Part shown: positions 1 through 64,000 of the stretch, one piece after another
How the letters are laid out: the number at the start of each line of letters is the position of its first letter
Numbering within the stretch: position 1 is the first letter of the stretch
Source of the DNA: a plasmid
Sequence record: NZ_CP064874.1
Strand: one strand, 5' to 3'
DNA: 64,000 nt
Made by a program: the position numbers and the translations under genes
Notes under the pieces: model-generated
Told to the model about the DNA's origin: nothing
The model's database searches: none
The model's input: only the letters and a program-made list of their open reading frames with translations

Positions 1-415
1 CGGCCCACCGCTCGACGTCGAGGCCGACGTCTCGACCGTTCGCGATGTGGACTCGGACCAACCTTCGAAGCTGTCGACCGTACTTGTACGGCATGGTGCT
101 CTCGGCGGGGTACGCGGCAGCCAGCCCCGACTCCCACTCATGGATCCCGTCGACCACGACGCGATCGGCCCATGCGAGGCTTGCGGTTCGCGGGCACGCA
201 TTGGTGAGACTGCGAAGGAGACTGATGACCGCAACACGGTACTGATATGCCGTGCCGTCAGCCAGCGCGAACGTGCGTCTCATGTCGACGAGTGCGTCCG
301 AGAGCTCAGCGGCCAGGATCGGGTGCGCGAAGTCCAGCGGTCTGATCGTGCCGTCGTTGCTCCCGCCCGCGATCGTGAACGTCATCCGACGAGGGGAGAG
401 GTCGTGGCCGGTCAT
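1..415 (-). CDS. hypothetical protein, partial (runs off the window start); ATGA start/stop overlap with the upstream integrase
   Basis: Open reading frame from ATG at 415 on minus strand to position 1 without stop (MTGHDLSPRRMTFTIAGGSNDG...); stop of integrase (412-414) overlaps its ATG; high GC3. Confidence 0.4.
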   Translation of the reverse strand, partial: MTGHDLSPRRMTFTIAGGSNDGTIRPLDFAHPILAAELSDALVDMRRTFALADGTAYQYRVAVISLLRSLTNACPRTASLAWADRVVVDGIHEWESGLAAAYPAESTMPYKYGRQLRRLVRVHIANGRDVGLDVERWA

Positions 416-1824
416 TCTGCCTTCCGATCCGCGAGGACGGCGTCGGCGAAGGTCGCGGCCTCGTCGCTCCAGCTCTCGAACACGTCCTGGATGAGTGCGT
501 CTGTGTCCTCGATGTATCGCAGGTAGATCATGGTCGTGGCAGGGTTCGAATGGCCAAGAAGTCGCTGCACAGTCAGTCTCGGGTTGATCGCTATGTGCTC
601 GGACAGAGTGGCCGGTCCGAGGTTGCCAGCGCGGCGGTCGGCCTCACGGGCGAGCGCGACATCGGTGAGTGCCTTGAGGAGCACGACGGCGAAGGTGTGA
701 CGCAGATCATGCGGTGTGATTTGCGCTCGGCGCCCTCCCATCTCAACTTCAGCGAGCTCAAGGGTGCGACGACTCGCCGCGGCAAACGTGGCATGCCAGG
801 CTCGTCGACTTATCGGTAGCCCCCCTCGGCCCAGGAACAATCCCAGCGCCTCGAGCCCGTGATCGCGTTCGATCACCGCGATTCGGCGCAGGTGCGGCGG
901 GAGGAGATGTAGTGGCCATCTCGACCGGCGCCCGTCGAGCCGCCCACGGATGACGCCGGCAGAGACGTCGAGCTCGTCGACGACAAACAGATCGGCTCGA
1001 CGCGACCATAGTGAGTTGGCAGATGCGCGAACGACGGCACGGCGCTCCGTTCGGCGATAGAGGTCGACGGCGCGCAGTGCGGTGAGCGGAACATGGACAC
1101 GGCGCCGCTTCTGGTACTTGGCGCATGCTTCGAGGAGTACGGAGGCACCCGTGCCGGCGGGTGCGGGCAGCTCGGCATCCAGCAACGTCGAAAACTCGCC
1201 GAGTCGCATCCCTGTCGTCACGGCGACCTGCGCGCCAGCCTGGGAACGCAAGCTCGTTCTTCCCCGCCAACTCGCATCCAGCTCGCCGAGTGCGGTTTGC
1301 CCACCGAGGCCGATGTCGCGGAATGCGCGCCACTGCGCCTGACTCAACGGGCGTATGTCTGGCTCACTCCGCCACGGGTTGCGAAGCGCTGACGATCTCC
1401 CGATGGTGATCCACGGCTCACGACGAACCTGCCCGGTCTGCACGAGAAGCTGGTAGATCCCGTGAACGACGACGACGTCGCGTCGCCAGGTTGCCGGCGA
1501 GACTGCGCGATCCCCACCGCCGAGCCGCCACTCTCGGTACGCGACGATATCGTCGGCCGACGCGTGCACCACGTCAGTCCCACGATCTTCGAGGAATCCA
1601 GCGAAGCGAAGCGCGTCGTACGCGTAGTTGCGCACTGTCGACGTTGACGTCGAACCCGCAATGACCCGGAAGTAGGTCTGCCAGGGCTCAACCGGTCGCC
1701 ATCGATCGTCGAGCAGCACGGGCAGTCCGTCGGGAAGCGAACGTGAGCTCGCGTAGACGTCGCGCGTGTCTTCGTCGACGTCAGTGGGCACGGCGAGTTG
1801 GTGGTTGATGAAACGCAGATGCAT
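412..1824 (-). CDS. tyrosine site-specific recombinase / phage-type integrase
   Basis: ORF 412..1899; likely start MHLRF at 1824; C-terminal catalytic motifs HDLRHTFA and LLGHSNPATTMIYLRY typical of tyrosine recombinases. Confidence 0.85.
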   Translation of the reverse strand: MHLRFINHQLAVPTDVDEDTRDVYASSRSLPDGLPVLLDDRWRPVEPWQTYFRVIAGSTSTSTVRNYAYDALRFAGFLEDRGTDVVHASADDIVAYREWRLGGGDRAVSPATWRRDVVVVHGIYQLLVQTGQVRREPWITIGRSSALRNPWRSEPDIRPLSQAQWRAFRDIGLGGQTALGELDASWRGRTSLRSQAGAQVAVTTGMRLGEFSTLLDAELPAPAGTGASVLLEACAKYQKRRRVHVPLTALRAVDLYRRTERRAVVRASANSLWSRRADLFVVDELDVSAGVIRGRLDGRRSRWPLHLLPPHLRRIAVIERDHGLEALGLFLGRGGLPISRRAWHATFAAASRRTLELAEVEMGGRRAQITPHDLRHTFAVVLLKALTDVALAREADRRAGNLGPATLSEHIAINPRLTVQRLLGHSNPATTMIYLRYIEDTDALIQDVFESWSDEAATFADAVLADRKAE

Positions 1825-1906
1825 CGCTCTCCGAGGTTGTTCGGGTGGTCGATTGAGACACTGACCGAACGTACACATAACGGCGTGCGGCTGTGGCAAC
1901 TTCCTG

Positions 1907-3592
1907 GTGGTCGGCTACCGACAGATGCGAGCCCTCGATCTTGAGGTTCTGCTGCGGATCCAAGAGCTGTCCGGTGAGACGGCCCGCACAATGTTCTTCA
2001 CCGAGGAGCACCTCGCCGTGCGGCTGTCGAGCTTCCACGGGATCGAGCTCGAGGAATGGCCCGCGCAGATCGCAGCGACGGCGCTGCACCTGGTGGAACA
2101 CCAGGCAAACCAGGCGATGGAGCTGGCGCTTGGATCTGCACCAGATCCGCTGCCGCTGGACAAGATCAAGAGCATCGTCGTCGGCAACGCGCTGCGTGTC
2201 GACTGGGCAGCTGTCCTACAACCGACTGAGCACCTGTACATCATGGGCAATCCGCCCTTCCTCGGCCACGCCACCCGCTCGACCGAGCAAGCGCAGGAAC
2301 TTCGCGACGTGTGGCGGAGGGACGACATCGGTCGGCTGGACTATGTCACCGGCTGGTACGCGAAGGCTCTCGAGCTGCTCGGCCGTCCCGGCTACCGAGG
2401 CGAGTTCGCGTTCGTCTCGACAAACTCGATCGCACAGGGAGAGCCGGTGCCAGCGCTCTTCGGCCCTGTGTTTGCCGCAGGGTGGCGCGTCAAGTTCGCG
2501 CACCGGACGTTCGCGTGGACCAGTGAAGCGCCCGGCGCTGCGGCAGTGCATTGCTCGGTGATCGGTTTTGACCGGCCGTCGAGGAAGAGAGCGCGGCTGT
2601 TCGACTACTCAGGAAACCTCAAGGGCGAGCCCGTCGAGATCCCCGTCGTGGATCAGCTCAACGGATACCTGGTCGACGGTCCCATTGTGCTAATCGATCA
2701 GCGGCGAAGCCCGCTGGCGTCGGCTCTCCCTCCGATGGTGTTCGGGAACATGGCTCGCGACGACGGCAATCTCCTGATCGAGCCGGCCGACTATGCGGAA
2801 GTGATGGCAGATCCGATCGCCGCGAAGTACGTCCGGCCGTTTGTCGGCGCCCGACAGCTCATCCACAACGAACCCCGGTGGTGCCTGTGGCTCGTGGATC
2901 TTGACCCCAGCGACATCGCCCGATCCCCGATACTCCGCGGGCGGCTGGATGCCGTGCGTCAGTTCCGCGCAGCGTCGAAGGCCGAGTCCACGCGACAGAT
3001 GGCGGACACGCCGCACCTGTTCGGTCAAAGGTCGCAACCCGACACGCCCTATGTCTGTGTGCCGCGGCATGTGAGCGAGACACGCAAGTTCTTCCCGACC
3101 GCCCTGTTCACCCCTGATGTGATCTGCGGTGACGCGAACTTCAAGGCAGACGACCCAGACGGCCTCGCCTTCGCAGTGATCTCGTCGTCGGCATTCATCA
3201 CCTGGCAGCGCACTATCGGCGGTCGCCTTGAGTCTCGTCTGCGCTTCTCGAGCACCCTGACGTGGAACACTTTCCCCTTGCCCGCCCTCACCGACACGCA
3301 GCGTGCCGCCATCATCGCCGGGGGGCAAGCCGTTCTGGATGCGAGAGCGCTACGCCCAGAACGCTCGCTCGCAGACCACTACAACCCCCTCGCGATGTCG
3401 CCCGAACTGCTCCGGGCGCATCGTGAGCTCGACACTGCTGTCGACAAGGCCCTGGGCCTGCGGGGGATAGCGACGGAGGCTGACCGACTGCGAGCGCTGT
3501 TCGCCAGCTATGCGAAGCTCACCACGGTCGACGAGCTCGCGATGCCGAAGAAACGTCCCCGCAAGGCGACAGCAGCGAGTGCGGCATCGTGA
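1907..3592 (+). CDS. N6-adenine DNA methyltransferase, MmeI/type IIG-like (or PglX-like) catalytic motif IV plus target-recognition region; appears to lack motif I, so probably 5'-truncated
   Basis: MGNPPF (NPPF motif IV) at about residue 116, FVSTNSIAQG block, long C-terminal TRD-like region; no FxGxG/DPACGSG AdoMet motif upstream; starts 8 bp from the divergent integrase start. Confidence 0.6.
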   Translation: MVGYRQMRALDLEVLLRIQELSGETARTMFFTEEHLAVRLSSFHGIELEEWPAQIAATALHLVEHQANQAMELALGSAPDPLPLDKIKSIVVGNALRVDWAAVLQPTEHLYIMGNPPFLGHATRSTEQAQELRDVWRRDDIGRLDYVTGWYAKALELLGRPGYRGEFAFVSTNSIAQGEPVPALFGPVFAAGWRVKFAHRTFAWTSEAPGAAAVHCSVIGFDRPSRKRARLFDYSGNLKGEPVEIPVVDQLNGYLVDGPIVLIDQRRSPLASALPPMVFGNMARDDGNLLIEPADYAEVMADPIAAKYVRPFVGARQLIHNEPRWCLWLVDLDPSDIARSPILRGRLDAVRQFRAASKAESTRQMADTPHLFGQRSQPDTPYVCVPRHVSETRKFFPTALFTPDVICGDANFKADDPDGLAFAVISSSAFITWQRTIGGRLESRLRFSSTLTWNTFPLPALTDTQRAAIIAGGQAVLDARALRPERSLADHYNPLAMSPELLRAHRELDTAVDKALGLRGIATEADRLRALFASYAKLTTVDELAMPKKRPRKATAASAAS

Positions 3593-3924
3593 GCTGGCCG
3601 TACCCGACCGTCCGCGTCGATGGGACCGCGACGGTCGATGAGGAAGGGGAGAATCAGGTCTGCGCCTGTGGCAATGATTCGTGGACTCAGGACTGGCGGA
3701 GCGCCGATCGTCTTGGGCGTCTTGCCTTCGATGCTGCTGGTTCGGCCGACCCCGACGAGTTCGCGGTCTGCCCAGTGTGCGGCCGTGTGTATCCCAACGC
3801 TGCTCTGTTCCACGGCGCCGCGGCCGCGGTGGCTCGCTATGAGATCACTAGTGCCGAGTTCATTGCTGCGCTACAGCGGTATGACCACGACGCCTACGGA
3901 TCCGGCGGGTCGCTGACGAGCTGA
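3589..3924 (+). CDS. hypothetical small Cys-rich (zinc-ribbon-like) protein
   Basis: GTGA overlap with methyltransferase stop; CxC...CPVC motif; high GC3. Confidence 0.45.
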   Translation: MSWPYPTVRVDGTATVDEEGENQVCACGNDSWTQDWRSADRLGRLAFDAAGSADPDEFAVCPVCGRVYPNAALFHGAAAAVARYEITSAEFIAALQRYDHDAYGSGGSLTS

Positions 3925-3969
3925 GTCACGCGGTCGTCGTCGGCACGGGGCTGTCGGTGCGCCGGCATA

Positions 3970-4251
3970 GTGTTCGCTGTTGTGGTGCAGCACTGGTCTC
4001 CGATGTCTCAGCTGCAGGCGTCGCCGGAGCCGGGGATCTGGTACGTGTTCGACCACAGCAAGAGGATCGCGATCATCCGCCATGTCGAGATCCGCGGCCG
4101 TAGGCTGCTGCGTTCCGTGACGTTCGATCGCGATCCCGAGCGGCGAGTGTTGATCGGCTACTTCCCCGACGATGCAATGAGGCTCGCTGTCGAGTGCACC
4201 TGGTCGGAGTATGTGAGGGCGACTGGTCCACCGGTGAGCAATCGTCGATGA
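3970..4251 (+). CDS. hypothetical protein
   Basis: 93-aa ORF with coding-like GC3, no recognisable motif. Confidence 0.35.
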   Translation: MFAVVVQHWSPMSQLQASPEPGIWYVFDHSKRIAIIRHVEIRGRRLLRSVTFDRDPERRVLIGYFPDDAMRLAVECTWSEYVRATGPPVSNRR

Positions 4252-4409
4252 TCGCGTGCCACCGGGGCAAGAGAAAACGGCACCCGGCCGGAGCGTGGAA
4301 ATTGTCACATTCACCAACGATCCAACTGAGGAGGAGCCATCGCCCCGAGGGGCGGAAGGGAACCTGCTCAACAGCCGGGTGCCGCGCCTTAGTGTACCGC
4401 GCGGGGCGG

Positions 4410-4685
4410 TCAGAGCGGGGTGGATTGGAGGAGCTCGTCAGCGACTCGGTCGAGCAGCTGAGGGGTGAGCTGCTCGTGGCGTCCTGCGCGCTTTATGGCG
4501 TCGATCGTCGCGAGGATCGTGGTGTGCGCGTCCGGTGCAGAGGGGATGGTCTTCTGTGCCTGTCGGATGCGTGCGCTGAGCTCAAGGATCGCGGTCTCGT
4601 CGCGTTCATTGTTCGCGTAGCCGGCGGCGAGCTCGAGCGACTTGTGTAGCAGGCGGGTCTCGGTGGTGGTGAGCGGTGCGGTCAT
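4410..4685 (-). CDS. hypothetical protein
   Basis: 91-aa ORF, 4-bp overlap with the upstream ORF 4682..4966; followed by GC-rich hairpin 4375-4408. Confidence 0.45.
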   Translation of the reverse strand: MTAPLTTTETRLLHKSLELAAGYANNERDETAILELSARIRQAQKTIPSAPDAHTTILATIDAIKRAGRHEQLTPQLLDRVADELLQSTPL

Positions 4686-4966
4686 CGTGTCCTCGTGTTC
4701 AGGAGATCTGCGGTCAGTCGGGCGAAGCGTGTGTCGACGTCGCGCTGGTCGGGGAGATCGACGTCGGCCGCGATGGGTCGGGCGTCGTAGAAGTGGTGCC
4801 GGATGACGCGGCCCCGGTGGTCGACCAGGCCCTCACCCTCGCCCTCGATCGGCTCGAGCAGAGCGACGATGGTGACGGCGAGCTCGCGTGCTGTCGCGCG
4901 CTCCCGGATGAGGGCATGATCTCCGAGGCGCAGTGCCGGCCACGCAGTGAGCTCGGGGTCGGTCAT
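4682..4966 (-). CDS. hypothetical protein
   Basis: 94-aa ORF translationally coupled to neighbours (4-bp overlaps both sides). Confidence 0.45.
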   Translation of the reverse strand: MTDPELTAWPALRLGDHALIRERATARELAVTIVALLEPIEGEGEGLVDHRGRVIRHHFYDARPIAADVDLPDQRDVDTRFARLTADLLNTRTR

Positions 4967-5208
4967 GAGGGTGTTCCTTCCTTGCTTCTGGGGGAGGAGC
5001 GGCGTAGCCGCCGAGCGGATTTGGGGAGGGGTTCGTTGCGAGGCAGCTTCGCGAGGCGCCAGTCATCGCGGACGGCGATCGCGGCGGCGAAACAGGTCAT
5101 GAGCGTGGGGTGGTGGTGGTTGGCGCATCCGGCGCGGGTCTGACATCCGAGGTCGTAGCCCTCGGGGCTGCCGTGGATGATCTGTCGAGCGACCTCGTCG
5201 GAAAGCAT
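4963..5208 (-). CDS. small protein with HG-x3-GY-x2-GC-x4-GC-x-NH Cys/His motif (paralogue of 63227..63478)
   Basis: IHGSPEGYDLGCQTRAGCANHHHPTLMTC aligns with LHGTTAGYLAGCRSKGGCPNHGNRQLLTC of ORF 63227..63478. Confidence 0.5.
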   Translation of the reverse strand: MLSDEVARQIIHGSPEGYDLGCQTRAGCANHHHPTLMTCFAAAIAVRDDWRLAKLPRNEPLPKSARRLRRSSPRSKEGTPS

Positions 5209-5218
5209 GGCCTGGTCC

Positions 5219-5629
5219 TCAGTCGAAGCTGGCGTCGATCAGGAGGTCGAGCGCGTCGGCGAGCTCACGGAGCCTGTAGCTGCGTCGACCGGCGATGACG
5301 TGGCCGAACAGGTTGACGAAGTGCAGCTCGCGAGTGGTGGTGTCGGCGACGGCGACGGTATGGACGTCGTGAGCGTCGATGTACTGCCAGCTGATGATGT
5401 AGTTGCGGCCGGCGACGTGCGCTTGAGCCCAGCGGAAAAGCAGTGCACCGAGCGGACCATCTTCGGATGCGCGGGTCGAGTAGGGGTCGGCTGGCACGAT
5501 CGCGTCGACGGAATGGAAGCCGACAGAGGAGCGGGAGATCTCGTAGCTGTCCAGCGGGATGTCGAGGAAGAGATCGTTGTAACGGGTGCCGGTGTCATCG
5601 GTGATGACGATGTTGTTCAGAGTGCTCAT
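5219..5629 (-). CDS. hypothetical protein
   Basis: ORF 5219..5791 trimmed to internal Met MSTLNNIVITDD (start at 5629). Confidence 0.45.
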   Translation of the reverse strand: MSTLNNIVITDDTGTRYNDLFLDIPLDSYEISRSSVGFHSVDAIVPADPYSTRASEDGPLGALLFRWAQAHVAGRNYIISWQYIDAHDVHTVAVADTTTRELHFVNLFGHVIAGRRSYRLRELADALDLLIDASFD

Positions 5630-5655
5630 CGTTGTCAGTCCTCTCGGGTGGGGGG

Positions 5656-6378
5656 TCATGCGGCGCAGCTGGCGAGCTGCGCGCGGAGCGTGGAGTAGTC
5701 GGCCGGGTTGACCGTCAGCTGGTAGGCGGTGAGGACGTCGACGAAGCGCGCAGCGTAGGCGCATCCGTAGTCCGCGTTCGGGGGCATCCATTCGGAGGGG
5801 CCGCGATCGCTCTTCGACTGGTTGGTGCTGCCGTCCGTGGCCTGCAGATTGAGAGGATCGTTGGCGAAGCGCTCACGCTGGGCCTCGTCCCATTCGTCGG
5901 CGCCCTGACGCCACCCCCACGCGAGCGGCACGACATGGTCGATCTGCACGAGCTCACTCGTGCCCTGGCCGCGCTCGAAGGCGATCGTGAGCCCGGTGTA
6001 AGGGTCGTGAAGCGTTCCGGTGAGGACGACGCAGTCGTGTGTGCCGGGCTTGGTGGTGATGTTCTCGAGCGCGGCCGCGAGTGCGTCGTTGCGCTGGTCA
6101 CAGCCGTTGCGGTCGATGTCGGCCCAGCGTTGCCCGAACGCGTCACGGTCGTAGCTGTCCTGGTCGGCTGCATCGGCCACGACGAGCTGCTCGAGCTCAT
6201 CGAGGGCTGCGGCGGCGTCCGCGGAGATCTCTGCGGTAGGCACAGGCACAGGCGCGGGCGCGGTGTCGGTGAGGTCGCTGACGCCGGAGGGCTGGCTGGT
6301 GATCGCGATCGCGCCAGCGAGCAGGGCGACGACAACAGCGCCGGCGGCGGAGGCGAGGCGTGTGGTTCGGCGGTTCAT
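5656..6378 (-). CDS. secreted DUF1524 / HNH-like nuclease-domain protein
   Basis: ORF 5656..6864 trimmed to MNRRTTRLASAAGAVVVALLAGAIA (signal peptide) at 6378; C-terminal IDHVVPLAWGW ... GSTNQSKSDRGPSEW resembles GmrSD C-terminal/DUF1524 nuclease fold. Confidence 0.6.
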   Translation of the reverse strand: MNRRTTRLASAAGAVVVALLAGAIAITSQPSGVSDLTDTAPAPVPVPTAEISADAAAALDELEQLVVADAADQDSYDRDAFGQRWADIDRNGCDQRNDALAAALENITTKPGTHDCVVLTGTLHDPYTGLTIAFERGQGTSELVQIDHVVPLAWGWRQGADEWDEAQRERFANDPLNLQATDGSTNQSKSDRGPSEWMPPNADYGCAYAARFVDVLTAYQLTVNPADYSTLRAQLASCAA

Positions 6379-6389
6379 GAGTGGTCCGT

Positions 6390-6593
6390 TCAGAGGAAGA
6401 GGGCGGCGCCGAGTACGACGGCCGCGGCGACCGCGGCGACGCTGAGGAGAAGGGTGACGAGGAACTTGAGGCTGCGCCGTACCGTGCGCTCTGCGCGGCG
6501 TGCAGTGTCGACGGTGACGAGGATGCCGACGAGGCCGCCGCTGCCCAGCAGAAGGGGAGCGAAGTCGCGGGCGGTAGACAGGGCGAGATCCAT
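6390..6593 (-). CDS. small membrane protein
   Basis: 67 aa, two hydrophobic helices; RBS GGAGGAACCC; immediately downstream of motif-2 copy. Confidence 0.45.
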   Translation of the reverse strand: MDLALSTARDFAPLLLGSGGLVGILVTVDTARRAERTVRRSLKFLVTLLLSVAAVAAAVVLGAALFL

Positions 6594-6617
6594 GGGTTCC
6601 TCCGGGGTATTCGTCTA

Positions 6618-6651
6618 GGGGTATAGGTCGCAGTTCGGGGTGTTCGCGGAC
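6618..6651 (-). promoter_or_regulatory. motif-2 copy a: TGTCCGCGAAC-N16-TATACC (minus-strand reading), putative promoter
   Basis: plus strand GGGTATAGGTCGCAGTTCGGGGTGTTCGCGGACA; lies between terminator hairpin 6661-6690 and RBS of 6593 gene. Confidence 0.55.
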
Positions 6652-6660
6652 AGAGATTCT

Positions 6661-6690
6661 CGGGGGCGGGCATAGGCGAGCCCGCCCCCG
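6661..6690 (-). terminator. GC-rich hairpin after gene 6698..7573
   Basis: CGGGGGCGGG-N10-CCCGCCCCCG inverted repeat directly 3' of stop at 6698. Confidence 0.5.
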
Positions 6691-6697
6691 AGGGCTG

Positions 6698-7573
6698 TTA
6701 CGCGGCCGCGGCCTGGTCGTCGGCGCCGAGCATGGCGTCGGCGATCGCGTTGACGGCACGGAGGACGTTGCCGGCGACGCTGCGGATGAGGTCGACGTCA
6801 CCGCCGGCCCATCCTGCGACGTACCCGATCGACCACGCGGACGTGTCGAGTCCGAGGAGGCCACCGGCGCAGTACGCGACCGACTCGGCTTCGGTCTCGA
6901 TCACTCCGCGGTGCTCGCGGGTGCTGCCCTCGTCGAAGTGCAGAAGTGCGTGACCGATCTCGTGCAGGAGGGTCTTGACGCGCATGGCCGGTGCCATCTT
7001 GCTGTCGACCCGGATCTGTCGGGCCTGGCCATCGGTGTACCCGTTGAGCCCGTCCTGTGCGATGTCCTCGAGCGCGACATCCCAGCCCTGCGCGGTGATG
7101 AAGTCGGCGAGCTGGTCGAAGAGGCCTGCGACGTCGTCGCCCTCGAGGTAGATGGCCGGCTGCTCGGGGAGCGGCTCGCCATCGGTGTCGCGGACGTCGA
7201 ACACGGAGAGCACCGGGTAGATCACTCGACTGCTGGTGGACTCTTCTCCGGTGGCCTCGTCGACCTCGACGATCCGCTTGGTGGAGTAGCCGAAGATCTT
7301 GATCGACTTCGCGCCCTTGACGACGTGACGGCCGAGGGTCTCCCACTGGCGGTAGCCGAGGCAGTGGGTGCCGCCCTGCGCGAGGATGAGCATCTGGTTG
7401 GAGAACGAGCGCCGGCGGACGATGCGCGCGAAGCGCAGCCAGGCCTTCCAGTTCTCGCTCTCGGCCAGCGTGGCGACCTGTGCGGTGAGCTGCTCGTGGA
7501 GCGCCTCGGCCTGTGCGCGGCGCTCTTCCGGGGTGCGGCGGGTGGTGCCGCTGCGGCGGGTCTTGGTGGTCAT
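6698..7573 (-). CDS. ardC: ArdC-like antirestriction protein (ssDNA-binding N-domain plus zincin-like metallopeptidase HExxH)
   Basis: ORF 6698..7660 trimmed to MTTKTRRSG (RBS GGAGGA); N-terminal DUF1738-like block; LLHEIGHALLH zinc-peptidase motif. Confidence 0.7.
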   Translation of the reverse strand: MTTKTRRSGTTRRTPEERRAQAEALHEQLTAQVATLAESENWKAWLRFARIVRRRSFSNQMLILAQGGTHCLGYRQWETLGRHVVKGAKSIKIFGYSTKRIVEVDEATGEESTSSRVIYPVLSVFDVRDTDGEPLPEQPAIYLEGDDVAGLFDQLADFITAQGWDVALEDIAQDGLNGYTDGQARQIRVDSKMAPAMRVKTLLHEIGHALLHFDEGSTREHRGVIETEAESVAYCAGGLLGLDTSAWSIGYVAGWAGGDVDLIRSVAGNVLRAVNAIADAMLGADDQAAAA

Positions 7574-7599
7574 GGTGTCCTCCCTCAGAGTGGACGAGT

Positions 7600-7647
7600 A
7601 GTGAATGTGACATTCACTAGTATGAGGCATTCGATATGCCCCGTCAA
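7600..7647 (-). promoter_or_regulatory. promoter/operator copy 1: TTGACG-N17-CATACT followed by 19-bp palindrome AGTGAATGT-S-ACATTCACT
   Basis: Operator at 7600-7618, about 27 bp upstream of ATG 7573; -10 at 7619-7624, -35 at 7642-7647 (minus-strand sense). Confidence 0.7.
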
Positions 7648-7678
7648 CTCCGATTTGCACCCGCCTGCAGCGGGGGTC

Positions 7679-8632
7679 TCAGCCCGGAAGGATGTCGGTG
7701 GCGGCTTTGGGGTACGCGGTGCGCGGCAGCCCGATCGGCAGCCGGCGACGCTGGGAGCTGCTGCCAAGAGGGAAGGCGTATCGGAAGTTCCCCGGATGCC
7801 TGATCTTCGTGACATCGAGCGCGGCGAGCGCCTCGCGCAGCCAGGCTCGCGGGTCTTGCCCTGCGCGGCGGATGGGGGCGCCGAGCGAGACCAGGTGTCG
7901 CTCGGCGGCGTCGGCGCCTCGCTCCTGTCCTCTTACCTTGGACAGAGATCTCTCGGAGAGCACGAGGCCGCGGCGGGGGAGGTAGTTCAGGGTGCGTGCG
8001 GTGCTGCGGCCGAGGGCGATCGCGTTGACGCTTTGGTATATCCCGCCGATGTGGCCGGGCGAGGTCTGTTCGATGCGCTCGATTGTGGTGCCGTTGTCGA
8101 GGGTCTCGGTGATCTGTCGGCGCCGTGGCAAGGGGTCGGCGAAAGAGACGACGCCGCGGATGCCCCGGTCGTAGGCGTGGCGGAAAGCGCGTGCGAGGAA
8201 CCAGGATTCGGCGTTCGCGGGTGTGTCGGTGAGTACGAATCGGCCGAGCTCGATGCTCTGTTCGTAGGGCTCGAGCGTGCCGAAGACGGAGCTGAGGACT
8301 CCTCTGCTCATCGGGGTGGAGAAGGTGGCGACGCCGACCAGTGCCATCTCGTCGACCATGGCGCCGTTGATGGGGAAGCGGTCGTCGCGGGTGAGCAGCC
8401 CGATCGAGAAGCGTGCTGCGGGGAAGGATGCTGCGTAGTGCTCGTCGATGACGAATGCTCGCGCGGCGGCTTCCGTGATCGGGGCCACCTGGTATAGACG
8501 GGGGTCGAACCCGCCTTCGGAGATGTGGCGCCACGAATGGGCGCCGCGAGACCAACGCTGGCAGTAGTCGCTCGCGGGGGAGGAGGGCGGCTCGGCCGGC
8601 ATGAGTACCGGCCGAGCGTTCAGGGTGGGCAT
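7679..8632 (-). CDS. hypothetical protein
   Basis: ORF 7679..8701 trimmed to MPTLNAR at 8632, 5 bp after stop of upstream gene; no confident family assignment. Confidence 0.5.
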   Translation of the reverse strand: MPTLNARPVLMPAEPPSSPASDYCQRWSRGAHSWRHISEGGFDPRLYQVAPITEAAARAFVIDEHYAASFPAARFSIGLLTRDDRFPINGAMVDEMALVGVATFSTPMSRGVLSSVFGTLEPYEQSIELGRFVLTDTPANAESWFLARAFRHAYDRGIRGVVSFADPLPRRRQITETLDNGTTIERIEQTSPGHIGGIYQSVNAIALGRSTARTLNYLPRRGLVLSERSLSKVRGQERGADAAERHLVSLGAPIRRAGQDPRAWLREALAALDVTKIRHPGNFRYAFPLGSSSQRRRLPIGLPRTAYPKAATDILPG

Positions 8633-8636
8633 GAGG

Positions 8637-8960
8637 TCAGATCTGCGCAGCGATCGCGCGGAGCTGCTCGTCGACGTCGGGGGCGACGTCGATCCACTCA
8701 CCGGTCCTGGGGTGCAGCCCGACGATGAGCGCGGTGCTGAACAGCAGTGCGCTGCGGCCGTGCTCGGTCAGGTAGAGCGAGGCGAGCAGGTTCGGCTCTG
8801 TGACCTTGAGACCGGCTTCCTCGTCGACGAGCAGTGCGTGGCCGTTGGTCAGGCGGAGCTCTGCGACCCAGCCGCCGATCTCGCGCTGGTAGTCGGGCAG
8901 CTCGTCGATGCGGATGGTGTCGATCTCGCCAGCGGGGGTGATCTTGATGGCCGTTGTCAT
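8637..8960 (-). CDS. DUF3846-like protein
   Basis: 107 aa; pattern GEIDTIRIDELPDYQREIGGWVAELRL...LLVDEEAGL matches DUF3846 proteins common in actinobacterial phages/ICEs; RBS GGAGGAC. Confidence 0.5.
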   Translation of the reverse strand: MTTAIKITPAGEIDTIRIDELPDYQREIGGWVAELRLTNGHALLVDEEAGLKVTEPNLLASLYLTEHGRSALLFSTALIVGLHPRTGEWIDVAPDVDEQLRAIAAQI

Positions 8961-8985
8961 GGAGTCCTCCTCAGATCAGAACGGT

Positions 8986-9034
8986 AGTGAATGTGACATT
9001 CACTGATGGTACGCGGGCGACGTACCCTCGTCAA
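8986..9034 (-). promoter_or_regulatory. promoter/operator copy 2: TTGACG-N17-TACCAT plus palindromic operator
   Basis: Operator 8986-9004 immediately upstream of RBS/ATG 8960; -10 9006-9011; -35 9029-9034. Confidence 0.7.
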
Positions 9035-9044
9035 CCGCCGTGGA

Positions 9045-10448
9045 CTAGAGGAGTGCTGAGTCGACGCGGCAGCACTTCTGCTGCGCATAGGGGCGTTCAC
9101 TCAGCGGCATCCAACCCGGTTCCCTTCGCCGAATGAGCCGGGGATGCCCGGCTTCCCCCTCCGTGGTCATGTGGGGGCCGGCGTTGGTCCAGCAGTTCTG
9201 CGCGCGCGTCTCGCACCACAGCGCGAGCCGCGCTTCGCGGGGGAGGCAGGCACGATGTGTCCACCAGGCGCGCTTCTCGCCGTAGGGTCCGAACTGGTGG
9301 CCCTCGCTGTGCGCGATCGCGTCGTGGACGGCGCGGAAGACGTCGTTGGCGAGCATCGGCGCCCGCTCGCCCGTGGGCAGGGTGACCGTAACGCTGCGAG
9401 CCATCGGATGATCCGGCGGAAGGGCCCCCTCGCTGTGCTGCGAGACCTCGGTGCGGAAGTAGAACAGGTGCTTGTTCTCGCGGAGATCGGCCAGCATCGC
9501 GGCAGAGTCGGCGTAGGGTTGCTCGGTCTCGCCGTGCCAGGGCTCGAAGGTGTAGCCGGCTTCTGTGAGCATGTCCCACTGAGCGCCGATGTGCTGCCGC
9601 AGTGATCGGTAGGAGCGGGCGACCTGCGGGTGCGCGGGCTCGTGCGGTGCGGCCGCGTATGCCCTCGCTGCAGCGATGTCGTCGAGCTCGGTCAGTCGGG
9701 GGATCGGCGTGCGCTGTGGGAAACCGTGCGCATCGGCGTACCGCTCTCTGAGCGACTGGATCTCCTTGATCGGCTGGTGGTGACGGTAGCTGTCGTTGCC
9801 GGGCACGAAGGCAACGTGCGCTCGAGCGAAGGTGGGTTCTGTTCCGAGACGGGCGGCGATCGCGTTCACGGCGGATGCCGGCAGCGGATACTCGGCGGGT
9901 TCCGCGATCTCGAGCTTGCCGTCATAGAGCCTGCCTCCCGGTGCGCCGGCGGCGCGGAGAATGTCGAGGGTCTCCTGGACCTGCTGCTGCGAGCCGGTGC
10001 CGGCGGCGAAGCTGTAGACCCGGTCGGGGCCGTCAGCGTCGAAGTACCCGGCCATGATGCTGTCCTGCTCATACCGCCCCGCCAGCTCGCCGGCCCAGTC
10101 GGTGACCTGCTCGAAGCTGTCCGCGTGGACGATGTAGGCGCCTGCAGGCTCCGACGTGCCCTCCCAGAGCCCGTCCGCGTGCTGCAGCTCGGAGATCTCG
10201 ATCCCGTGACGTTCCGCGGCCGCGCGCAGGGTGTCTTCGTACTCGATCCACTCGTCGGTGTCCCAATAGCTGGGGCGCGAGCTCATCCGCATCAGCTCGC
10301 CCGAGACCGGCCGGAACGGGGTCGCGCCGATGAAGGCCTCAAGCTGCTTCTCGGCGTTCCGCTCGCGCTTCTCGGCGCGGCGACGCCGCTGCCCTTCGGC
10401 CGTCGACGACGGGCACCGCCGCCCTCCGTGGTCGATGTCGTCGCACAT
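9045..10448 (-). CDS. hypothetical protein (467 aa)
   Basis: ORF 9045..10580 trimmed to MCDDIDHGGRRC at 10448 (RBS GGGAGAGG); no recognisable domain. Confidence 0.5.
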   Translation of the reverse strand: MCDDIDHGGRRCPSSTAEGQRRRRAEKRERNAEKQLEAFIGATPFRPVSGELMRMSSRPSYWDTDEWIEYEDTLRAAAERHGIEISELQHADGLWEGTSEPAGAYIVHADSFEQVTDWAGELAGRYEQDSIMAGYFDADGPDRVYSFAAGTGSQQQVQETLDILRAAGAPGGRLYDGKLEIAEPAEYPLPASAVNAIAARLGTEPTFARAHVAFVPGNDSYRHHQPIKEIQSLRERYADAHGFPQRTPIPRLTELDDIAAARAYAAAPHEPAHPQVARSYRSLRQHIGAQWDMLTEAGYTFEPWHGETEQPYADSAAMLADLRENKHLFYFRTEVSQHSEGALPPDHPMARSVTVTLPTGERAPMLANDVFRAVHDAIAHSEGHQFGPYGEKRAWWTHRACLPREARLALWCETRAQNCWTNAGPHMTTEGEAGHPRLIRRREPGWMPLSERPYAQQKCCRVDSALL

Positions 10449-10469
10449 GGCCTCTCCCGTTCGTCTGCT

Positions 10470-10503
10470 GGGTATAGGCCGGGGTTGGGGGTGTTCGCGG
10501 ACA
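10470..10503 (-). promoter_or_regulatory. motif-2 copy b
   Basis: plus strand GGGTATAGGCCGGGGTTGGGGGTGTTCGCGGACA, preceded (in transcript sense) by hairpin 10510-10537. Confidence 0.55.
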
Positions 10504-10558
10504 GAAATCGGGGCCCCGCCGGTCGGCAGGGCCCCGATGAGGGCGGCATGGTCAAACG

Positions 10559-10687
10559 TCAGCCGTTGAGCTCCTCCCACACCTGGTAGGCGCGGTGAAA
10601 CTCCGGGCTGTCATCGTCGCCGTCACGCACGAGCTGGTCGAGGTACTCGTCGAGCTCAGCCTGGGAGAGCTGGCGGGGATCCTTCAT
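10559..10687 (-). CDS. small acidic hypothetical protein (42 aa)
   Basis: MKDPRQLSQAELDEYLDQLV... in-frame tail of ORF 10559..11065; 4-bp overlap with upstream gene end. Confidence 0.3.
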   Translation of the reverse strand: MKDPRQLSQAELDEYLDQLVRDGDDDSPEFHRAYQVWEELNG

Positions 10688-10962
10688 CCTTCGGCTCCCG
10701 CCTCGGCAGGCGGGCAACTGCACCGTGCACGCGGCCGCGAACCGTTCCAGTTCCCGACGTAGAACAGCGCGCACGGCCATTCGTGCTCGCCGCGGCGCCG
10801 CAGCCTGGGGACGGTCACCGTGAGCTCGCTGCCCAGGCTCAGCGCGTCCATGATGTCGTCCGCGATGTAGCCGGCCTCCTCGTCCGCCTCGTCCGTGTGC
10901 TGCTGGATCGTGCGCACGATCGTTGCGCGCACGTCCAGCGTGACGGTCGGCGATGCCTCGTT
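10684..10962 (-). CDS. hypothetical protein
   Basis: ORF 10684..11268 trimmed to MNEASPTVTL at 10962 (ATGA overlap with upstream membrane protein gene). Confidence 0.4.
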   Translation of the reverse strand, partial: NEASPTVTLDVRATIVRTIQQHTDEADEEAGYIADDIMDALSLGSELTVTVPRLRRRGEHEWPCALFYVGNWNGSRPRARCSCPPAEAGAEG

Positions 10963-11318
10963 CATCGGGTGTCCTCGTCGGGGTCCACACGCTGGATCGC
11001 CTCGTGCAGGCGGGCCAGTCGGTCCTCTCGCACGATGATGACGAAGACCACCGCAATGCCGGCAAGAGGCAGGAGCACGATCGGGGCGGGGACCACGATC
11101 ACCACGCCGACAGCGAGCAGCACGATCGGCAGGATCACCCTCAGCGTTGCGCGGCGGTGCTGACCGAGCTCGTTCCTGATGCGATCCTTGATGACCCCGT
11201 CCTGCTGTGCGAAGGCGGTGGCCGGGTCCGAGGAACGCAACATGCTCCGGATTGCGCGAGTTGTCCACTCGCTCAGCGTGCGCTGATGCCGATCCCTACT
11301 ACTCTCACGCCCGGTCAT
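10962..11318 (-). CDS. membrane protein, hypothetical
   Basis: 118 aa with two long hydrophobic helices (ILPIVLLAVGVVIVVPAPIVLLPLAGIAVVFVII). Confidence 0.5.
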   Translation of the reverse strand: MTGRESSRDRHQRTLSEWTTRAIRSMLRSSDPATAFAQQDGVIKDRIRNELGQHRRATLRVILPIVLLAVGVVIVVPAPIVLLPLAGIAVVFVIIVREDRLARLHEAIQRVDPDEDTR

Positions 11319-11806
11319 CGCGTGTACTCGCTCGGGGACGGGATCGGCAGGTCAGGATCGCGGATCTCGTACTGCCGGTCCTCCACGTAGGCCGCGTACT
11401 CGTCTGCGAAGTCGTATGCCTCGGCCTCGCTGTGCCCTTCCTGGCGCGCATGATCGAACGCGCTCCGCCACGGCTGACCGGTCGAATCGAGCGGCGGGTA
11501 CAGGCGGTCGATCAGCACCTGATTCGCAGCGTCGTCGATCCTTCCGCGAGCCTCGGCGTCGGCGATCGCTCTCGCAGTCGCATGTGTGCCGTCTCGCAGC
11601 CGCGACAGATCACTCGAAGAGGGCACCACCCGCGCATAGGTGCAGTCGTCCCACCGGCAGTAGGTGGTCGTCTCCTCTGGCGTGAGCGGGCGGGGAGTGA
11701 CGCTCACCAGCGCGGCGCCGCGTCCGCACACGGGGCATCGTCGAGCCTCCGCGCTGCGGACACCAACGCCGCGGCGATGGGCTGTGTTGTTCCGGCGCTC
11801 GGTCAT
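11315..11806 (-). CDS. hypothetical zinc-ribbon protein
   Basis: CPVCG ... C..DDC motif; 4-bp overlaps with flanking genes. Confidence 0.5.
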   Translation of the reverse strand: MTERRNNTAHRRGVGVRSAEARRCPVCGRGAALVSVTPRPLTPEETTTYCRWDDCTYARVVPSSSDLSRLRDGTHATARAIADAEARGRIDDAANQVLIDRLYPPLDSTGQPWRSAFDHARQEGHSEAEAYDFADEYAAYVEDRQYEIRDPDLPIPSPSEYTR

Positions 11807-12024
11807 CGCTCGCTCCCGCTCTCGTTGGGCGGGTTGGTGATGATGAACCCTGTGCCGGCGTCGGGCTGGTCCTGGCGCAGTCCGACGATCTCGGTGTCGG
11901 TCGCGTCGGTGTCGTTGAGGGTCTGAGCGAGCAGGTCGGCGTACTCGTCCGCGGTGAGTGCCTGGACCGCGGCGGCGTCGGTGACGTCGACGGGCTTGCC
12001 GTTGACGTGGAAGATGCGGGTCAT
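11803..12024 (-). CDS. hypothetical protein (73 aa)
   Basis: ORF 11803..12588 trimmed to MTRIFHVNGK with RBS GGAGAG. Confidence 0.4.
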   Translation of the reverse strand: MTRIFHVNGKPVDVTDAAAVQALTADEYADLLAQTLNDTDATDTEIVGLRQDQPDAGTGFIITNPPNESGSER

Positions 12025-12071
12025 GGGGTTCTCTCCTGCTGATGCGTCGTGGTGTCCATCCTCGTCGTGGG

Positions 12072-12371
12072 TCAGCGGAGGTCGAGCTCGACGCTGTCGG
12101 CCTCGAGGTCGGGGATGGTCTGGGCAGGGTGGCTGAACGTGACAGCCGGGCCGTGGACGATTACACGGTCGCCGCGGTGGGTCGTCAGCCGGAGCATCTC
12201 GGCGAGGATCCCGTTGGCGTGGACGTTGTATGAGCCGGCGTCGGTCTCGACGCGGAACCCTACGCGCGCCTGACGGTCGGTGAGTCGGCGGACGAGGGTG
12301 AGCGGTGTGCGGACGGTTCCTGCGATGGTGACCGCGGTGCCCGTGGGGGCTGCGGCCTGGGTGATGGTCAT
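12072..12371 (-). CDS. hypothetical protein, possibly OB-fold/SSB-like
   Basis: MTITQAAAPTGTAVTIAGTVRTPLTLVRRLTDRQARVGFRVETDAGSYNVHANGILAEMLRL loosely resembles actinobacterial SSB N-terminal OB fold; RBS AGGAGACAGG. Confidence 0.4.
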   Translation of the reverse strand: MTITQAAAPTGTAVTIAGTVRTPLTLVRRLTDRQARVGFRVETDAGSYNVHANGILAEMLRLTTHRGDRVIVHGPAVTFSHPAQTIPDLEADSVELDLR

Positions 12372-12392
12372 GGCCTGTCTCCTCAATCAAAT

Positions 12393-12445
12393 AGTGAATG
12401 TGACATTCACTGACTATACGCCTGCGAGTCTGGTAGGGGAACCCC
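12393..12445 (-). promoter_or_regulatory. promoter/operator copy 3: -10 TATAGT plus palindromic operator
   Basis: Operator 12393-12411 is 21 bp upstream of ATG 12371; -10 at 12413-12418. Confidence 0.65.
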
Positions 12446-12477
12446 CGTGCCTGACTGTGCCGCAGGCCCTTCTTGCT

Positions 12478-12511
12478 GGGTATAGGCCGGTCTTGGCGCT
12501 GTTCGCGGACA
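12478..12511 (-). promoter_or_regulatory. motif-2 copy c (here upstream of operator copy 3)
   Basis: plus strand GGGTATAGGCCGGTCTTGGCGCTGTTCGCGGACA. Confidence 0.5.
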
Positions 12512-12535
12512 CCCGAGTTGCGAAGATCGGTGAGG

Positions 12536-12778
12536 TTAGTCGTCGATGCTGCTGTCGGGTTCGTCACACGCGCCACTGTTGATGGCATCGACGCCGGCTT
12601 TCGTGAGCACCCAGCCGGGTTCGACCCATGAGTAGCGCTCGATCAGACCGCGCCTGCGGAGAGACTGGATGGTGCCACCGGGAATCCCCAGGCCTGTCGT
12701 ATCGAGGTAGCTGGCGCCACCGGAGGGGGACCGGCCATCGGCGATCATCCGCATGGTGACCCGCTGCGACCAGTTCAA
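12536..12778 (-). CDS. putative winged-helix DNA-binding protein
   Basis: GGTIQSLRRRGLIERYSWVEPGWVLTKAGVDAI resembles a recognition helix plus wing; candidate regulator. Confidence 0.35.
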   Translation of the reverse strand: MNWSQRVTMRMIADGRSPSGGASYLDTTGLGIPGGTIQSLRRRGLIERYSWVEPGWVLTKAGVDAINSGACDEPDSSIDD

Positions 12779-12814
12779 CGGCGGGGCCTTCTTGCGGCGG
12801 TTGAGCTGTCGATG

Positions 12815-14092
12815 TCAGGCGGAACGTGCGAGCTGCGCAGCGGAGGCGGTCGGCTGCAGCGCGAGGAGCCGCTGCGCCTTCGCTGCTTCGATCTCGCCCG
12901 GCAGCTCTCCCTTACGAGCGCCGGAGCGGCCGTAGAGAAGGACTTTCACGCCGGTCTTGGAGGCCTGCGCTCGGTCGGCGATCTCGAGGATGGTCATGCC
13001 GGAGGCCATCAGTTGTCGGACGTGCCGGCGAACGGGGTCAGCGGGCACGCGCGGGGCCTGCGGGGCGATGCCGGCTTCCCGCCGCCGGCGTCGCTCTTCG
13101 GTCAGCGATGCGTCGGCGCAGGAGATCTCGGCAGGGCATTGATCTCGGTCCTTGCAGCCGAGCTGGTAGCCGTAGGCGGTCCCGTGGTGTTCGGCCGGGA
13201 TGCTCTGTTCCTTCCGGTTTGCCATCCACTGCCGGTGATACTCGCGGCCCGCCTCGATGCACTCCGGTCGATCGCAGCCACGCGCCCGGCAGGCGTTGGT
13301 GCCGTGCGGCTGCAGCTGCCGCGGTCGGGAGACGCGAGGGGCCCGCGGGGTCTGCGGCCGCGGCATCCGCGGCCTGGCCGGCGGTGCCGGGCGATCATGC
13401 TTCGCGAGCTCGTCGACTGCTGCCTGATGCCTGGCGGTGGCGTCCTGCAGAGCACGCTCGATCACGCCGCCGACCGATAGGCCGCTTCCGGCGGCGATGG
13501 TGGCCGTCTTGAGCGTCTCGACCGCGGAACGCAGCTGGACGCGCAGATCCCGGTGGTCGCTGCGCCACTGTGCGAGCTCGTCGACGTGACGATCCAGCGC
13601 TGCTTCGTAGCCGTCGACCGTCTCCGCGAACGTGCTGGCACGCTCGACGGGGAGCGTCTCGGCCGCGAGGCGGGCCTTGTCGATCCACTGATAGCCAGGA
13701 TGCGTGCGCGTCCTCAGCAACGTCGGTCGCGGGGTCGCGATCCTCAGCGGCGCCGTCTTCGGCGGGCGGGCGGGCCGTGCTGTCGGTGTGCGCTTCGAGG
13801 CCTGCTTGGGTCGGCGGGGCTGCGTGGCTTCGGCCGCGGCCCGGCGCTCTTCTCGAGCGGCGATCTTGTCACGCTGCCGGGACTGGTCGCGTGCGGCTGC
13901 GTCGCGCTCGAGGATCTCCGCAAGGGGCGTGCCGGCGTCGATGAGCTTCGCGAAGGAGAAGTCGCCGGCATAGCGGGTGTGGATGGTGCGGCAGGGGATG
14001 AGCGCGGGGCACGCTGCAGTGCGGCATCCGCGGCGGTACCCGTCCGGGGTGCCGTGCGGGAAGCTGTCGTCGAGCAGGTCGAGGGTGGACAT
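12815..14092 (-). CDS. multi-motif protein: three copies of HGT-x2-GY-x2-GC-x5-C Cys/His motif plus C-terminal HTH
   Basis: ORF 12815..14293 trimmed to MSTLDLLDDSFPHGTPDGYRRGCRTAAC (start 14092); further copies HGTNACRARGCDRPEC and HGTAYGYQLGCKDRDQCPAE; C-terminal GMTILEIADRAQASKTGVKVLL HTH-like. Confidence 0.55.
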   Translation of the reverse strand: MSTLDLLDDSFPHGTPDGYRRGCRTAACPALIPCRTIHTRYAGDFSFAKLIDAGTPLAEILERDAAARDQSRQRDKIAAREERRAAAEATQPRRPKQASKRTPTARPARPPKTAPLRIATPRPTLLRTRTHPGYQWIDKARLAAETLPVERASTFAETVDGYEAALDRHVDELAQWRSDHRDLRVQLRSAVETLKTATIAAGSGLSVGGVIERALQDATARHQAAVDELAKHDRPAPPARPRMPRPQTPRAPRVSRPRQLQPHGTNACRARGCDRPECIEAGREYHRQWMANRKEQSIPAEHHGTAYGYQLGCKDRDQCPAEISCADASLTEERRRRREAGIAPQAPRVPADPVRRHVRQLMASGMTILEIADRAQASKTGVKVLLYGRSGARKGELPGEIEAAKAQRLLALQPTASAAQLARSA

Positions 14093-14103
14093 CACGTTCG
14101 GCC

Positions 14104-14565
14104 TCAGTAGCGCAGGAGCTTCGCGGTGACGAGCGACAACAGCGCCGCCCGTTGCGGAGAGTTGAGGCGGGAGAAGTGCGCGCCCAGGGTGTCCAGTGCT
14201 GCGGTGAACTCGGCAGGCAGCCCGTCGAGATCCCGCTTGACGCGCCGCTCGTTCGCGTCGCGCTGCGCCTCGGCCTGATCGGTCACACGCCACTCGTCGG
14301 TGGCCGCGCGGTCGGCATAGGCGCCCGTGATCCGTGGCGCATGCAGCCCGCGGGTGTAGAGCGAGTTCGGCTCGTCGATCGGGCGAGTGATCGTGATGAT
14401 CGCGCCGACCGGCGCCGACGTGTACGGCTTGTACGAGCCGAGCTCCTTGTCGGAGATCTCGCCGTCGACGAGCGTGCGGTACCAGTGCGCGAGCTTGCCA
14501 TTGCCCGCCTGCCTGCGCCCGACGTAGACGACATCCTCAGTGACGGTCTCTGCCGATTCGCTCAT
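14104..14565 (-). CDS. hypothetical protein
   Basis: ORF 14104..14580 trimmed to MSESAETV, RBS GAGGAG; operator copy 4 about 30 bp upstream. Confidence 0.5.
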   Translation of the reverse strand: MSESAETVTEDVVYVGRRQAGNGKLAHWYRTLVDGEISDKELGSYKPYTSAPVGAIITITRPIDEPNSLYTRGLHAPRITGAYADRAATDEWRVTDQAEAQRDANERRVKRDLDGLPAEFTAALDTLGAHFSRLNSPQRAALLSLVTAKLLRY

Positions 14566-14593
14566 GGGCGATCTCCTCAATCAATCAGAAAGT

Positions 14594-14642
14594 AGTGAAT
14601 GTGACATTCACTGATACTAGAGAGGTTGCAGCGTTCTCGCAA
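14594..14642 (-). promoter_or_regulatory. promoter/operator copy 4: TTGCGA-N16-TAGTAT plus palindromic operator
   Basis: Operator 14594-14612; -10 14615-14620; -35 14637-14642. Confidence 0.7.
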
Positions 14643-14826
14643 CCGTCGTCGTCGTCGTCGCCGAAAGTCGAGAGCGCTGCCTGTCGGCGGGCACGGTGCG
14701 CATGGGCTCATCACGAGGCGCTTCGATCTCGAAGCCGCACGCGCCGCAGCTGTGCAGTCCGACGCCATCGACGTCGTCGGATGGGATGTACATGGTGGTG
14801 GGCTCTTCGCACATCAGGCAGCGCAT
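14617..14826 (-). CDS. small zinc-ribbon protein (69 aa)
   Basis: MRCLMCEEPTTMYIP...HSCGACGFE; in-frame tail of ORF 14617..15129. Confidence 0.4.
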   Translation of the reverse strand: MRCLMCEEPTTMYIPSDDVDGVGLHSCGACGFEIEAPRDEPMRTVPADRQRSRLSATTTTTVARTLQPL

Positions 14827-14846
14827 GGTGATCTCCGATCGTGTGG

Positions 14847-15311
14847 TCAGGCGGTAGCCGCCGGGGTGATCTGCTCGACGGTGGCTGAGTAGCCGCGGTG
14901 GGAACCCCAGGCGGCGGCGATGCGGTCGGCGACGTCGCGGTCTTCGCCGAGGTAGGGGCGGTATCGCTTGCCTCGCGGGTCGGTGATGACGACCTGGACG
15001 ACGCCGGAGGGCTCGCGCACGGTGACTCGGGCAGCAGGGATTGGGTGGGCGTGGACGCGGCCGGCGATGATGAAGGTCGGGTACAGATCGCGTGCGAGCT
15101 CGGGGGAGCGGAACACGTCGTGGACCCATGCCGTGATGGCGATCGCGCCGGCAGGACTGAACCCGATGAGGCGGGCGGGGAGCTGCTCGAGCCCGGAGCG
15201 GACGAAGTAGTGCTCGTCGACGAGTATCGGCGCCGGCGGATGCAGAGACCGCTCGTCGTGGGCGGGGTAGATCGTCAGGCTGGTGCGGCTGTTCATGAGG
15301 CGCTCGTTCAT
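14847..15311 (-). CDS. hypothetical protein
   Basis: ORF 14847..15515 trimmed to MNERLMNSRTSL (ATGA overlap with upstream gene). Confidence 0.45.
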   Translation of the reverse strand: MNERLMNSRTSLTIYPAHDERSLHPPAPILVDEHYFVRSGLEQLPARLIGFSPAGAIAITAWVHDVFRSPELARDLYPTFIIAGRVHAHPIPAARVTVREPSGVVQVVITDPRGKRYRPYLGEDRDVADRIAAAWGSHRGYSATVEQITPAATA

Positions 15312-16078
15312 GCGGTGCGGCGGATGCCTACGGCGATGATGTGCGCCTTGGTGGGACGGGAGTAGAAGCCGAAGCTGTCGTCGTCGTCCGAGGCGGAGAC
15401 GGTTGCGGTGAATGCGACGACGTCGCCGCGCGTCGCGGAGGAGATCTCGGAGGGCTTGGTGCCCCACACGCGCCAGCCTTCGCCCTGGACGAGGATCTTG
15501 ACGGTGATGCCCCACTGGGTGTCGGTGGTCTTGGTTGCGAGGATCTCACCCTGGATGAGGGTGCGTCCCGTGGGGACGGGGCGGCGCGCTGCCAGCTCGC
15601 GCTCGAGCTGCTCGAGCAGCTCGTGGGCAGTGCGGACCTCATCGGCGTCGAGGGTGCCGGTGGAGTCCTCGAGCGAGTCGAGGAGGTAGCCGATCTTCTC
15701 GCGCAGCGGGTTGCCCTCCCGGATGCTCAGATGAGCTTCGGTGAGCTGGTCGCGCAGGCCGGGGTGCTCGGCCTCGAAGGCAGCGCGACGGGCGGTGATC
15801 GCGCGCGTCGTGTCGATGTGCTCGGCGTGCGCCTTCGCGTGGGCGCGGGCGGTGGCGCGAGCGCTGCTGACGAGCCGGCTGCGAGTGCCGGTGCCGTGGC
15901 AGTCGAAGCAGATCGGGCGACCGTGGCCATCGGTGAAGTGGGTGGGCCCGGTGTACAGGCCGGTGCCGATGCACTTGCCGCAGGTGTCGGTGATCCGCTC
16001 GGAGCCCTTGCGGCCGGGGAAGGGGTCGACGTAGAAGTCGTGCCAGTCTGCCGGTGCGGTGGTGTCGATGCTGTCCAT
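15308..16078 (-). CDS. hypothetical protein with N-terminal zinc finger (CGKC...CFDC)
   Basis: 256 aa, RBS GGAGGA; preceded by motif-2 copy d. Confidence 0.5.
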   Translation of the reverse strand: MDSIDTTAPADWHDFYVDPFPGRKGSERITDTCGKCIGTGLYTGPTHFTDGHGRPICFDCHGTGTRSRLVSSARATARAHAKAHAEHIDTTRAITARRAAFEAEHPGLRDQLTEAHLSIREGNPLREKIGYLLDSLEDSTGTLDADEVRTAHELLEQLERELAARRPVPTGRTLIQGEILATKTTDTQWGITVKILVQGEGWRVWGTKPSEISSATRGDVVAFTATVSASDDDDSFGFYSRPTKAHIIAVGIRRTA

Positions 16079-16098
16079 GGGATCCTCCGATGCGTCTG

Positions 16099-16133
16099 TG
16101 GGTATAGGCCGCGGATCGTTCTCTTCGCGGACA
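16099..16133 (-). promoter_or_regulatory. motif-2 copy d
   Basis: plus strand GGGTATAGGCCGCGGATCGTTCTCTTCGCGGACA; hairpin 16147-16179 just upstream in transcript sense. Confidence 0.55.
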
Positions 16134-16342
16134 TGAAGGGGAAGGTGCGGGGGCGGCTATGTCACGGAGCCGCCCCCGCGGCGGCGACCTGGTTGGGAGG
16201 ACGGCGGTCGCCGTGAGGGACGGAGCGAAGAGCGCGGCGAGCGCTCGTCAGGCTGCGGTGTGGCGCCTGTCCCTGGGAGGGGAACGGCGTTGCGCGGTTC
16301 CCCTGGCTGTGGGTCTGTGGGGTCTCCCTCTACTCAGTTAGT

Positions 16343-16389
16343 AGTGAATGTGACATTCACAGAGTAGGGGGTTTCTGCGTGCGGGTCAA
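16343..16389 (-). promoter_or_regulatory. promoter/operator copy 5: TTGACC-N17-TACTCT plus operator; no ORF for about 190 nt downstream
   Basis: Operator 16343-16361 (18/19 match), -10 16361-16366, -35 16384-16389; transcript would run through a structured leader to hairpin 16147-16179. Confidence 0.6.
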
Positions 16390-16417
16390 GCGTCGATCTT
16401 GTAGGGATCTTTCTGAA

Positions 16418-16469
16418 ATGTCCATTTCGCAGTTGAAATGTCCACGCGATGTCCATATGGACATTTCGG
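16418..16469. repeat. about 50-bp direct repeat copy 1 containing TGTCCA iterons and palindrome TGTCCATATGGACA
   Basis: ATGTCCATTTCGCAG...ATGTCCACGCGATGTCCATATGGACATTTCGG; second copy at 18093-18143 with 3 mismatches. Confidence 0.7.
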
Positions 16470-16601
16470 ACGCCGGCCGACCGTCGCGATCATGTGGGCG
16501 GCGGTTTCACAGCGCCTCAGCTTCTCTGCTGGATCGCGGCTAGCGCCCGGGTATTGTCGGCACGATGCCGTTGCCGCGTATCCGTTGTTGAAGGGGTGAG
16601 T

Positions 16602-17255
16602 ATGTCTGCTGTTGTTGCGCGACTTGACGTGGACCTCACGGATATTGAGTGCATTGTGAAGGTCACGCGGCCACTGGTCGGAGTACCGGACTCCGTGAAC
16701 TGGACGGAGTTGCCGTCGGGCGTCGCGAAGATCTCCGCTGACGCGACGTTGTACATCTTCGATGACGACGACGAGGGGGAGCCGGAGCGTCGTGTCATCG
16801 CGCGCGCTACTGCGTACACCGTCGACCTCGACCGGGTGGGTGACGTCGTTGACGTGTTCGATCAAGTAGGCGGCGAAGCATTCGAGATCACCGAGTCGAT
16901 TCTCGGTGATGAGAACGTCTTCGAGTGGCTCGACTCCCGCGATCCGCTGGTTGGCGAGCAGGTGTCGCAGCTCGTGATCGTCGAGGGCGTCTTTGTGGAG
17001 CCACCGTACCGGGGTCAGCGCCTTGGTCCACGTCTGCTCACGACGCTGGTGGAGACGGTGACCGGCACGGGGAGGGAGACTCTCATCGTTCTCCGCGCGC
17101 AACCGGTGCCGTGGGAGCACCTGTCCGAGATCGAGTTTCGGCGCTCCCGAAAGAAGGTCGCTGCGTCGTACGAAAGCGTCGGGTTTGCGCACTTCCGGGA
17201 CAACATCTATTGGCGTCACAACGCGTTCGTCGGGACCGAGAACCTCGAGGCGTGA
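16602..17255 (+). CDS. GNAT family N-acetyltransferase
   Basis: ORF 16449..17255 trimmed to MSAVV (RBS AAGGGGTGAG); LVIVEGVFVEPPYRGQRLGPRLL matches GNAT motif A (R-x-x-G-x-G/A). Confidence 0.5.
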   Translation: MSAVVARLDVDLTDIECIVKVTRPLVGVPDSVNWTELPSGVAKISADATLYIFDDDDEGEPERRVIARATAYTVDLDRVGDVVDVFDQVGGEAFEITESILGDENVFEWLDSRDPLVGEQVSQLVIVEGVFVEPPYRGQRLGPRLLTTLVETVTGTGRETLIVLRAQPVPWEHLSEIEFRRSRKKVAASYESVGFAHFRDNIYWRHNAFVGTENLEA

Positions 17256-17526
17256 GTCACGCCCCCGGGTATTTGGGAACCTTCAGGTCGACCTCCCCGG
17301 CCAGGTGGCGAGCGTCGTCGGGCGGGTCCAGTTGCGGCGGGCGGTGCGCTCCGTGGTGAGATCGTGCGGAGCGGCAACGATCCACACGGTCGCTTCCCGC
17401 GTCGATCAGATCCGACGAGCCCTCACTGACTATCACCACGATGGCTCACCAACGTCTACGACGAAGACAACCCGGCCGGATCCTCCACCACACCAGGGGA
17501 CAGGACCATCAATCAAGAAGGGTTTC

Positions 17527-17820
17527 TCATGCAGTCAGCGCCTCGAGGATGAGACCGCGCACGTGATCAAAGTCGAGGTCGGCCGGAAGCTGGAGCCACG
17601 CGTTCTTCTGACCCTTGTAGTGTGTCCCGACGCCGGCGTCAACGAGAGCCGCCGTGCGCATTGGGTCAAGCTTCACCACCACCTGCCCGCCGCTGGTCAT
17701 GGCGCGCACGGCGCCACTGCTGCTTCCCGAGACGATGAGACTGCCGCGGTGGTTCCGTGACACACCGTCAAGCGCAGTCATCTCGTGAGCGATCGTGTCG
17801 AACACTTCATCCCCAGTCAT
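17527..17820 (-). CDS. putative MmcQ/YjbR-like DNA-binding protein
   Basis: MTGDEVFDTIAHEMTALDGVS ... GTHYKGQKNAWLQLPADLDF pattern; weak assignment. Confidence 0.3.
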   Translation of the reverse strand: MTGDEVFDTIAHEMTALDGVSRNHRGSLIVSGSSSGAVRAMTSGGQVVVKLDPMRTAALVDAGVGTHYKGQKNAWLQLPADLDFDHVRGLILEALTA

Positions 17821-17937
17821 CACGGTTCTCCCTTCATGCGCGGTCGACGACCCCAAAGCGATCCCTACAGGTGGCCCTCAGAAGAAGTGTCCCACTCAGG
17901 CTCCTTCACGCGGAAGACCACGGCGCGCAACGCTTCG

Positions 17938-18039
17938 GGCGCAGAGCTGCGGATCAAGGCCGCCGGGTTACCGGCTCGCAAAACGTTGGAGGACTTCGAT
18001 TGGGATGCGCAGCGGAGGGCGCTCGCAGACCAGTTCTGA
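17938..18039 (+). pseudogene. istB: IS21-family IstB helper N-terminal fragment
   Basis: ELRIKAAGLPARKTLEDFDWDAQ matches IstB/DnaC-like N-terminus (KTLEDFDF motif) then stops; no ATPase domain. Confidence 0.5.
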
Positions 18040-18092
18040 CGACCGACAGCAGTTCATCGTCAGCCGGTTCCTACAGATGTCACGCTCCGAGT

Positions 18093-18143
18093 TGTCCATT
18101 TCGCAGGGGAGATGTCTACGCGATGTCCATATGGACCTTTCGG
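18093..18143. repeat. about 50-bp direct repeat copy 2
   Basis: TTGTCCATTTCGCAGGGGAGATGTCTACGCGATGTCCATATGGACCTTTCGG. Confidence 0.7.
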
Positions 18144-18222
18144 GGCATTGGGGCGAGTCGCTTCGGTGGGATTCGCAAAAAACGTCGAGACGCCGACTGA
18201 CCGGCGCTCGTAGATTCGAAGC

Positions 18223-18507
18223 GTGTCCTCAGTCGTCCTTCCACTCACCGCTCAGCGGCATGCGGAACGTGTGAGCCGGGCACTTCACTGGATGGAGGAG
18301 CGTCTCGAGGAGCCGGTGACCCTCGCCGAGATCGCGGCGGTCGCTGGTCTTTCGCCGCATCACTTTCACCGCGTCTTCCGTGCGGTCGTGGGTGAGAACC
18401 CGAAAGCGCACCTGCGCCGGTTGCGGCTTGAGCGAGCGGTCTACCGACTCAAAGTCAGTACGGACACGGTGCTGCACATCGCGTTGGAATCGGCCGCGTC
18501 CGTTTGA
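18223..18507 (+). pseudogene. AraC-family HTH fragment, truncated after the first HTH by the IS256 insertion
   Basis: LAEIAAVAGLSPHHFHRVFRAVVGENPKAHLRRLRLERAVYRL is AraC HTH; ORF ends at the IS256 left IR. Confidence 0.55.
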
Positions 18508-18518
18508 GTGGTGGTCTT

Positions 18519-19897
18519 TCGCTTCGTTGCGATGATCAGCTGTCGTTAGTTTAGGCGGCGGTGATCTCGGGGAGTATCACCGCCTCGTCGATGGTGGGGG
18601 TGGTCGCGGTGAGCTCGGTCATGGAGGCTTCGGAGAAGTAGCGGCGGTCGGCGGCTTCCCATTCGTCGTGTTGCTCGACGAGGACGGAGCCGGCCAGGCG
18701 GAGCAGGGCGGCGTTGTTCGGGAACACGCCAACGACGTCGGTGCGGCGCTTGATCTCCCGATTGAGGCGTTCCAGCGGGTTCGTGGACCAGATCTGTCGC
18801 CAATGCCGGGCGGGGAACGCTTTGAACGCGAGGATGTCGTCACGGGCGTCGGTGAGCATCACGGCGGTCTTGGGGTGGACGCGCTCGATCATGCGCACGA
18901 CTTCGTCGAACTGGGCATCGATGTGCTCGGCGTCGGGTTGGGCGAAGATCGTGCGGATCACGCTGGCGACCATCTCCTGCCGGCCCTTCGGGAGGGCGGT
19001 CAGGACGTTGCGCATGAAGTGGACGCGGCAGCGCTGCCAGGCGGCGCCCTGCAACACGGTCGCTGCGGCCTTCTTCAGTCCGGCGTGGGCGTCGGAGATC
19101 ACCAGCTTCACCCCGCCCAGACCTCGTGTCTTCAACGAGCGCAGGAACTGCTTCCAGAACTCCTCGGTCTCGCTGTCTCCGACATCGAAGCCCAGCACGA
19201 CCCGCCGCCCGTCAGCGGCGACGCCGATCGCGACGACGACCGCCTGGGACACGACACGGTGGTCGATGCGGACCTTGCAGTAGGTCGCGTCGAGGAACAC
19301 GTAGGGGTAGGCGATGTCAGACAGCGAGCGGTCGCGGAACGATGCGACCTCGGCGTCGAGCCCTTGGCAGATGCGGGACACCTCGGACTTCGAGATGCCA
19401 GTGTCAGCGCCGAGCGCTTTGACGAGGTCATCGACCTTCCGGGTTGAGACGCCGTGGAGGTAGGCCTCCATCACGACCGCGAACAAGGCTTGGTCGACCC
19501 GGCGGCGCCGCTCCAGCAGCGACGGGAAGAACGACCCCTGCCGCAACTTCGGGATCCGCAACTCCAGATCCCCAGCCGTGGTCGACAGCACCCGCGGCCG
19601 GGAACCGTTGCGGGTAGTCGTGCGCTCGCTCGTGCGCTCGTAGGGGGCGGCGCCGATGAATGCGGCTGTCTCCGCGTCGATCAGCTCCTGGTAGAGCCGC
19701 TCGGTCGCGGCTCGGATGCGGTCGGTGGTGCCGGTGAGCTTCAGTTCCCCGAGCAGCTCGAGGAGGGCAGACTGGTCAAGAGCCATCGTGCGGTGTCGTC
19801 TTTCTGTGTGAGTTCTTGGTCGTTCTCACTGACCATCGCACGATGGCTCACCCCGTCGCGGTCACGACGCCGCGGGCCCGAAAGACCACCACCCCGC
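18519..19897 (-). mobile_element. IS256-family insertion sequence
   Basis: Transposase ORF 18551..19786 (411 aa, classic IS256 Tnp); imperfect terminal IRs GTGGTGGTCTTTCG at both ends. Confidence 0.8.
18551..19786 (-). CDS. IS256 family transposase
   Basis: Full-length match to IS256 transposase architecture (MALDQSALLELL ... DATYCKVR ... WQRCRVHFMRN). Confidence 0.9.
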   Translation of the reverse strand: MALDQSALLELLGELKLTGTTDRIRAATERLYQELIDAETAAFIGAAPYERTSERTTTRNGSRPRVLSTTAGDLELRIPKLRQGSFFPSLLERRRRVDQALFAVVMEAYLHGVSTRKVDDLVKALGADTGISKSEVSRICQGLDAEVASFRDRSLSDIAYPYVFLDATYCKVRIDHRVVSQAVVVAIGVAADGRRVVLGFDVGDSETEEFWKQFLRSLKTRGLGGVKLVISDAHAGLKKAAATVLQGAAWQRCRVHFMRNVLTALPKGRQEMVASVIRTIFAQPDAEHIDAQFDEVVRMIERVHPKTAVMLTDARDDILAFKAFPARHWRQIWSTNPLERLNREIKRRTDVVGVFPNNAALLRLAGSVLVEQHDEWEAADRRYFSEASMTELTATTPTIDEAVILPEITAA

Positions 19898-19983
19898 GGG
19901 ACTCCAGGCCCGGTAGCCGGGGAACGACTGGGCCCGGCCGGTGAAACCATGCGCCCACTCGGTGAGATCGTCCAGCCGCCCCC

Positions 19984-21495
19984 TGTGCGTCAGGATGGGG
20001 TGAGACACCAGCACTGCTGACCTTCGCACTGCACGGGGCGAGAACGGACCAATACTGAGATGACGATGACGGTTGCTGACGTCGGCACCGATGATGGGGC
20101 TATGGCTCCTCGTGCTGACCGGCCCAAGAGGCGGACGTTCACCGCCGAGTTCAAAGCGGCGATCCTGGCCGAGTACGACGCCGCGGACCGCTCTGGGCGT
20201 GGGGAGATCCTGCGCCGGGAGGGCCTGTACACCTCCCACATCATCGAGTGGCGCAAGGCCGCGGCCGCCGGCTCGCTGTCCGGGCTGGGCAGCAAGCCGC
20301 GGGACCGGCGCGAGCGGGAGCTGCAGGCGCTACGGGCCCGGGCGGAGAAGGCCGAGGCCGAGCTGGCCAAGACCAGGGCGGCGCTGGACCTGATGGGAAA
20401 AGCACACGCGCTCTTGGAGACGCTCTCCGAGAGCGCGGACAAGCCGCCGCGGTCGCCGCGGTGATCAACCCGGCCGTCGACGGGCTGGCCGAGCACGTCG
20501 GCACCGCGGCTGCGTGCGCGCTGCTGGGTCGCTCCCGCGCCAGTCACTACCGGGCCAAGAACCCGCCACCGCCACGTCCACGGACACCGCGGCCGGCACC
20601 GGCGAACAAGCTGTCCGCCGCCGAGCGGGCCCACGTGCTGGCCGTGTTGACCAGCCAGCGGTTCGCGGACAAGTCGGTCGCCCAGGTCTGGGCCACGCTG
20701 CTGGACGAGGGCACCTACCTGTGCTCGATGTCCACGATGCACCGGATCCTGCGCGAGCACGACATGGCCGGGGAACGGCGCCGGCAGGCGAGCCACCCGC
20801 CCCGGACCCGGCCCGAGCTCGTCGCGACGGCGCCGGGGCAGGTGTGGAGTTGGGACATCACAAAGCTCAAGGGGCCGGAGCGGGGCGTGTACTACGACCT
20901 GTACGTCGTGCTCGACATCTTCTCCAGGTTCGTCGTGGGCTGGACCATCGCGGCCCGCGAGGACGCCGAGATCGCCAAGAACCTGCTCGAGCACGCCATG
21001 GGCATCCATGGCGTGCCGGAGGCGATCCACGCCGACCGCGGGACCTCGATGACCTCCAAACCGGTCGCTCAGCTGCTCGTCGACCTCGGGGTGGCCAGGT
21101 CGCACTCCCGCCCGCACGTGTCGAACGACAACCCTTACAGCGAGGCGGCGTTCAAGACGCTGAAGTACGCCCCGGTCTTCCCCGAGCGCTTCGGGTCCCT
21201 GGCCGACGCCGGCGCGTTCGCCGAGCAGTTCTTCGCCTACTACAACCACGAGCACCGCCACTGCGGGATCGGGCTGCACACCCCCGCCAGCGTCCACTTC
21301 GGCACCGCCGGGCAGGTCCGCGCCCAGCGCCAGGCCACCCTGGACGCGGCCTACGCCGCCCGTCCCGAGCGCTTCGGCCACCGCCGACCCCAGGCGCCCA
21401 AGCTGCCCGAGGCCGCCTGGATCAACCAGCCCTCACAGGAGGCCCTCATACAGACCGCCTGACGGAATCTGTCTCACCCGCCTTGACACTTTCCG
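19984..21495 (+). mobile_element. IS3-family insertion sequence, copy 1 (identical to copy at 56320-57831)
   Basis: IRs TGTGCGTCAGGATGGGGTGAGACA / TGTCTCACCCGCCTTGACACTTTCC; orfA/orfB with frameshift window near 20455. Confidence 0.85.
20060..21462 (+). CDS. IS3 family transposase OrfAB (OrfA 20060-20464 HTH; OrfB frame 20248-21462 DDE integrase; programmed -1 frameshift)
   Basis: OrfA leucine-zipper/HTH; OrfB WSWDITKL ... DDE motifs (HADRGTSM ... NPYSEAAFKTLK). Confidence 0.85.
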
Positions 21496-21642
21496 GAAGA
21501 CCACGGCCTGCTCACTCGCACCGTCTACCCCGAGGTTCCCGCTCGCGTGGAGTACGAACTTACTGACCTCGGACACAGCGCAGCCGCCCCGTTGAAGCAT
21601 CTGCGCGACTGGGTTGAACACAACGTCGGAACCGACCAGTAG
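21496..21642 (+). pseudogene. HxlR-family transcriptional regulator C-terminal fragment (5' part removed by IS3 copy 1)
   Basis: In-frame from the IS end: ...VYPEVPARVEYELTDLGHSAAAPLKHLRDWVEHN stop; no start codon. Confidence 0.55.
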
Positions 21643-21656
21643 CGACCCCCTCGGCG

Positions 21657-21779
21657 CTACATCGAGCCAGGAGTCCCGGCCTCCGCGTAATACCGCGTCA
21701 ACACAGACGAGGCGTCGCGGTCGCCGTCACCGGACACGACAGAGTTCAGCAGGTACCGGTACCCGTCACCGGTCGTCAT
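21657..21779 (-). pseudogene. orphan MobF/TraA-type relaxase N-terminal fragment (40 codons)
   Basis: MTTGDGYRYLLNSVVSGDGDRDASSVLTRYYAEAGTPGSM stop; matches the conserved N-terminus of actinobacterial MobF relaxases. Confidence 0.5.
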
Positions 21780-22679
21780 CACCCTAATTGATAACGTCAC
21801 ACCTAGAAGGTGCGAAGTAACCGACGCGCGAGCACAGGAGCGCTTCTGTCATTTCGAAGGCGAGACTTCGCGCGATTGGGATTCGCCGGGCCATCCTTCT
21901 TCTCTTTCGTCGAACGTCACCGCAACACCGTGTCGCTGGGGTTCGTGAAATCTTCTTCCGGAAGCGAAACCCAGGTACTGCGCCATGAGGAACTCGCCGC
22001 AGCGATGCACAGGCGTTCGACAGTTCGGTCGCACGAACCGATCGTTTGTTAACGGACGGCACTGTACGTCGATCGAAAGTCGCGCCGACACCCCCTGCGA
22101 ATTCGCGTCGCGGGATAGTTTGCCAGGATCCGGCGATCAGCGTGGTGCGCATCAAGGAGGTGCGCAGCGGCCTCAGCACGAGGAGCCTGCCCGCGAGGCC
22201 GACCACCCCGCCCCTAGGAACGGTAGGAGTGCGACGTCGGGGCGAGCTGGGGGCCACCCCCCGAGACCGAAAGTAGCACCGCAGCGACGATAAGCGCCAC
22301 GCCAACCAGGGTGGTCGTCAGCTCCCCGACCAACGAACCGATCCATCCGCGTTCCTGGAGGTCTCGGAACATCCTTATGCTCAGCCCGAACGTTCCGTTC
22401 GAGCTGCGAACCGATCGTCTCGATGCGTCGTGGCAGACGCCTCAGCTGTCCACCGATGACCTGGAGTTGCACGCGGCCGTCGGCGAACATCTCCCTTGAG
22501 TCCATCGCCAGACGTATGAAATGAGGAGTTCGAGCAAGGGCCCGATCGACCAAGTCGTAGTCGGCAACGAGCTGGCACAGCGTTCCCTCGAGTGACACGA
22601 AGGAAACGACTGGCGTTCTCCTCCGCTGTTGGGGACGTCGGGTCGGCTGAAATAATGGCCGGGACGATACGGTGGCGAG

Positions 22680-23594
22680 TCAGAGCGCCGTGATCCACCG
22701 CGCGATCTCGTCAGCGATCTCGTCGCTATTGTCTTCGACCATCAGCGAGTGGCCGTTCCCAGCGAGAAGAGGCAGTTCGGACGACCAGAAGGTGACGGCG
22801 GCGCCCTGATCGGTGAGCCAGGCCACGATGTCCTGATCCAGCTGCGAGGGGTGGTCGGTATCGGCTCCACCCGTGAAGACGAGAATCGGCTTGTTCGTGA
22901 ACGCGTCGGTCGGCCCGATCCTCATTTGGCTCCCACCGATGTTCTGACGCTGATAAAGCATCCGGGCCGGGATCGGCCGAAGGGTGCGGCGGAACACCTC
23001 GATGCACTCGCGGGGGAACCGCCGGCTGGGTCCGATGGCCTTGTCGTTCACGAAGGCGCTTGTGGGTTCCCAGAAACCCATCTTCGGGATGGTCCAGTCG
23101 ATGGCCGCTCCACGGATGGAGACCTCCTGGTCGGACTCCCTCACGATCTCGGGCACCGCCTGTATATTTCCAGGCGGGCCCGGAGCGACGGCTACGAGCC
23201 CGTCGATGAGATCGCCATGCGTCTCTAGGAGGCGGAAGCCAATCGGACCTGCCATCGAGTGCACGACCAGCACGACGTTCCGGCCGAGACCAGAGAGGAA
23301 CACGCCCATCCCTCGGCACACGCTCTCATAGTCCAGCCGCGCAGACGCCGCACGATCATCGACGTGTTGGGCCGCCTCATAGGACAACCCCAGCCAGTCC
23401 ACCACCAGCACACCGTAGCCATGCGATACGAATCGTGCCGCCCAGCCCTGTCGGCCGTCGGGCGTCTCGAGATAGTACTCGTTCGAGGCACCACCCCCGT
23501 GCACGAGGACGATCCACCGAGCAGGCGCACCCGACGGCGCCAGTTCGGTGTACGAGATCGGCGCGACGTCGTCTGGGCGTGAAATCGAATCCAT
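22680..23594 (-). CDS. alpha/beta hydrolase
   Basis: ORF 22680..23618; HSMAGP nucleophile elbow, LVHGGG oxyanion region. Confidence 0.7.
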   Translation of the reverse strand: MDSISRPDDVAPISYTELAPSGAPARWIVLVHGGGASNEYYLETPDGRQGWAARFVSHGYGVLVVDWLGLSYEAAQHVDDRAASARLDYESVCRGMGVFLSGLGRNVVLVVHSMAGPIGFRLLETHGDLIDGLVAVAPGPPGNIQAVPEIVRESDQEVSIRGAAIDWTIPKMGFWEPTSAFVNDKAIGPSRRFPRECIEVFRRTLRPIPARMLYQRQNIGGSQMRIGPTDAFTNKPILVFTGGADTDHPSQLDQDIVAWLTDQGAAVTFWSSELPLLAGNGHSLMVEDNSDEIADEIARWITAL

Positions 23595-23610
23595 AGCTTC
23601 CCCAGGCCTG

Positions 23611-24333
23611 TTAGGCAATGACGGCGTCGAGGGCCCGTGCGAGCCTCTCCGGATGCGTGAGCATCACCAAATGGCTTCCGTCGATCTCGATCGTGCGCGG
23701 ACTATCAAGCCGCCCGGCCGCGGCCTGGTAGATCTCAGCGGGAACGGCCTGGTCCTGAGCGAGGAACACATAACTTGACGGGATGCTGCTCGCCCAGAAC
23801 CGGTCGAGGCGGATCGGCTCATCGGACCAGCCTGCCGGCGCTGGGACGAGCCTCGGCTCGAGCGCGGCGAGCTGCTGCTGCTCGAACGGGGACATGTCCT
23901 GCATAGACGCGGCCCAGAGCTCAGGCGGCATGACGATGGTGTTGTCGTCGGACTGACTCGCAAGCGCCTTCGTCGCTGCGACCAACGGATCGGGGAGCAC
24001 GTCGTTAATGGTCTCGCCGTCGCGCAGCACCCAGGCGTCGACGAAGACGACCCGGCCGATGCGCTCGGGCATCGCCTCAGCGACGAGTTGGATGAGCGGA
24101 CCTCCGCCGCTATGACCGACGAGCACGATGTCGAGCTGGGTGAGCTCTCTTACCTGATCGATCAGATCGCGCGCCATCATGCTCATCGTGACGCCGGAGC
24201 GGTCCACGTCACCGTCTTCGAGACCGCGCAGCGTCGGCGCGATCACCTCGTGCCCCATTCTGCGCAATTCGTCGGCGACGCCGTCCCACACCCAGCCGCC
24301 TACCCATCCGCCGTGCACCAGTACGATCTGCAT
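23611..24333 (-). CDS. alpha/beta hydrolase (esterase-like)
   Basis: VLVHGGWVGGWVW ... LVGHSGGG motifs; 8-bp overlap with downstream hydrolase. Confidence 0.7.
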   Translation of the reverse strand: MQIVLVHGGWVGGWVWDGVADELRRMGHEVIAPTLRGLEDGDVDRSGVTMSMMARDLIDQVRELTQLDIVLVGHSGGGPLIQLVAEAMPERIGRVVFVDAWVLRDGETINDVLPDPLVAATKALASQSDDNTIVMPPELWAASMQDMSPFEQQQLAALEPRLVPAPAGWSDEPIRLDRFWASSIPSSYVFLAQDQAVPAEIYQAAAGRLDSPRTIEIDGSHLVMLTHPERLARALDAVIA

Positions 24334-24494
24334 TGATCATCCTCTTCGCATATTTATCTGCTGAGCAGAACTTGTTCCTAACTAGAAGACACAATAGCTT
24401 GCGCGGCGCCAACAGTCCAGCATGGCTCGAGCTCTCTTCAGAACGCGCCGAACGACCCCTGCACCAGGTCGCAGGGGAAAGAGACGACGAGCCT

Positions 24495-24880
24495 TCAGGA
24501 GGTCAGGTCGGCCAGACGTACGGCTGCCTCATCGAGGAGTGCGACGAGGGTCTTCACCTTGCGGGGAGGCAAGCGGAACACCGGGGCAGATGCGTTGATC
24601 GCCAACCGCAGCCCGCTCGCCGAGGGAACGGCCACGGCCACCGAGGCCACGCCCTCCTCGCTCTCCTCCCGGTTCGTTGCATAGCCCTGCTTCGCGACAA
24701 GATCCAGTTGTGCGAGGAGCTCGGTCTTGGTACGGATCGACTGCGGAGTCACCTGTGAGAGTTGCTCGTCGGGGTAGAGACGGTCCAATTGTTCTCGCGG
24801 GAGCTGCGCCAGGAGAACCTTTCCCGTGGAGGTGCAATGGGCCGGCATCTCCTTGCCCAACCGTGAAGCGACTCGCACCG
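24495..24880 (-). pseudogene. IclR-family regulator C-terminal effector-domain fragment (N-terminal HTH missing)
   Basis: GKVLLAQLPREQLDRLYPDEQLSQVTPQSIRTKTELLAQLDLVAKQGYATNREESEEGVASVAV is the IclR C-domain; the upstream in-frame sequence is not HTH-like. Confidence 0.5.
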
Positions 24881-24889
24881 CCGTCGTCG

Positions 24890-25275
24890 GTTCCGCGACC
24901 GGGGTCGTGCCCGACGTGAACCAGATCCAGCTCAGCCCCGACATCGCCCGTACCGTTCCTCGACGCGCGCACGAGGTGCTCGGTATCGTGACCGAGAGCT
25001 GGAGCCCGCTCGGCCGCGGGCCCGAGCTGCGGGAGAACCCGACGATCGTGCAGATCGCGGCGGACGTCGGACGAACGGCGGCACAGGTGGTGCTCCGCTG
25101 GCACGTGCAGCAGGGCCTCGTGCCGGTGCCGAGATCGTCAGACCCCAAACGCCTGGTCGAGAACCTCTCGGTCTTCGACTTCCGCCTTAGCACCGACCAG
25201 ATGGCCACGCTTGCGTCCCTCGACAACGGCGAAGCCGCCGCGCGGGACTCTGACCTGCCCGAGAACGGTCATTAG
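24890..25275 (+). pseudogene. aldo/keto reductase C-terminal fragment (N-terminal half missing)
   Basis: PDVNQIQLSP...SWSPLGRG...TAAQVVLRWHVQQGLVPVPRSSDPKRLVENLSVFDFRLS matches the AKR C-terminus; the fragment abuts the IclR fragment. Confidence 0.55.
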
Positions 25276-25312
25276 TCCACCAAGAACACCAAAATCGTCA
25301 CCGATCTGGTAA

Positions 25313-25504
<192 letters not shown>

Positions 25505-25679
25505 TGATGGCTCGAACGTAGGCGCGATCTGCCTTGCTCGCCTCACCTTCGGCTCGCTCGACAGCCGCGTCCAAACCATCGCGAAGTCGCGTGCACTGCA
25601 GATGGCGGCGAGGGAGAGAGTAAGTTCTGCAGTGTGCCCGATCGGGAACAGGGGGTGGGCTTTAGTACCCCTGCCCGAA

Positions 25680-26114
25680 TTCGCGAAGTCTGGGCCACAG
25701 ATCGCCGCCGACGACGCCGAAGACCCCTACGTCCGCCAGCATGCCGCCGAAGCCCTGCTTGAGATCAACGAAGACCGGAAAGTCAACGGCCGCTACCTCG
25801 CCGTCAAGACCCGACAGAACCTCGCCCGCCTCACCGACTTCGCCGAACACACCCGTCGGTTTCCCTGCCTCTTCCGCCTCGATCAACGCCACCTGTGCAC
25901 CCCTATCAGCGGGAGCGAGGGTCTCGGGAAGCTTCTCAAGCCGACGGGCAACTCGCTCGGCAGTGCTTGCGAATCGGCGGTACGGACGACCCAACTGTTC
26001 GCTCGTGTTGGGGTCCTGGCCGTGCCCCATGAGACGGCGGAGCTGCTCCTCGCTGACCTCACCACCGGGTTCGACGGCGCCAGAAATGTACGCGAGACCC
26101 GATCCGAGCCATGA
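25680..26114 (+). CDS. hypothetical protein, possible HEAT-like repeat (low confidence)
   Basis: Part of ORF 25461..26114 with high GC3; DPYVRQHAAEALLEIN resembles a HEAT/PBS-lyase repeat; the start is uncertain. Confidence 0.25.
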   Translation, partial: FAKSGPQIAADDAEDPYVRQHAAEALLEINEDRKVNGRYLAVKTRQNLARLTDFAEHTRRFPCLFRLDQRHLCTPISGSEGLGKLLKPTGNSLGSACESAVRTTQLFARVGVLAVPHETAELLLADLTTGFDGARNVRETRSEP

Positions 26115-26131
26115 GCCCGGCGGCGTGCTGT

Positions 26132-26449
26132 TCAGTCGTTCAGCCGGTGGAGCCAGTAGCCGGGTTCGCGGCGCTCGTGGGCGTAGGCGAGGATCAGGAT
26201 CGTGTCCGGCTCCACCGTGTAGACGATGCGGTACGGGTATCCGCGAACGGCCTTGCTGCGGATCACGGTGCCATCGTCAGCGGTCGTGAATGGTGGGGCG
26301 GCGTTCGGCCATTGGTCGAGGTCTTTCCGGGCTTGCCTTGCTCGGTCGATGAGCGCAAGGCCGATCCCTGGCTCCTGGTCTTCGTACCAGCGCACGGTGG
26401 CGTCGAACTCCGCGACGGCCTCGGGGTGCTCTCGCTGGGCCAAGGTCAT
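26132..26449 (-). CDS. type II toxin, RelE/ParE family
   Basis: 105 aa; C-terminal YRIVYTVEPDTILILAYAHERREP typical of ParE/RelE; 4-bp overlap with the upstream antitoxin gene. Confidence 0.65.
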   Translation of the reverse strand: MTLAQREHPEAVAEFDATVRWYEDQEPGIGLALIDRARQARKDLDQWPNAAPPFTTADDGTVIRSKAVRGYPYRIVYTVEPDTILILAYAHERREPGYWLHRLND

Positions 26450-26682
26450 GCGGTGAGCAAGGCGCGCAAACGCTCGTAGTGCTCGTCGGCATCCACCAGA
26501 TCGACCGCACCCTCACGCACCTCGGCCAGTCGCCGGGTAGCCTCGGCACGCCAGGCTGCATCGACCTCGCTCTCGTCGTCTGCATCATGGAGGCTTTCGA
26601 GCAGGGCGTTAGCGACGACCGCGCGCTGATCGGCGTCGAGCGCGAGGCCGTCTCGGATCAGAGTTGCGGTGTCGGGTGTCAT
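26446..26682 (-). CDS. putative addiction-module antitoxin
   Basis: ORF 26446..26712 trimmed to MTPDTATLI; small acidic protein upstream of and overlapping the toxin gene. Confidence 0.5.
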   Translation of the reverse strand: MTPDTATLIRDGLALDADQRAVVANALLESLHDADDESEVDAAWRAEATRRLAEVREGAVDLVDADEHYERLRALLTA

Positions 26683-26785
26683 GTATTCAAGTGTACGTCG
26701 AACGGCCGACAATCGCGCTGGGCGTCTGTGGCTCGGGTTGCGGGGCTGCTGTGAACGTCACGCCGACGCGACGTGCTGCTGATGC

Positions 26786-29700
26786 TCATAGGCCGCGTGC
26801 TGGCCCGTCATGTCGCGGGTCGTTGCGCCGCGGGTCGCGTTCGGTCGGCTCGCGGAGTTGCCGTTCGCGTTCGGCGAGTGCTTGCTGCCTTGCTTCGTGC
26901 TCGGCGCGGGTGGTTTCGATCCGTGCGGCGGCGTCGCGGATCGGTAGCGCGCGGAGGTAGTCGGCCTCGGCTCGGAGCGCGGTGGCTTGCTGGTGCGCCT
27001 GTCCTGCTTGCTGTGCTGGGTTCGGCAGTCGCATCCCGACCCGGTGGCGCATCACCGCCTGCGGCCCGTACTCGCTGACCAGCAACGCCCGGCGTTCCTG
27101 CTCGTGCCGCTGCCGCAACTCGTCACGGTCGGCTCGCGCGGCCTCGACGTGCTGGGCGGCGTCGATCACGCGGGGATCGGCCTCGGCGCGACGCTCGGCC
27201 TGTCGTGCCGCCCACTCGGGCAGGGTGTCGGTGGTGCGGGGTGGTTCGCCCCATGTTTCGCGCACCCGTGCCCGAACCGTCCGGGTGTGCTCGCTCGTCT
27301 GGCGGTGCTCCGCGCGGGCCTTGCGCCTGCCGAGCCTGCCGACGGTGGCGAGTCGGCTGCTTGCGGCGGCCTCGCGCTCGACAGCATCGAGATAGGTGGT
27401 GCCGTCTGCCTCGGCCTGCACCGTCAACGGTTCCGCGATTTCGGCACGGATGCGCGCCGCCTCGTCCTCGGCGTGGCGGAGCACGTCGGCGTGCTCGTCG
27501 TCCTCGGTCTTGTGTGTTGCGCGCTGGGCGTCGAACCTGGCAGCGGTCTGCTCCCAGCGTTCCGCCGCACGTTCGGCTCGTTCGGCTTCGGCGGTGAGGC
27601 GGGCGAGTTCTTCGGTGATGAGCTGCACGGGGCCATCGCTGACGAGGCCTTGCACGGCGTCGATGGCTTGGGCGGTGGCGTGGTCGAGGCCACGGTCTGC
27701 CGGGTCGCGTTCCATCGCCTCAACGAACCGCGCCCGCGCATCCGCCATATCAGCGGCGACGACGTGGAGTTGGTTCTGTTGGCGGCCTCTCGTCATGCCG
27801 ACGTAGACGCCTGCCGCGCTCGTCGCCTCCGACAAGGCCGTGTGGGAGGCATCGACGGTTGCGCCTTGGACGCCGTAGGCGGTCGCGGCATACGACAGGT
27901 GCGCCCACTCGCTCACGTACTCGGCGGGGAGGGCGACGGTGCGGCTGTGCTTGCCTCCGCCGCTGACTTCGCGGGCGTAGACGCTGCCCTCGTCGGTCAC
28001 ATGCTGCACGATCCATTGCTGCCGGTTTGCCACGCCGAGGTCGCTGCTGTTCTTCCGGGTCTGGATCAGGTCGCCAGCGCCGATGCTCAGCCCGTCGCTG
28101 CCGGTCGTCGTCATAGTGTCGTCGACCTCGCCGCGCTCGACCCGCCCGGCGCGGATGTGCTCGTTCAGCTCGGTGGCCTCGTCGTTGGTGGCGACGGTGA
28201 TCGCTTCGCCGTCGTGGGCGTGGGCGGTGATGTGCTCGCGGGCCGCTTCCTCGTCGGCATGCAAGGTCACGAGGCCCATCGTGGCGAGTCGGTCGAACAC
28301 GTCGCCGGGGTGCTCCCGGTCACGCATGACCAACGTCAACGCCGCATACTCGGCATCGGTGAACCTGTGGAGTTCGGTCATGTCGTAGGTACGGCCACGA
28401 ATCTGGGCGGCCATGTCGAGCACCCCGCCGCGCCCGACCGCCGGGAGCTGCGCCCGGTCGCCCACGAACGCGACCGACGCGCCTGCCTCGGCGGTGACGG
28501 TCAGCAGAGCGAGGGCGGTGTCCTGGTCGAGCATCCCCGCTTCGTCCACGATCACCCGCTCACCCCGCGACAGCACGGCGTCGTTTGGTGGGCCGGTGTA
28601 GATGTTCCCGGTTGCAGGGTCGGTGTCGCCGGGTGCGAGGCGTGTCCATACGCCGTCCTCGTTCCACCGCCACCCATGCGCATACACGAGCGCCGCGACG
28701 GAGGTTGCGGGCACGCCGAGTTCTTCGTGGGCGACCTGCGCCGCACGCAACGTCGGCGCAACCACCCGCGAGGATCGCCCGTGCTCGGCTGCAACCTCGA
28801 TGGCGACGCCGAGCATGGTGGTCTTGCCTGCGCCCGCCGCGCCCTCGACAATCACGAGCGGGTTGGTCGAGGCGACGGCAGCGGCGGCCACGGTCTGCCC
28901 GGTGTCGAGTCCGGCGGCTTGCGCAGCGTCGGTCACGTCGGGGTGCTTCGGCTCCCGTTCCGGCGTCGCGGCGGTGAGTTGGTCGCGGAGTGCGGTCTCG
29001 GCGGCGACGACGCCAAGGCTGGTGAGGTGGGCGACGTGCTCGGGTTGCACCATGCCCGGCGGCAGCACCGAGAAACAATCCGAGGCGGCGAGTCCGGTGG
29101 CGAGGTCGATGAACTCGCGCAACTCCGCCGGGGTCGCTTGCACGCCTGCCTCGGTGGTGATGCGGGTGACGTGCTCTCGCACGGTGTGCGGTGCCCAGGT
29201 CGATGCAGCCGCCGCGCAGCGATCCAGCGCACGACTGGCGACCTGTTGCACGCTGAGGTCATCCAGCGATGCCGGCGCAACGGTGTCGGGGTGCTGCAAG
29301 CTCTCGGGGTGGTAGCCGGCGTCTCGGAGTTCCTGCTGCCACCACTGCTCGTTCTTCAAGTCCGCCGGTTTCTTGCCGGGCCGCTGGAACGCCCACGCCG
29401 CGTCCTGCATCCGAGCGGTCAACACCGGGCCGGGCGTCTCGCCGGGATGCTTCGCTTGCCACTCGGCCTCCATGCGTTCCAGGTTGCGTCTGATCTGCGC
29501 CGACCGCTTCGACATGACGGCGTTGAACGGCTCCAACTCCACAACCTCACCGCTTACGGGGTCGAGGGTCAGGCCATGCTCGGAGAGCGTGGCGGCGAGC
29601 TGGGGGTGCGCGGCGATCACCGCCGTACCGAGAGCACGGATCGCGCCCTGCTGCTGGAACAACGCCGCCGTGGTCAGCGCCCGCCACTTCCCGCCCGCCC

Positions 29701-30241
29701 ACACCCTCGTGCCAATCTGGAAATGGATATGCCGGTGCGGATCACCCGCACGACTCGTCTTGTGCGTGATCGCGACGGTCTGCATGTGCTCGACCGGCAG
29801 CACCTCCTGCGCGCCGCGCGGCCCCGCCAACGTGACCGAATGCTGACCAAGGAAGTGCTGAATCTCCCGCGCCGCATCCCGCTGCGTCGCGTCCAACGCC
29901 TCGGACACGTCCGGGTGGAGTGCGGCGGCGACCGACAGGCTCTTCGGCGCGTTGATCGTCATCTCCGCGAACAACGGCGACCCCCGACGCACCTTGCCCG
30001 GCTTGCGCGGGGTACCCATCGACTCCCCGGTGTCCGGGTTCACCCAATCGACCCAGGCTTCGTACTCATCCGCCGACAGCGACCGAGCAGCGGTGACCTC
30101 GCCGGTCGCGTCGATCACGGCGTACTCGGCCACGGCCTGGTCTGCGCCGAGGTAGTACTCGTCAGCGCGGGAGCGGTCGGCCTCGACATAGGCGCGCGCG
30201 GCAGCACCGCTGCCGTGGAACAGCTTCACTCCACCCTTCAC
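26786..30241 (-). CDS. MobF-family conjugative relaxase/helicase (TrwC/TraA-like)
   Basis: ORF 26786..30586 trimmed to GTG at 30241 (RBS GGAGG); relaxase motifs INAPKSLS and HRHIHFQIG; helicase Walker A VIVEGAAGAGKTT, Walker B RVIVDEAGML, VFVGDRAQLPAV, GMTRGR. Confidence 0.85.
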   Translation of the reverse strand: MKGGVKLFHGSGAAARAYVEADRSRADEYYLGADQAVAEYAVIDATGEVTAARSLSADEYEAWVDWVNPDTGESMGTPRKPGKVRRGSPLFAEMTINAPKSLSVAAALHPDVSEALDATQRDAAREIQHFLGQHSVTLAGPRGAQEVLPVEHMQTVAITHKTSRAGDPHRHIHFQIGTRVWAGGKWRALTTAALFQQQGAIRALGTAVIAAHPQLAATLSEHGLTLDPVSGEVVELEPFNAVMSKRSAQIRRNLERMEAEWQAKHPGETPGPVLTARMQDAAWAFQRPGKKPADLKNEQWWQQELRDAGYHPESLQHPDTVAPASLDDLSVQQVASRALDRCAAAASTWAPHTVREHVTRITTEAGVQATPAELREFIDLATGLAASDCFSVLPPGMVQPEHVAHLTSLGVVAAETALRDQLTAATPEREPKHPDVTDAAQAAGLDTGQTVAAAAVASTNPLVIVEGAAGAGKTTMLGVAIEVAAEHGRSSRVVAPTLRAAQVAHEELGVPATSVAALVYAHGWRWNEDGVWTRLAPGDTDPATGNIYTGPPNDAVLSRGERVIVDEAGMLDQDTALALLTVTAEAGASVAFVGDRAQLPAVGRGGVLDMAAQIRGRTYDMTELHRFTDAEYAALTLVMRDREHPGDVFDRLATMGLVTLHADEEAAREHITAHAHDGEAITVATNDEATELNEHIRAGRVERGEVDDTMTTTGSDGLSIGAGDLIQTRKNSSDLGVANRQQWIVQHVTDEGSVYAREVSGGGKHSRTVALPAEYVSEWAHLSYAATAYGVQGATVDASHTALSEATSAAGVYVGMTRGRQQNQLHVVAADMADARARFVEAMERDPADRGLDHATAQAIDAVQGLVSDGPVQLITEELARLTAEAERAERAAERWEQTAARFDAQRATHKTEDDEHADVLRHAEDEAARIRAEIAEPLTVQAEADGTTYLDAVEREAAASSRLATVGRLGRRKARAEHRQTSEHTRTVRARVRETWGEPPRTTDTLPEWAARQAERRAEADPRVIDAAQHVEAARADRDELRQRHEQERRALLVSEYGPQAVMRHRVGMRLPNPAQQAGQAHQQATALRAEADYLRALPIRDAAARIETTRAEHEARQQALAERERQLREPTERDPRRNDPRHDGPARGL

Positions 30242-30251
30242 TCTGGCCTCC

Positions 30252-30271
30252 CTCACGAGTCGTCTCGTGAG
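30252..30271 (-). promoter_or_regulatory. hairpin CTCACGAG-TCGT-CTCGTGAG just upstream of the relaxase RBS; candidate oriT/nic-region or regulatory structure
   Basis: 8-bp perfect inverted repeat 11 bp from GTG start; MobF oriT sites typically lie upstream of the relaxase gene. Confidence 0.3.
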
Positions 30272-30468
30272 AGAGGTGCGCACTACGGCCCCGCCGTAAA
30301 ATACGTGCCTCACTGAGATAGGGGGCAGATGACTGATGGAGCCGAGCGTCAGCGCGAGAGCGTCGCACAGAGTGTCGCTGGCAAGAGTTGGCGTCACAAA
30401 GTTCGAGGGAACTTTCGGAGTTCGGTTCGATGAAGTGACTAGTCTTCTCGGCGAACTTCGTGACCTGA

Positions 30469-31053
30469 TTACTGCCCGATGAGTCTTCGGGCAGCGGTGA
30501 CGACGGAGGCACGGCGGCGTGCGTGTTCGGCGTCGCTCTCGGCTCCGGTGATCATGCGGGCGACCTGCGGTACCGCTGACCACCATCCGGCGAGTGAGAG
30601 CACGAGGAACATCAGGTGGTCGGCGTCGAGGTCGCTCGTTACTGTGCCCTTGGCCTGTCCGTCGGTCATGGCGGCGACTTTGTATCCGTAGTATTCGCGC
30701 CGCTCGGCCTCGTCGGGTACTTCGGTGTCGAAGACGAGCCCTTCCCAGCGCATGAGCCTGCCGAGTTCGGGGTGCTCGCGGTGGTAGTCGTAGACGCGCC
30801 CGGCGTAGTCGCCCACGTCCTCGGTTGCGAATGATTCGACGGGCACGTCGCGGGCTACCTTCGCCAGTTCCTCGCGCAGTACGGTGGCGAAAAGTCTGTC
30901 CTTGCCCCCGAAGTGCGTGTAGACGCGCTCCTTGTTCACCCCGGCGGCCTTGGCGATGCGCTCGATGGTCGTGCCGTGCGGCCCGTGCGCGGCGAACTCG
31001 GCCACCGCCGCGTCGAGGATGCGGCGCTTCCTGCCCTCAACATCCCAGCCCAT
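30469..31053 (-). CDS. TetR/AcrR family transcriptional regulator
   Basis: ORF 30469..31230 trimmed to MGWDVEGRKRR (RBS GGGAGGTGG); N-terminal HTH ILDAAVAEFAAHGPHGTTIERIAKAAGVNKERVYTHF. Confidence 0.8.
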   Translation of the reverse strand: MGWDVEGRKRRILDAAVAEFAAHGPHGTTIERIAKAAGVNKERVYTHFGGKDRLFATVLREELAKVARDVPVESFATEDVGDYAGRVYDYHREHPELGRLMRWEGLVFDTEVPDEAERREYYGYKVAAMTDGQAKGTVTSDLDADHLMFLVLSLAGWWSAVPQVARMITGAESDAEHARRRASVVTAARRLIGQ

Positions 31054-31109
31054 CGTTCCCACCTCCCGTCTCGTGCGGTAAACCCAACGCTCACGTTGCG
31101 TCTTCGCGC

Positions 31110-31230
31110 GTCCGGACGGTCCGAGGATCGCGGTGCCGGCACGTTCGACATGCATGACCTGTAGGTCGGAGTATCCGCCCCAGTTCAGGACCTGGACCTT
31201 CTCGATGCGGAACTGCCCATTGATTAGCAT
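31110..31230 (-). pseudogene. JetC (Wadjet SMC-like ATPase) N-terminal fragment, about 40 codons, fused in-frame into the tetR upstream region
   Basis: MLINGQFRIEKVQVLNWGGYSDLQVMHVERAGTAILGPSGRAKTQ resembles the JetC/AAA_23 N-terminus with degenerate Walker A; ATGA overlap with the DUF4194 ORF. Confidence 0.4.
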
Positions 31231-31232
31231 CA

Positions 31233-31649
31233 GGACTCCTCGTCAAGGAGCTGGGCTGAGTTTTCGGTGCCATTCCCGTCATTTGCGGTGGCGCCTGCCC
31301 CGAGCCGGTATGCCGCTTCCAGCCGCGTCAGTTCATCGACACCGACAAGAGGTACCACGACTGGCGAGATCGTGTAGAGGTAGTCGGCGTCAGGGTCCTG
31401 GTTGAGCAGCCGCAGATCCTGCAGCTGCCGGATGGCGGCGGTGACGCGACGATCGAACTTCGCCTGGTCGCCGTCGTCATCCTGGCGGTAGGCGCTAAGG
31501 AACTCGTCGATCTGAGCCCGGGTGACCACGACGAGCTCGTCCTGGGGGTCGGCGTGGGCGCACTCCTGGCAGAGAAAGATGAGCAGGAACGAGGCGTCGC
31601 GACTGAGCGGGCGATCTTTGCGGAGGATGCGGGGAGTGTCCTCCTCCAT
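31233..31649 (-). pseudogene. JetB (DUF4194) C-terminal fragment, N-terminal part displaced by the ISL3 insertion
   Basis: DRPLSRDASFLLIFLCQECAHADPQDELVVVTRAQIDEFLSAYRQ...acidic tail; 3' part of ORF 31230..32882, whose 5' portion is antisense to the ISL3 transposase. Confidence 0.45.
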
Positions 31650-31664
31650 GATCTGCCGTTTGAA

Positions 31665-33122
31665 GGCTCTTCGGACATTCGGTGGGGGTGAGGCTTGCCG
31701 GGTGGGGTTCGGCGGGTAGGGGTCGAGGTCCCCGAGGATCAGTAGCGCTAACTGTCTGATCTTCACGAGGACCTCGACGTGCTTCACCCTACTTCGGGGT
31801 GCGCTTCCGCGCGCTCTGCCGCTGATCCGTGTTCCCGCTGCGACGTTCTGCTGGGTCTTCCCGATGTCCATGTCGAGCGCGTCGACCGTCGCGACGGGCT
31901 GCTGGTGGTGACGGTCTCGACGCCAGCGGCGCCGACCGGCTGCCCCTCGTGTGGGGTCGTCGCGACCGGCCGCGGACGCCGTCGACGGGTGCTTCATGAT
32001 GTGCCCGCGACGACGCGGGTGCGGATCGTATGGCGGCAGCGGGTCTGGCGGTGCGACGAGGTGGGATGCGCGCGGCGGACGTTCGTGGAGCAGCTCCCGG
32101 GTCTGGTCGCCCGGCGCGGGTCGATCACCACGCGCGCCGTCGGCTGGGCGATCGGGCAGCTGCGCCGCGAGCACGCCACCGTGCACGGTATCGCCCGTCA
32201 GCTCGGCACGTCGTGGAAGACGGTGTGGCGCGCTGTCGAGCCTGAGTTGGAGCGGCTCGCGGCCGACGAGTCCCGATTCGAGAACGTCACCACGCTCGGT
32301 GTCGATGAGCACATCTGGCATCACGTCGACCCCCGCAAGCGCGGTCCGAAGGAGCTTACCGGGATGGTCGATCTGAGCCGCGACGCGGACGGGAAGACGC
32401 GGGCCAGGCTGCTCGACCTGGTGCCGGGCCGCTCCGGGAAGGCCTACGCGTCCTGGCTCGCCGAACGCGGCGAAGCGTTCCGGCAGAACGTGAAAGTCGC
32501 GGCTCTTGACCCGTTCGCCGGCTACAAGACCGCGATCGACGACCAGCTCGAAGACGCCACGGCCGTGCTGGACGCATTCCACGTCGTCAAGCTCGGCACC
32601 GCCGCCGTCGACGAGGTCCGCCGCCGCGTCCAGCAGGACACCCTCGGGCATCGCGGTCGGACCGGCGACCCGCTCTACGGGATCCAGACCATCCTCCGCG
32701 CCGGCGCCGAGAACCTCACCGAGAAGCAGCGGACCAGGCTCGCGGCAGCGATCGAGGCCGACCCCGCGCACGACGAGGTGTTCGTCGCATGGCAGTGCGC
32801 CCAGCAACTGCGTTCCGCCTACCACCAGAAGGACCTCGCCGAGGGCCGCCAGATCGCGGAGAAGGTCGTCGACACATTCCACACCTGCCCGATCCCCGAG
32901 ATCGCCCGCCTCGGCCGCACCCTCCGCCGCTGGCGAGCCGCGTTCCTGGCCTACTTCACGACCGGACGATCATCGAACGGCGGCACTGAGGCCGTGAACG
33001 GGATCATCGAGCTGCACCGCCGCCTCGCCCGCGGCTTCCGCAACCGCGACAACTACCGGCTCCGCATGCTCCTCGCCGCCGGCGGACTCACCCCATGACC
33101 CCCACCGAATGTCCGAAGAGCC
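31665..33122 (+). mobile_element. ISL3-family insertion sequence, copy 1
   Basis: Perfect terminal IRs GGCTCTTCGGACAT ... ATGTCCGAAGAGCC; transposase 31779..33098; no matching 8-bp direct repeats. Confidence 0.8.
31779..33098 (+). CDS. ISL3 family transposase
   Basis: 439 aa; N-terminal zinc-finger/HTH, DDE domain; about 90 percent identical to 52906..54225. Confidence 0.85.
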   Translation: MLHPTSGCASARSAADPCSRCDVLLGLPDVHVERVDRRDGLLVVTVSTPAAPTGCPSCGVVATGRGRRRRVLHDVPATTRVRIVWRQRVWRCDEVGCARRTFVEQLPGLVARRGSITTRAVGWAIGQLRREHATVHGIARQLGTSWKTVWRAVEPELERLAADESRFENVTTLGVDEHIWHHVDPRKRGPKELTGMVDLSRDADGKTRARLLDLVPGRSGKAYASWLAERGEAFRQNVKVAALDPFAGYKTAIDDQLEDATAVLDAFHVVKLGTAAVDEVRRRVQQDTLGHRGRTGDPLYGIQTILRAGAENLTEKQRTRLAAAIEADPAHDEVFVAWQCAQQLRSAYHQKDLAEGRQIAEKVVDTFHTCPIPEIARLGRTLRRWRAAFLAYFTTGRSSNGGTEAVNGIIELHRRLARGFRNRDNYRLRMLLAAGGLTP

Positions 33123-33221
33123 AGTTGCCGGCACCGGGGGAGAGGGGCCCAGCGCTAGGGCGTGTTGATCAAGAAGGTGCGGGGTGGCCAGCCGCCGCGA
33201 GTTGCGCGGGAGAATGGGCGT

Positions 33222-33551
33222 GTGAAGATCCAGGTGCTGCATATCGAGGATTGCCCGAATTGGCAGGAGGCGGGCGATCGAGTACGGCTGGTGCTCGACT
33301 CGATCGGACGGGGCGATGTTCCGGTGGAGTTCGTGTTGATCCGCACCGAGGCTGAGGCGGTGAGCTCTGGTTTCGCGGGCTCGCCCACGATTCTTCTGGA
33401 CGGTCAGGACTTGTTCCCGTCCCAGGGGAACACTGCCGACTTGGCGTGCAGGGTCTATCTGACCGAGCGCGGCTTTGCGGGTGCGCCGACGGTGGGACAG
33501 CTTGAGCGCACGCTGCAGGAGCGCGAAGCGCTCAGCGGAGATCGGTCTTGA
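33222..33551 (+). CDS. passenger ORF inside IS5 copy A: thioredoxin-like hypothetical protein
   Basis: GTG start with RBS GGGAGAA; VKIQVLHIEDCPNWQEAG...; located between the IR and the transposase stop, opposite strand. Confidence 0.4.
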   Translation: MKIQVLHIEDCPNWQEAGDRVRLVLDSIGRGDVPVEFVLIRTEAEAVSSGFAGSPTILLDGQDLFPSQGNTADLACRVYLTERGFAGAPTVGQLERTLQEREALSGDRS

Positions 33552-34417
33552 TCCAGATCAGCGCCGCGGCGAGGCTGACGGCGGCTCGGTAGTTGAGGGC
33601 GAGTTTGTCCGAGCGCATCGCGATGCCGCGCCACTGCTTGAGACGGTTGAAGCAGCGTTCTACGACGTTGCGTCCCTTGTAGCGTTCCTTCTGCTTGTCG
33701 CCGAAAGCGATCGGCCGGCCCGGCTTCTTGCGGCGGTGCGCGATCTGGTCGTCCCGCTCGGGGATGGTCGCCGCGATCCTCCGGTCGCGGAGCCAGGCGC
33801 GGTTCGCCCTTGAGGGGTACCCCTTGTCGGCGAGCACCCGGTCGGGGCGGGTGCGGGGGCGGCCCTTCCCGTCGCGGGGAACGCGGATGTTCTCCAGCAC
33901 CGCGCTCATCATCGTGGTGTCGTTGATGTTCCCGGCGGTGATCATCATGCTCAGCGGCCGGCCGCGGCCGTCGCAGACCAGGTGCAGTTTGGTCGTCAGC
34001 CCGCCGCGGGAGCGTCCGATCCCGTGATCAGGCGGCTCGGACCACGGATTCTTGTGATTCGGCACAGCCCCCTGTGTCCCGGGCGAGGGTCGCGCCGTGC
34101 TGATGCACGCGCGCGATCGTGGAGTCGATCGAGACGACCCAGTCGATTTCCCCAGCGGCGTCGGCCTGCTTCTGCACCTCGGTGAGCAGCTTCTGCCAGG
34201 TGCCGTCCCCGGCCCACCGGTTGAACCGCTTGTAGATCGAGTTCCACTTCCCGAACCGTTCCGGAACGTCACGCCACGGCGCACCGGTCCGGTACTTCCA
34301 CGCCATCCCCTCGATAGCGAGCCGGTGATCCGTCCACGGCCGCGACCGACCGGTCACCGTCGGCATCAACGGCTCCATCACGGCCCACACCTCGTCAGAG
34401 ATCTCCTGTCGCGTCAC
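33532..34417 (-). CDS. IS5 family transposase (OrfA 34028-34417 plus OrfB 33532-34284, frameshifted)
   Basis: OrfA MTRQEISDEVWAVMEPLMP (DUF4096-like); OrfB DDE C-terminal (ADKGYPSRANRAWLRDRRIAATIPERDDQ). Confidence 0.8.
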
Positions 34418-34465
34418 CGTTCAAGACTCACCCACCGAGGAGCGGAACCTCTTGATCAACACGCC

Positions 34466-34861
34466 CTAGGCGGAGGCCTTCGCCTTGGCTTTCTCGATCT
34501 GATAAACCCGCTGCTTGCTGATCCCGAGTACGCGGCCGACGTCGGGGGCGGAGTACTTCTCGTTCCTGAGCGCGGTTACCACGGCGCGGCGACGCTCCGC
34601 GGCGCGGGCCTGAGCCCGACGCGCCTCAGCTTCGTCCTTCTCCGCCTGTGCCCACTCGTCGAGCAGCTGCTTAGGGGCGCGCACGTCGACGGTGACGGCC
34701 ACCTCGGCGGGGTCGACGTTGAGCCACATCGCAGCGACACCCTGGGCCTCGCGATCTACCTCGTCGAGAGAGGCTGCCTGCCCTCCGGTGCCGAGTTCGG
34801 GGATCTCGAACACCCACCAACGGCCTTCGCGCTCGACGCTGACGGCGAATGTCTGTGTCAT
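34466..34861 (-). CDS. hicB: HicB-family antitoxin with C-terminal HTH
   Basis: ORF 34466..35017 trimmed to MTQTFAVSVEREGRWWVFEIPELG (RBS GAGGGAGGA); RNase H-like HicB fold signature; C-terminal ribbon/HTH. Confidence 0.65.
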   Translation of the reverse strand: MTQTFAVSVEREGRWWVFEIPELGTGGQAASLDEVDREAQGVAAMWLNVDPAEVAVTVDVRAPKQLLDEWAQAEKDEAEARRAQARAAERRRAVVTALRNEKYSAPDVGRVLGISKQRVYQIEKAKAKASA

Positions 34862-34874
34862 CGCGTCCTCCCTC

Positions 34875-35084
34875 TCACTTCCAGGCCTGGGGGAGTGTCG
34901 CCCCGGCCCTCTCGATCTGTCGCAGCACGCCCGCTGAGACTTCCTTGTGCCCTGCCGGGATCGAGGCTTTCTGCGACTCGTCGGGCAGGCCCCATAGTTC
35001 GTGGCTACCCTGACCATCGCGCAGATAGACCCAGCCGATGCTCTTCAGGTGCTTCAGCACGTCTCGCGTTCGCTGTGCTTTCAT
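34875..35084 (-). CDS. hicA: HicA mRNA-interferase toxin
   Basis: 69 aa; MKAQRTRDVLKHLKSIGWVYLRDGQGSHELWGLPD typical HicA. Confidence 0.7.
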   Translation of the reverse strand: MKAQRTRDVLKHLKSIGWVYLRDGQGSHELWGLPDESQKASIPAGHKEVSAGVLRQIERAGATLPQAWK

Positions 35085-35770
35085 GAGTCTAGTCTAGACC
35101 CCCCTTGCCCGCAAGTCAAGGGGGTCTTGCCTTTTTGGTATTGTTCTTCGGTTTCAAACTCGGTGCCACACAGGCCGCAAAGGATCGGGCCCGCGTCGAT
35201 CACGGCGTTGGATGCGCGGATCTTGCGGCTGCAGCTGCACACGGCCGTGCGGCCGTTGTTGCTCTTGGTCTTGCCCTCCGCGTCAGGCGATTCGCTTCGA
35301 CGGTAGGCGGTGATCGCCGCCGTGAGCTGCGCAACCTCGGCCGCGTACGTCTCGGCGGTTCCCGTGGGCACGGTGGTGACTGACCATCCGATGCGGGGAT
35401 CTTTCTCGAGCGTCAGACCGAAGCTCTCTGCGATGCTCCGAAAAGCTGCGTTGTGGTAGCGGCCCTGTCTGCTGGTGTCTTTGATTCCTCGCGTGTTCGC
35501 GGCGCCGTGGGCGGCTTCGTGCAGAAGTGTGCCGAGCACGTCCACGCCGCCGCGTGAGAGTCCTTCACCGCCGATGAACAACTCGTGCACCACCTCGTCA
35601 CCACGCACCCACCGATCGGGGGCGAAGTGGCCGAGATTCACGCCCTTGACCGTGCGACCGGACGCGAGGGTAACGACGACCTCCGGCACGTCGCTGTGGC
35701 GCTGCTGAATCGCGGCCCAGGTGCGTTCGATCGCTGCGACCAGGGGAGCGGAGGTGCCCTCGCCCATCAC
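35081..35770 (-). CDS. SprT-like zinc metalloprotease-domain protein with C-terminal zinc ribbon
   Basis: LLHEAAHG HExxH motif; C-terminal CSCSRK...CGLCGTEFE. Confidence 0.4.
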   Translation of the reverse strand: MMGEGTSAPLVAAIERTWAAIQQRHSDVPEVVVTLASGRTVKGVNLGHFAPDRWVRGDEVVHELFIGGEGLSRGGVDVLGTLLHEAAHGAANTRGIKDTSRQGRYHNAAFRSIAESFGLTLEKDPRIGWSVTTVPTGTAETYAAEVAQLTAAITAYRRSESPDAEGKTKSNNGRTAVCSCSRKIRASNAVIDAGPILCGLCGTEFETEEQYQKGKTPLTCGQGGSRLDS

Positions 35771-35810
35771 ACGGCCTCCGAGACCGGCGGAGAGTCAATA
35801 TTGAGGGTTG

Positions 35811-36900
35811 CGCTATTCGCAAGCACGCGTCGATCCGCTCATGCCTTTGAGCGACAGCTAGCTGTATGAGGCCATGACGTTGCTGACTCGCGTCGGTGTC
35901 GCAGAGGCGGGCGGTTGCCCGTCGTGAGCGCCGTGGGGACGGTGATAGTTGTAGTGCCGGTTCCACACTTCGAGCGCGGCAGCGCGTTCGGCTTCTGAGC
36001 GCCAGATGCGCGCGTAAAGAAACTCTTCGGCGAGGATCCGGTTGTAGCGCTCGACTTTGCCGTTGTGTCGAGGCGTGTATGGCGTGATGCGCTGGTGTCG
36101 ACTGTTCCCGACTGCGTCGTGGAAAGCTGCGGATCGGTAGCAGGAACCGTTGTCGGTCACGACCCGCTCGATCCCGGCGATGCCGTGCTTGGCGAACCAA
36201 GCTCTTGCACGTCCGAGGAACGCGACGGCAGTGGCGGCTTTCTCGTCCGGCAACGCTTCGGTGTACGCGAGTCGGGTGTGCCCGTCGATGGCCGAATGCA
36301 GGTAGACGTACCCAGTCTTCGTACCCCGGGTCTTCTGACGTGCGACAGCTTTGGCTTTCTCGCTGCCTTTGCCGTGCACACGCCACCCGCCGCCATCAGG
36401 GATACGACCGACCTTCTTCACGTCCAGGTGCACCATGTGGCCGGGACGTTTGGTGGTGATGCGTTGCGGTTCCCGATTCAACTCGCCGTTGGGGTCAATA
36501 TACTTGCGCTGGTTCAGGCCCAGCTGCGCGAGGAGCCGGGTGATGGTGCGACGACTGACCGGTGTTCCTGCTTGCTCGAGCTCGAATGCGATACGGGACG
36601 CTGGCCATTTCTGTTCTCGTCGCATTGACTCGATCTGCTCCACGAGGCGGCCAGGCGTTGCAGATGGTTGACGGATCGGCGACGACGAGCGGTCCTGTAG
36701 ACCGAGCTTCCCGAATCGTTTGTATCTGTTGACCCATTTCGAGGCGGTCGCGCGGGAGATCCCCATCTCTGCGGCAACATGAGAAATAGGTCGAGTCCGA
36801 CAGCGCGCGACGAGTCGACGACGACCTTCGACCGTCAGTGGCGAATTTGCGTGCGTCACTTGACCACCTCGCTCTCGACGGGTGCAATCAGCCGAATAAG
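35811..36900 (-). mobile_element. IS481-family insertion sequence
   Basis: Transposase 35858..36859; imperfect terminal IRs (GCTATTCGC..CACGCGTCGA / CTTATTCGG..CACCCGTCGA); left end lies inside the 3' end of the MFS gene. Confidence 0.65.
35858..36859 (-). CDS. IS481 family transposase
   Basis: GTG start VTHANSPLTVEGRRRLV (typical IS481 N-terminus), HTH plus rve DDE domain (YLHSAIDGHTR ... TDNGSCY ... NGKVERYN). Confidence 0.8.
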   Translation of the reverse strand: MTHANSPLTVEGRRRLVARCRTRPISHVAAEMGISRATASKWVNRYKRFGKLGLQDRSSSPIRQPSATPGRLVEQIESMRREQKWPASRIAFELEQAGTPVSRRTITRLLAQLGLNQRKYIDPNGELNREPQRITTKRPGHMVHLDVKKVGRIPDGGGWRVHGKGSEKAKAVARQKTRGTKTGYVYLHSAIDGHTRLAYTEALPDEKAATAVAFLGRARAWFAKHGIAGIERVVTDNGSCYRSAAFHDAVGNSRHQRITPYTPRHNGKVERYNRILAEEFLYARIWRSEAERAAALEVWNRHYNYHRPHGAHDGQPPASATPTRVSNVMASYS

Positions 36901-38037
36901 CGGAACTGCGAGCAGCAGTGCCGTGGTGGTCGCGAGCGCGGCTACCCAAACGGGTCCGAGCGCGCCCGGCATGACGCTGAGTGCGGCGGAGGCGAGCACG
37001 GGACCGGCGGCCGCGCCAACGTTGAGTGCCGCTGTCGCGTATGACCCTGCCATGGTGGGTGCACTCGCCGCGGCATAGAGCACTCGTGTGATCAGCGTGC
37101 TCCCGACGGCGAACCCCACCACACCCTGAGTGAATACGAGCCCGAGCAGGGCAACGGGGTTCGTTGCAAAGAGGGCCAGCGCGACCCACCCGAGCACCAG
37201 AACGCTGCCACCACCGACGATGACGATCCTGGGTCGGGCATCCGAGAGTCGTCCCGCAACGGTGACGCCGATGAAGGAGCCGACGCCGAAGAGCACAAGG
37301 GCCAGCGGTACCCACCACTGGCTCAGGCCGGCGGTGTCCGTAACGATCGGCGCGAGATAGGTGAGCGTGGCGAAGGTGCCGGCATTCACCAGGGCAGCGA
37401 GCAGCATCGTTAGAACGAGGCGCGGCGAGGACAGCTGCGCCAGTTCCACACGCAGCGAGGTCGAGGACGACTCCTCCCTTGACGAGTCGTGAACTTGAGT
37501 GTTGAAGCCCGCGGCAATGCCGATCGCAGCGGGGACGCAGAGAAGAGCGATCGCCCAGAACGTCGACTGCCAGCCGAGTGCCGTTCCAAGCAGTGCACCG
37601 GCGGGGACGCCGGCGACGGTGGCGACGGTGGTACCCGCCAGCAGAACCGCCACGGCCCGCCCTTTGGCATCGGGTGCTACGAGTCTCGTCGCCGCACCCA
37701 AAGCGACCGCCAGGAAGCCTGCATTCACGATCGCCGCGATCACGCGCGTGATGAACAGAACCGTGAAATCCGGCGTAAGTGCCCCGACGACGTGGGATAG
37801 CGCGAATACGATCGCGCAACCCAGGAGTGTCGCCTTCACGGGGAGGTGACGAGTGAGCGCGGCCATCGCCGGTGCACCGATCACCATCCCTGCGGCGAAC
37901 GCCGATGTCAGGAGACCAGCGGTCCCCACGGAAACGCTGAAGTATGTGGAGATGTCGGGCACGAGGCCGGCGAGCATGAATTCGGAAGTACCCATGGCGA
38001 AGACCACCAGGGCAAGAAGATAGAGAGCGAAAGGCAT
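36856..38037 (-). CDS. MFS transporter; the last about 15 codons and the stop are supplied by the IS481 end
   Basis: ORF 36856..38139 trimmed to MPFALYLLALVV; 12 predicted TM helices; stop TGA overlaps the IS481 transposase GTG (GTGA). Confidence 0.7.
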   Translation of the reverse strand: MPFALYLLALVVFAMGTSEFMLAGLVPDISTYFSVSVGTAGLLTSAFAAGMVIGAPAMAALTRHLPVKATLLGCAIVFALSHVVGALTPDFTVLFITRVIAAIVNAGFLAVALGAATRLVAPDAKGRAVAVLLAGTTVATVAGVPAGALLGTALGWQSTFWAIALLCVPAAIGIAAGFNTQVHDSSREESSSTSLRVELAQLSSPRLVLTMLLAALVNAGTFATLTYLAPIVTDTAGLSQWWVPLALVLFGVGSFIGVTVAGRLSDARPRIVIVGGGSVLVLGWVALALFATNPVALLGLVFTQGVVGFAVGSTLITRVLYAAASAPTMAGSYATAALNVGAAAGPVLASAALSVMPGALGPVWVAALATTTALLLAVPLIRLIAPVESEVVK

Positions 38038-38604
38038 CGAGATAGCTCCGAAGCGAGAGTACGAACAAGAGAACGTCTCGTCACCACGGTCAGCGCCCAG
38101 AGGGCACCCGGATGCCGTGCTGCGCGCAGCACTGGGCAACAGAGAGCTAAGGGCTCAGCGGAGGTGAGGGGCTGACGGCGTGACCGAAAGCCCCTGAGTG
38201 TCCGATTCAGGGCTCGACATACCGCTCACCTTACCTGGCTGCGCCGCCAGCCCCAAGAAGTGTCAACAACCTCCTGGCCAGCAACAGCTAGCAGATCGTC
38301 GTCCGCCGAGTGTGGTGGGCTTGTACCTCTCCTCTGTTGCGGAGATCTCCGGGCAGGCGCGTCCCGCTGACGAGAGCCACAAACTCCAGGCGGAGTCTCT
38401 TCGGTGGTTGCTCTGATCACGTCGTTCGATACACTCGGAATGTGCATTTGTACTTCCTGTGACGGCTGAGTAAGGCCTACCGCGCTCGTTGAGTCATCCG
38501 AGCCTGCGGCGGCCGCTCGTTCTCGACCCTGCACGGGTCGCCGTCACCTTGCGCACCCTCGCACGCTTCATAGCCGTGCGGTGCGTCGTTTCCGAAGGAT
38601 ACGA

Positions 38605-40245
38605 ATGCTCTCCCTCAACACCCCTCTACCAGCGCGCCATCGCGCGCAGCTCATCGCCTCCGACGTCTCCGTAACGCGCGGAGCCACCCCCGTCCTCAGC
38701 CACGTCGACCTCACGGTCACGGCCACCTCGCGAGTAGCGATCGTGGGCGAGAACGGCCGGGGGAAGTCGACGCTCCTGCACGTCCTCAGCGGCGCTCTCA
38801 CCCCGGACAGCGGAGTAGTGCAGCGACTCGGGACGGTCGGCATAGCCGAACAAGAGATGCCGACCGGCGGCAACCGCACAGTGGGCCAGGCGGTCGCGGA
38901 AGCGATCGCGCAGCCGCTCGCCGCCGTTGCGGCCCTCGATTCGGCCGCGGTGTCACTCGCCGCAGGCGTCCCCGGCGCCGAAGAACGATACGCCGCCGCA
39001 TTGGAACACGCCGAAGTCCTCGATGCGTGGGATGCCGAACGGCGGGTGCAGATCGCGTTGGAAGCACTCGACGCCGAAACGGAGCCATCCCGGCGCCTGG
39101 ACGACCTCTCCGTCGGGCAGCGCTATCGAGTCCGTCTGGCGTGCCTGCTCGGCGCCGACGACGATTTCCTGCTCCTCGACGAACCCACAAATCACCTCGA
39201 TCGAAGCGGCCTCGAGTTTCTGACCACGCAACTGCGGTCGCGAAACGGCGGCGTGGTCGTCGTCACCCATGATCGCGCGCTGCTCTCCGACGTCGCGGAG
39301 ACGATCGTGGACCTCGACCCGACCCCGGATGACCGGGTGCGCGTGTACGGCAACGGTTATGCCGGCTACCGCGAGGGCCGGCGCGCCGAGCGCGAACGGT
39401 GGGAGCACGAATTCGAGCGACAGCAGACCGAGCTCGCGCGGCTGCAGGACAGTCTCAGCTCGGCGCAGAACCGACTCGTCTCGGGGTGGCGACCAGAGAA
39501 GGGAACCAACAAGCACGGACGGGCCACGCGCGCGGGCGGGCTCGTGCAGAGCGTGCATCGCCGGCAGGAGCAACTCGAAGCGCACGCGGTGACTGTTCCC
39601 GAGCCGCCGCAAGTGTTTCGCTTCCCGGAGCTTGCGACCCGAACCGGAGCGGTGCTGTTGAGCGTGGAGGACGTGACCGTGACCGGCAGGCTTACGCGCC
39701 CGGCGGCGTTCTCTCTGTCACACCGCGGGCGTCTCGTAGTGACCGGACCCAACGGGGCCGGCAAGTCCACACTGCTGAGCGTCGCAGCGGGAGACCTCCG
39801 CCCGGACACCGGCACCGTTCGTCGCCCGCAGAACGTGCGGCTCGCTTTTCTGCGCCAAGAGTCGGAGCTGCCGCTGGATCGTCGCGCGAGCGAGTTCTAC
39901 GCAGCCCACGTCGACGCGCTCGTTCCATCGCGTGAGGCAGTCGGTCTCTCGCAGCTCGGGCTCCTGCGCGCCCGCGAATCGAGCAAGCGGATAGGTGAGC
40001 TGTCGATGGGCCAGCAACGGCGCCTCGAGCTGGCCCTGGTGCTCGCCACCAAGCCGCACGTGCTCTTGCTCGACGAACCGACCAACCACCTATCGATCGC
40101 GCTCGTCGACGAACTGACCGACGCGCTCAACGCCACCCAAGCGGCTGTTGTCGTATCCACCCACGACCGGCAGCTTCTCCGCGACGTCGAAGGCTGGCCG
40201 GCACTGCAACTGGAAGCTACGACCGAAAGCGAGGCGCTCGTATGA
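38605..40245 (+). CDS. ABC-F family ATPase (tandem ABC domains, no TMD); possible ribosomal-protection antibiotic-resistance type
   Basis: Two Walker A ([18 protein letters not shown]), two signature/Walker B ([11 protein letters not shown]); inter-domain linker; ATGA coupling to the downstream MFS. Confidence 0.75.
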
Positions 40246-41507
40246 CCCGCGAGACTCCCGACCGGCTGCGGGCGCTGCGCCCTCTCGCTACCCGCGACTA
40301 CCGGCTGCTGTTCGCGGCCGTCGGTATCGAAGTCTTCGGCACCGGCATGTGGACCATCGTCATGGTGTTTCAGGTGCTCGCACTCGACGACAGCCCCCTT
40401 GCCCTGTCAGCCGTCGCTACCGGGCTCAGCCTCGGCCTCTTCGCTTTCTCGGTCCTCGGCGGGGTGGTAGCCGATCGCTTCTCGAAGCGGCGGATCATCA
40501 TCACCGTGCAGGGACTCACCGCGGCGGTCATGGCCGCCGTCGCGGTGCTGTCCCTCACGGGCGCGATCGAGTTGTGGCATGTCGGGCTCGCCTCGTTCGC
40601 CATGGGCGCGGGTAGTGCGTTCTTCTACCCGGCCTACAGCGCCTACCTCCCCCAAGTACTACCGCCCGAACAACTGCTCGCCGCAAACGGGCTCGAAGGG
40701 GCTCTCCGGCCCTCGATGGGGCAGGGCCTCGGACCCGCCCTCGGAGGGATCATCGTCGGGGCGTTCTTCCCCGCCATCGGAGCGGTCATCGTCGCCGCGT
40801 CCTACGCAGTCGCGTTCGTCATCACACTGTTCCTCAGCCGCCGGGAGGAAACCACCGAACCGGAACAGTCGCAGCAACGCACGAGCGTGTGGGGCGACCT
40901 CAAAGCCGGGGTCCGCTACGTCGCCCGCACCCGCTGGCTGCTATGGACCCTGATCTTCGGATCATCCCTCGCGCTCATCATCCAGGGCCCAATCGAGGTA
41001 CTTCTCCCCTTCCTCACCCGCGACCGATTCGACGACGCCGAAGCAACGTTCGGACTACTACTCGCCGCCTACGGAATCGGAGGCGCCATCGGATCGCTCA
41101 TCGTGTCGTCACTCAAACTGCCCCGGCGATACCTGACACTGATGATCGGCCTCTGGGGCGGCGGTACCCTCCCGCTCGTGCGCATCGGCCTCGCCAACAA
41201 CCTAATAGTGATGCTCGCCACACTGTTCGCGGTCGGAGCTGCCACAGGAGCCGGCGTGGTGATCTGGGGCACACTGCTTCAACGCCTCGTGCCACCCGAA
41301 ATGATCGGCCGTGTCGCCAGTCTCGACTTCTTCGTCTCCATCGCGTTCATGCCCGTCTCGATCGCCATCGCCGGGCCCCTATCGCTGATCGTGCCGATAC
41401 CAGCCATCTTCATCGTGGCCGGCGTCGCGCCGACGCTGCTCGCCATCGTCGCGCTTCTAGCCGGACGCATGCGGGACGTCGAGACGAGACACCCCCTGGA
41501 CACTTGA
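40242..41507 (+). CDS. MFS transporter (efflux-like)
   Basis: 421 aa, 12 TM-like hydrophobic segments, MFS motif [12 protein letters not shown]. Confidence 0.75.
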
Positions 41508-41608
41508 CCCAGCGCCGCACTGCGTCCCTGATTGTTAGCGTCCTGGAAGGAATTGACTCGGCTTGGAGTTCTCGGGCCGCGGCTGCCTGAACCCACTCCG
41601 ATGTGCCC

Positions 41609-43450
41609 TCAGCGGGGGAGGAAATCTGCTCTCGCGGCGACGAACTCGGAATTGTCGCGTTGCGAGAACTGCGACCATCGGCTCGCTGTCTGCGGCGTGA
41701 TTCCCATCTGAACGGCCACGATAGCGGCGGGGAGGTCGCTAGCGAGGGCGAGCATGGCGTAGTTCCGGGCGATCCGCGGGCTGACCCCGGCCCGCGCTAT
41801 CCACCGTCCGAGGGTCGTGGGATGGATCGGCTCGTGGTGTCGTCGGGGAGATGGGAATAGATACGATCCCTCACCGGCTCGCCGAGTCGCCCCCGGATTC
41901 TGCTCAGCTTCTTTCACGAGCTGCGCGAAGAGTTGAGCGACCGAGTTCGGGATCTCGATGGGTTCTGTCGATAGCGCGAGATACGTTCGTCCTCCGGCTG
42001 TACTGGTGTCGACAGTGGTGAGCCGGTGGATGCGGTCGGTTCGAGCTCCGTAAAGGAGCACGAGCAGCGCGGCAACCCTGGTCGCGAGGCTCACCGTGTC
42101 GTCCGACCCGGCGATAAACGTGCGGACCAGAGCGTGATGCTCGTCCTCCCCGCTGACCTCGCTCGGCCTGGCCTGCTGTCCGCGCTCGACGCGGAGTCCC
42201 GGATACTGGCCGGTGGACCTGAGCCACGAGATGAACGGTGCGATGTCGCCGGTGCGGGCTGCGTTGCCGCCGACCCACCGGTCTAGGACCTCCTGTGTCA
42301 GCGCGGAGAAGCCCGCCCCTTCTTGCTCGACGTGCTGCAGGAGTCGCGCGGCCGCGCGGATCCGTTCACGCGCGGAATCTGCGACACCGACCGTGGTACG
42401 GCGGCGTCCTGCCCGCCGCCGCACAGTCCGCAGCACCTTCCATTGTGCATAGGGAGTGATCTCGGCGGCATGGTGTGAAGGAAGCTGGATCAGGTACTCG
42501 TCGACCCATGTTTCGAGCCGCTCAGTCTGCTCATCTCGTACCGGGAGAACGCCGACGTCGACCAGGAGCGCACGGAGATGATGTCGCGCCTGCCCAGGCG
42601 GACACGCGTCAACGCGCGCATGCGTGATCGACTCTTCCGACCCGATCGCTCGGAGCAGAGCTCTCGGGGTGGGCTTGAGCAGCCATCTCATGGTCGAGTC
42701 CACGCGACCTCGATAAACGAGCGCGTCCGGGAGCCCGGCCAAACGCCCGGGGATCACCCCCGTCGCGGACGCGAGGAGGTCGCCGGCGGCTCGAACGACG
42801 GAGCAGCGGATGCAGGTGTTCTCGAAGTGCTGCTCACCCGGGGCGCCACACGTGGCACAGACGTAGTCGCGCGTCGACCCTGCACACGGCCCGCAAACGC
42901 GCTCCCCTCGGTCATCGCGACCGATGAGCGCTTTCACCTGCCCACAAGACCCGCAGCCGTCGGGGTGGCGGAGCTCGCGTCGATAGCACACGCCGCATAT
43001 AGACCCGAGGGGCCAGGTCGTATGAACCGCGCGCTTCTCACCGCAGATGGCGCACTCGGCGATGGGGGTGCGGTAGCAGCTGTGGCACAGATCTGCTACG
43101 CCATTCTGGTGGCGGGTTGCGACGCGTCGCTCCCGTCCGCATTGTCCGCACGCTCTGACCGGTGCGGAGTAGCAGCGCTGGCAGAGATCCTGACCGTCCA
43201 CGATGGCGGTGACGTGATCGACACGGCCGCATCCCGCACACGCCCGCTTAGGGCGCGCGCAGTGCCCGCAGAGTGGTGCGCCGTCCTCGGCTCGAGCGCT
43301 GGGCGCACGGATGCGACCACAGCGCGAGCACTCCATACGTCGGCTGACGTTGTAGCACGGTCGGCAGAGCCCTCCACCGTCGGGGAGTCGTTTCACCCGC
43401 GGGGCGCGGCTTCCGCACTCGGAGCAAGGATGCTCCGGCACCACGGTCAT
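41609..43450 (-). CDS. tandem zinc-ribbon protein (14 CxxC) with C-terminal tyrosine-recombinase-like domain lacking an obvious catalytic Tyr
   Basis: ORF 41609..43582 trimmed to MTVVPEHPCSECGS; repeated C-x2-C-x9-12-C-x2-C units; C-terminal LLVLLYGARTDRIHRL, HPTTLGRWIARAG recombinase-like boxes but final motif reads QTASRWSQF. Confidence 0.55.
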   Translation of the reverse strand: MTVVPEHPCSECGSRAPRVKRLPDGGGLCRPCYNVSRRMECSRCGRIRAPSARAEDGAPLCGHCARPKRACAGCGRVDHVTAIVDGQDLCQRCYSAPVRACGQCGRERRVATRHQNGVADLCHSCYRTPIAECAICGEKRAVHTTWPLGSICGVCYRRELRHPDGCGSCGQVKALIGRDDRGERVCGPCAGSTRDYVCATCGAPGEQHFENTCIRCSVVRAAGDLLASATGVIPGRLAGLPDALVYRGRVDSTMRWLLKPTPRALLRAIGSEESITHARVDACPPGQARHHLRALLVDVGVLPVRDEQTERLETWVDEYLIQLPSHHAAEITPYAQWKVLRTVRRRAGRRRTTVGVADSARERIRAAARLLQHVEQEGAGFSALTQEVLDRWVGGNAARTGDIAPFISWLRSTGQYPGLRVERGQQARPSEVSGEDEHHALVRTFIAGSDDTVSLATRVAALLVLLYGARTDRIHRLTTVDTSTAGGRTYLALSTEPIEIPNSVAQLFAQLVKEAEQNPGATRRAGEGSYLFPSPRRHHEPIHPTTLGRWIARAGVSPRIARNYAMLALASDLPAAIVAVQMGITPQTASRWSQFSQRDNSEFVAARADFLPR

Positions 43451-43776
43451 TTCGAATGCCCGGGCCGATTGATCGTCGTTCGGCGGGCGGATACTCGGCT
43501 CTTCCGCGGGATGACTTCCCCGGAAGCCTTCCTGGCGGACGCCTCGACGATGCGGGGTTCGATGAGGTCGTTGGGTGTGCACTCAAGGATGTCGCACAGC
43601 GCGATCAGCGTAACCATGCTCAGGCGCTGCGGCTGACCCGTCACCAGCCGGTAGGTCTGCTCCCGGGAGAGCGCGACACCACGCTCAGCGAGCAGCGGCT
43701 GCAGGTCCGTCGTGGCGAACATTCCACGCTCCGCCATCTTCGCTCGCAGATGCCAGACGTAGTCCATCTCTTTCAC
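43447..43776 (-). CDS. XRE-family HTH transcriptional regulator
   Basis: VTLIALCDILECTPNDL HTH; ATGA overlap with the downstream gene and 4-bp overlap with the integrase gene. Confidence 0.7.
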   Translation of the reverse strand: MKEMDYVWHLRAKMAERGMFATTDLQPLLAERGVALSREQTYRLVTGQPQRLSMVTLIALCDILECTPNDLIEPRIVEASARKASGEVIPRKSRVSARRTTINRPGHSK

Positions 43777-44927
43777 CGTGCTGCCTCCTCGAAGTCGGCG
43801 CCGTAGCGGGTGTGAATAGCTTGGGTGAGCAGCCGGTTCCGGTACTCGTTAGAGACGCCGACGTAGATCGCGGTCGTCGAGGAAAACGAGTGCCCCACCT
43901 GCTCCTGAATGAACCGCTCCGGGTAGTCGAACTCCACCAGGTGCGTCACGTACGAGTGCCGCAACGAATGCAGATCCAACGAAGAGTCGATCCCCGCGGC
44001 ATCACGAGCTGTACAGAACGCTTCGTTCGCCGCACGCCTGCTCAGCCTCGTGCCCCGTTCGGTCACCCACAGAGCAGGCGACGAACTCGACGATGACGAC
44101 AACGCCGGCCGAACCTCATCGAGGTAGTGCGCCAGCGTCTCCGCGATCCAGCCCATCTCCGGAACGGTGAGCACCGTGCGCCGCTTCGACGGGCCCCCGC
44201 GGCTCGCTTTGCCATGGCGCACCGACAGTGCACCGAATCGGTCTAGGTGCGGCAGCTTCGCGTTGCGGCGGAGATCCACGAGATCAAGCATGACCGCCTC
44301 ACGTCTTCGCAACCCGAACGCATAGACGCACTTGAGAAGCGCGGCGTCCCGCACGGCCTGAACCGCACCCTTTCGCCGTCGCGACAGGATCCGTGCGGCG
44401 AGCCCGTCGGCCGCATCGAACAGCGCCTGGACTTCGTCGAATGTCAACGGTCGCCGCGCGGCATCGCCCTCGTACTCGCTGACATGCACAATCGAGTTGT
44501 CCTCATGGAACACCTGTCTGGGTGCAGCGCCAAAACGCGCTTCACACTCGGACAGCCAGGGATATCGAGGATCAGTGATGTACTCGCAGAACATCTTGAT
44601 GTCGATCTCGTATCCACGCAGCGTCGATAGCCGCAACGGCTTCACGCCCGAGCGCAGCTCACTGATCCACGCCTCCGCCTCCGCCGGCGTCCATTGCCAC
44701 GGGTACATACCCGTGAAGTCCACGAACCGGCGCACGAGCCGCTCTCTCGCCGCAATCGTCGGAGCCTTCAAGAAGCGAGCAATCTGCTGGGCTCGCCACC
44801 CATTCAACATCCCGTCGAGCACGGCTCCCTCAGGGTCAAGATGAATGACATTCCGCGCGGAGACGAGCCGCTGCGCAGACGATGGATCAACTTCAAGCAC
44901 ATCCTCATGATGCATCCAATACAACAT
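43773..44927 (-). CDS. tyrosine recombinase / integrase
   Basis: ORF 43773..44990; catalytic boxes LHSLRHSYVTHLVE and VGHSFSSTTAIYVGV. Confidence 0.8.
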   Translation of the reverse strand: MLYWMHHEDVLEVDPSSAQRLVSARNVIHLDPEGAVLDGMLNGWRAQQIARFLKAPTIAARERLVRRFVDFTGMYPWQWTPAEAEAWISELRSGVKPLRLSTLRGYEIDIKMFCEYITDPRYPWLSECEARFGAAPRQVFHEDNSIVHVSEYEGDAARRPLTFDEVQALFDAADGLAARILSRRRKGAVQAVRDAALLKCVYAFGLRRREAVMLDLVDLRRNAKLPHLDRFGALSVRHGKASRGGPSKRRTVLTVPEMGWIAETLAHYLDEVRPALSSSSSSSPALWVTERGTRLSRRAANEAFCTARDAAGIDSSLDLHSLRHSYVTHLVEFDYPERFIQEQVGHSFSSTTAIYVGVSNEYRNRLLTQAIHTRYGADFEEAAR

Positions 44928-45008
44928 TGATGCAAATGAAGTACTCTGGGTGATCAAGAGTGGCGCAGAGACCCCCGGCCCCCTCGACATCCTTCTTGAG
45001 CTCAGGCT

Positions 45009-45317
45009 CTACCGCGCGGGCGATCGCGCTTCGCGCGTTGCATCGGATGGCAATATCGCCCGTTTTGCGATCGCATCGATGAGGTCCGGGCGAAACCCTG
45101 TCCAGGGCGCCATGCCGGGAACTTGGACCACCGGAAGCTGCGTCGAGCCTCCCGCCTGCGCCACTCGCCGCGCCGTCGCCGCCGCGTCGAGGTCTGCGTC
45201 GACGTCAACGGACTCGAACGCGATTCCCCGCTCGGTGAGCGCTCGGCACGTTGCCCTGCACTGCACGCATCCCTCTCGGCCGAACACTTGCACCTCGCCG
45301 GCTTCTGTCGCACTCAT
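45009..45317 (-). CDS. NrdH-like glutaredoxin
   Basis: ORF 45009..45470 trimmed to MSATEAGEVQVFGREGCVQCRATCRALTERGIAFESVDV ... PVVQVPGMAPWTGFRPDLI (CxxC redoxin, NrdH pattern). Confidence 0.55.
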   Translation of the reverse strand: MSATEAGEVQVFGREGCVQCRATCRALTERGIAFESVDVDADLDAAATARRVAQAGGSTQLPVVQVPGMAPWTGFRPDLIDAIAKRAILPSDATREARSPAR

Positions 45318-45361
45318 CGTCCCTGCCCCTTCCCCCTCACGTTCTTTTGCCGTGAAGGCGA

Positions 45362-46256
45362 CTAGGGCGTGTCTCTTAAAGCCTTGAGCCAGATGGTGAT
45401 GGCGCGTAGGACGACGCCGCCGCGATAGGTCAGGGCGAGTTTGTCGTAGCGGGTGGCCAAGGCGCGCCATTGCTTGAAGATGTTGAATCCGCGCTCGACG
45501 ACGTTGCGGCGCTTGTAGGCCTCGGTGTCGTAGGTGACCGGGCGACCACCCTTGGCGCCGCGGCGCTTGCGGTTGGCGATCTGATCATCGCGTTCGGGGA
45601 TGACGGCCTGGATGCCGCGCCGGCGCAACAGCTTGCGGTTGGCCCGGGAAGAGTAAGCCTTGTCACCCAGCGCCCGGTCGGGCCTGGTGCGTGGCCGGCC
45701 CCCACCCAGGCGCGGTACCCGCAGGGCGTTCATCACGTGCTCGAACATCGGGGAGTCCCCGCCCTGCCCGGGCCCGAGCAGCATCACCAGCGGCCGCATG
45801 TTCCCGTCGCACAGGTGGTGGATCTTCGTCGACAGGCCGCCGCGGGAGCGGCCGATGGCGTGATCAGGCGGCTCGATGCGCAGATTCGTGTAATTCGTCA
45901 GGTCCCCCTGTGTCCCGGGGCAGGTTGGTGGCGTGCTGATGGGCGCGGTTGATCGTGGAGTCCACCGAGACTTCCCAGTCGATCAGCCCGGCGGCGTCGG
46001 CATGGGCCAGCAGGACGCTGTGGATCTTGTCCCACGTCCCATCACCGCTGAAGCGGCGGTGCCGCTTCCACACCGTCTGCCACGGCCCGAAGCACCCGGG
46101 TAAGTCCCGCCACGCGATCCCGGTCCGGTAGCGATAGATGATGCCCTCCACCACGGTGCGATGATCGGCGAACGGCCGACCACGACGCCCCTGCGAGGAC
46201 GGCATCAACGGAGCAATCAGCTCCCACTGCGCATCAGTCAGCAACTCCGTTCGAGA
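45362..46256 (-). CDS. IS5 family transposase (OrfA about 45864-46256, OrfB 45362-45799, frameshifted)
   Basis: Related to copy A (LTDAQWELIAPLMP; IPERDDQIANRKRRGAKGGRPVTYD). Confidence 0.75.
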
Positions 46257-46309
46257 CACACACCGAGCGTTCCAGCGACCAGCCCAAACCTTTGGGAGAC
46301 ACGCCCTAG
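45362..46309 (-). mobile_element. IS5-family (IS427-group-like) element, copy B
   Basis: Perfect terminal IRs CTAGGGCGTGTCTC at 45362-45375 and 46296-46309; two-frame transposase. Confidence 0.8.
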
Positions 46310-46341
46310 TCGCTTTCCAGGAGAACTGGCTCTTCGCGCGG

Positions 46342-46956
46342 ATGGCGAGCGACGTCTTGCCGAGTCTTTCCAGGATGATGATCGGGTTCATCGGCGCTGT
46401 GGTCATCGGCGTGGTCGTGGGGTTCGTTCTCGGTCAGGCGCACCGCCTCCACGCGATGTTCGCACCCGTGCTCGAGTTCCTGCGCGCGATCCCTGCGGTC
46501 GCGTTGATTCCCCTCGTCATCATCGTGCTGGGCCTCGACGACACCGCGAAGGTGATTCTGATCACCTTCATCTGCCTCTGGCCCGTGCTCCTCAATACCG
46601 AAGCTGCAATCAGAGGAATGGACCCCGGACTGCGCGAGACCGCCCGGGTGTACGGCATCCACTGGTTCCGCTACGAGTTGCAGGTCGCACTTCCCGCGGC
46701 AGCTCCGCAGATCTTTGCCGGAATGCGCACGAGTCTTTCGCTCGCGCTCATCATGGTCGTCGTGAGCGAGATGATGGCGGGAGGCAACGGGATCGGCGTC
46801 TTCGTTCTTCAGTCGCAGAGGTCGTTCGCGATCACGGACATGTGGTCGGGCATCGTGCTCATCGGGATCTTCGGGTACGTGTTCAACCTGCTGCTCATCG
46901 TCGTCGAGAACCGGGTGCTCGCGTGGCACCACGGCGCGAACACCGCCGTGGAGTGA
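46342..46956 (+). pseudogene. ABC transporter permease (SsuC/TauC-like), 5'-truncated by IS5 copy B
   Basis: 204 aa beginning mid-membrane domain; EAA-like loop region; the ORF begins 33 bp after the IS end. Confidence 0.55.
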
Positions 46957-46978
46957 CACCGCGGTCGAGAGGACGCCC

Positions 46979-48145
46979 TCACACCTCGATGCCGCCGCAC
47001 CACACACGCAGAACGCGACGCGCGGCAGCGATGTCGGTGAGCGGATCGCCGTCCACCAGCACGAGGTCGGCTCGCAATCCGGGGGTGATCGCCCCCCGAT
47101 CGTCGAGTGAGAACGCGTGCGCGGCCGTCGAGGTGGCAGCGCGCAGCGCTTCGGCTGTTGACAGGCCGGCGTCCACGAGCAGAGCGAGTTCGTCGTGCAT
47201 GCTCTCGCCGTATGGCGGCATTGCCCGTTCGAGGAGCCCGATGTAGGCGTCTTCGTCGTGCATGCTCTCGCCGTATGGCGGCGATGCCCGTGTGAAGGAC
47301 CCGATGTTGGCGTCGGTGCCGGCCAGGACCGGAACGCCCGCGGCATGCATCGCGCGCGTGCTCTCGTGGGCGTGTGCATAGCTCACACCGGGAACGCCCG
47401 CTGCGGTGAGATTCGCGGCGACGCCTTTCATCACCGTCAAGGTCGGGATGAACACCGTGCCCTGGGCGAGCATCGTCTCAGCCGTCGCATCGTCGAGCGC
47501 GCGGTCGAGTGGAGCATGGGTGATCATGTCGGCCCCCGCAGCGAGGCTCATACGCACAGCTTCGTACAGGGCTGCGTGCGCGATGACCTTGAGCCCCCGC
47601 GCGTGCGCAGCAGCCACGAGTGCATCGAGCACGTCCTGGGTGGGACCGGGCAGATCGGCGATGATCTTGATGTAATCCACCCCGTCTGCCACCTGCACCT
47701 CGACGAACCGCTCCGCCTTGTCGGGGGAATCGACCAGCGCGACGTCCGGATAGGTCGGAATGCGGCTGTGCGTGCTGCCCTGAGATGTCGCCGCCATGCC
47801 GGCGGTGCGGAAGTCAGCGACTCCCCTCAGTCCCCGCAACGACTGGAACTGTGATGCGGGCCATGTCGCCATGTCCAGGCCGGTGGTGACACCGTACGTG
47901 GCGAGCGTCTCGAGGGACTCGCGCCCCTTCAGGTGCATGTGACAGTCGATCAGGCCAGGAAGGAGCACCGTACCTTCCGCGTTGACGACAGCGGCACCGA
48001 CGACGACCGCATCCGCTGATACGTCACCGATGCGCCCGTCGGGCTGGACGACGACCGTCGTGGGGGCGCTCAGACTGTGTCCGTCGAAGACCCTGGTGTT
48101 CGTGATCGCGGTCGCAGAGACTGCGCCGAGCGTGGAATCCGTCAT
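46979..48145 (-). CDS. amidohydrolase-family metal-dependent hydrolase; contains a 63-bp in-frame tandem duplication (47188-47313)
   Basis: LPGLIDCHMHL metal-binding motif; duplicated peptide PPYGESMHDE x2. Confidence 0.7.
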   Translation of the reverse strand: MTDSTLGAVSATAITNTRVFDGHSLSAPTTVVVQPDGRIGDVSADAVVVGAAVVNAEGTVLLPGLIDCHMHLKGRESLETLATYGVTTGLDMATWPASQFQSLRGLRGVADFRTAGMAATSQGSTHSRIPTYPDVALVDSPDKAERFVEVQVADGVDYIKIIADLPGPTQDVLDALVAAAHARGLKVIAHAALYEAVRMSLAAGADMITHAPLDRALDDATAETMLAQGTVFIPTLTVMKGVAANLTAAGVPGVSYAHAHESTRAMHAAGVPVLAGTDANIGSFTRASPPYGESMHDEDAYIGLLERAMPPYGESMHDELALLVDAGLSTAEALRAATSTAAHAFSLDDRGAITPGLRADLVLVDGDPLTDIAAARRVLRVWCGGIEV

Positions 48146-48199
48146 GAACTGCTCCGTTCGAGGAGATGTAGATACGAGACATTATTGTTCACGGGCTGA

Positions 48200-49105
48200 C
48201 TACTCTCCCGCCGACGCGTTGACGGCGGCGAGCTGCTCGTCGGGGGTCATGTTCATGAACGCCTCGAGCATCTCGGGAGTCATCTCGTAGACGGTCGGGA
48301 ACTGCCCGATCGGCACGACGGAGTGCAGCACCCGGTCGCCGTAGACGTGCACGAGGTTGTAGGACTGGCCGCCGTCCTGGCCGCGGGCACCGGGGTAGGC
48401 GACGGCGAGGTCCTGCGTGTAGCAGGTCGCCGACGCGACCGACACGGGCACGCCCGCGAACGTGCTGGTGGTCGAGTAGTGCAGGTGACCGCCCAGGATG
48501 CCGCGCACGTCGGTGCCCCGGATGACCTCGGCGAGGCGCTCCTGGTCGCGCAGCTCGACCAGGGCGATGAGCCCGATCGGGCTCGGCACGGGCGGGTGGT
48601 GCAGCGCGATGAGGGTGCCGTCGGGCGCGGGGACTTCGAGCTCGCGGCGCAGCCACGCCAACTGCTCGTCGCTGATCTCGCCGTGGTGCTGCCCGGGCAC
48701 CGTCGAGTCGAGCGCGATGATGCGCAGACCGTTGACGTCGTAGACGCGGTCGACGGGCTCGGACTGGTCGGCCTCCTCGTCGAGCAGGCCGCGGCGGAAC
48801 GCGACGCGCTCGTCGTGATTGCCCATCACCCAGATCACCTGGGCACCGAGCTTCTCGGCGGCGGGCTCGACGATGGCCCGCAGGCGCTCGTAGGCGTCGG
48901 GGCGGCCGGTGTCGGCGAGGTCGCCGGTGAACACGATCGCTTCGGGGCGGGCGTTGGCCTTGGTGAAGCCGTCGAACAGCTCTGCGAGGTTCTTGTCACT
49001 GTCGATGCGCTCGTGCAGCAGGTCGCCGTCGCCCACGAAGTGGGTGTCAGAGACATGCAGGATGAAGTGCTCGGGAGCGGGATGCTGGCTCGCGATGTGC
49101 GACAT
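48200..49105 (-). CDS. metallophosphoesterase (cyclic-nucleotide phosphodiesterase CpdA-like)
   Basis: HVSDTHF, GDLAD, GNHD, GHLH calcineurin-like phosphoesterase motifs. Confidence 0.75.
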   Translation of the reverse strand: MSHIASQHPAPEHFILHVSDTHFVGDGDLLHERIDSDKNLAELFDGFTKANARPEAIVFTGDLADTGRPDAYERLRAIVEPAAEKLGAQVIWVMGNHDERVAFRRGLLDEEADQSEPVDRVYDVNGLRIIALDSTVPGQHHGEISDEQLAWLRRELEVPAPDGTLIALHHPPVPSPIGLIALVELRDQERLAEVIRGTDVRGILGGHLHYSTTSTFAGVPVSVASATCYTQDLAVAYPGARGQDGGQSYNLVHVYGDRVLHSVVPIGQFPTVYEMTPEMLEAFMNMTPDEQLAAVNASAGE

Positions 49106-49123
49106 GGTGTGTGTTCCTTCCGA

Positions 49124-49954
49124 TCAGACCGCGGTGGCGGCGGGGTCGATGATCACGGCGGTGAGACGCTCGAGCTCGGTGGGGGTGAGTCCGTGGGCGA
49201 GGAGGTAGGCGCTGATCGACCCGTGCTCGCGGTCGATGCGCTCGAGCAGCGCCTCGAGCACCTCGGCGGGGCTCTCGGTGATGAGTTCGACCATTCCCGC
49301 GGTCAGTTCGATGCCGCGCTGTTCGAAGACGGCGGTCATCGCGTCTGACCACTCGCCGCGCAGGTTCTCGGCGGTGGCGGCGTAGTCGGCCACGACGTCG
49401 TCGCGGTCGACCCCGGCGGCGGCGAGCGCGAAGGCCACGACGAGACCGGTGCGGTCTTTGCCGGCGGTGCAGTGCACGAGCACCGCGTCGTCGTCGTCAG
49501 CCGCGATGATCACCCGGATCGCGTCGACCAGCTGCGCCCCGCGCTCGTCGACGATGTGGTCGTAGACGGGCACGAGTCCGACGTGCGTGGTGGCCTGCGC
49601 GGCCGGGTCGGCGTCGTCGAACACGGGCAGGTGGTGCACGGTGACCTCGAGCCCGTCGACCGCGCTCGGCGCTGTGGCGCGCTCGTCGCCGCCGCGCAGG
49701 TCGATGATGTGGGCGACGCCGATCTCGGCCAGCCGGTCGCGACCGGTCGCGTCGATGCGGTGCAGAGCATCTGACCGCAGCAGCTTGCCCCACCGGCTGG
49801 TGCCGCCGGCTGCACGGTAGCCGCCGGTGTCGCGCAGGTTGTAGAGGCCGGCCACGGCGTGGCGACGCTCACGAGGCGCCGCGGTCGCGGCATCCGGCGA
49901 CGAAGCGGCCGCGGCATCCGTCGCCGAAGGCGTCAGGTCGAGGTCGATGGTCAT
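49124..49954 (-). CDS. protein tyrosine/serine phosphatase
   Basis: ORF 49124..50092 trimmed to MTIDLDL; HCTAGKDRTG CX5R active site. Confidence 0.7.
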   Translation of the reverse strand: MTIDLDLTPSATDAAAASSPDAATAAPRERRHAVAGLYNLRDTGGYRAAGGTSRWGKLLRSDALHRIDATGRDRLAEIGVAHIIDLRGGDERATAPSAVDGLEVTVHHLPVFDDADPAAQATTHVGLVPVYDHIVDERGAQLVDAIRVIIAADDDDAVLVHCTAGKDRTGLVVAFALAAAGVDRDDVVADYAATAENLRGEWSDAMTAVFEQRGIELTAGMVELITESPAEVLEALLERIDREHGSISAYLLAHGLTPTELERLTAVIIDPAATAV

Positions 49955-50784
49955 TCGATCAGCCCCTGCGCGCGCTCGGCGGCCTCGGTCATAGTGGCGG
50001 CCGGGTCGGCGCCGTAGAAGACCGCGTCTTCGATGGCGGTGGCGAGCACCTGGTCGACCTGGGCGTAGCTGTCGCCGGGGTACGACACCCACGGCTCGAG
50101 CGCGTCGAGCTGCTCGAGGTTGGGCTTCACGAGCGGGTTGGCTTCGACCCAGTCATAGAGCGGTCCGCCCTCGTCGGCCATGCTGCTGCGCAGCGGTAGG
50201 TACCCGATCTGGGTCGAGATGATCTCGTAGGCGCGGGGGCTGGTCATGAACTGCATGAGCTCCCACGCGGCGGCCTGCTTGGCGGGGTCGGTGGCGAACA
50301 TCGCGAGGAACGAGCCCGAGTTGGTGGGCACGACCGCCTGGTCTCCGAACGCGGGCAGGGTGTGAGCGTCGAGGGTCCAGCCACCGGCCTCGGCGCCCAT
50401 CATGAACGCGCCCTGCAGGGCCGAGCTGTTGACGTGGATCGCGGTCTTCCCCTGCGCGAACGCCTCGTACTGGCTGGTGAAGTCCTCGTTGGTGAGCACG
50501 CCGTCCTCGTACATCTCGGTGAAGGTCGCGACCGTATCGATCGCGGCGTCCGAGCCGAACTCGATCGTCGTGCGGTCATCGCTCAGCACCTGGGCGCCGT
50601 TCGAGAGGAAGAGGCCCTGCATGCACCAGCTGCCGCCGGTGATCACGCACGACGCGCTCATCGAGGGGGCACCGGTGGACTCGGTGATCTGCGCGGCGGC
50701 GTCTTCGATGATCAGGTCGATATCACTGACGGCGGCGGTGCTCTTGAAGGAGCGACCGACACCAGAGAGCTGGATCGTTCCCAT
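49951..50784 (-). pseudogene. ABC sugar-type substrate-binding protein fragment (no signal peptide or N-domain)
   Basis: 277 aa resembling the C-terminal lobe of family-1 SBPs; too short and lacks a lipobox. Confidence 0.35.
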
Positions 50785-50886
50785 GAGTCGCCTTCTGCAA
50801 GCGACCTGACGAACCGGGGCCTTCCCGCGAAATCCGCTTGCAGAGCTATTGCAATCGAGGAAAGTGAATTTCCTGCAAACGGAGTG

Positions 50887-51806
50887 TCAACGCCCATCGC
50901 CGTGGTCGATAACGTCTGGCACGTCGGATGCCTCGGCGTCGGAGCCGTCGTCGGCGACGATGTCGAGCACCTCTTCGCGCACCGCGAGGCGCGCGCGGTC
51001 GGCGGCGTCGCTCATGCGGTCGGCGACGGCGATCTGCAGGGCGTTGAGCACGAGCAGCTGTACGAGCCCGCTGCCGAGAATGCCTTGACCCCACGCCTGG
51101 AAGCGCGCACCGGCGACGAGCAGGTGGTCGGCGCGGGTGGTGAGCGGGGTACGGGCGAAGCTCGTGACCCCGATCACGGTGGCGCCGGCGTCGACGGCGG
51201 CGTCCGCAACCGCGAGGGTCACCGAGTTGGCGCCACTCGAGCTGACGATGAGGCACACATCACCGGGGGCGAGCACGCGGGCGGTGAGGTGGGCGACCAC
51301 GCCGTCAGCGGGCGCTTCGCAGGGCCGGCCGTTGACGGCGAACGCGACGGCCGACGCCTGGGCGGCGGCGTGCGAGGCGCCGGTGCCCGAGATCAGCAGG
51401 CGCGGCGCGCGGGCGATGGCGTCGGCAGCGGCGTCGAACGCGACCGGGTCGATCGAGGCGAGCGCGGTCTGCAGCATCCCACCCGCCCCTCGGCCAGCCA
51501 CCGCAGAAAGCCCTCGGTGCCGGCGGGTGCGTCGGGCGCGGCGGTGGCGTCGGCGGCGAGGTCACGCACGAGCAGCATGCGCAGGTGCTGAAAGCTGCGC
51601 AGCCCCAGCGCCTGGGCGGTGCGGCTGACGGTGGCCGGCGACGTGTTGGCGGCTTCGGCGAGGTCGGCGCCCGACATGTCGACCACGTCGTGGGGTCGCT
51701 CGGCGCAGATGCGGGCGACGCGCTGCGCGCTCGGTACGAGCGACGGCAGGATCGAGAGGATGTGGTCGATGGTTCCGCCGAGCGGCGGCTCGTTGAGGGG
51801 CGAGTT
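50887..51806 (-). pseudogene. MurR/RpiR-family regulator disrupted by a frameshift (HTH_6 domain in ORF 51393..51878, SIS domain in ORF 50887..51501)
   Basis: HTH block SAQRVARICAERPHDVVDMSGADLAEAANTSPATVSR and SIS block LLISGTGASHAAAQ lie in different frames, switching near 51480-51500. Confidence 0.55.
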
Positions 51807-52791
51807 CATGTAGCCGGTGATCACCTTTCGGGTTCGCCGCACATCGTATGGGCGCAATGCGACCACGACCCCAACCATAGGTGAACGCAGCGTTCATCGC
51901 CTCCGCTATCCGCGAAAGGCAATTTCATGACCTCCCTGCGTCCGCTCGAGCTCCCGAACAGTGCCATGCCCGCAAGGAAGTCGGCCAAGGGTGACTCGAC
52001 CGAAGACGCCCACCTCGAGCGCCGCGATGGCGCCTACGATGACCGTCCGTGCGAGCCAGAGCCACGTGATCTGTCGATCCCGGCGGTCAAGCGCTCGAAC
52101 GTTCCGCACGTCGATGTTCCGCTGGCGGGGGCGCCGGGGCAGCAGACACCGGTAACCAACGACGCGAAGAAGCCTGCCACGACGATGACGCCCGCAGCGC
52201 GGAACCAGAGGGCGGGGGCGACGCGCGAAACTGATCCTGCTCATGGCCCGATCAGACCGATGGCCACTCAGACGTGAAAGGGGAGACATCGCGCCCGGGC
52301 CGAACCGTCGCACGCTGACGTCCCCTCACCGCGCAGTGCCCGCAAGGGGATGGTAGATGGGCGAGCAGTTCTGGGACTCTGGTCGACGATTCTTCAGCTC
52401 GCCTGTGGAAGTCCCTGGGACAACGCCTGTCGGATTCTCCAAACAGGAAAACCGCTGAGCTGCGCAATCAAGTCCACATCGAACTCGTGCTCGAAGTAGG
52501 CCACCCGCACCGCCCGGATGCGCGACGGATTGTCACCGAAAGCCAGTGTGAACTCGGTGGCGTAGCGCTCCCAGACGCTGAACTCATACCCCGGTGCCGT
52601 CACGATGCATTCACCTCATCCCGGGTGCAACTCTCAGGAGTGGTCGCGGTGCTAATGCGATGCTACGACACCCGTGTTAACGCCAGGACACAAGGAGATT
52701 CCGGGAAAGCTCGCTACGCACGGTGTGCACCGATACGGGGATGGCCCGCCCGGGGTGCATGGTTCACACCGGGGTGACCAAGGGAATTGGG

Positions 52792-54251
52792 GGCTCTTCG
52801 GACATGCGGTGGGGGTGAGGCTCGCCGGGTGATGGTCGGCGGGTAGGGGTCGAGGTCCCCGAGGATCAGTAGCGCCAACTGCTGATCCATCACGAGGACC
52901 TCGACGTGCTTCACCCTACTTCGGGGTGCGCTGACGCGCGCTCTGCCGCTGATCCGTGTTACCGCTGCGATCTGCTGGTCGGTCTCGACGGCGTCCATGT
53001 CGAGCACGTTGACCGCCGCGACGGGCTGCTGATCGTCACCGTTTCGACACCGGCGGCGCCGACCGGGTGCCCGTTGTGCGGGGTCGTGGCGATCGGTCGA
53101 GGGCGCCGCCGTCGAGTGTTGCATGACGTGCCGGGCGTGACGCGGGTGCGGATCGTCTGGCGGCAACGGGTCTGGCGATGCGGCGACGTGGGCTGTGCCA
53201 AGAAGACGTTCGTGGAGCAGCTTCCCTCGCTGGTCGCTCGGCGCGGGTCGCTCACAAGGCGAGCCGTCGACTGGGCGATCGGGCAGCTGCGCCGCGAGCA
53301 CGCCACGATCGAAGGACTACGTCGTCAGCTCGGGACATCGTGGAAGACGGTGTGGCGGGCTGTTGAGCCTGAACTGGTGCGGTTGGCAGCCGACGAGTCC
53401 CGGTTCGAGAACGTGACCACGCTCGGCGTCGACGAGCACATCTGGCATCACGTCGACCACCGCAAGCGGGGCTCGAAGGAACTGACCGGCATGGTCGACC
53501 TCAGCCGCGACAGCACCGGGAAGACGCGGGCCAGGCTGCTCGACCTCGTGCCGGGCAGATCGGGGAAGGCATACGCGTCCTGGCTCAGCGAGCGGGGCGA
53601 AGCGTTCCGAAAGAACGTGAAGGTGGCGGCGCTGGACCCGTTCGCGGGCTACAAGACTGCGATCGATGACACGCTCGAAGACGCGGTCGCTGTGCTGGAC
53701 GCGTTCCATGTCGTCAAGCTCGGCACCGCCGCCGTCGACGAGGTCCGCCGCCGCGTCCAGCAAGACACCCTCGGGCATCGCGGTCGGAAGGGCGACCCGC
53801 TCTACGGGATTCAGACCATCCTCCGTGCCGGGGCCGAGAACCTCACCGACAAGCAGCGGATCCGGCTGACCGCGGCAATCGAGGCCGATCCTGCGCACGA
53901 CGAGGTGTTCGTCGCGTGGCAGTGCGCACAGCAGCTGCGCTCTGCCTACCACGCGAAGGACCTGACCGAGGGGCGGCGGATCGCCGAGAGGGTGGTCGAC
54001 ACGTTCCACACCTGCCCGATCCCCGAGATCGCCCGCCTCGGCCGCACCCTCCGCCGCTGGCGTTCAGCGTTCCTGGCGTACTTCACCACGAGCCGCGCGA
54101 ACAACGGCGGCACCGAGGCGATCAACGGGATCATCGAGCTCCACCGCCGCCTCGCCCGCGGCTATCGCAACCGCGAGAACTACCGCCTCCGCATGCTCCT
54201 CACCGCCGGCGGACTCACCCCATGACCCCCCCACCGGATGTCCGAAGAGCC
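52792..54251 (+). mobile_element. ISL3-family insertion sequence, copy 2
   Basis: Same terminal IRs as copy 1; transposase 52906..54225 about 90 percent identical to copy 1. Confidence 0.8.
52906..54225 (+). CDS. ISL3 family transposase
   Basis: 439 aa, collinear with 31779..33098. Confidence 0.85.
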   Translation: MLHPTSGCADARSAADPCYRCDLLVGLDGVHVEHVDRRDGLLIVTVSTPAAPTGCPLCGVVAIGRGRRRRVLHDVPGVTRVRIVWRQRVWRCGDVGCAKKTFVEQLPSLVARRGSLTRRAVDWAIGQLRREHATIEGLRRQLGTSWKTVWRAVEPELVRLAADESRFENVTTLGVDEHIWHHVDHRKRGSKELTGMVDLSRDSTGKTRARLLDLVPGRSGKAYASWLSERGEAFRKNVKVAALDPFAGYKTAIDDTLEDAVAVLDAFHVVKLGTAAVDEVRRRVQQDTLGHRGRKGDPLYGIQTILRAGAENLTDKQRIRLTAAIEADPAHDEVFVAWQCAQQLRSAYHAKDLTEGRRIAERVVDTFHTCPIPEIARLGRTLRRWRSAFLAYFTTSRANNGGTEAINGIIELHRRLARGYRNRENYRLRMLLTAGGLTP

Positions 54252-54320
54252 AGTTAAGTGATATTGAGCCGGGAATGCCCATAAACGGCGTTCCCGGTTC
54301 ATGGACGTTCGGAAGTAGTA

Positions 54321-55193
54321 ATGGTGAGCAACGGAACCCTGGAAACGCAGTATCAGGATCGTGGGACTCTGACGGCGCGAATACGAGCACTTCGCCCATC
54401 CATGTCGCAAACGCAAGCGGCCGTGGCCAACGTTGTGTTGACGAACCCTGCCGGTGTATTGCACATGACGGTGAGTGAACTCGCGAGGGTGTCGCGCAGC
54501 TCCGTGGGGAGCGTGGTCCGGTTCTGCCAAGATCTGGGCCTCAAGGGGTATCAAGAATTCAAATTGCAGTTGGCCTCTGAAATTCCAGTTGGCGAAGAAT
54601 CCGGTGTCAGCCATACGGAAACGTCCGGGTCAATCGTGTCTGAAGTATTTCAATCGACGGCACGCGCTATTTCGGAAGGCGAAGCAAGTATTGATCCGAA
54701 CGAATTTCAACGTGCGGTGTCCGTGCTTGATAAGGCAGATCGGATTCTTCTGGTGGCTAGTGGCCAGTCCTCGCCAATTGCCCTTGATACTGCCCTCCGT
54801 TTCCGCAGCGTGGGGCTCGAGGTGAATCATCCGGGAGATCCGGTATCGCAACATATCGCATCCTCGATGCTGGGCCCGGGCGACGCTTGCCTGGCAATCA
54901 GCCACACCGGCCGCACCAAAGCAACGGTCGCGGCCGCGGAATCGGCGCGAGAGTCAGGGGCGGCGGTCGTTTCGGTGACCAGCTTCTATCGCTCCCCGCT
55001 GGTGGCCGCATCCACCGTGGCACTCGTTGCCGGATCAGGTGAGACGCGGTTTCAAATCGAGGCCATGATGAGCCGGTTTGTGCATCTCGCGGTGCTGGAT
55101 GCACTCTATTCTGCGATCACCGCCGAAAACCCCGAGCGCACCCTCAAGGGAGCGGCGCGGGCTGCGCAGGCTGAGGAAATGTTCCGCGACTGA
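54321..55193 (+). CDS. MurR/RpiR family transcriptional regulator (intact), in a lower-GC islet
   Basis: N-terminal HTH_6 plus SIS domain (LLVASGQSSPIALD). Confidence 0.75.
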   Translation: MVSNGTLETQYQDRGTLTARIRALRPSMSQTQAAVANVVLTNPAGVLHMTVSELARVSRSSVGSVVRFCQDLGLKGYQEFKLQLASEIPVGEESGVSHTETSGSIVSEVFQSTARAISEGEASIDPNEFQRAVSVLDKADRILLVASGQSSPIALDTALRFRSVGLEVNHPGDPVSQHIASSMLGPGDACLAISHTGRTKATVAAAESARESGAAVVSVTSFYRSPLVAASTVALVAGSGETRFQIEAMMSRFVHLAVLDALYSAITAENPERTLKGAARAAQAEEMFRD

Positions 55194-55268
55194 TCATTTG
55201 ATAGTTCAACAACACGGCCCGGGCCCTCCTGGAGGAGAGAGGACCCGGGCCGTAGCTTTTGGTTCGAA

Positions 55269-56150
55269 TTATGCCCAGGCCGTCGGCTTGTCCAGCGCGT
55301 TCAGTTCAATCTCGGCGAGGACTCCGTAGTGGTCGCTTGCCGTCGGATACTCGTTGAACACAACCTTGCTCGAGTTGATGACACTCTCGACCGTGAGGTG
55401 GTTTACCGTCGAGCCGGCGAGTACATAATCGATGCGGCGGTGGTGGGGTTCCTGCACCACGTAGTTCGGAACAATTCCCTGACCGTCGGTCACGCTTCGG
55501 GCGACCCACGGGCTATCGGTGGTCCAGGTGTAGCCGGGGCCACCGTCTCCGGCAATTGCCCAGGTGTCGCGGAAGGCGGCGCTGCGGCCGTTGATGGCTG
55601 ATTTGCCGGTGTAGAACCGCATGCAGTCCTGGTCGGGAGCGGCGTCAAAGTCGCCCGCAATAATCGTGGGGGCCTCTTGACGGCGCTTTTCTTCAAGTTC
55701 AGTGACGAACAGCGCCTGCTCCACACGAGCGGCCTCGTCGGTGAAATTGAAGCTCGGGCGCGGGCCGAGGAAGAGCATGTCCACGCCGATGGGCAGTGAC
55801 AGCACGGCTTCCCATACATAGGGTCCGTCGGCTGCGGGAAGCTTGTGGGTGGTAATGCTCTTGGGTTCCCAGCGCGTACCAACGGCGGTTCCCCAGGCGG
55901 GCCACTCGAAGTCAGCGAAGTCGGATGCGTGGCGAGCGAAGTCGGATGCGTGGTGCCAGTGGAGGCTCGAGTTTTCCTTTACGAGCTGGAAGGCATCGCG
56001 CTCCGGGGTGCGGACGACTTCCTGCAGGAAGACAATGTCGGCGTCGTGCTCTTCGAGGCCTTTAAGTAGGAGCGCGTCGCGCTTTTGCTGATCGCGGGGG
56101 GCGAGCCAAATGTTCAGTGTCAGTACCCGTAGGTTCATTTTTTTGTTCAT
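55269..56150 (-). CDS. endonuclease/exonuclease/phosphatase (EEP) family protein; 21-bp in-frame tandem duplication at 55915-55956
   Basis: LTLNIW...DIVFLQEV...IIAGDFDA...SDHYGVLAEI EEP motifs; duplicated HASDFAR/HASDFAD. Confidence 0.7.
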   Translation of the reverse strand: MNKKMNLRVLTLNIWLAPRDQQKRDALLLKGLEEHDADIVFLQEVVRTPERDAFQLVKENSSLHWHHASDFARHASDFADFEWPAWGTAVGTRWEPKSITTHKLPAADGPYVWEAVLSLPIGVDMLFLGPRPSFNFTDEAARVEQALFVTELEEKRRQEAPTIIAGDFDAAPDQDCMRFYTGKSAINGRSAAFRDTWAIAGDGGPGYTWTTDSPWVARSVTDGQGIVPNYVVQEPHHRRIDYVLAGSTVNHLTVESVINSSKVVFNEYPTASDHYGVLAEIELNALDKPTAWA

Positions 56151-56234
56151 GCGGGAAAGCTATGCCGCCAAAGTGAACAAGGTTCCAAAAAAGAGTTAAC
56201 TTGCGGAACTAATTTTTCCCGTCGAGTCGTCAGC

Positions 56235-56319
56235 GCTTGGGGAAGGCGTCGAAATCAATGTCGAGTTCGACCTGGTCGGCGCGGAAGCGGGTGTTTGAAT
56301 ACTGCAGTGGCCGGCCCCC
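56235..56319 (-). pseudogene. 3' gene fragment (about 28 codons, ...VELDIDFDAFPKR-stop) cut by IS3 copy 2
   Basis: In-frame coding tail ending at stop 56235 abutting the IS3 left IR; no upstream continuation. Confidence 0.3.
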
Positions 56320-57831
56320 TGTGCGTCAGGATGGGGTGAGACACCAGCACTGCTGACCTTCGCACTGCACGGGGCGAGAACGGACCAATACTGAGATGAC
56401 GATGACGGTTGCTGACGTCGGCACCGATGATGGGGCTATGGCTCCTCGTGCTGACCGGCCCAAGAGGCGGACGTTCACCGCCGAGTTCAAAGCGGCGATC
56501 CTGGCCGAGTACGACGCCGCGGACCGCTCTGGGCGTGGGGAGATCCTGCGCCGGGAGGGCCTGTACACCTCCCACATCATCGAGTGGCGCAAGGCCGCGG
56601 CCGCCGGCTCGCTGTCCGGGCTGGGCAGCAAGCCGCGGGACCGGCGCGAGCGGGAGCTGCAGGCGCTACGGGCCCGGGCGGAGAAGGCCGAGGCCGAGCT
56701 GGCCAAGACCAGGGCGGCGCTGGACCTGATGGGAAAAGCACACGCGCTCTTGGAGACGCTCTCCGAGAGCGCGGACAAGCCGCCGCGGTCGCCGCGGTGA
56801 TCAACCCGGCCGTCGACGGGCTGGCCGAGCACGTCGGCACCGCGGCTGCGTGCGCGCTGCTGGGTCGCTCCCGCGCCAGTCACTACCGGGCCAAGAACCC
56901 GCCACCGCCACGTCCACGGACACCGCGGCCGGCACCGGCGAACAAGCTGTCCGCCGCCGAGCGGGCCCACGTGCTGGCCGTGTTGACCAGCCAGCGGTTC
57001 GCGGACAAGTCGGTCGCCCAGGTCTGGGCCACGCTGCTGGACGAGGGCACCTACCTGTGCTCGATGTCCACGATGCACCGGATCCTGCGCGAGCACGACA
57101 TGGCCGGGGAACGGCGCCGGCAGGCGAGCCACCCGCCCCGGACCCGGCCCGAGCTCGTCGCGACGGCGCCGGGGCAGGTGTGGAGTTGGGACATCACAAA
57201 GCTCAAGGGGCCGGAGCGGGGCGTGTACTACGACCTGTACGTCGTGCTCGACATCTTCTCCAGGTTCGTCGTGGGCTGGACCATCGCGGCCCGCGAGGAC
57301 GCCGAGATCGCCAAGAACCTGCTCGAGCACGCCATGGGCATCCATGGCGTGCCGGAGGCGATCCACGCCGACCGCGGGACCTCGATGACCTCCAAACCGG
57401 TCGCTCAGCTGCTCGTCGACCTCGGGGTGGCCAGGTCGCACTCCCGCCCGCACGTGTCGAACGACAACCCTTACAGCGAGGCGGCGTTCAAGACGCTGAA
57501 GTACGCCCCGGTCTTCCCCGAGCGCTTCGGGTCCCTGGCCGACGCCGGCGCGTTCGCCGAGCAGTTCTTCGCCTACTACAACCACGAGCACCGCCACTGC
57601 GGGATCGGGCTGCACACCCCCGCCAGCGTCCACTTCGGCACCGCCGGGCAGGTCCGCGCCCAGCGCCAGGCCACCCTGGACGCGGCCTACGCCGCCCGTC
57701 CCGAGCGCTTCGGCCACCGCCGACCCCAGGCGCCCAAGCTGCCCGAGGCCGCCTGGATCAACCAGCCCTCACAGGAGGCCCTCATACAGACCGCCTGACG
57801 GAATCTGTCTCACCCGCCTTGACACTTTCCG
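56320..57831 (+). mobile_element. IS3-family insertion sequence, copy 2 (identical to copy 1)
   Basis: Identical OrfA/OrfB translations and ends to 19984-21495. Confidence 0.85.
56396..57798 (+). CDS. IS3 family transposase OrfAB (frameshifted)
   Basis: Identical to 20060..21462. Confidence 0.85.
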
Positions 57832-57889
57832 CTTCGATTACAGCCCGATCACGGAGCGACCGACGATTTCGTGGCCGAATGGGGCCCGA

Positions 57890-58693
57890 GTGGCGTTCTA
57901 TGTCGGGCTGAACATCGAGCACTATCAGATCGACAAGCCCTCCACGAGCATCTTCGGCGGTACCGCGATGCTGCAGCCGGATCCACTCAATTACGGCTGG
58001 CGCGATTACGGTCCGCGGGTAGGCCTGTGGCGGATGATCGAGAGCCTCGACCGACATGGAGTGCCCGCAAGTGTGCTTCTCAACTCCGACGTTTGTCGGC
58101 ACTACCCCCAGATTCTCGAGGCAGGCCGGCAACGCGGCTGGGCGTGGCTCGCGCATGGCCGCGACAATTCCACCTTCCAAGCTGGAATGGGTGCTGACAC
58201 GGAGCGCGCCTACCTTCAAGACGTGACGGATACAATCGCCTCCGCCACCGGAGTACGGCCGCGGGGCTGGCTTGGCCCGGCGCTCACAGAGACGTTCGAG
58301 ACGCCGCGGATCCTTCGGGAGCTGGGGTATGACTACGTCCTGGACTGGACGAACGACGATCAGCCGTATCCGCTGAACGTCGACGGGATGTTCAGCGTTC
58401 CCTACACGATAGAACTCAACGATGTGACGATGTTCGTGAGTAAGAGCTATACCGGCCCGCAGTTCCTGGAAGCGGTGATCGACCAGTTCGATCAGCTCTA
58501 TTCAGACTCCGAGCACTCGGGTCGCGTCATGTCGCTGCCGTTGCACCCGTTCATCGTCGGCCAGCCGTTCCGCCACCGCTACCTTGATCGGGCCCTCGAG
58601 CACATCACGTCTCACGATGGTGTCTGGGTGACGACGAGCGATGCCATCGCGGCGCACTATCAGTCGACGGGGAACAGGAGAGCCGATTCGTGA
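57890..58693 (+). CDS. polysaccharide deacetylase-family protein (PuuE-like); native 5' end disrupted by IS3 copy 2
   Basis: The frame is open back into the IS end (...[27 protein letters not shown]), matching the PuuE N-terminus; the ORF-track start 57890 is GTG. Confidence 0.6.
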
Positions 58694-59355
58694 CGAATAC
58701 GGAGCTGATCGATGAGTACGCACGGCTGCGCGACGAGTTCAAGGCCAAGGGATTGGGCGGCCGGATCGGCTACGGCGAGAAGCCGGCGCTGCTGATCGTC
58801 GACTTGATCACCGGATTCACGGACAGCCGTTCGCCCCTGTCAGGCGAACTGGAGTCACAGCTGGCCGCCACCAATGCCTTACTCGTCCCCGCCCGTGAAC
58901 TCGAGATCCCCATCTTCTTCTCGACGGTCGCGTACGACACCGAATTGCAGGAGGCGGGGCTCTGGATCAAGAAGATCCCGTCCAACCACCTGTTGGTGGA
59001 GGGCAGCGAATGGGTGGAGGTCGACAGCAGGCTGGGCCAGCTGCCCCACGAGATGACCCTGGTGAAGAAGTACGCATCCTGCTTCTTCGGAACTGATCTC
59101 GCCGCACGCTTGATCTCACGGGGTGTCGACACCATCATCATCGTCGGCTGCACCACCAGTGGGTGCGTGCGCGCCTCGGCGGTTGACGCCTGCTCCTACG
59201 GCTTCCACACCATCGTCGTCGAAGAGGCAGTCGGCGACCGGGCAGCCCTTCCGCACCTGGCCAGCCTCTTTGACATCGACGCGAAGTACGGCGATGTCGT
59301 CAGCCTCGACGACGCACGTGCTTACCTGCGGGGGCTTGCGCAACAGAACGATTGA
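58690..59355 (+). CDS. isochorismatase-family cysteine hydrolase
   Basis: [11 protein letters not shown] ... [19 protein letters not shown] catalytic Cys motif; GTGA overlap with the upstream gene. Confidence 0.75.
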
Positions 59356-59406
59356 CTGCAGTAACGCCGTGGGGCCAACTTCCTCTGTGCGGAATATTGA
59401 ACCGGC

Positions 59407-59799
59407 GTGCAGGCCGAGATCCCGCAGATGCTGGCGCAGGGCGGCGGATCCATCATCAACACCGCCTCGTCCCTCGGGCAGGTCGCCATCGCCCACCAGT
59501 CCGCCTACGTCACGTCGAAGCACGGCGTCATCGGCCTCACCCGAGCCGCCGCGGTGGAGTACTCCGACAAAGGCATCCGCGTGAACGCAGTGCTGCCCGG
59601 GGTGATCCAGACGCCAATGATAGACGCGCTGGAGGAGACCTACCCCGGCTTCAAGGACGCGCTGCTGACGAAGCACCCGATCGGCCGACTCGGCACGCCG
59701 CACGACATCGCCGAGATGGTCGCGTGGCTCGGTTCCGACGCGGCCGCCTTCGCGACCGGCGCGCAGTTCGCCGTCGACGGCGGGTACCTCGCGATTTAG
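59407..59799 (+). pseudogene. SDR-family oxidoreductase C-terminal fragment (no NAD-binding N-terminus)
   Basis: GGSIINTASSLG...YVTSKHGVIGLTR (catalytic YxxxK) ... VNAVLPGVIQTPM; lacks the TGxxxGIG region. Confidence 0.55.
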
Positions 59800-59822
59800 A
59801 CGAGGTGGCCACGACGGACGGG

Positions 59823-59848
59823 AGGCACGGTGTCAGCTGACACCGTGC
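59823..59848. terminator. bidirectional terminator palindrome GGCACGGTGTCAGCTGACACCGTGCC
   Basis: Perfect 26-bp palindrome between two convergent SDR fragments. Confidence 0.5.
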
Positions 59849-59884
59849 CTCACGTCCGTCACCGGTCGCGCCGCGACCCGCGTG

Positions 59885-60187
59885 TCAGCCGTTCTTCGCG
59901 GCCAGTCGGTCCGTCTCGCTGTCGTTCCGCCACCCGGCGGTCGCGCCGCCGTCGACGCTGTAGTTCTGTCCGGTCACCCAAGAGGACTCGTCGGAGGCCA
60001 GGTAGAGCGGCATGTACGCGATGTCCTCGCCCGTGCCGGGGCGTTGAATGAGCGCGTTGCCGACCTGCCAGGCCTTGCCCTCCGCATCCACCGCCTTGTC
60101 CGTCGCCGGGGTGCTGACGAAGCCAGGCGAGATCGAGTTCGCGCGGACGCCGTAGCGGGCGCCCTCCGCAGCGAGCGACTTCGTCAT
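59885..60187 (-). pseudogene. second SDR-family C-terminal fragment
   Basis: MTKSLAAEGARYGVRANSISPGFVSTP...; N-terminal two thirds absent. Confidence 0.5.
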
Positions 60188-60195
60188 CGCGATGA

Positions 60196-60474
60196 CGCCG
60201 CCCTTCGCGGTGGTGTGCGCGACCTGGCGAGCGGCTCGATCCCGCGACCTTCGCGATCGACGGAAAGCAACTCGAGATCGATCTCGAGTTCGAGGCCTGG
60301 GCCAAGAGCGCGCGCCGCATCGGCGCAGCCACCCGGCGTCCGGCGAGGACGTCGCGGGGCGGACGGGCCGATCTCAACACGGTGCGTGAATGGGCCAGTC
60401 AGAACGGACACCAGGTCAGCGATCGCGGCAGGGTTCCCGCGTCCATCCTCGAGGCGTACGACGCGGCGCACTGA
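60196..60474 (+). pseudogene. lsr2: Lsr2-family nucleoid-associated protein lacking its start and first about 25 codons
   Basis: Frame without ATG: ...[19 protein letters not shown]...[30 protein letters not shown] stop; C-terminal Lsr2 DNA-binding motif RGRVPA. Confidence 0.55.
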
Positions 60475-60479
60475 CGCGG

Positions 60480-61538
60480 TCACTCCTGGGCTGAGCCGCG
60501 CGCTGCGCGCCAGTGCTCCGTGACGGGATAACCGGAGCGCACGTGCGCGCGCACGTGGACCTCCCCCGAAGGGGATCCGCTGCCGCCCGGCTCCGGCGGC
60601 GGAGGGTTCTGTGTCCAGCCTGAGCCAGGGACCCAGACCGTCCCCGGTTGCACGGGCGCGTCGGCGAGCGCGGGATCGATCAGCTGACGCGCGAGAGCCA
60701 CGGCCTCACCCAGATCGGTGATCCCGCCGGCTGAGGGCGTGCCGGCCGCGAGCACCCGGTAGGGACCGTCCCAACCGTCCGGGACCGTGAACGTAGTGAA
60801 CGAGTCGAGCTTTGACAGTGCACGCTTCGCGTCGATGGCCATCTGCAGCTCGCGCAGGTCGACGCGCTGCGTGCGTGCAATGGTGACGATGTCCACCAGG
60901 TCTTTCGCGCGGCTGCTGGGGCGGCCGTTGTAGGTGCTCATCGTCGCAGTGACCTTCTCCGCGACCTGATCGGAGATCGGGAACAGCCGGTAGGGGTGCG
61001 ACGGGACCGGCCGCCCCAGCTGCAGCCGCGTCGACGGCTCGATCGTCTCGACGCGGCCGACCGGGGGAGGGCCGACGACCACGTCGATGGGGATGTCGGA
61101 GATCCTCCGGCCGGTGTTCGCGTCCAGACATGTGAACACCAGGCGCCGGGTCGCGACACCCGGCTGGTTCTCTCCTCGCCCGGTCGCACGGGCACGGGTG
61201 AGCTGGAACCGCACATGGTCGCCGAGATCACGCGCGGCTGCCTGCTCGAGCGCCTGCTGCGCGGCATCCAGATCGGCGGCGCCGGTCGAGGCCAGATCCA
61301 GGTCTTTCGTCGACCGTGACTTCGGCACCCGGGCGAGCATCGCCGTGCCGCCCTTGAGCAGCCACTCGGACTCTTCCCCCTCCGCAAAGACCCGGCTGAG
61401 GAAACGATCGTGCTGTGCCTGCACGATCTGCGCATTCACATCCAGCGCGCTCGCGCCGTCACCGGCTGCCTTCGTCGCGGCCGCCTTGATCGCCTGCGCA
61501 AGCCCCGTCCAGTCTTTGTAGCCGTCGGGCTCAGGCAT
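60480..61538 (-). CDS. AbiEii/AbiGii-family nucleotidyltransferase toxin (type IV TA)
   Basis: ORF 60480..61598 trimmed to MPEPDGYKDW; nucleotidyltransferase fold signature LLKGGTAMLARV...DLDL. Confidence 0.6.
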   Translation of the reverse strand: MPEPDGYKDWTGLAQAIKAAATKAAGDGASALDVNAQIVQAQHDRFLSRVFAEGEESEWLLKGGTAMLARVPKSRSTKDLDLASTGAADLDAAQQALEQAAARDLGDHVRFQLTRARATGRGENQPGVATRRLVFTCLDANTGRRISDIPIDVVVGPPPVGRVETIEPSTRLQLGRPVPSHPYRLFPISDQVAEKVTATMSTYNGRPSSRAKDLVDIVTIARTQRVDLRELQMAIDAKRALSKLDSFTTFTVPDGWDGPYRVLAAGTPSAGGITDLGEAVALARQLIDPALADAPVQPGTVWVPGSGWTQNPPPPEPGGSGSPSGEVHVRAHVRSGYPVTEHWRAARGSAQE

Positions 61539-62190
61539 CGGCCGGCACCACCGCGTCGACGCCCGCAAGAGCGAGCAGATCAGCCGCGAGCGCGGCACCC
61601 GAGGGGTACTTGTTGGGCTTGGCCAGCGGCTCCAGATACTCGGTCAGGCGGGCGGGGGAGAGCAGCTTTCCCGCGTCCGCGGCGTCGGCGAGCGCATCGG
61701 CGACGAGGGAGCGGTCGACCCACTGCTCGATCAGGTCGGCGATCGTGCGCTCGACGCTCATGGTCGGCATCCCGTCGACGGAGACCACCTCGGTGGGCGC
61801 GAGCTCGCGGGTGCGGAGCCGCACCCCGTCCAGGCGGGTACCGCGGCGGGTGGGAACGACGAACTCGAGTGGCCCGGGGAACCAGTCGCCGATGCCATGC
61901 AGCTGCGCGGCCGTCTGGCCTGCGGCGACGACGGGCGGGACGCCGGTGTCTGTGCGGGGACGGTCGGCGCCGCCGAGGGCGAGCCAGGTCGCGAGGATCG
62001 CCTCCTGCTCGTGCTCTGGCGCGCCGGCGAGGCGGTAGACGCCGCGCGCGACGCGGATGAGCGCGCCGCTGTTGGCGAGGCGCGTCAGGGTCGGGCGCGC
62101 CACGCCAGCCTCGAGCGCCTGGGCGGTGGTCACCAGGCCCCAACGCTGTGACGCGAGCTCGCCCAGACGAGCGAAAGTTGATCCTGCCAT
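61531..62190 (-). CDS. AbiEi-family antitoxin/transcriptional regulator
   Basis: ORF 61531..62265 trimmed to MAGSTFARLGELAS; N-terminal wHTH LVTTAQALEAGVARPTLTRLANSGALIRVARGVYRL typical of AbiEi. Confidence 0.6.
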   Translation of the reverse strand: MAGSTFARLGELASQRWGLVTTAQALEAGVARPTLTRLANSGALIRVARGVYRLAGAPEHEQEAILATWLALGGADRPRTDTGVPPVVAAGQTAAQLHGIGDWFPGPLEFVVPTRRGTRLDGVRLRTRELAPTEVVSVDGMPTMSVERTIADLIEQWVDRSLVADALADAADAGKLLSPARLTEYLEPLAKPNKYPSGAALAADLLALAGVDAVVPADA

Positions 62191-62302
62191 GCGCACAGTG
62201 TAGCGAGAAACCGCAACAAACGTTGTAGCTCGTTCAGATTGTCGACTTCGAGCCTCTGGGGCCACCCCTTAGCAGTGAGGGGGTTCCAAACCCTCGGGAA
62301 CG

Positions 62303-62324
62303 GGTTATATTCGGGAATATAACC
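62303..62324. promoter_or_regulatory. perfect palindrome GGTTATATTC-GG-GAATATAACC between the abiE operon and the 62343 operon; candidate operator
   Basis: AT-rich 22-bp inverted repeat in a GC-rich genome, 19 bp upstream of ATG 62343. Confidence 0.45.
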
Positions 62325-62342
62325 ATCTGTGAGGAGGAGAAG

Positions 62343-63227
62343 ATGCGGACCCACACCTGCCCGCCGGACCACAAGCACGGGCTGACCTCCACCTGCTACG
62401 TCGTCCACCTCTGCGGGTGCCGCGCCTGCATGGACGGCAACGCGCGCCGCCGCCGCGACCGCTACCGTCTCCTGGCCTACGGGCGATACCAGGACGCGCA
62501 CCAACCCATCGAGCCGATCCGGCAGCACCTGCAGGCACTGGTCGACACCGGGATGATCCCCGAACGGATCGCCATCAGCGCCGGCGTCGGCGGCGCCACG
62601 GTCCGTCGCCTGCTCAACAGCGAGACGGCACGGTTCGTCACCGGCGCCACCGCCCGCAAACTCCTCGCAGTCACCCCCGACAGCAGCACTCTCGCCGCGC
62701 AGGGCCGAGTCAACGGCCGCGGCACCCGCCGGCGCCTCCAGGCTCTGGCCGCGATCGGATGGAACCACCACGAGATCGCACGCCGACTCGGCTACCCGCG
62801 CTGGAAGGTCAACAAGGCACTCGAAGGCGCCTACGTGGACATCCGTGTCCACGACGACATCGCCGCGCTCTACGACGAGCTCTGGGACCAGCAGCCCCCC
62901 ACCCACACCCGAGCGCAGCGGGTCGGCCGCTCCTACGCACTCACGGTCGCACGCCGGCACGGCTGGCTGCCGCCGCTGGCCTGGGACGACATCGACACCG
63001 ACCCGGCACCGCCCACAGCCGGGCAGGAACCCCTGCTCGACGAGATCGCGATCGAGCTCGCTCTCGCCGGCCAGAACGTCCGCCTCACCCGAGACGAGCG
63101 CCTCGAAGCCACCCGACGCGGGACCGAACGCGGACTCAGCCTCACCCAGCTCAGCGACCTGCTCGGCGTCGACGTCCGCACCATCGACCGCGACCGTGAC
63201 GACCTCGGACTCCGGCAGGCCGCCTGA
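62343..63227 (+). CDS. putative DNA-binding protein: N-terminal Cys/His motif (HKHGLTSTCYVVHLCGCRAC) plus three HTH-like repeats
   Basis: RBS GAGGAGGAG; HTH-like blocks RIAISAGVGGATVRRLL, HHEIARRLGYPRWKVNKAL, LSLTQLSDLLGVDVRTIDR. Confidence 0.5.
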   Translation: MRTHTCPPDHKHGLTSTCYVVHLCGCRACMDGNARRRRDRYRLLAYGRYQDAHQPIEPIRQHLQALVDTGMIPERIAISAGVGGATVRRLLNSETARFVTGATARKLLAVTPDSSTLAAQGRVNGRGTRRRLQALAAIGWNHHEIARRLGYPRWKVNKALEGAYVDIRVHDDIAALYDELWDQQPPTHTRAQRVGRSYALTVARRHGWLPPLAWDDIDTDPAPPTAGQEPLLDEIAIELALAGQNVRLTRDERLEATRRGTERGLSLTQLSDLLGVDVRTIDRDRDDLGLRQAA

Positions 63228-63478
63228 TGAGCAAGACGCTCGACATCCTCGAAGCCGCCCTGCACGGCACCACCGCCGGCTACCTGGCCGGATGCCGCAG
63301 CAAGGGAGGATGCCCGAACCACGGCAACCGCCAGCTGCTCACCTGCACCGAAGCGGCCCGCGCCCGCCGCCACTACTTCTCGCTCGCCTCGCTCGAGGAG
63401 ACCGAGCCGATCACCCGGCAGATGCTCCGCGACGCCAAGAACAGCCCCTTCGCACCGAAAGAAGCCGCAGATGTCTGA
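63227..63478 (+). CDS. small Cys/His-motif protein (paralogue of 4963..5208)
   Basis: LHGTTAGYLAGCRSKGGCPNHGNRQLLTC; ATGA coupling with the upstream gene. Confidence 0.5.
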   Translation: MSKTLDILEAALHGTTAGYLAGCRSKGGCPNHGNRQLLTCTEAARARRHYFSLASLEETEPITRQMLRDAKNSPFAPKEAADV

Positions 63479-63773
63479 CCAGCCGAACACCTTCACCATC
63501 GACTCCACCAAAGAGGGAGAGTGGCTGCGGGTCGTCCGCGCGCTCGGCGGCCATCGCTGGGCCCTGTCGCTGCGCTTCAACCCCCTCCCGCTGACTCAGC
63601 GAGGCGCCCGGCACACCCGGCCAACGCGGCAGCCCACACCCCACGCGGCAGCAGGCCACGGGCCGAACGCGAGACTGCACCTGCCCAGCTGCGCGATCTC
63701 CCCCCAGCTCGGCAACGGCCGCGGCGCCCACCTCAAGCAGATCCCCCACCTGGGCCGAACCGAGGAGCACTGA
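63471..63773 (+). CDS. hypothetical protein
   Basis: Start overlaps the upstream stop (ATGTCTGA); 100 aa. Confidence 0.35.
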   Translation: MSDQPNTFTIDSTKEGEWLRVVRALGGHRWALSLRFNPLPLTQRGARHTRPTRQPTPHAAAGHGPNARLHLPSCAISPQLGNGRGAHLKQIPHLGRTEEH

Positions 63774-64000
63774 TGACCGACATCGCCGTGCGCCTCCAGG
63801 AAGCCATGACCATCCAGACCGGCACACCCGTCACCGTCCGATGGAGCTTCCGCGAGTTCGCGCTCAACTGCACCCGCCGCGACGGCCGCCCCCTCACCCA
63901 ACGGATGCACAGGCTCTTCCAGACGCTGCTCAACCGTGAAGCGCTCCGCGAGCTCACTCCAGGAGAAGACCCAACGATGGGATCCCGCGCAACCCTCATC
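63773..64000 (+). CDS. hypothetical protein, partial (runs off the window end)
   Basis: ATG at 63773 overlapping the upstream stop; open to the window end. Confidence 0.35.
   Translation, partial: MTDIAVRLQEAMTIQTGTPVTVRWSFREFALNCTRRDGRPLTQRMHRLFQTLLNREALRELTPGEDPTMGSRATLI

Follow-up and report, generated by a model that had tools for sequence, protein, structure and literature searches.

A 17-bp palindromic core, GTGAATGTCACATTCAC, is probably the operator of one plasmid-encoded dimeric repressor that holds a set of establishment promoters off except just after plasmid entry. The core, 19 bp with its flanking A/T, has an 8+1+8 dyad and recurs five times in the window, by which we mean the whole 64,000-nucleotide stretch of plasmid DNA analysed. 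Read on the plus strand, AGTGAATGTGACATTCACT is exact at O1 to O4 (Table 1). The fifth copy, O5, differs from it by one mismatch at the outermost base, so that the perfect repeat claimed for five positions holds for four, and at O5 for the 17-bp core. No further match with up to three mismatches is found in the whole 64 kb, and the 48 kb of the window beyond the module are free of the palindrome. A AGTGAATGTGACATTCACT-type match arose in 0 of 100 shuffles (0 copies expected versus 5 observed). The half-site GTGAATGT occurs 11 times in 64 kb where about one is expected; ten of these lie in the five palindromes, and the remaining one in a decayed sixth unit. The open reading frames containing NVTFT or SECHIHY are read-throughs of the repeat, as had been supposed. 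A scan marks two of the copies as terminator-like, with a T-rich run after each.

Table 1. Operators, promoters and genes of the co-directional module, with positions in the window
Feature	Position	Strand	Description
Decayed sixth unit	4301-4317	+	GAAATTGTCACATTCAC plus Shine-Dalgarno (SD) sequence GAGGAGGAG; ATC at the expected start-codon place
Distal genes of the block	4410-6614	-	74-aa, HNH/GmrSD_C nuclease, 136-, 81-, 94- and 91-aa proteins
HNH/GmrSD_C nuclease	5656 to ~6396	-	Distal gene; secreted
74-aa protein	6390-6614	-	Distal gene
ArdC-like gene	6698-7573	-	291 aa; ArdC N-terminal domain and M78/IrrE-type metallopeptidase; ATG 26 nt after O1
Operator O1	7600-7618	-	Exact 19-bp palindrome, directly after the P1 -10
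Promoter P1	7619-7647	-	-35 TTGACG (7642-7647), 17-nt spacer, -10 CATACT (7619-7624)
P2 operon	7679-8960	-	DUF3846 gene (8637-8960); Mom-like DNA-modification gene (7679 to ~8632)
Operator O2	8986-9004	-	Exact
Promoter P2	9006-9034	-	TTGACG-17-TACCAT
Genes after O3	9045-12371	-	Five genes
467-aa protein	9045-10448	-	After O3; unknown function
DUF3040-like protein	10962-11318	-	After O3; 118 aa
Zn-ribbon-like protein	11315-11806	-	After O3; 163 aa; judged by eye
73-aa protein	11803-12024	-	After O3
OB-fold-like protein	12072-12371	-	After O3; 99 aa; fold judged by eye from sequence
Operator O3	12393-12411	-	Exact
Promoter P3	12413-12441	-	Weak -35 TTCCCC, 17-nt spacer, -10 TATAGT
P4 operon	12536-14565	-	Three genes
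Winged-helix-like block	12536-12778	-	P4 operon; 80 aa; N-terminally truncated
~424-431-aa protein	12815 to ~14110	-	P4 operon; three HGTxxGYxxGC motifs and C-terminal HTH
153-aa protein	14104-14565	-	P4 operon; unknown function
Operator O4	14594-14612	-	Exact
Promoter P4	14614-14642	-	TTGCGA-17-TAGTAT
Genes after leader	14847-16078	-	256-aa and ~134-aa proteins
~134-aa protein	14847-15251	-	After leader
256-aa protein	15308-16078	-	DnaJ-like CxxCxGxG pair and OB-like C-terminus, both judged by eye
Leader	16079-16342	-	~265 nt between O5 and next ORF; conserved, strongly folding
Operator O5	16343-16361	-	17-bp core 16344-16360 perfect; outermost base part of the -10
Promoter P5	16361-16389	-	TTGACC-17-TACTCT

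All five copies are attached to promoter-like sequences on the minus strand. At every site 0-1 nt separates the end of a -10-like hexamer from the 19-mer, which bears out the TAnnnT-like element predicted to adjoin each palindrome. The sequence-only reading had placed a TTGAC(G/C) box upstream of every copy as well; such a box precedes O1, O2 and O5, but O4 has TTGCGA and O3 the weak TTCCCC. Similarly, the ribosome binding site and start codon expected 20-30 bp after each copy are present at four sites, where an SD sequence and ATG follow 21-28 nt past the operator (ATG at 7573, 8960, 12371 and 14565). At O5 the SD-like GAGGGAGA lacks a start codon, and the next ORF starts at 16078, 265 nt downstream. 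The leader in between has a folding energy of -119 kcal/mol versus -96 for shuffles (z = -5.1) and shows compensatory changes in its M. oleivorans counterpart; it has no Rfam match. It appears, as proposed, that the palindrome acts like a protein operator and, at several co-directional promoters, overlaps the point where transcription is predicted to start. At orthologous promoters the operator is 98-100% identical, whereas the spacers between -35 and -10 are only 66-79% identical at three of the five. The P1 orthologues keep the -35 and the place of the -10 around a diverged spacer, and the -35 to -1 region of P3 is 92% conserved in 5 orthologues.

What kind of element carries this module? 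By sequence comparison, it is part of the backbone of a Microbacterium conjugative plasmid of the MobF/T4SS type, not of a prophage. It and the backbone of pYJNG, a plasmid, are colinear, 92% of the region aligning at 86% identity. The winged-helix-like block of the P4 operon owes its truncation to a ~630-bp deletion relative to pYJNG. That plasmid is circular and complete, with a MobF relaxase and T4SS-like genes; its annotations include an FtsK/SpoIIIE protein, a conjugal transfer protein and Tad pili. MOB-suite typing in PLSDB calls it non-mobilizable, against the annotated relaxase. pYJNG has 23 palindrome copies with at most two mismatches, all in one orientation and every one at a gene start, and one extra copy with three mismatches in promoter context. 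Each copy lies past a -10 and some 20-25 nt ahead of an SD and ATG, and the 50-kb transfer/pilus region contains none. The five promoters of the window are thus far from the full regulon for which they had been taken. The single-gene units of pYJNG share near-identical upstream segments of ~70 nt, and have a modular look.

In all, Microbacterium plasmid-like contigs yielded about 100 distinct promoter-operator units, and the census of the whole body of retrieved DNA comprises 57 PafBC-type, 31 sigma-A-type and 14 -10-only units. Other matches are mostly singletons in unrelated phyla, lacking promoter context, as chance predicts (an estimated ~70 matches in 596 Gb). Every plasmid unit retrieved as an exact match has C as its central base when read along the sense strand; a symmetric dimer would not require this, and common descent or a start-site constraint may account for it. 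Diverged syntenic modules carry variant operators, ATGAATGTCAGATTCAC in L114 and L115 and GTGCATGTCAGATACAC in L113 and L110, at the same position after the -10 and in several cases before orthologous genes (ArdC, DUF3846, OB-fold-like). Operators replaced in concert, lineage by lineage, point to an element-specific trans factor.

Which protein is the repressor? Four candidates had been put forward, and none gained support. The regulators at 43447 and 62343 both lie outside the pYJNG-like backbone, the former in DNA that matches Gordonia plasmids at 99.7% identity and the latter in DNA with weak plasmid matches only. Close homologues of the 80-aa winged-helix-like protein occur in palindrome-free contigs, and the variant-operator modules lack it. 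The 431-aa HTH protein (12815-14092) keeps its recognition helix unchanged in elements with different operators. Searches of Pfam, NCBIfam and PHROGs gave no clear DNA-binding domain in most regulon proteins. The repressor gene may therefore lie outside the window.

The sole protein family tied to the palindrome by context is an IclR/MarR-like winged-helix family of Tn7-like elements and one plasmid. Complete pYJNG, with its 23 operators, encodes no homologue, and the binder may therefore be host- or transposon-encoded. In that case a host protein, or the small winged-helix regulator of chromosomal Tn7-like transposons of Microbacterium, would let the resident genome control or silence the early promoters. 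The identical palindrome, extended to cAGTGAATGTCACATTCACTg, does occur in 11 chromosomal or large contigs, where a single copy separates tnsA-tnsB from a divergent ~105-aa winged-helix gene; the locus falls into two diverged families, with 62-65% identity between their winged-helix proteins and 100% between their palindromes. Concerted operator variants within plasmid lineages are, however, what one would expect of a specificity factor encoded by the element. Furthermore, the plasmid-like contig NPDC076768 has, within an operator-controlled unit, a distant winged-helix homologue at 25% identity, and no host regulon is visible, as the chromosomal exact matches seen in Microbacterium are all in Tn7-like loci. 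We consider a non-plasmid binder rather unlikely, though the strongest of the alternatives.

Might the palindrome instead work positively, or at the level of RNA or translation, as an initiator, initially transcribed element, activator site or leaderless mini-ORF? Some 7 nt past the -10 the operator holds an ATG (MSHSL...), in the context GTGA-ATG-TCA, at the expected place of the transcription start. At four of the five window sites this frame runs for 7-9 codons and ends right where the SD lies, and P4 has TGA in all three frames ahead of the SD. The constant orientation of the central base also fits such a role. Nevertheless, a perfect dyad is the hallmark of a dimeric DNA binder, and a start ~7 nt past the -10 would leave the RNA without most of the left arm, any hairpin being short (at most 8 bp). 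In PafBC-type units the MSHSL frame continues without a stop, and the Tn7-like copies lie in either orientation, far from start codons. These points make the proposal improbable.

On another reading the module is the immunity circuit of a prophage or ICE, whose lytic or transfer promoters would be kept silent by a repressor of the CI/ImmR type. Such circuits share the logic of one palindromic operator at multiple promoters, and several module proteins match phage protein families of unknown function. This reading is very unlikely. Similarity is absent among 50,697 phage records, and the phage collections hold no promoter-operator units. IMG/VR has no exact operator, and its few variant-operator matches stand in unrelated context, with no -10 before and no SD or start codon after them. 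The module carries anti-restriction-type genes but no integrase, capsid, tail or divergent repressor genes, its setting gives no sign of an integrated element, and it runs colinear with a circular MobF plasmid. What survives of the single-repressor proposal is the operator behaviour of the palindrome; the immunity setting, the candidates and the five-promoter limit gain no support. Least credible is a REP-like, terminator-like or recombination (cassette) palindrome with no promoter role, as the two terminator-like copies and the modular pYJNG segments might hint, for distribution largely refutes it: copies stand only at gene starts in the window and pYJNG, always after a -10 and before an SD, and none marks the 3' end of a gene or lies at random between genes.

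We return to the proposed plasmid-encoded repressor, whose logic agrees with that of ArdK of R388 and Reg576 of p576, and for which several known systems offer comparison. The stoperators of cluster A mycobacteriophages likewise comprise dozens of copies of a single repressor site, all facing the same way with respect to transcription. They differ in being asymmetric, 13-14 bp long and located within transcribed regions, where they halt elongation; the present sites are palindromic and promoter-attached, and no phage is involved. KorA and KorB of IncP plasmids coordinate many operons through many short palindromic operator copies over the backbone, KorB being a ParB-family protein that also acts at a distance. 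The copies here are likewise short, palindromic and numerous on a plasmid backbone, but all are promoter-proximal, in one orientation and in one co-directional block. ArdK of the IncW plasmid R388 represses PardC, Porf7, Porf12, Porf14 and Pssb, strong, tightly repressed promoters that overshoot after conjugation via negative feedback (Fernandez-Lopez et al. 2014, PMC3937220). Our window would likewise place five promoters of maintenance or establishment genes under one repressor, an ArdC gene among them; host phylum, operator and protein differ. Reg576 of Bacillus pumilus p576 is autoregulated and represses four establishment promoters, including that of ardC; transfer of the plasmid lifts this repression for a short time (Val-Calvo et al. 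2018, PMC6294495). There, as here, a Gram-positive conjugative plasmid has a common promoter-overlapping operator at several putative establishment promoters, including that of an ardC homologue. In p576, however, two RHH dimers bind a dual TTATCCC heptamer, not a perfect 8+1+8 palindrome, and the four promoters there compare with five in our window and 23 in pYJNG, in an actinobacterial host.

Anti-defence islands in leading regions use Frpo/ssi single-strand promoters (Samuel et al. 2024, PMC11541004). Our module resembles them in its co-directional anti-restriction, methylation-related and SSB-like genes, presumably expressed early, on a conjugative plasmid; it lacks a long hairpin promoter of the Frpo type and has what appear to be ordinary double-strand promoters with a repressor operator. 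In Actinobacteria the PafBC (RecA-NDp) promoter consensus is tGTCgg(N10)tA(N3)T (Mueller et al. 2021, PMC8635444; 2025 study, PMC11804915). The 57 PafBC-type units in relatives carry TGTC(G/C)G-N10-TAnnnT, in agreement with this published consensus, instead of a -35 box. The five window promoters, in contrast, have -35 boxes and no -26 element, and the window has one PafBC-type motif (3952-3973). We know of no PafBC promoter bearing an added palindromic operator.

How might the system work? We infer that a sequence-specific dimeric protein, encoded on the mobile element itself and presumably autoregulated, binds the 17-bp core. The operator begins 0-2 nt past the -10 and so would cover about -5 to +13 of each promoter, where a bound dimer would keep the open complex from forming or the polymerase from escaping. 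Once the plasmid is established, the repressor would shut all of the near-consensus promoters. Upon entry into a repressor-free recipient these would fire together, a zygotic induction or overshoot, and would be shut again as repressor builds up. The genes so switched would be of anti-restriction and DNA-handling types (ArdC-like, Mom-like, DUF3846, HNH/GmrSD_C nuclease and OB-fold-like). Most units in relatives are of the PafBC type, which responds to single-stranded DNA, and have no -35 box; this suggests that the single-stranded DNA entering the cell may itself trigger these genes.

That one palindromic operator serves several promoters of the module is well supported. The sequence AGTGAATGTGACATTCACT (plus strand) stands exactly at four of the five positions at which the sequence-only reading had reported a perfect repeat, and the fifth copy, at 16343, has one mismatch, in its outermost base. 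No further match with up to three mismatches occurs in the 64-kb window, and none of 100 shuffles gave any. The 8-nt half-site is found 11 times versus about one expected; ten of these belong to the five palindromes and one to a decayed unit on the opposite strand, at the convergent end of the module, where pYJNG, the colinear plasmid of Microbacterium sp. YJN-G, has the same decayed unit. On the minus strand a -10-like hexamer ends 0-1 nt ahead of each 19-bp copy, and 17 nt separate that hexamer from the -35. The earlier claim of a TTGAC(G/C) hexamer at every copy holds for three of the five, P4 and P3 having TTGCGA and TTCCCC. Similarly, an RBS and start codon just downstream were expected at each copy and are found at four, where SD and ATG follow within 21-28 nt (ATGs at 7573, 8960, 12371 and 14565); the fifth operator is followed by an SD-like GAGGGAGA with no start codon, then by a 265-nt leader up to an ORF at 16078. 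In every unit the operator starts 0-2 nt past the -10 hexamer and overlaps the predicted transcription start. It would cover roughly -5 to +13 of a promoter, a classical repressor position, which suggests a repressor role.

Some small reading frames accompany these sites. The ORFs containing NVTFT and SECHIHY are, as had been supposed, the repeat read in other frames. An ATG within the operator (GTGA-ATG-TCA), about 7 nt past the -10, might open a leaderless mini-ORF, MSHSL..., whose frame ends after 7-9 codons, exactly at the SD, in four of the five window sites. P4 has TGA in all three frames ahead of its SD.

Features of the window and of related loci (coordinates of the Tn7-like loci are those of their contigs)
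Feature	Position	Strand	Sequence or basis
Operator O1 and promoter P1	7600	-	TTGACG-17-CATACT
Operator O2 and promoter P2	8986	-	TTGACG-17-TACCAT
Operator O3 and promoter P3	12393	-	TTCCCC-17-TATAGT
Operator O4 and promoter P4	14594	-	TTGCGA-17-TAGTAT
Operator O5 and promoter P5	16343	-	TTGACC-17-TACTCT
Decayed operator unit	4301-4317	+ (opposite strand)	GAAATTGTCACATTCAC and SD; ATC at expected start-codon position
Strict PafBC-type motif	3952-3973	+	TGTCGGTG-N8-TAGTGT, ahead of small plus-strand ORF ending at 4251
Second repeated motif	6619-6629, 10470-10480, 12478-12488, 16100-16110	-	TGTCCGCGAA-N15-GGCCTATACCC
HNH/GmrSD_C nuclease gene	5656 to ~6396		family match
ArdC N-terminal domain and M78 peptidase gene	6698-7573		family match
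Mom-like gene	7679 to ~8632		family match
DUF3846 gene	8637-8960		family match
DUF3040-like membrane protein	in module		family match
Tn7-like locus, L029	~1244-5679
Tn7-like locus, L088	~893-4418
Further Tn7-like loci	L028, L035, L036, L045, L047, L052, L056, L058, L065

Comparison with relatives carries the argument further. Operators at orthologous promoters share 98-100% identity, and the -35 and -10 keep their positions despite divergence of the spacer between them, which is down to 66-79% identity at three of the five promoters. Diverged syntenic modules were fetched through homologues (54-62% identity) of a 431-aa protein of the module, and they carry variant operators. Type 2, ATGAATGTCAGATTCAC, lies 2-3 mismatches from the type 1 core of the window and pYJNG; the two contigs that have it, L114 and L115, each hold five copies, plus one decayed, and these precede OB-fold-like, DUF3846 and ArdC genes among others. 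Type 3, GTGCATGTCAGATACAC, is found in L113, and L110 has a version one base different ahead of an ArdC gene. Within any one element, every promoter bears that element's variant. Such concerted change is as expected under a cognate trans-acting protein; it speaks against a purely structural role for the palindrome and for a factor that would be encoded by the element. The central proposal of the sequence-only reading, an operator shared by several promoters and overlapping their predicted transcription starts, is strengthened by this conservation and concerted variation.

How far does the operator extend beyond the window? The complete sequence of pYJNG holds 23 copies of the 17-bp core with up to two mismatches, and one more, in promoter context, with three. 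All are on the minus strand, each after a -10 and about 20-25 nt ahead of an SD and ATG. They occupy 81.8-98.7 kb, and 137.3 kb across the origin to 3.9 kb, two stretches that are one co-directional backbone block with cargo in between. The genes downstream of the five window promoters and the 23 pYJNG copies include ArdC-like, Mom-like and DUF3846 genes. REP- and BIME-like palindromes are scattered through intergenic DNA without regard to promoters, frequently at 3' ends. Such dispersal, one of the observations named beforehand as undoing the proposal, was not seen: every copy in the window and pYJNG is tied to a -10 and SD, and none lies elsewhere in the window or in the 50-kb transfer/pilus region of pYJNG. 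The pYJNG stretch at 137.3-148.6 kb consists of about 15 small, mostly single-gene transcription units in series, each with a PafBC-type promoter, operator and SD, some with a GC-rich hairpin after them. Their upstream segments of about 70 nt are near-identical and their genes unrelated; one product weakly resembles the restriction-alleviation protein Lar.

In a scan of 596 Gb of genome sequence, clusters of several copies were confined almost entirely to Microbacterium contigs and to MAG contigs that represent this type of plasmid under the label of another taxon. Singletons in unrelated phyla came at about the chance rate, roughly 70 by our estimate, and had no promoter or SD context. All fetched DNA gave 169 distinct sites with up to two mismatches, divided among 57 with a PafBC-type upstream half, 31 with a sigma-A-type -35, 14 with a -10 alone and 67 others, the last being mostly chance singletons plus some Tn7-like copies. 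When PLSDB was queried with a 69-nt PafBC-type unit, pYJNG was the sole carrier. A literature search on the operator sequence returned no paper with that sequence.

What kind of element carries this regulon? The window, of about 67% GC, is colinear over 1883-16399 with pYJNG (148.6 kb, circular) in blocks 86-89% identical, and 1881-12449 matches an apparently mis-binned MAG contig at 98-100% identity in most blocks. The gene set of pYJNG includes a MobF relaxase, an FtsK/SpoIIIE protein, T4SS-like genes, a 'conjugal transfer protein', a large ATPase, an M23 peptidase and two Tad pilus clusters; MOB-suite typing in PLSDB calls it non-mobilizable, despite the MobF relaxase. No relaxase of its own was seen in the window, and the colinearity with pYJNG suggests that the operator regulon is carried on a conjugative element. 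The prophage or ICE setting first proposed is not supported. The region has no match among 50,697 phage records, the exact operator is absent from IMG/VR, and the phage collections overall gave nothing meaningful, variant operators included; within the module there is no repressor gene beside early promoters, no integrase, no att site and no phage or ICE core gene.

The module encodes, besides the family matches in the table, several proteins that are OB-fold-like or Zn-ribbon-like (by eye) or that match phage families without known function. Establishment and anti-restriction regions of plasmids typically have gene content of this sort (PMC11541004), and together with the strand bias it suggests that the module may be a 'leading region'. 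At the left, an MmeI-like methyltransferase ORF (MTase, TRD and C-terminal domains; 1865-3592, plus strand) is 561-575 aa versus 928 aa annotated in pYJNG, and no long in-frame ORF exists upstream of it. To the right of about 16400 the ancestry shifts: IS elements and cargo for catabolism or resistance form a mosaic there, common to Rhodococcus, Gordonia and Glutamicibacter plasmids. This junction lies just upstream of P5 and is followed by an IS256-family transposase gene (18551-19786). Two 1.5-kb IS copies, 99.9% identical and 36 kb apart (19975-21495 and 56310-57831), may bracket a composite cargo region.

Two further elements lie among the operator units. The leader of about 265 nt after the fifth operator (16079-16342, minus strand) has a folding energy of -119 versus -96 kcal/mol for shuffles (z = -5.1); three relatives conserve it, one hairpin showing compensatory changes (in M. 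oleivorans), and it is probably a structured leader or ncRNA. An Rfam search of 3800-17500, which includes the leader, gave no match. A second motif occurs four times in the window versus 0.35 expected. Three of these copies come after a GC-rich hairpin, with the SD of a palindrome-free gene about 20 nt further on, and the copy at 12478-12488 is upstream of P3. In pYJNG, where the motif occurs on both strands, it is also ahead of FtsK/SpoIIIE, pilin-like and primase-like genes. A binding site or a further class of promoter is possible.

The promoters of the relatives raise a further question, that of activation. PafBC (RecA-NDp) promoters have the consensus tGTCgg(N10)tA(N3)T and no -35 box (PMC8635444). 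Most units of pYJNG and its relatives likewise lack a -35 and read TGTCGG-AGGCCnCCCG-TAGCCT, then operator, an exact fit to that consensus. Strict sites of this type number nine in pYJNG versus about one expected, all nine followed by the operator, and 57 distinct units in the fetched loci match the consensus. The type 2 relatives have ATGTC(G/C)G, the -26 element, inside TTGACG/-10 promoters, with N10 spacing in most and the operator after the -10. The element is absent from the five operator promoters of the window. One strict motif does occur in the window, at 3952-3973, and is kept in pYJNG at 85105-85126, with no palindromic operator attached; the small ORF after it may be leaderless.

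The activator PafBC is turned on by ssDNA (PMC11804915), with orthologues known in Micrococcales such as Arthrobacter and Kocuria (PMC6789036), and an entering T-strand could therefore, we infer, trigger PafBC-type units. It is possible, if doubtful, that actinobacterial conjugative plasmids of one family have an early-gene regulon marked by the operator, most of its promoters being wired to this host ssDNA sensor. Anti-defence genes would then be turned on by the entering T-strand itself and shut afterwards by a repressor specific to the element, with three or more operator 'dialects', in a protein-based counterpart to Frpo single-strand promoters. A literature search on PafBC with conjugative plasmids gave no paper on the combination among the 10 matches listed. 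PafBC-coupled early promoters would be an attractive extension of the operator regulon, lying mostly outside the window.

What protein binds the operator? No candidate for an element-encoded, autoregulated repressor withstood scrutiny in the window, pYJNG or relatives, and none of the four proposed from the sequence alone (12536-12778, 12815-14092, 62343 and 43447) is supported, the first two failing operator tests and the last two lying outside the backbone. The first, an 80-aa winged-helix-like block, is the module's most conserved protein (91-98%), and its AF2 model (pLDDT 70) resembles the DNA-binding domains of MarR, HxlR and CggR at a non-significant level (TM ~0.6, E ~0.1). Homologues 71-83% identical to it also occur on contigs where no palindrome lies within 10 kb, and type 2 modules lack the gene. 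Relative to pYJNG, a deletion of about 630 bp (window 12779-12814 versus pYJNG 93402-94310) has taken out two small genes along with 55-66 aa at the N-terminus of this protein, leaving the 80-aa block behind a TTG codon. The 431-aa protein (12815-14110, minus strand) has a C-terminal HTH, and its homologues match HTH_23, HTH_7 and GerE; it is present with all three operator types, yet types 1 and 3 have the same recognition helix, SKTGVKILLYG. The 62343 protein (62343-63227, plus strand) matches HTH_23 and shares with the 431-aa protein a 68-aa module at 31% identity; each has an N-terminal Cys/His 'HG..GY..GC' motif plus HTH, in a family common on actinobacterial mobile elements. The 43447 protein has a Cro/C1-type HTH and lies within DNA 99.7% identical to Gordonia plasmids. 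A GntR regulator downstream of an operator in pYJNG (2229-2741), absent from the window, is full-length in none of the five relatives in which its flanking genes persist: two have the C-terminal 73 aa alone and three have no match. Among the ten smallest first-gene products of pYJNG operator units none has a DNA-binding Pfam domain; one first-gene product of 62 aa looks RHH-like by eye.

The one contextual link between the palindrome and a candidate protein comes from Tn7-like elements (TnsA-like plus rve-type TnsB). Eleven Microbacterium chromosomal or large contigs hold them, and in each the same palindrome, base for base, separates tnsA from a divergent IclR/MarR-like winged-helix gene (~105 aa). 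These loci form two families whose winged-helix proteins are just 62-65% identical. In one of the two a type-3-like motif (TTGTGTACGTCAGATAGACAACAC) is present as well, and CBASS genes (SMODS, E1/E2) lie alongside. The winged-helix family is rare. One plasmid-like contig, L094, encodes a distant homologue (25% identity) within a unit under the operator, the only operator-unit homologue in a plasmid contig, and pYJNG and the window have none; another plasmid-like contig, L030, also holds a copy of the gene. The binder may therefore be a small plasmid protein that escaped detection, for example an RHH protein like Reg576, encoded outside the window; a host- or transposon-encoded winged-helix protein is less likely.

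Two systems of this general design have been described. Reg576 of p576 is an autoregulated RHH repressor of four promoters, including that of ardC, with transient derepression after transfer (PMC6294495), and ArdK of R388 acts at five promoters, including PardC and Pssb, with an overshoot after conjugation (PMC3937220). As in those cases, establishment and anti-restriction promoters here share one operator at the predicted transcription start; the host phylum, operator type, promoter number, operator dialects and the PafBC-type half in relatives differ. Frpo/ssi single-strand promoters are long imperfect hairpins that rebuild -35 and -10 in ssDNA, whereas here a 19-nt palindrome lies downstream of the -10 only, and the -35 and -10 are outside any inverted repeat. 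Cluster A phage stoperators are asymmetric sites inside transcription units that act on elongation, unlike the palindromic, promoter-proximal operator of these plasmids. The defining features of prophage and ICE immunity circuits are absent.

We rate the system as a multi-promoter repressor regulon for plasmid establishment genes, a known kind of design, and the five-copy operator in the window, taken alone, is a solid and conceptually familiar one. Examples are known from Proteobacteria (ArdK, Frpo) and Bacillus (Reg576); to our knowledge, the timing of establishment and anti-restriction genes in actinobacterial conjugative plasmids is essentially unstudied. For experiments, the locus offers a clean, highly repeated operator with natural variants for tests of specificity. 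It also defines a set of roughly 20-45 early genes, mostly without known function, among which anti-defence proteins are likely enriched. If the dialects and the PafBC coupling are real, Tn7-like transposons of the same hosts could sense or share the plasmid regulator through the operator in the tnsA control region, and, should the PafBC link of the relatives hold, this would be a mobile element that detects its own entry through the host's DNA-damage activator.

Follow-up and report, generated by a model that had tools for sequence, protein, structure and literature searches.

What is the long run of co-directional genes on this plasmid, and does it form part of an integrative or mobilizable element, as the preliminary description had proposed? 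We analysed the whole 64-kb stretch of DNA (the window). With a probability of about 0.7, we read the block as the distal end (12 kb) of a long array of co-directional establishment/anti-restriction genes that belongs to the backbone of a pYJNG-type Micrococcales conjugative plasmid, is controlled by a repressor, and is tied to conjugation. The array survives in the window as a 14.5-kb backbone fragment within an IS-rich mosaic plasmid. The earlier observations on the gene block and its motifs were confirmed, whereas several protein calls had to be revised. On the side of interpretation, counter-restriction content and shared regulation were supported, but an integrative element and a phage early region were not.

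Gene block and predicted products

With a self-trained codon model, 22 genes were called at 4410-16078, all on the minus strand (92% coding; Table 1). This agrees with the twenty-odd ATGA-coupled genes described before, and an exact ATGA overlap is present at five junctions (g22/g21, g13/g12, g12/g11, g3/g2, and g2/g1). The block comprises about seven transcription units, each with one of two motif classes at its head. Searches that included Pfam and PHROG gave no family match for 13 of the 22 proteins.

Table 1 Features of the gene block and its flanks, in window coordinates
Feature	Position	Strand	Description
Tyrosine recombinase gene	412-1824		2.6 kb from block; wholly in non-pYJNG DNA, within 60 bp of the 1883 breakpoint
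pYJNG-type backbone fragment	1883-16399	.	blastn vs pYJNG 86-88% identity, within these limits only
Truncated MmeI-type (type IIG) restriction-modification gene	1907-3592	+	Convergent with module; MTase, TRD, and C-terminal domains left
g4 to g1	4410-5629	-	136, 81, 94, 91 aa; no family match; g3/g2/g1 ATGA-coupled
g5	5656-6378	-	GmrSD_C/DUF1524 HNH nuclease, Pfam 70 bits
g6	6390-6593	-	67-aa membrane protein, adjoins g5
Class 2 promoter-like box	6619-6652	-	GC hairpin precedes
g7, ArdC-like	6698-7573	-	ArdC-N ssDNA-binding domain and M78 HExxH (HEIGH) metalloprotease
Class 1 promoter and operator	7600-7647	-	TTGACG-N17-CATACT and palindrome
g8	7679-8632	-	317 aa, Mom-family GNAT (adenine N6 hypermodification enzyme family)
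g9	8637-8960	-	DUF3846 protein, Pfam 38.6 bits
Class 1 promoter and operator	8986-9034	-	TTGACG-N17-TACCAT and palindrome
g10	9045-10448	-	467 aa, Micrococcales-restricted family
Class 2 promoter-like box	10470-10503	-	GC hairpin precedes
g15 to g11	10559-12024	-	73, 138, 93 (membrane), 93, 42 aa; no family match
g16	12072-12371	-	99 aa, narrow family
Tandem class 2 (12478-12511) and class 1 (12393-12411) promoters	12393-12511	-	Motif scan
g17	12536-12778	-	80 aa, TTG start
g18	12815-14092	-	425 aa, very basic; HTH-like region at C-terminus
g19	14104-14565	-	153 aa; no family match
Class 1 promoter and operator	14594-14642	-	TTGCGA-N17-TAGTAT and palindrome
g20	14617-14826	-	69 aa, CxxC...CxxC zinc ribbon; 3' end overlaps next class 1 promoter
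g21	14847-15311	-	154 aa, no family match; ATGA-coupled to g22
g22	15308-16078	-	256 aa; two DnaJ-type CxxCxGxG (zinc ribbon), helical hairpins, C-terminal RPA/SSB-like OB fold
Class 2 promoter-like box upstream of g22	16100-16133	-	Motif scan
Structured leader, ~205 nt	16139-16342	-	12-bp GC hairpin at end, just before class 2 promoter
Class 1 promoter and operator heading array	16343-16391	-	TTGACC-N17-TACTCT then operator, 1 mismatch

The ArdC-like antirestriction zincin/ssDNA-binding protein named earlier is g7, in which ArdC-N and M78 domains and the HEIGH motif were found. ArdC is an anti-restriction protein that is required in the recipient (PMC7213743). The ArdC of IncW plasmid R388 described there has the same architecture of ArdC-N plus an HExxH protease.

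The neighbouring g8 had been listed without a family, but it matches Pfam Mom PF25680 with 64 bits (cut-off 27 bits) and PHROG 1384 at 3e-25. H65/Y66, R131, and S143 of g8 are equivalent to H58/Y59, R111, and S124 of Mu Mom (PDB 8BV8; PMC13219725, PMC7261163), and the C-terminal YPK is kept; Mom-type activity is predicted. g8 has 317 aa and Mu Mom 231 aa; behind the GNAT core, g8 carries the longer insertion, and the Mu Mom dimer residue W48 is not kept. Mu mom is paired with com, whereas g8 is plasmid-borne and predicted to be co-transcribed with the DUF3846 gene. Expression is tightly controlled in Mu and apparently so for g8. Elsewhere, Mom homologues share comparable arrays with orphan MTases, DprA, DUF3560, and ParB, and in Leifsonia such an array is located directly upstream of mobF.

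g22 had likewise been left without a family. It belongs to a large one (2974 representatives, five PHROGs) and models as a zinc ribbon with an RPA/SSB-like OB fold, which makes it probably an ssDNA-binding protein. The SSB-like OB-fold protein of the preliminary description was taken as g16. Although g16 looks SSB-like by eye, the hhalign probability was 3.7% and a PDB profile search gave no SSB match, which leaves this assignment unsupported.

For g10, the start at 10448 was confirmed, but the absence of a recognisable family was not. Its fold resembles stretches inside the large polyvalent proteins of phages, and its N-terminal domain is ferredoxin-like and weakly SAM-lyase-like; no Pfam LPD match was obtained at E <= 0.01. 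Polyvalent proteins are read as conflict effectors in phages and conjugative elements (Iyer, Burroughs, Anand, de Souza & Aravind 2017, PMC5512222). The block has in common with them ArdC-N plus metalloprotease, the g10 fold, and a T4SS-type conjugative element context. It differs in that the domains are encoded by separate small genes instead of one giant polypeptide.

Among the other products, the DUF3846 protein (g9) was recovered by Pfam. The secreted DUF1524/HNH-like nuclease and its adjacent small membrane protein correspond to g5, whose hydrophobic N-terminal segment is predicted to mediate export or anchoring, and g6. The exported nuclease has no obvious fit with an intracellular counter-defence role. 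Cys-rich or zinc-ribbon sequences are present in g22, g20, g18, and g3, as expected from the several zinc-ribbon proteins noted before. g18 contains three Cys motifs of the form G-x-P/A-x-GY-x2-GC-x3-5-C, and its residues 329-418 match PHROG 1590 at 5e-12. Comparison with pYJNG reveals that gene content differs among close relatives: g17 is probably the remnant of a 146-aa gene from which ~630 bp were deleted, and pYJNG has other genes in place of g14 and g13. No block protein matched ArdA, KlcA, PsiB, Pfam-SSB, or anti-CRISPR proteins. Content of the counter-restriction and establishment type is represented by the ArdC, Mom, OB-fold, and polyvalent-type domain proteins.

Shared promoters and operators

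Both repeated promoter classes described earlier were found again. Class 1 consists of TTGAC(G/C)-N17-TAnnnT with the 19-bp palindrome AGTGAATGTcACATTCACT immediately after it, and has five copies (7600, 8986, 12393, 14594, and 16343) against 0.00 expected. Class 2 is TGTCCGCGAA-N15-CCTATACCC, with four copies (6619, 10470, 12478, and 16100) against 0 expected. The promoter architecture was read straight from the sequence, and a consensus scan also found two of the class 1 sites. Every copy is intergenic and upstream of a minus-strand gene, except that the class 1 promoter at 14594 overlaps the 3' end of g20. Between the block and pYJNG, 170 of 171 motif positions are identical, compared to 73% of the remaining intergenic positions. 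Both motifs occur far above chance and are under purifying selection. Class 1 is predicted to be a canonical sigma-70-type promoter with its -10 element abutting the palindrome, and class 2 a non-canonical, promoter-like conserved box. The leader that follows the first class 1 promoter is predicted to fold at -99 kcal/mol (z = -5.4), is 92% identical to pYJNG, and is kept in the diverged sister plasmid A with four compensatory pairs. No ssDNA promoter of the Frpo type was identified in the block.

pYJNG has 16 copies of the class 1 operator core, spread over ~42 kb of small-gene arrays, and class 1 heads many small-gene operons plasmid-wide. The nine class 2 copies of pYJNG include sites ahead of the gene for the FtsK/SpoIIIE coupling protein, of the T4SS operon, and of a small gene within a Tad-pilus cluster; the CHC2 primase gene also has one, at a distance of 580 nt upstream. 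In plasmid A, the cognate palindrome is a different one, TGTGTATGTCAGATACACA, present ten times at equivalent positions (0 expected), and the same class 2 box stands ahead of its HNH gene. The shared regulation claimed for the block is thus supported by common motifs, and in pYJNG it reaches conjugation genes too. A GntR protein of pYJNG is a repressor candidate and has no homologue in the 64-kb window.

A plasmid backbone fragment

The fragment 1883-16399 is syntenic with the Microbacterium plasmid pYJNG. Both of its ends are abrupt junctions with unrelated mosaic DNA, probably recombination or insertion junctions; from 16400 on, the sequence is 99.7% identical to plasmid B of Microbacterium sp. 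No. 7. pYJNG codes for MobF, an FtsK/SpoIIIE protein, a conjugal-transfer/ATPase/M23 operon, a VirB4-type T4SS, and Tad clusters, and its module is located 16-28 kb from mobF. In the window, the module stands apart from any T4SS, and the sole relaxase belongs to an unrelated, recently shared block with 99.9% identity to Rhodococcus plasmids. MOB-suite typed these plasmids as non-mobilizable. The setting of the block is conjugative-plasmid DNA rather than chromosomal housekeeping genes.

The block could instead be the cargo of an integrative or mobilizable element (IME/ICE) that integrates via the adjacent tyrosine recombinase, encoded 2.6 kb away; the window also codes for another integrase (43773-44822) and contains numerous IS elements. 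We consider this very improbable. Homology to pYJNG crosses the left flank of the block and breaks at 1883 inside the MmeI-type gene, and the recombinase gene is wholly in the unrelated DNA beyond. What is left of the MmeI-type gene matches Pfam MmeI_Mtase, MmeI_TRD, and MmeI_C from profile position 36 and positions 377-909 of 912 of PADLOC REase_MTase_IIG. Complete copies of 928-934 aa are present in pYJNG and in L009-L013; in at least five contigs other than the window, the gene is whole and the recombinase is missing. The right edge at 16399/16400 is a junction with the DNA of another plasmid. No tRNA gene was found in the window and no att-like direct repeats of at least 11 nt at the fragment edges.

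The resemblance to phage early regions has some basis, as Mom, g22, the C-terminus of g18, and g10 have phage relatives. A prophage or phage-early-region remnant captured by the plasmid is, however, the least credible origin. Megablast against 50,697 phage records gave no nucleotide match, and structural, lysis, and packaging genes are absent. Full-length Mom relatives are found on 99 plasmids, whereas the eight phage matches are weaker and partial, and synteny is kept across MobF and T4SS plasmids.

Proposed role and related systems

In the establishment array that we propose, a dimeric plasmid-encoded repressor, presumably encoded outside the window, would occupy the palindrome at the transcription start site and silence the array in cells where the plasmid is established. 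Expression of the genes would come on along with the transfer programme, or briefly in a recipient that has just taken up the plasmid and still lacks repressor (zygotic induction), and their products would protect the incoming plasmid. The zinc-ribbon/OB protein g22 and the ArdC-N domain may coat ssDNA, and the ArdC protease may counteract restriction. The Mom-family enzyme, by the mechanism taken from PMC13219725, would modify adenines in plasmid dsDNA and block restriction enzymes. The 467-aa polyvalent-type protein and the genes without a family may contribute further counter-defence or establishment activities.

An unlikely but more serious alternative is a donor-side accessory or maintenance module that is co-regulated with conjugation and not mainly devoted to counter-defence (transfer factors, exclusion, extracellular-DNA nuclease, replication helpers). 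The class 2 boxes shared with T4SS, coupling-protein, and Tad-cluster genes, and the one near the primase gene, are consistent with it, as are the predicted exported nuclease and the membrane proteins. In other genera, g10 homologues lie beside and directly downstream of T4SS or Tad operons, a placement compatible with the establishment reading as well. A donor-side role is plausible for g8 because Mu Mom acts while the dsDNA is still inside the producing cell (PMC13219725). Against this stand the documented requirement for ArdC in the recipient (PMC7213743) and the ArdC-N, OB-fold, and polyvalent-type domains, which are typical for proteins acting on incoming DNA (PMC5512222). The variable gene content is also like that of accessory counter-defence islands.

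The establishment array resembles the leading-region anti-defence islands (Samuel & Burstein, Nature 2024, PMC11541004), being plasmid-borne and conjugation-linked, with all genes on one strand and anti-restriction, ssDNA-binding, and DNA-modification genes among many uncharacterised ones. A strict leading region is the first DNA to enter the recipient; the likeness here is one of content, strand, and plasmid link only. The islands use Frpo/ssi ssDNA promoters, whereas the array has promoters that look like ordinary dsDNA promoters with a putative repressor operator, an actinobacterial host, and none of the ArdA, KlcA, PsiB, or anti-CRISPR matches. 'Mom', 'DUF3846', and 'ArdC' are absent from the main text of that paper.

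Among Gram-positive conjugative plasmids, the pLS20 family is reported to have an ardC-containing establishment operon with dedicated regulation (PMC6294495, PMC8708921), as does the array; the title of the latter refers to two modes of regulation of these genes. The pLS20 host is a Firmicute, the regulatory DNA there has no sequence relationship to ours, and the genes form one long operon, whereas the array consists of multiple short units with their own promoters.

The array and R388 share a MOBF-type plasmid context and operators common to many backbone promoters. In the R388 backbone, many promoters share operators of plasmid repressors, which leads to a burst of expression on entry. The operator sequence here is unrelated and the repressor is a putative one; the array is also much larger than that of R388, with a Mom-family enzyme and polyvalent-type domains among its products. 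A plasmid 'establishment' region is of a known kind; the actinobacterial example is new.

The gene block and its plasmid backbone

Because the window is GC-rich (~67%), raw ORF lists were noisy. A clean gene map was obtained with a self-trained codon-usage model of the window, adjusted against the gene calls of related contigs, and then checked by script. From 16078 down to 4410, all 22 genes (g22 to g1) lie on the minus strand, 92% of the sequence is coding, and a literal ATGA stop/start overlap is found at five gene junctions. The preliminary description of a co-directional, translationally coupled gene block was essentially correct, apart from three annotation errors. The class 1 and class 2 promoter motifs treated below split the block into about seven transcription units (see the table).

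Transcription units of the block and other features of the window
Feature	Genes	Window position (nt)	Strand	Remark
Transcription unit 1	g22-g20		minus	motif-delimited
Transcription unit 2	g19-g17		minus	motif-delimited
Transcription unit 3	g16-g11		minus	motif-delimited
Transcription unit 4	g10		minus	motif-delimited
Transcription unit 5	g9-g8		minus	motif-delimited
Transcription unit 6	g7		minus	motif-delimited
Transcription unit 7	g6-g1		minus	motif-delimited
137-aa ORF		2-415		overlaps end of tyrosine recombinase gene
Tyrosine recombinase gene		412-1824	minus	
MmeI-type gene fragment		1883-3592	plus	
Putative relic of promoter and gene start		4300-4345	plus	
Protein with one Cys motif	g3	4963-5208	minus	
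467-aa protein	g10	9045-10448	minus	
Protein with three Cys motifs	g18	12815-14092	minus	425 aa
256-aa protein	g22	15308-16078	minus	
Structured leader		16139-16342	minus	
51-bp direct repeats		16419-16469, 18093-18143		
IS3-family element, two copies		20060-21462, 56396-57798		
MobF block		~22400-31100		
ParE/antitoxin pair		26132-26682		
ISL3-family transposase genes		32085-33098, 53116-54225		called lengths 337 and 369 aa
AbiEii/AbiEi pair		60480-62196		

The block proteins were scanned against Pfam, PHROGs, NCBIfam, and PADLOC, and 13 of the 22 had no family match in any of these scans. NCBIfam gave no match above cut-off, and relaxed Pfam scans of the small block proteins and of the repressor candidates gave no significant match. 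A reading of the block as a defence system was rejected: PADLOC matched the flanking MmeI-type fragment only, and none of the eight module proteins scanned. g3 has one copy and g18 three copies of a Cys motif, G-x-P/A-x-GY-x2-GC-x3-5-C, and two of the g18 copies begin with HGT. The motif corresponds to no family and is probably a small zinc-binding DNA-binding module.

Megablast against plasmids returned one close relative, the 148.6-kb plasmid pYJNG of Microbacterium sp. YJN-G, which is syntenic (93% of the region covered, 86% identity). By local blastn, the pYJNG homology spans window 1883-16399 and nothing else in the window; other parts of the pYJNG backbone (parts of L001 or L006) are absent from it. 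The left edge lies inside an MmeI-type type IIG restriction-modification gene, whose product has 928-934 aa in pYJNG and five other contigs. The window copy has lost the N-terminal nuclease and helicase-like domains; the methyltransferase, the TRD, and the C-terminal part are left, and the fragment could act as an orphan methyltransferase. A tyrosine recombinase gene is located in unrelated DNA to the left of this breakpoint, and the ORF overlapping its end has no Pfam match. The right edge is a sharp junction, beyond which the DNA is 99.7% identical to plasmid B of Microbacterium sp. No. 7.

The block had been proposed to be an integrative or mobilizable element. The recombinase gene is a feature that would fit an IME or ICE, but it is beyond the breakpoint. 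There is no tRNA gene in the window and no att-like repeat at the block edges; in pYJNG and five related contigs (L009-L013), the block runs on into plasmid backbone without a break. From the homology limits and the lack of a tRNA gene and att-like repeats, we therefore conclude that the block is a plasmid-backbone fragment and not a self-contained integrative element. A phage origin was also rejected, as megablast against phage records gave no match. MOB-suite types the pYJNG-group plasmids as non-mobilizable, despite an annotated mobF.

The remaining window is a patchwork of IS256, IS3, ISL3, IS5, and IS481 elements, of hydrolase, resistance, and transport genes, of toxin-antitoxin pairs, and of a MobF block. 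Plasmids of Rhodococcus, Glutamicibacter, Gordonia, and Microbacterium match its pieces at 99.6-100% identity, and the window is a mosaic with heavy rearrangement. Two copies of an IS3-family element have the same gene layout, and two ISL3-family transposase genes are present. The MobF block carries alpha/beta hydrolases, an IclR fragment, the ParE/antitoxin pair, a 1156-aa MobF/TrwC relaxase, and TetR; its identity of 99.8-99.9% to Rhodococcus plasmids indicates that exchange between the genera was very recent. The 51-bp direct repeats (88-90% identical in cross-matches to plasmid B) contain TGGACAT iteron-like and palindromic sequences. They flank a 1.7-kb unit encoding proteins of 208 aa (plus) and 98 aa (minus), which is common to the No. 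7 plasmid B at 99.7% identity. At the far window end, an AbiEii/AbiEi type IV toxin-antitoxin (abortive-infection) pair is found.

Two promoter classes and a structured leader

Class 1 is TTGAC(G/C)-N17-TAnnnT, directly followed by the 19-bp palindrome AGTGAATGTcACATTCACT. Class 2 is a non-canonical conserved box, TGTCCGCGAA-N15-CCTATACCC, whose 3' part ends ~25 nt ahead of the start codon. Both classes had been noticed in the preliminary description and are real: the window has five class 1 copies, four of them perfect, and four perfect class 2 copies, and none is expected of either (100 shuffles for class 1). A generic promoter scan also recovered two of the five class 1 sites. Three of the four class 2 copies follow a GC-rich hairpin that resembles a terminator for the unit upstream. 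Compared with the ssDNA promoters (Frpo/ssi type) of plasmid leading regions, the block promoters resemble, by sequence, double-stranded DNA promoters of the sigma-70 type combined with an operator; the structured element ahead of the first gene consists of several short hairpins.

Two other readings of these motifs were considered. The palindrome might act as an RNA hairpin, which we judge unlikely because a transcript from the adjacent -10 would begin inside its left arm. On the plus strand, class 2 contains GGGTAT and could be an antisense SigF-type promoter. However, the conserved box reaches to the other side, and the putative -35 is merely the reverse complement of the ribosome-binding site; this reading was rejected. 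At the 3' end of the array, a degenerate inverted class 1 operator half-site and a ribosome-binding site are followed by ATC, not ATG, in what appears to be the relic of an oppositely oriented promoter and gene start.

The common regulation suggested for the block is borne out, as both motif classes recur ahead of units in the window and in pYJNG. The class 1 core has 16 copies in a scan of the whole of pYJNG, and for all copies checked, a small gene or operon on the minus strand begins ~20-26 nt downstream. The genes headed by class 1 form ~42 kb of co-directional arrays, broken by a catabolic island. They include a DUF3560 operon, arrays containing DUF4192, DUF6573, and SRAP, and an operon that encodes a GntR-family regulator. 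In pYJNG, nine copies of the class 2 box were counted. Apart from the module, it is found 45-54 nt upstream of the gene for an FtsK/SpoIIIE-type coupling protein, of a small gene within a Tad-pilus cluster, and of an operon that contains genes for a "conjugal transfer protein," an M23 peptidase, and a large ATPase. A further copy precedes a giant CHC2-primase gene by 580 nt. Of the 171 motif positions compared between the window and pYJNG, 170 are identical, against 73% of other intergenic positions.

Plasmid A (L002) of Microbacterium sp. No. 7 is a more distant sister (58-72% identity) with a related array that encodes DprA, DUF4192, DUF3846-Mom, and HNH proteins. Its operator is a different 19-bp palindrome, TGTGTATGTCAGATACACA, which occurs 10 times in 22 kb at equivalent positions, where none is expected; copies precede homologous-array genes at plasmid A 963-10386. 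The distance from operator to start codon is ~20-40 nt for the window (5 copies), the pYJNG core (16), and the plasmid A variant (10). These sequences indicate that repressor and operator probably co-diverged between the plasmid lineages, as a plasmid-encoded repressor predicts. A class 2-like box is retained upstream of the plasmid A HNH gene. Because class 2 is conserved across the plasmids, it may be read by a shared, possibly host-encoded, factor. Candidate repressors are a GntR-family gene and a neighbouring gene with weak HTH hints in Pfam, both from an operator-headed pYJNG operon; neither has a homologue within the window.

A leader of ~205 nt, made of several short hairpins, separates the first class 1 promoter from the class 2 promoter of g22. 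Its predicted folding is unusually strong (RNA fold z = -5.4), and it is the intergenic stretch best conserved with pYJNG (92%). Counterparts are at L001 ~30100-30308 and plasmid A 7796-8044. In plasmid A the leader can still be recognised; it shows four compensatory pairs there, and the terminal GC hairpin (11 bp) is invariant, a thin covariation signal from three distinct sequences only. Rfam gave no family anywhere in the window, the leader included, and a scan of genome contigs with the conserved leader pattern gave 0 matches. The leader may function as a small RNA, as a site of attenuation or antitermination, or as a ssDNA element, and as RNA or ssDNA element it could gate expression of the array.

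Predicted counter-restriction proteins and family-less products

g8: This 317-aa protein had been described as without recognisable family. It matches Pfam PF25680 (64.4 bits, cut-off 27.1) and PHROG 1384, "Mom-like DNA modification protein" (3.4e-25), and its database relatives carry the name "Mom family adenine methylcarbamoylation protein." Direct PDB sequence searches gave no useful match for g8, g10, or g22, while a profile of 35 g8 homologues matched the crystal structure of Mu Mom (8BV8, E = 4.9e-4) and nothing else of use. In these homologues, H65/Y66 and R131 are invariant and S143 is nearly so; allowing for the 9-residue numbering offset of the 8BV8 chain, they align with H58/Y59, R111, and S124, which are essential residues of Mu Mom. 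R151, also essential in Mu Mom, is outside the aligned block, and our guess is that it corresponds to the invariant R170 of g8. Mu Mom further needs an HTH-like insertion for its activity. The C-terminal YPK is common to g8 and Mu Mom, whereas the Mu dimerisation residue W48 is not conserved in the g8 family. By sequence, g8 is a Mom-family protein.

Mom takes glycine from Gly-tRNA(Gly) and attaches it to N6 of adenine in dsDNA; an on-base isomerisation follows, and the modification shields DNA against restriction. This chemistry was solved only in 2026, for phage Mu (PMC13219725). Relatives of Mom are detectable on 99 plasmids, with at least 80% of the protein covered in 65, and the hosts include 46 Streptomyces, sphingomonads, and Variovorax. 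Among the matches listed, 40 of 40 plasmid records are annotated as hypothetical or not at all. The genes are often beside those for orphan methyltransferases, ParB-like, DUF3560, or PAPS-reductase proteins. In the one limited literature collection searched, Mom is handled as a phage enzyme, and conjugative plasmids are not discussed.

g7, g9, and g5/g6: g7 has an ArdC-N ssDNA-binding domain (PF08401, 32.8 bits, cut-off 22.6) and a C-terminal M78-type HExxH metalloprotease domain (PF06114, 26.6 bits, cut-off 22), with HEIGH in the sequence. It is an ArdC-like protein, as judged from these domains. ArdC is required in recipients (PMC7213743). The family scans identify g9 as a DUF3846 protein and g5 as an HNH nuclease (GmrSD_C/DUF1524) whose N-terminus carries a hydrophobic segment for export or anchoring, adjoined by the 67-aa membrane protein g6.

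g22 and g16: An "SSB-like" OB-fold protein had been claimed for the block. g22 is a member of a large family of uncharacterised proteins, with 2974 representatives when clustered at 50%. Its AlphaFold model (pLDDT 95) predicts a DnaJ-type zinc ribbon with two CxxCxGxG motifs, helical hairpins, and, at the C-terminus, an OB fold of the nucleic-acid-binding type. It has no Pfam SSB match and does not belong to the bacterial SSB sequence family, and its profile gave only weak DnaJ zinc-finger matches in the PDB. A reading of the 99-aa g16 as an SSB is not supported: hhalign against M. tuberculosis SSB gave a probability of 3.7%, and a profile search of the PDB returned noise and no SSB. g22, with the OB fold of its model, is the best candidate for the proposed protein, and g16 has no support as such.

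g10: Homologues of this protein form 73 clusters, and the source-named members are all from Micrococcales. A Pfam match was found in one of the 73 clusters (PF23780). The predicted model (pLDDT 89.7) matches internal segments of phage "large polyvalent proteins" (Foldseek against BFVD, E 3e-22 to 1e-10; 22-31% identity over ~250-480 columns), with targets annotated ART-PolyVal, LPD, NAT_SF, and RelA/SpoT. For the N-terminal ferredoxin-like domain of the model, phage SAM lyases are the top but weak structural matches; a profile search of the PDB gave noise, and there is no sequence support. We treat a SAM-lyase-like domain as a lead only. In Oerskovia, g10 homologues directly follow a VirB4-type/M23 T4SS operon; in Paenarthrobacter they are found downstream of Tad-pilus genes, and in Glutamicibacter their neighbours are MmeI, GmrSD_C, UmuDC-like, and RepA genes. 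A search for the identical 467-aa protein found it indexed in 436 blocks of a public assembly collection, among them NCBI assembly GCA_040702645.1 (same array variant) and TARA and other marine metagenomes, which points either to a very widespread plasmid or strain or to a recurrent contaminant.

Proposed mechanism and significance

The class 1 palindrome begins right behind the -10 hexamer and should therefore cover the transcription start. RNA polymerase would be blocked by a repressor dimer at this site, and the array would stay silent in cells with an established plasmid. Its expression would accompany that of the transfer genes, or would be transient, in a recipient that does not yet make the repressor. 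The same repressor-controlled logic is known from IncW and IncP backbones. It is also known from the pLS20 establishment genes (PMC6294495, PMC8708921). Upon expression, g22 and ArdC-N would bind the incoming ssDNA, and ArdC would counteract restriction. Mom would modify adenines of the plasmid dsDNA, and would do so in the donor ahead of transfer, as in Mu, or once the new duplex has been completed. Additional effectors would be g10 and the family-less proteins, which agrees with the "polyvalent protein" repertoire known for conjugative elements (PMC5512222). Neither the exported nuclease nor the membrane proteins quite fit this scheme, and they may have donor-side or surface functions.

The counter-restriction content anticipated for the block was found: it is of the leading-region type and consists of ArdC, Mom, and the OB-fold protein. 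The location of all 22 genes on one strand is likewise a trait of leading regions. ArdA, KlcA, PsiB, and Pfam SSB had no match in the block. As to its position relative to a relaxase gene, the sole relaxase of the window sits in a foreign block, and a distance of 16-28 kb separates the module from mobF in pYJNG. A Mom-containing array in Leifsonia shares its strand with mobF and ends 2.6 kb upstream of that gene, an arrangement that would suit a leading region if oriT is between array and mobF. We conclude that the block belongs to a known class, the establishment/anti-defence arrays of plasmids, and is a new actinobacterial member of it.

One reading goes further. Conjugative plasmids of Actinobacteria and, by homology, ~100 plasmids of Streptomyces, sphingomonads, and Burkholderiales would evade restriction by Mom-type, tRNA-dependent adenine hypermodification within an operator-switched establishment regulon, which would also hold new counter-defence proteins and have its expression gated by the leader. 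Taken jointly, this is tentative (probability roughly 0.3). Several of the 13 family-less genes and the SAM-lyase-like/polyvalent g10 could be such new proteins.

To our knowledge, studies of plasmid establishment and anti-defence regions are nearly confined to Proteobacteria and a few Firmicutes, and Mom-type hypermodification against restriction has so far been described for phages only. The block is a clearly delimited actinobacterial example with a readable code of two promoter classes, one of which is common to the transfer machinery. With the two classes and the operator co-divergence in the sister plasmid, the repressor and its regulon are therefore directly testable. Crossing of restriction barriers is relevant here because catabolic and resistance cargo is >99% identical among plasmids of four genera, Microbacterium, Rhodococcus, Gordonia, and Glutamicibacter. 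The most interesting specifics are the plasmid-borne Mom enzyme, encoded beside ardC, the two-signal regulon common to the transfer machinery, and the co-regulated family-less genes, which provide a short list of candidates for new counter-defence functions.

Follow-up and report, generated by a model that had tools for sequence, protein, structure and literature searches.

A candidate zinc-dependent DNA-binding module shared by regulators of Microbacterium plasmids and nucleases of actinobacterial phages

The described systems closest to the locus analysed here are the NUMODs and other homing-endonuclease modules, the small zinc folds, the WhiB-like (Wbl) factors and the phage protein family PHROG 1590. 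NUMODs are helix-turn-helix-like and metal-free. In homing-type His-Me nucleases, tandem modular DNA-binding domains confer specificity (PMC5714182). The Cys/His module described here is likewise short, occurs singly or in tandem, is joined in phage proteins to HNH or other His-Me-finger nucleases and to helix-turn-helix (HTH) units, and has been shuffled between unrelated proteins. In contrast, it is built around a predicted His-Cys3 site, it has been seen in actinobacterial hosts and their phages, and no match to the NUMOD1, NUMOD3, NUMOD4, AP2 or zinc-finger Pfam models was found in the window proteins, a set of 150 module-bearing proteins or 59 viral open reading frames.

Zinc ribbons, treble clefs and zinc knuckles resemble the module in packing four Cys/His ligands into about 30 residues, in the variability of their loops and in a helix that begins immediately behind the last ligand. 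However, the module has the ligand order H...C...C...C and a fixed HG(T/S)xxx(Y/F/W)xxGC head, its long form has no CxxC pair, and its long-form (A1) and short-form (A5) profiles gave 0 matches to PDB sequences at E<=10. WhiB-like factors are small and Cys-rich, occur in the same hosts, phages and early-gene regions, and in a few cases form fusions with the module, which differs in its His first ligand, variable spacing and tandem repetition; the Pfam Whib model (PF02467; four Cys and a G[VI]WGG turn) has no match at E<=1 in any of the four window proteins. PHROG 1590, annotated as of unknown function, is matched over its whole profile by one window protein and shares its first HTH unit with another, as well as with P0035, a protein of a related element; yet that family is defined by its HTH region, and the Cys/His module is just one of several alternative N-terminal heads.

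The window is a 64,000-nucleotide stretch of a plasmid (sequence record NZ_CP064874.1), in which a preliminary description had noted a recurrent Cys/His motif in at least five copies distributed over four proteins. A six-frame search of the whole window with the strict pattern HG-x3-4-GY-x2-GC-x3-6-C returned exactly four matches, all within the four open reading frames: 5125-5175, 14009-14056 and 13136-13186 on the minus strand and 63263-63313 on the plus strand. A looser pattern adds a copy at 13259-13306 on the minus strand (HGTNACRARGCDRPEC), and a divergent sixth copy is discussed below, so the recurrence holds, with four exact, one looser and one divergent copy. The strict pattern had no match in 200 dinucleotide-preserving shuffles, and its analytic chance expectation is about 1e-4. 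All four genes have ATG starts and TGA stops, with a GC3 of 0.77-0.89.

The motif had been presented as unassignable, and this view was upheld by searches of Pfam-A, NCBIfam, PADLOC and PDB, none of which has a model or entry covering the module; for PDB this applies to sequence, profile and fold searches alike. Comparison of the window proteins with PDB gave nothing below E 0.2 (phmmer), and the PDB fold search found no similarity to a solved zinc-finger fold. Of the PADLOC defence models, none matched the 425-aa protein, either of the small proteins or their small neighbours, and the 294-aa protein had just a marginal 14-bit match. No paper describing the module was found in the literature.

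The conserved core, H-G-[TS]-x3-[YFW]-x2-G-C followed by two more Cys at variable spacing and then by an Arg-rich helix, marks an undescribed module that spans about 35-45 residues; a short helix follows the His-Gly-Thr and ends in the aromatic residue, and the predicted ligand set is His-Cys3 or sometimes Cys4. Four ligands (H or C and three Cys) are kept in 439 of 441 repeats despite varying loop lengths, the loops between ligands spanning 1-5 and 2-11 residues. Among 145 short-spaced repeats with C-x4-C spacing, the fourth ligand takes one of three alternative positions, with exactly one occupied in 143 repeats, two in 2 and none in 0. The Cys lies at position 6 only in 74, in 'CxC' only in 51 and downstream only in 18, counts that are phylogenetically non-independent, as many of the 74 position-6 cases are close relatives and the distinct sequences number 20, against 48 for 'CxC' and 16 for the downstream Cys. 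In orthologs of the 425-aa protein, the three states swap at the same position and the His is sometimes replaced by Cys. This mutually exclusive placement of the fourth ligand argues strongly, if indirectly, for a metal site, and the compact metal-binding site proposed earlier is thereby borne out as a sequence pattern.

The motif as first written, H-G-x3-4-G-Y-x2-G-C-x4-5-(G)C-x-N-H, needs redefining: its terminal N-H is not general, and it missed the third Cys. Of 327 long-form repeats, just 40 have 'NH' after the middle Cys, the terminal His of 'C-x-N-H' is a Tyr in one homolog within the small-protein family, and what is conserved instead is a further Cys downstream of that motif. Judged from these alignments, 'N-H' is a subfamily feature and its His is not a ligand. 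Beyond the last Cys, an 18-residue stretch with the consensus x-[DE]-A-x3-Y-x-R-[DE]-[YW]-R-R-R-R contains 26% K/R against a background of 17% and carries a net charge of +2.1. AlphaFold2 models of the 83-aa and 425-aa proteins render each repeat as a Cys loop between a short helix and a long one, in that order.

Two of the four proteins consist of a single module. W81 (81 aa; 4963..5208, minus strand) belongs to a tightly packed operon of backbone 1, in the order 136 aa, W81, 94 aa and 91 aa, and its stop overlaps the start of the next open reading frame. A protein identical to it is found on 382 contigs, annotated 'hypothetical protein [Microbacterium]'. Its module (5083..5175, minus strand; 60.8 bits by HMM), identified by regular expression, HMM and the invariant columns of the small family, reads H12-G-S-PEG-Y-DL-G-C22-QTRAG-C28-ANHHHPTLMT-C39-FAA, with H12, C22, C28 and C39 as predicted ligands. 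W83 (83 aa; 63227..63478, plus strand), on backbone 2, has a start that overlaps the stop of the 294-aa gene and overlaps the following open reading frame by 8 nt; its AlphaFold2 model has a pLDDT of 86.3 and a pTM of 0.75. The W83 module (63263..63355, plus strand; 63.5 bits), identified by regular expression, HMM and family columns, reads H13-G-T-TAG-Y-LA-G-C23-RSKGG-C29-PNHGNRQLLT-C40-TEA, with H13, C23, C29 and C40 as predicted ligands. Neither protein has an HTH, and action through protein contacts is possible. The presence of two such proteins had been attributed either to two related elements or to a duplicated module; at 36% identity over 69 aa (E 8e-16), they are homologous relatives on two diverged plasmid backbones rather than the products of a recent duplication. 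The syntenic gene of a related element encodes P0035, in which an N-terminal module resembling W81 (47% identity, E 6e-23) is fused with two further repeats and with the HTH unit also seen in the 425-aa protein; the genes on either side are homologous too.

The 425-aa protein, W425 (12815..14092, minus strand), was delineated from its open reading frame, homologs and an AlphaFold2 model (pLDDT 89.5). Its start is placed at the ATG at 14092 rather than the upstream GTG at 14293 because its homologs start at MSTLDLL. The 92 homolog clusters are almost confined to Microbacterium. From the N-terminus, the protein consists of module a, long helices with a disordered linker, a coiled-coil hairpin, modules b and c, and a C-terminal HTH. 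Module a (13970..14056, minus strand; regular expression, HMM 55.3 bits), H13-GTPDGYRRG-C23-RTAA-C28-PALIP-C34-RTIHTRY, is of the N-terminal subtype, with the conserved extension RY.GD..F..(L/V)DAG. Module b (13226..13306, minus strand; looser regular expression, HMM 28.2 bits, short-form HMM 45.6 bits), H263-GTNA-C268-RARG-C273-DRPE-C278-IEAGREYHRQW, is a short form with a relocated fourth ligand, a Cys at position 6 standing in for the second one of 'CRC'. Module c (13109..13186, minus strand; regular expression, HMM 53.4 bits), H303-GTAYGYQLG-C313-KDRDQ-C319-PAEIS-C325-ADA, is the best conserved module of the family, its H, G, Y, G, Y, L, G, C, C and C being invariant in 40 homologs. A long antiparallel coiled coil is predicted at 13400..13699 (minus strand) from the AlphaFold2 secondary structure, with pLDDT above 90, and the homolog alignment; some homologs instead carry 1-5 tandem HTH_23 or sigma-70 region 4-like repeats there, according to the alignment and Pfam. 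The C-terminal HTH unit (12860..13051, minus strand), supported also by the AlphaFold2 model, has the signature 'PVR.H(V/I)..L...GM....IA......(T/S)G(V/I)K.LLYGR...A.R(I/L)LAL' and weak matches to Xre-type HTH folds. It shares homology with the 294-aa protein (residues about 55-115; E 4e-5) and with PHROG 1590 (phrog_1590), of which it covers profile positions 30-111 only (E 4.7e-12), so that W425 shares one unit with that family and is not a full member.

The 294-aa protein, W294 (62343..63227, plus strand; HTH_23 at 29.9 bits, cut-off 24.6), is a full-length member of PHROG 1590, its residues 11-291 aligning with profile positions 7-276 of 281 (phrog_1590, E 4.1e-46), and its homologs include 332 phage records annotated 'HTH DNA binding protein'. 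An N-terminal Cys/His module precedes three HTH-like units. This sixth copy, HKHGLTSTCYVVHLCGCRAC, reads C6-PPDH-K-H12-G-LTST-C18-YVVHL-C24-G-C26-RA-C29-MDGNA (62358..62444, plus strand). The repeat HMMs do not detect it; it was identified by column-for-column alignment with a clear copy, HVHG-TSTAYVIDKCRCRAC, in a full-length homolog, gp44 of Arthrobacter phage RootBeer (BLASTP E 1e-42). The Cys/His pattern is kept in a 38%-identical homolog (CPPDHAHGRTFTCYNQHGCRCPDC). Two other PHROG 1590 homologs, SirDuracell gp92 and Ohgeesy gp64, carry ordinary CxxC...CxxC/H modules at the same N-terminal position, suggesting that the Cys/His module is functionally interchangeable with them.

Beyond the window, a profile of the window copies searched against 1.84 billion representatives matched 487 protein clusters at E<=1e-3 and 186 at E<=1e-10. 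In a census of 169 proteins (the best 150 matches, earlier homologs and the window proteins), three repeats per protein were found in 80, two in 45, one in 22, four in 15, five in 6 and seven in 1. The seven repeats of P0094 are followed by an HNH nuclease. Among 150 proteins (the 149 best matches and W425), HTH families make up the 25 most frequent of the 52 Pfam families co-occurring with the repeat, with HTH_23 in 30, HTH_7 in 28, HTH_38 in 23 and HTH_3 in 18, alongside sigma-70 region 4 and others. A strict degenerate DNA pattern for the short 'GCRCxxC' form located at least 84 viral contigs, and 59 viral open reading frames with the strict short form include HNH families (12), Endonuclease_7 (2), zf-His_Me_endon (1) and WhiB (2), family counts that may overlap, while about 70% of those scanned have no recognised partner domain. 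The partners in both Pfam censuses are nearly all DNA-binding or DNA-cutting domains, and the PHROG matches of module-bearing proteins include HNH, endonuclease VII and integrase families. The module was thus correctly placed in the regulators of this element family, but it is not confined to them, as it occurs in hundreds of clusters with tandem arrays, in phage homing-type nucleases and in WhiB fusions. Binding of the motif proteins to the 19-bp operator, raised earlier as a question, is unsupported: this palindrome is missing from element 2, as well as from the more divergent elements in which a 425-aa homolog persists, and its distribution does not follow that of the family.

The conservation pattern, repeat architecture, fusions and synteny were observed directly; zinc binding, DNA binding and a regulatory role are what we infer for the module. 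It is probably an undescribed zinc-dependent, modular DNA-binding domain, reused in the regulators and DNA-cutting enzymes of actinobacterial plasmids and phages. One His and three Cys, or four Cys, would hold one structural metal ion, most likely zinc, which would fix the loop and present the basic helix. The module could then act as a portable DNA-binding unit, single or tandem, adding DNA affinity or specificity to its fusion partner, be this an HTH regulator of Microbacterium plasmids, integrative elements and prophages, or a His-Me-finger (HNH, endonuclease VII) nuclease or WhiB-type factor of actinobacterial phages. W425, with three modules, a coiled coil and one HTH, and W294, with one divergent module and three HTH units, probably regulate the two related plasmid backbones as oligomeric proteins that bind DNA multivalently. 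W81 and W83 would be free-standing versions of the N-terminal module, co-transcribed with backbone genes, that probably work with, or modulate, the W425 and W294 regulators on DNA.

It is also conceivable, if unlikely, that the module is a structural zinc knot for protein-protein contacts, serving oligomerisation or the recruitment of RNA polymerase or a partner regulator with no DNA contact of its own, and that W81 and W83 are adaptors or anti-regulators. The small and repeat-only proteins have no HTH, the conserved surface RY.GD..F...DAG of the N-terminal subtype extends past the metal site, and the fusion of small proteins to HTH-bearing proteins elsewhere suits a subunit interface as well as DNA co-binding. 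However, arrays of up to seven units on HNH or endonuclease VII nucleases and the Arg-rich helix are both typical of DNA-binding modules, and such a role would leave the repeat-only proteins without anything else to act with. Very unlikely, in our estimate, is an iron-sulfur cluster at the His-Cys3 or Cys4 site, with the module sensing redox state or NO like the WhiB-like proteins. Four conserved Cys/His ligands in regulators of actinobacterial mobile elements, the WhiB domain found together with the module in 2 of the 59 viral open reading frames, and a weak PHROG similarity to WhiB-annotated families would fit such a cluster, but the Whib model matches none of the window proteins, WhiB is a separate domain where present, ligand spacing is highly variable with migrating ligands, and tandem copies reach seven per protein. 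Variable spacing, migrating ligands and tandem copies suit small structural zinc sites better than cluster sites. That the recurrence is a compositional or chance by-product of G+C-rich DNA, whose translation abounds in Gly, Cys, Arg and His and in which loose versions of the pattern also match non-coding frames of the window, has a negligible probability and is refuted by the shuffles and by profile matches down to E 8e-41 in the 1.84-billion-protein library, with every copy lying in the coding frame of a conserved gene and the viral contigs carrying the module as well.

Returning to the module as a DNA-binding domain, a more specific and decidedly speculative extension, for which we see only a small chance, is that it is a natural repeatable DNA-recognition unit of actinobacterial mobile elements. 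In that case a few base pairs would be recognised by the arginine- and aromatic-rich helix of each unit, and with arrays of 2-7 units the target sites of phage homing nucleases and of plasmid regulators would be long composites. If this were true, the module, with a fold absent from PDB, would be a new modular DNA-reading scaffold beside C2H2 zinc fingers and NUMODs.

The Cys/His module carried by four proteins of the window probably represents an undescribed family of small, modular, metal-binding domains, whose fusions and sequence features suggest that they bind DNA. All four open reading frames (ORFs) are present as described, with ATG starts, TGA stops and third-position G+C bias (window 66.7% G+C). 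They encode the single-module proteins W81 (81 aa, 4963-5208, minus strand) and W83 (83 aa, 63227-63478, plus strand), the larger W425 (425 aa, 12815-14092, minus strand) with modules a, b and c, and W294 (294 aa, 62343-63227, plus strand). A six-frame scan with the strict pattern HG-x3-4-GY-x2-GC-x3-6-C returned exactly four matches, every one in the coding frame of these genes: 5125-5175 (minus) in W81, 63263-63313 (plus) in W83, and 14009-14056 and 13136-13186 (both minus) in W425. No strict match was found in 200 dinucleotide-preserving shuffles of the window, and the analytic expectation is about 1e-4. A looser pattern revealed another W425 copy at 13259-13306 (minus). The sixth copy, at the N-terminus of W294, is missed by HMMs made from the other copies. 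A clear copy stands at the corresponding alignment position of gp44 of Arthrobacter phage RootBeer, a full-length homolog of W294 (E 1e-42) (W294, DHKHGLTSTCYVVHLCGCRAC; RootBeer gp44, NHVHG-TSTAYVIDKCRCRAC; 19.9 bits for the gp44 copy against the short-form HMM), and the W294 copy is therefore accepted as a divergent member. The presence of the motif in four proteins is thus confirmed by four strict copies, one looser and one divergent. The proposed paralogy of the small proteins also holds at the protein level, as W81 and W83 are true homologs (36% identity, E 8e-16). The mechanical ORF for W425 reaches a GTG at 14293 (12815-14293, minus, 492 aa); since all W425 homologs begin MSTLDLL, corresponding to the ATG at 14092, and the end of the upstream ORF (158 aa; called as 153 aa in public contigs) is at 14104, the ATG is taken as the real start, not the GTG.

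A word-indexed homolog search found only five (W83 query) and 17 (motif alignment query) close relatives from Microbacterium, and an exhaustive HMM search was needed. Among 1.84 billion representative proteins, this profile search recovered 487 clusters at E<=1e-3 and 186 at E<=1e-10, most with several matched stretches each. Repeats counted with local HMMER in 169 proteins (the best 150 hits, the earlier homologs and the window proteins) numbered one in 22 proteins, two in 45, three in 80, four in 15, five in six and seven in one. The consensus reads H-G-[TS]-x2-G-[YFW]-x2-G-C, followed by a two-Cys loop and x-[DE]-A-x3-Y-x-R-[DE]-[YW]-R-R-R-R. Within nine members of the small-protein family, H13, G14, G18, G22, C23, G28, C29, N31, T39, C40, A43 and A46 are invariant. 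The terminal "N-H" of the preliminary description is not a general part of the motif, as its His is Tyr in one of these nine members and "NH" follows the middle Cys in only 40 of 327 distinct long-form repeats; Pro directly follows that Cys in 280 of the 327.

Across 441 repeats, the rule is a His (rarely Cys), a Gly-preceded Cys 10 residues on, and two more Cys at variable spacing, most commonly +6/+16-17, +5/+11 or +2/+5. These alignments predict a His-Cys3 ligand set, in which a downstream Cys takes the place of the "N-H" His. The compact metal-type motif first proposed is retained in outline and revised in its ligand set; a fourth ligand is missing in only two of the 441 repeats. The position of the fourth ligand is variable in the 145 repeats with C-x4-C spacing examined from 269 proteins. 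It is a Cys at position 6 only in 74, the second Cys of "CxC" only in 51 and a downstream Cys only in 18, counts inflated by kinship (20, 48 and 16 distinct sequences, respectively); two of the three positions are filled in two repeats, and none lacks a fourth ligand. A four-coordinate metal site predicts this pattern, in which three-ligand repeats are absent (0 of 145) even with the inflation by kinship. Similar variability is seen at a single W425 repeat position, which shows four states in an alignment of 40 homologs: HGTNAC.ARGC(D/R)RxEC; HGTNAS.ARGCRCxxC; a long-loop form, GCKTAEECPNFGTGEPTC; and CGTNAS.ARGCRCxxC, in which the first His has become Cys. These alternative fourth-ligand positions in orthologous repeats would illustrate how metal sites can be rebuilt during evolution. 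Confident AlphaFold2 models of W83 and W425 (pLDDT 86.3 and 89.5) give each repeat a short helix, then a Cys loop and then a long helix.

The module was reported as assignable to no described family, and database searches agree. No model of Pfam, NCBIfam or PADLOC covers the motif in the four window proteins, PDB sequence, profile and fold searches gave no significant match to it, and a literature search on the motif and topic found no description of the module. A paper on the "ShiLan" HNH was considered as such a description and set aside, as it concerns ordinary CxxC fingers. In PHROGs, the module lies inside several families without a name of its own. Megablast of both window halves against a phage collection gave no match.

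Several features point to a DNA-related role. When 150 proteins (149 of the best hits and W425) were scanned with Pfam, the repeat itself was covered by no model, and the 25 most frequent of the 52 co-occurring families were helix-turn-helix (HTH) families. The strict short form, searched with a degenerate DNA pattern for HGTxxGYxxGCRCxxC, was found in 84 IMG/VR viral contigs, and 59 non-redundant ORFs taken from them matched HNH families (5+3+3+1), Endonuclease_7 (2), zf-His_Me_endon (1), WhiB (2) and HTH_26 (1). In the protein P0094, seven tandem repeats precede an HNH nuclease, and its repeat matches PHROGs annotated as HNH endonuclease, endonuclease VII, integrase and HTH DNA-binding protein. 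Homing-type His-Me nucleases typically have modular DNA-binding domains in tandem, which determine their specificity (PMC5714182). Other proteins of PHROG 1590, the actinophage "HTH DNA binding protein" family to which W294 belongs over its full length, bear ordinary CxxC-type zinc modules at the same N-terminal position, so that known zinc fingers and the module can stand in for each other. Lys and Arg make up 26% of the 18 residues past the last Cys, against a background of 17%. Given the 487 clusters, the 84 viral contigs and the fusions to HNH and endonuclease VII domains, the module is not limited to regulators of this element family, as had been supposed.

Further nuclease fusions may exist among the viral ORFs. 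By eye, one (L049) joins a C-terminal short-form module to a LAGLIDADG-like start, AWLAGLLEGEGAF, and several others (L044/L045) have a common N-terminal "YxAWRxMxxRC...YGGRGIxVCxxW" region. In three Microbacterium-type temperate phages, a repeat-protein gene directly adjoins a DNA methyltransferase gene (L015, 8451-10591; L016, 5497-7034; L018, 4974-6223), and gp28 of vB_MoxS-R1, annotated as "transcription factor", is among these repeat proteins. The two genes are not adjacent in a fourth phage (L021), and a general tie between repeat-only phage proteins and methyltransferases was dropped.

Within W425, module a leads into a long helix and a Pro/Arg-rich disordered linker; a coiled-coil hairpin (about 100 residues) and another linker come next, then modules b and c, and finally an HTH unit; in some homologs, one to five HTH_23 or sigma-70 region 4-like repeats replace the central part. 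In a genome scan, the W425 family is essentially confined to Microbacterium, and mis-binning probably explains three hits in assemblies labelled Proteobacteria, Burkholderiales or Ilumatobacteraceae. The genes of L019, a metagenomic element related to the window, run in the order DUF3846, Mom, ArdC, 140 aa, 151 aa, P0035 and 84 aa, in which the 140-, 151- and 84-aa proteins are 52%, 27% and 34% identical to 136-, 153- and 94-aa homologs of the window. P0035 (343 aa) starts with a W81-like module (47% identity, E 6e-23), continues with two more repeats and ends with the HTH unit of the W425 C-terminus. Another locus, L023, holds a W294 homolog (38% identity), a GmrSD_C-like nuclease and a four-repeat protein together. 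The gene arrangements of L019 and L023 support linked functions for the small single-module proteins and the larger proteins with HTH units, and the split/fused gene pair predicts that they work together. In this plasmid family, the motif proteins probably regulate the backbone genes (ArdC, Mom, DUF3846 and the GmrSD-like nuclease). P0255, in which the N-terminal half of a W425 homolog is fused to ArdC, was left unused because a deletion or an assembly chimera seems to have produced it.

The window is mosaic Microbacterium plasmid or integrative-element DNA with two backbones. Backbone 1 (1 to about 16.4 kb, genes on the minus strand) carries MmeI, an operon of 91 aa, 94 aa, W81 and 136 aa, a GmrSD_C-like HNH nuclease, ArdC, Mom and DUF3846, and further on the 153-aa and W425 genes; it is 87% identical to part of plasmid NZ_CP060403.1. 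Longer contigs place a DUF3560 gene, FtsK/SpoIIIE and ParB just past the window start. Backbone 2 (about 60.5 kb to the window end) carries AbiEii/AbiEi and then the W294 and W83 genes, continues past the window end with a 100-aa gene, a 158-aa gene and a GmrSD_C-like nuclease, and is identical to part of the M. sediminis plasmid NZ_CP038257.1. The preliminary description had left two origins for the small-protein pair. A recently duplicated module does not fit, as W81 and W83 are only 36% identical and each lies on its own diverged version of a related backbone. Two related elements account for the pair, with the GmrSD_C-like genes of the backbones 41% identical. Homologs of this GmrSD_C (DUF1524) HNH nuclease, 41-46% identical, are encoded no more than three genes away from a motif protein in each of three diverged elements (window, about 5656-6380, minus; L005, 11020-11772; L023, 976-2289), which is a conserved neighbourhood.

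The DNA between the backbones carries a TrwC relaxase, accessory genes of metabolism and insertion sequences in duplicate. The transposase ORFs, paired by equal length and with one of each pair scanned with Pfam, are of the rve family (404 aa each; 20248-21462 and 56584-57798) and ISL3 (439 aa each; 31779-33098 and 52906-54225), with a Mutator-family transposase at 18551-19786. Their bracketing of the accessory region suggests IS-mediated mosaic assembly. The TrwC-type relaxase (1266 aa, 26786-30586, minus) has an AAA_30 helicase domain, and the FtsK/SpoIIIE translocase of the longer backbone-1 contigs is TraB-like; this DNA is therefore associated with conjugative DNA-transfer genes of both kinds. 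The exact W81 and W83 proteins are indexed in 852 and 2285 blocks of a public collection, in records that include Tara Oceans marine and soil metagenomes whose contigs of 57-64 kb are near-identical. Either the element has spread extremely widely or Microbacterium DNA repeatedly contaminates sequencing projects.

A 19-bp palindrome, AGTGAATGTGACATTCACT, occurs in five intergenic copies, within the window on backbone 1 only (7600-7618, 8986-9004, 12393-12411, 14594-14612 and 16343-16361; none expected by chance), one of them just upstream of the 153-aa/W425 operon. Binding of this proposed operator by the motif proteins is unsupported by its distribution, though not disproved: it is present in four closely related loci (L025-L027 and L032), whereas element 2 lacks it, as do 12 of 16 loci with W425 homologs, the more diverged elements, where no replacement palindrome was found. 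A second intergenic motif, GGGTATAGGCCG..(N)..TTCGCGGACA, has four window copies (6619-6657, 10470-10508, 12478-12516 and 16100-16138), of which that at 12.4 kb and a copy of the palindrome are about 85 nt apart; read on the minus strand, the motif resembles a promoter common to the backbone operons. On backbone 2, a 22-bp AT-rich perfect palindrome, GGTTATATTC-GG-GAATATAACC (62305-62326), lies directly upstream of the W294 ribosome-binding site, in the divergent region common to the W294 gene and abiEi, and is a candidate operator for AbiEi or W294.

The earlier reading, a compact zinc-type DNA-binding module on two related elements, thus appears right in outline. Actinophages rank with the groups whose genomes are most heavily sequenced and least annotated. 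If the reading is true, hundreds of "hypothetical" proteins of actinobacterial plasmids, integrative elements and phages would gain a domain annotation and a testable function, the module would add a small metal-binding fold without a solved relative, and it would account for the DNA-targeting part of many actinophage HNH and endonuclease VII nucleases.
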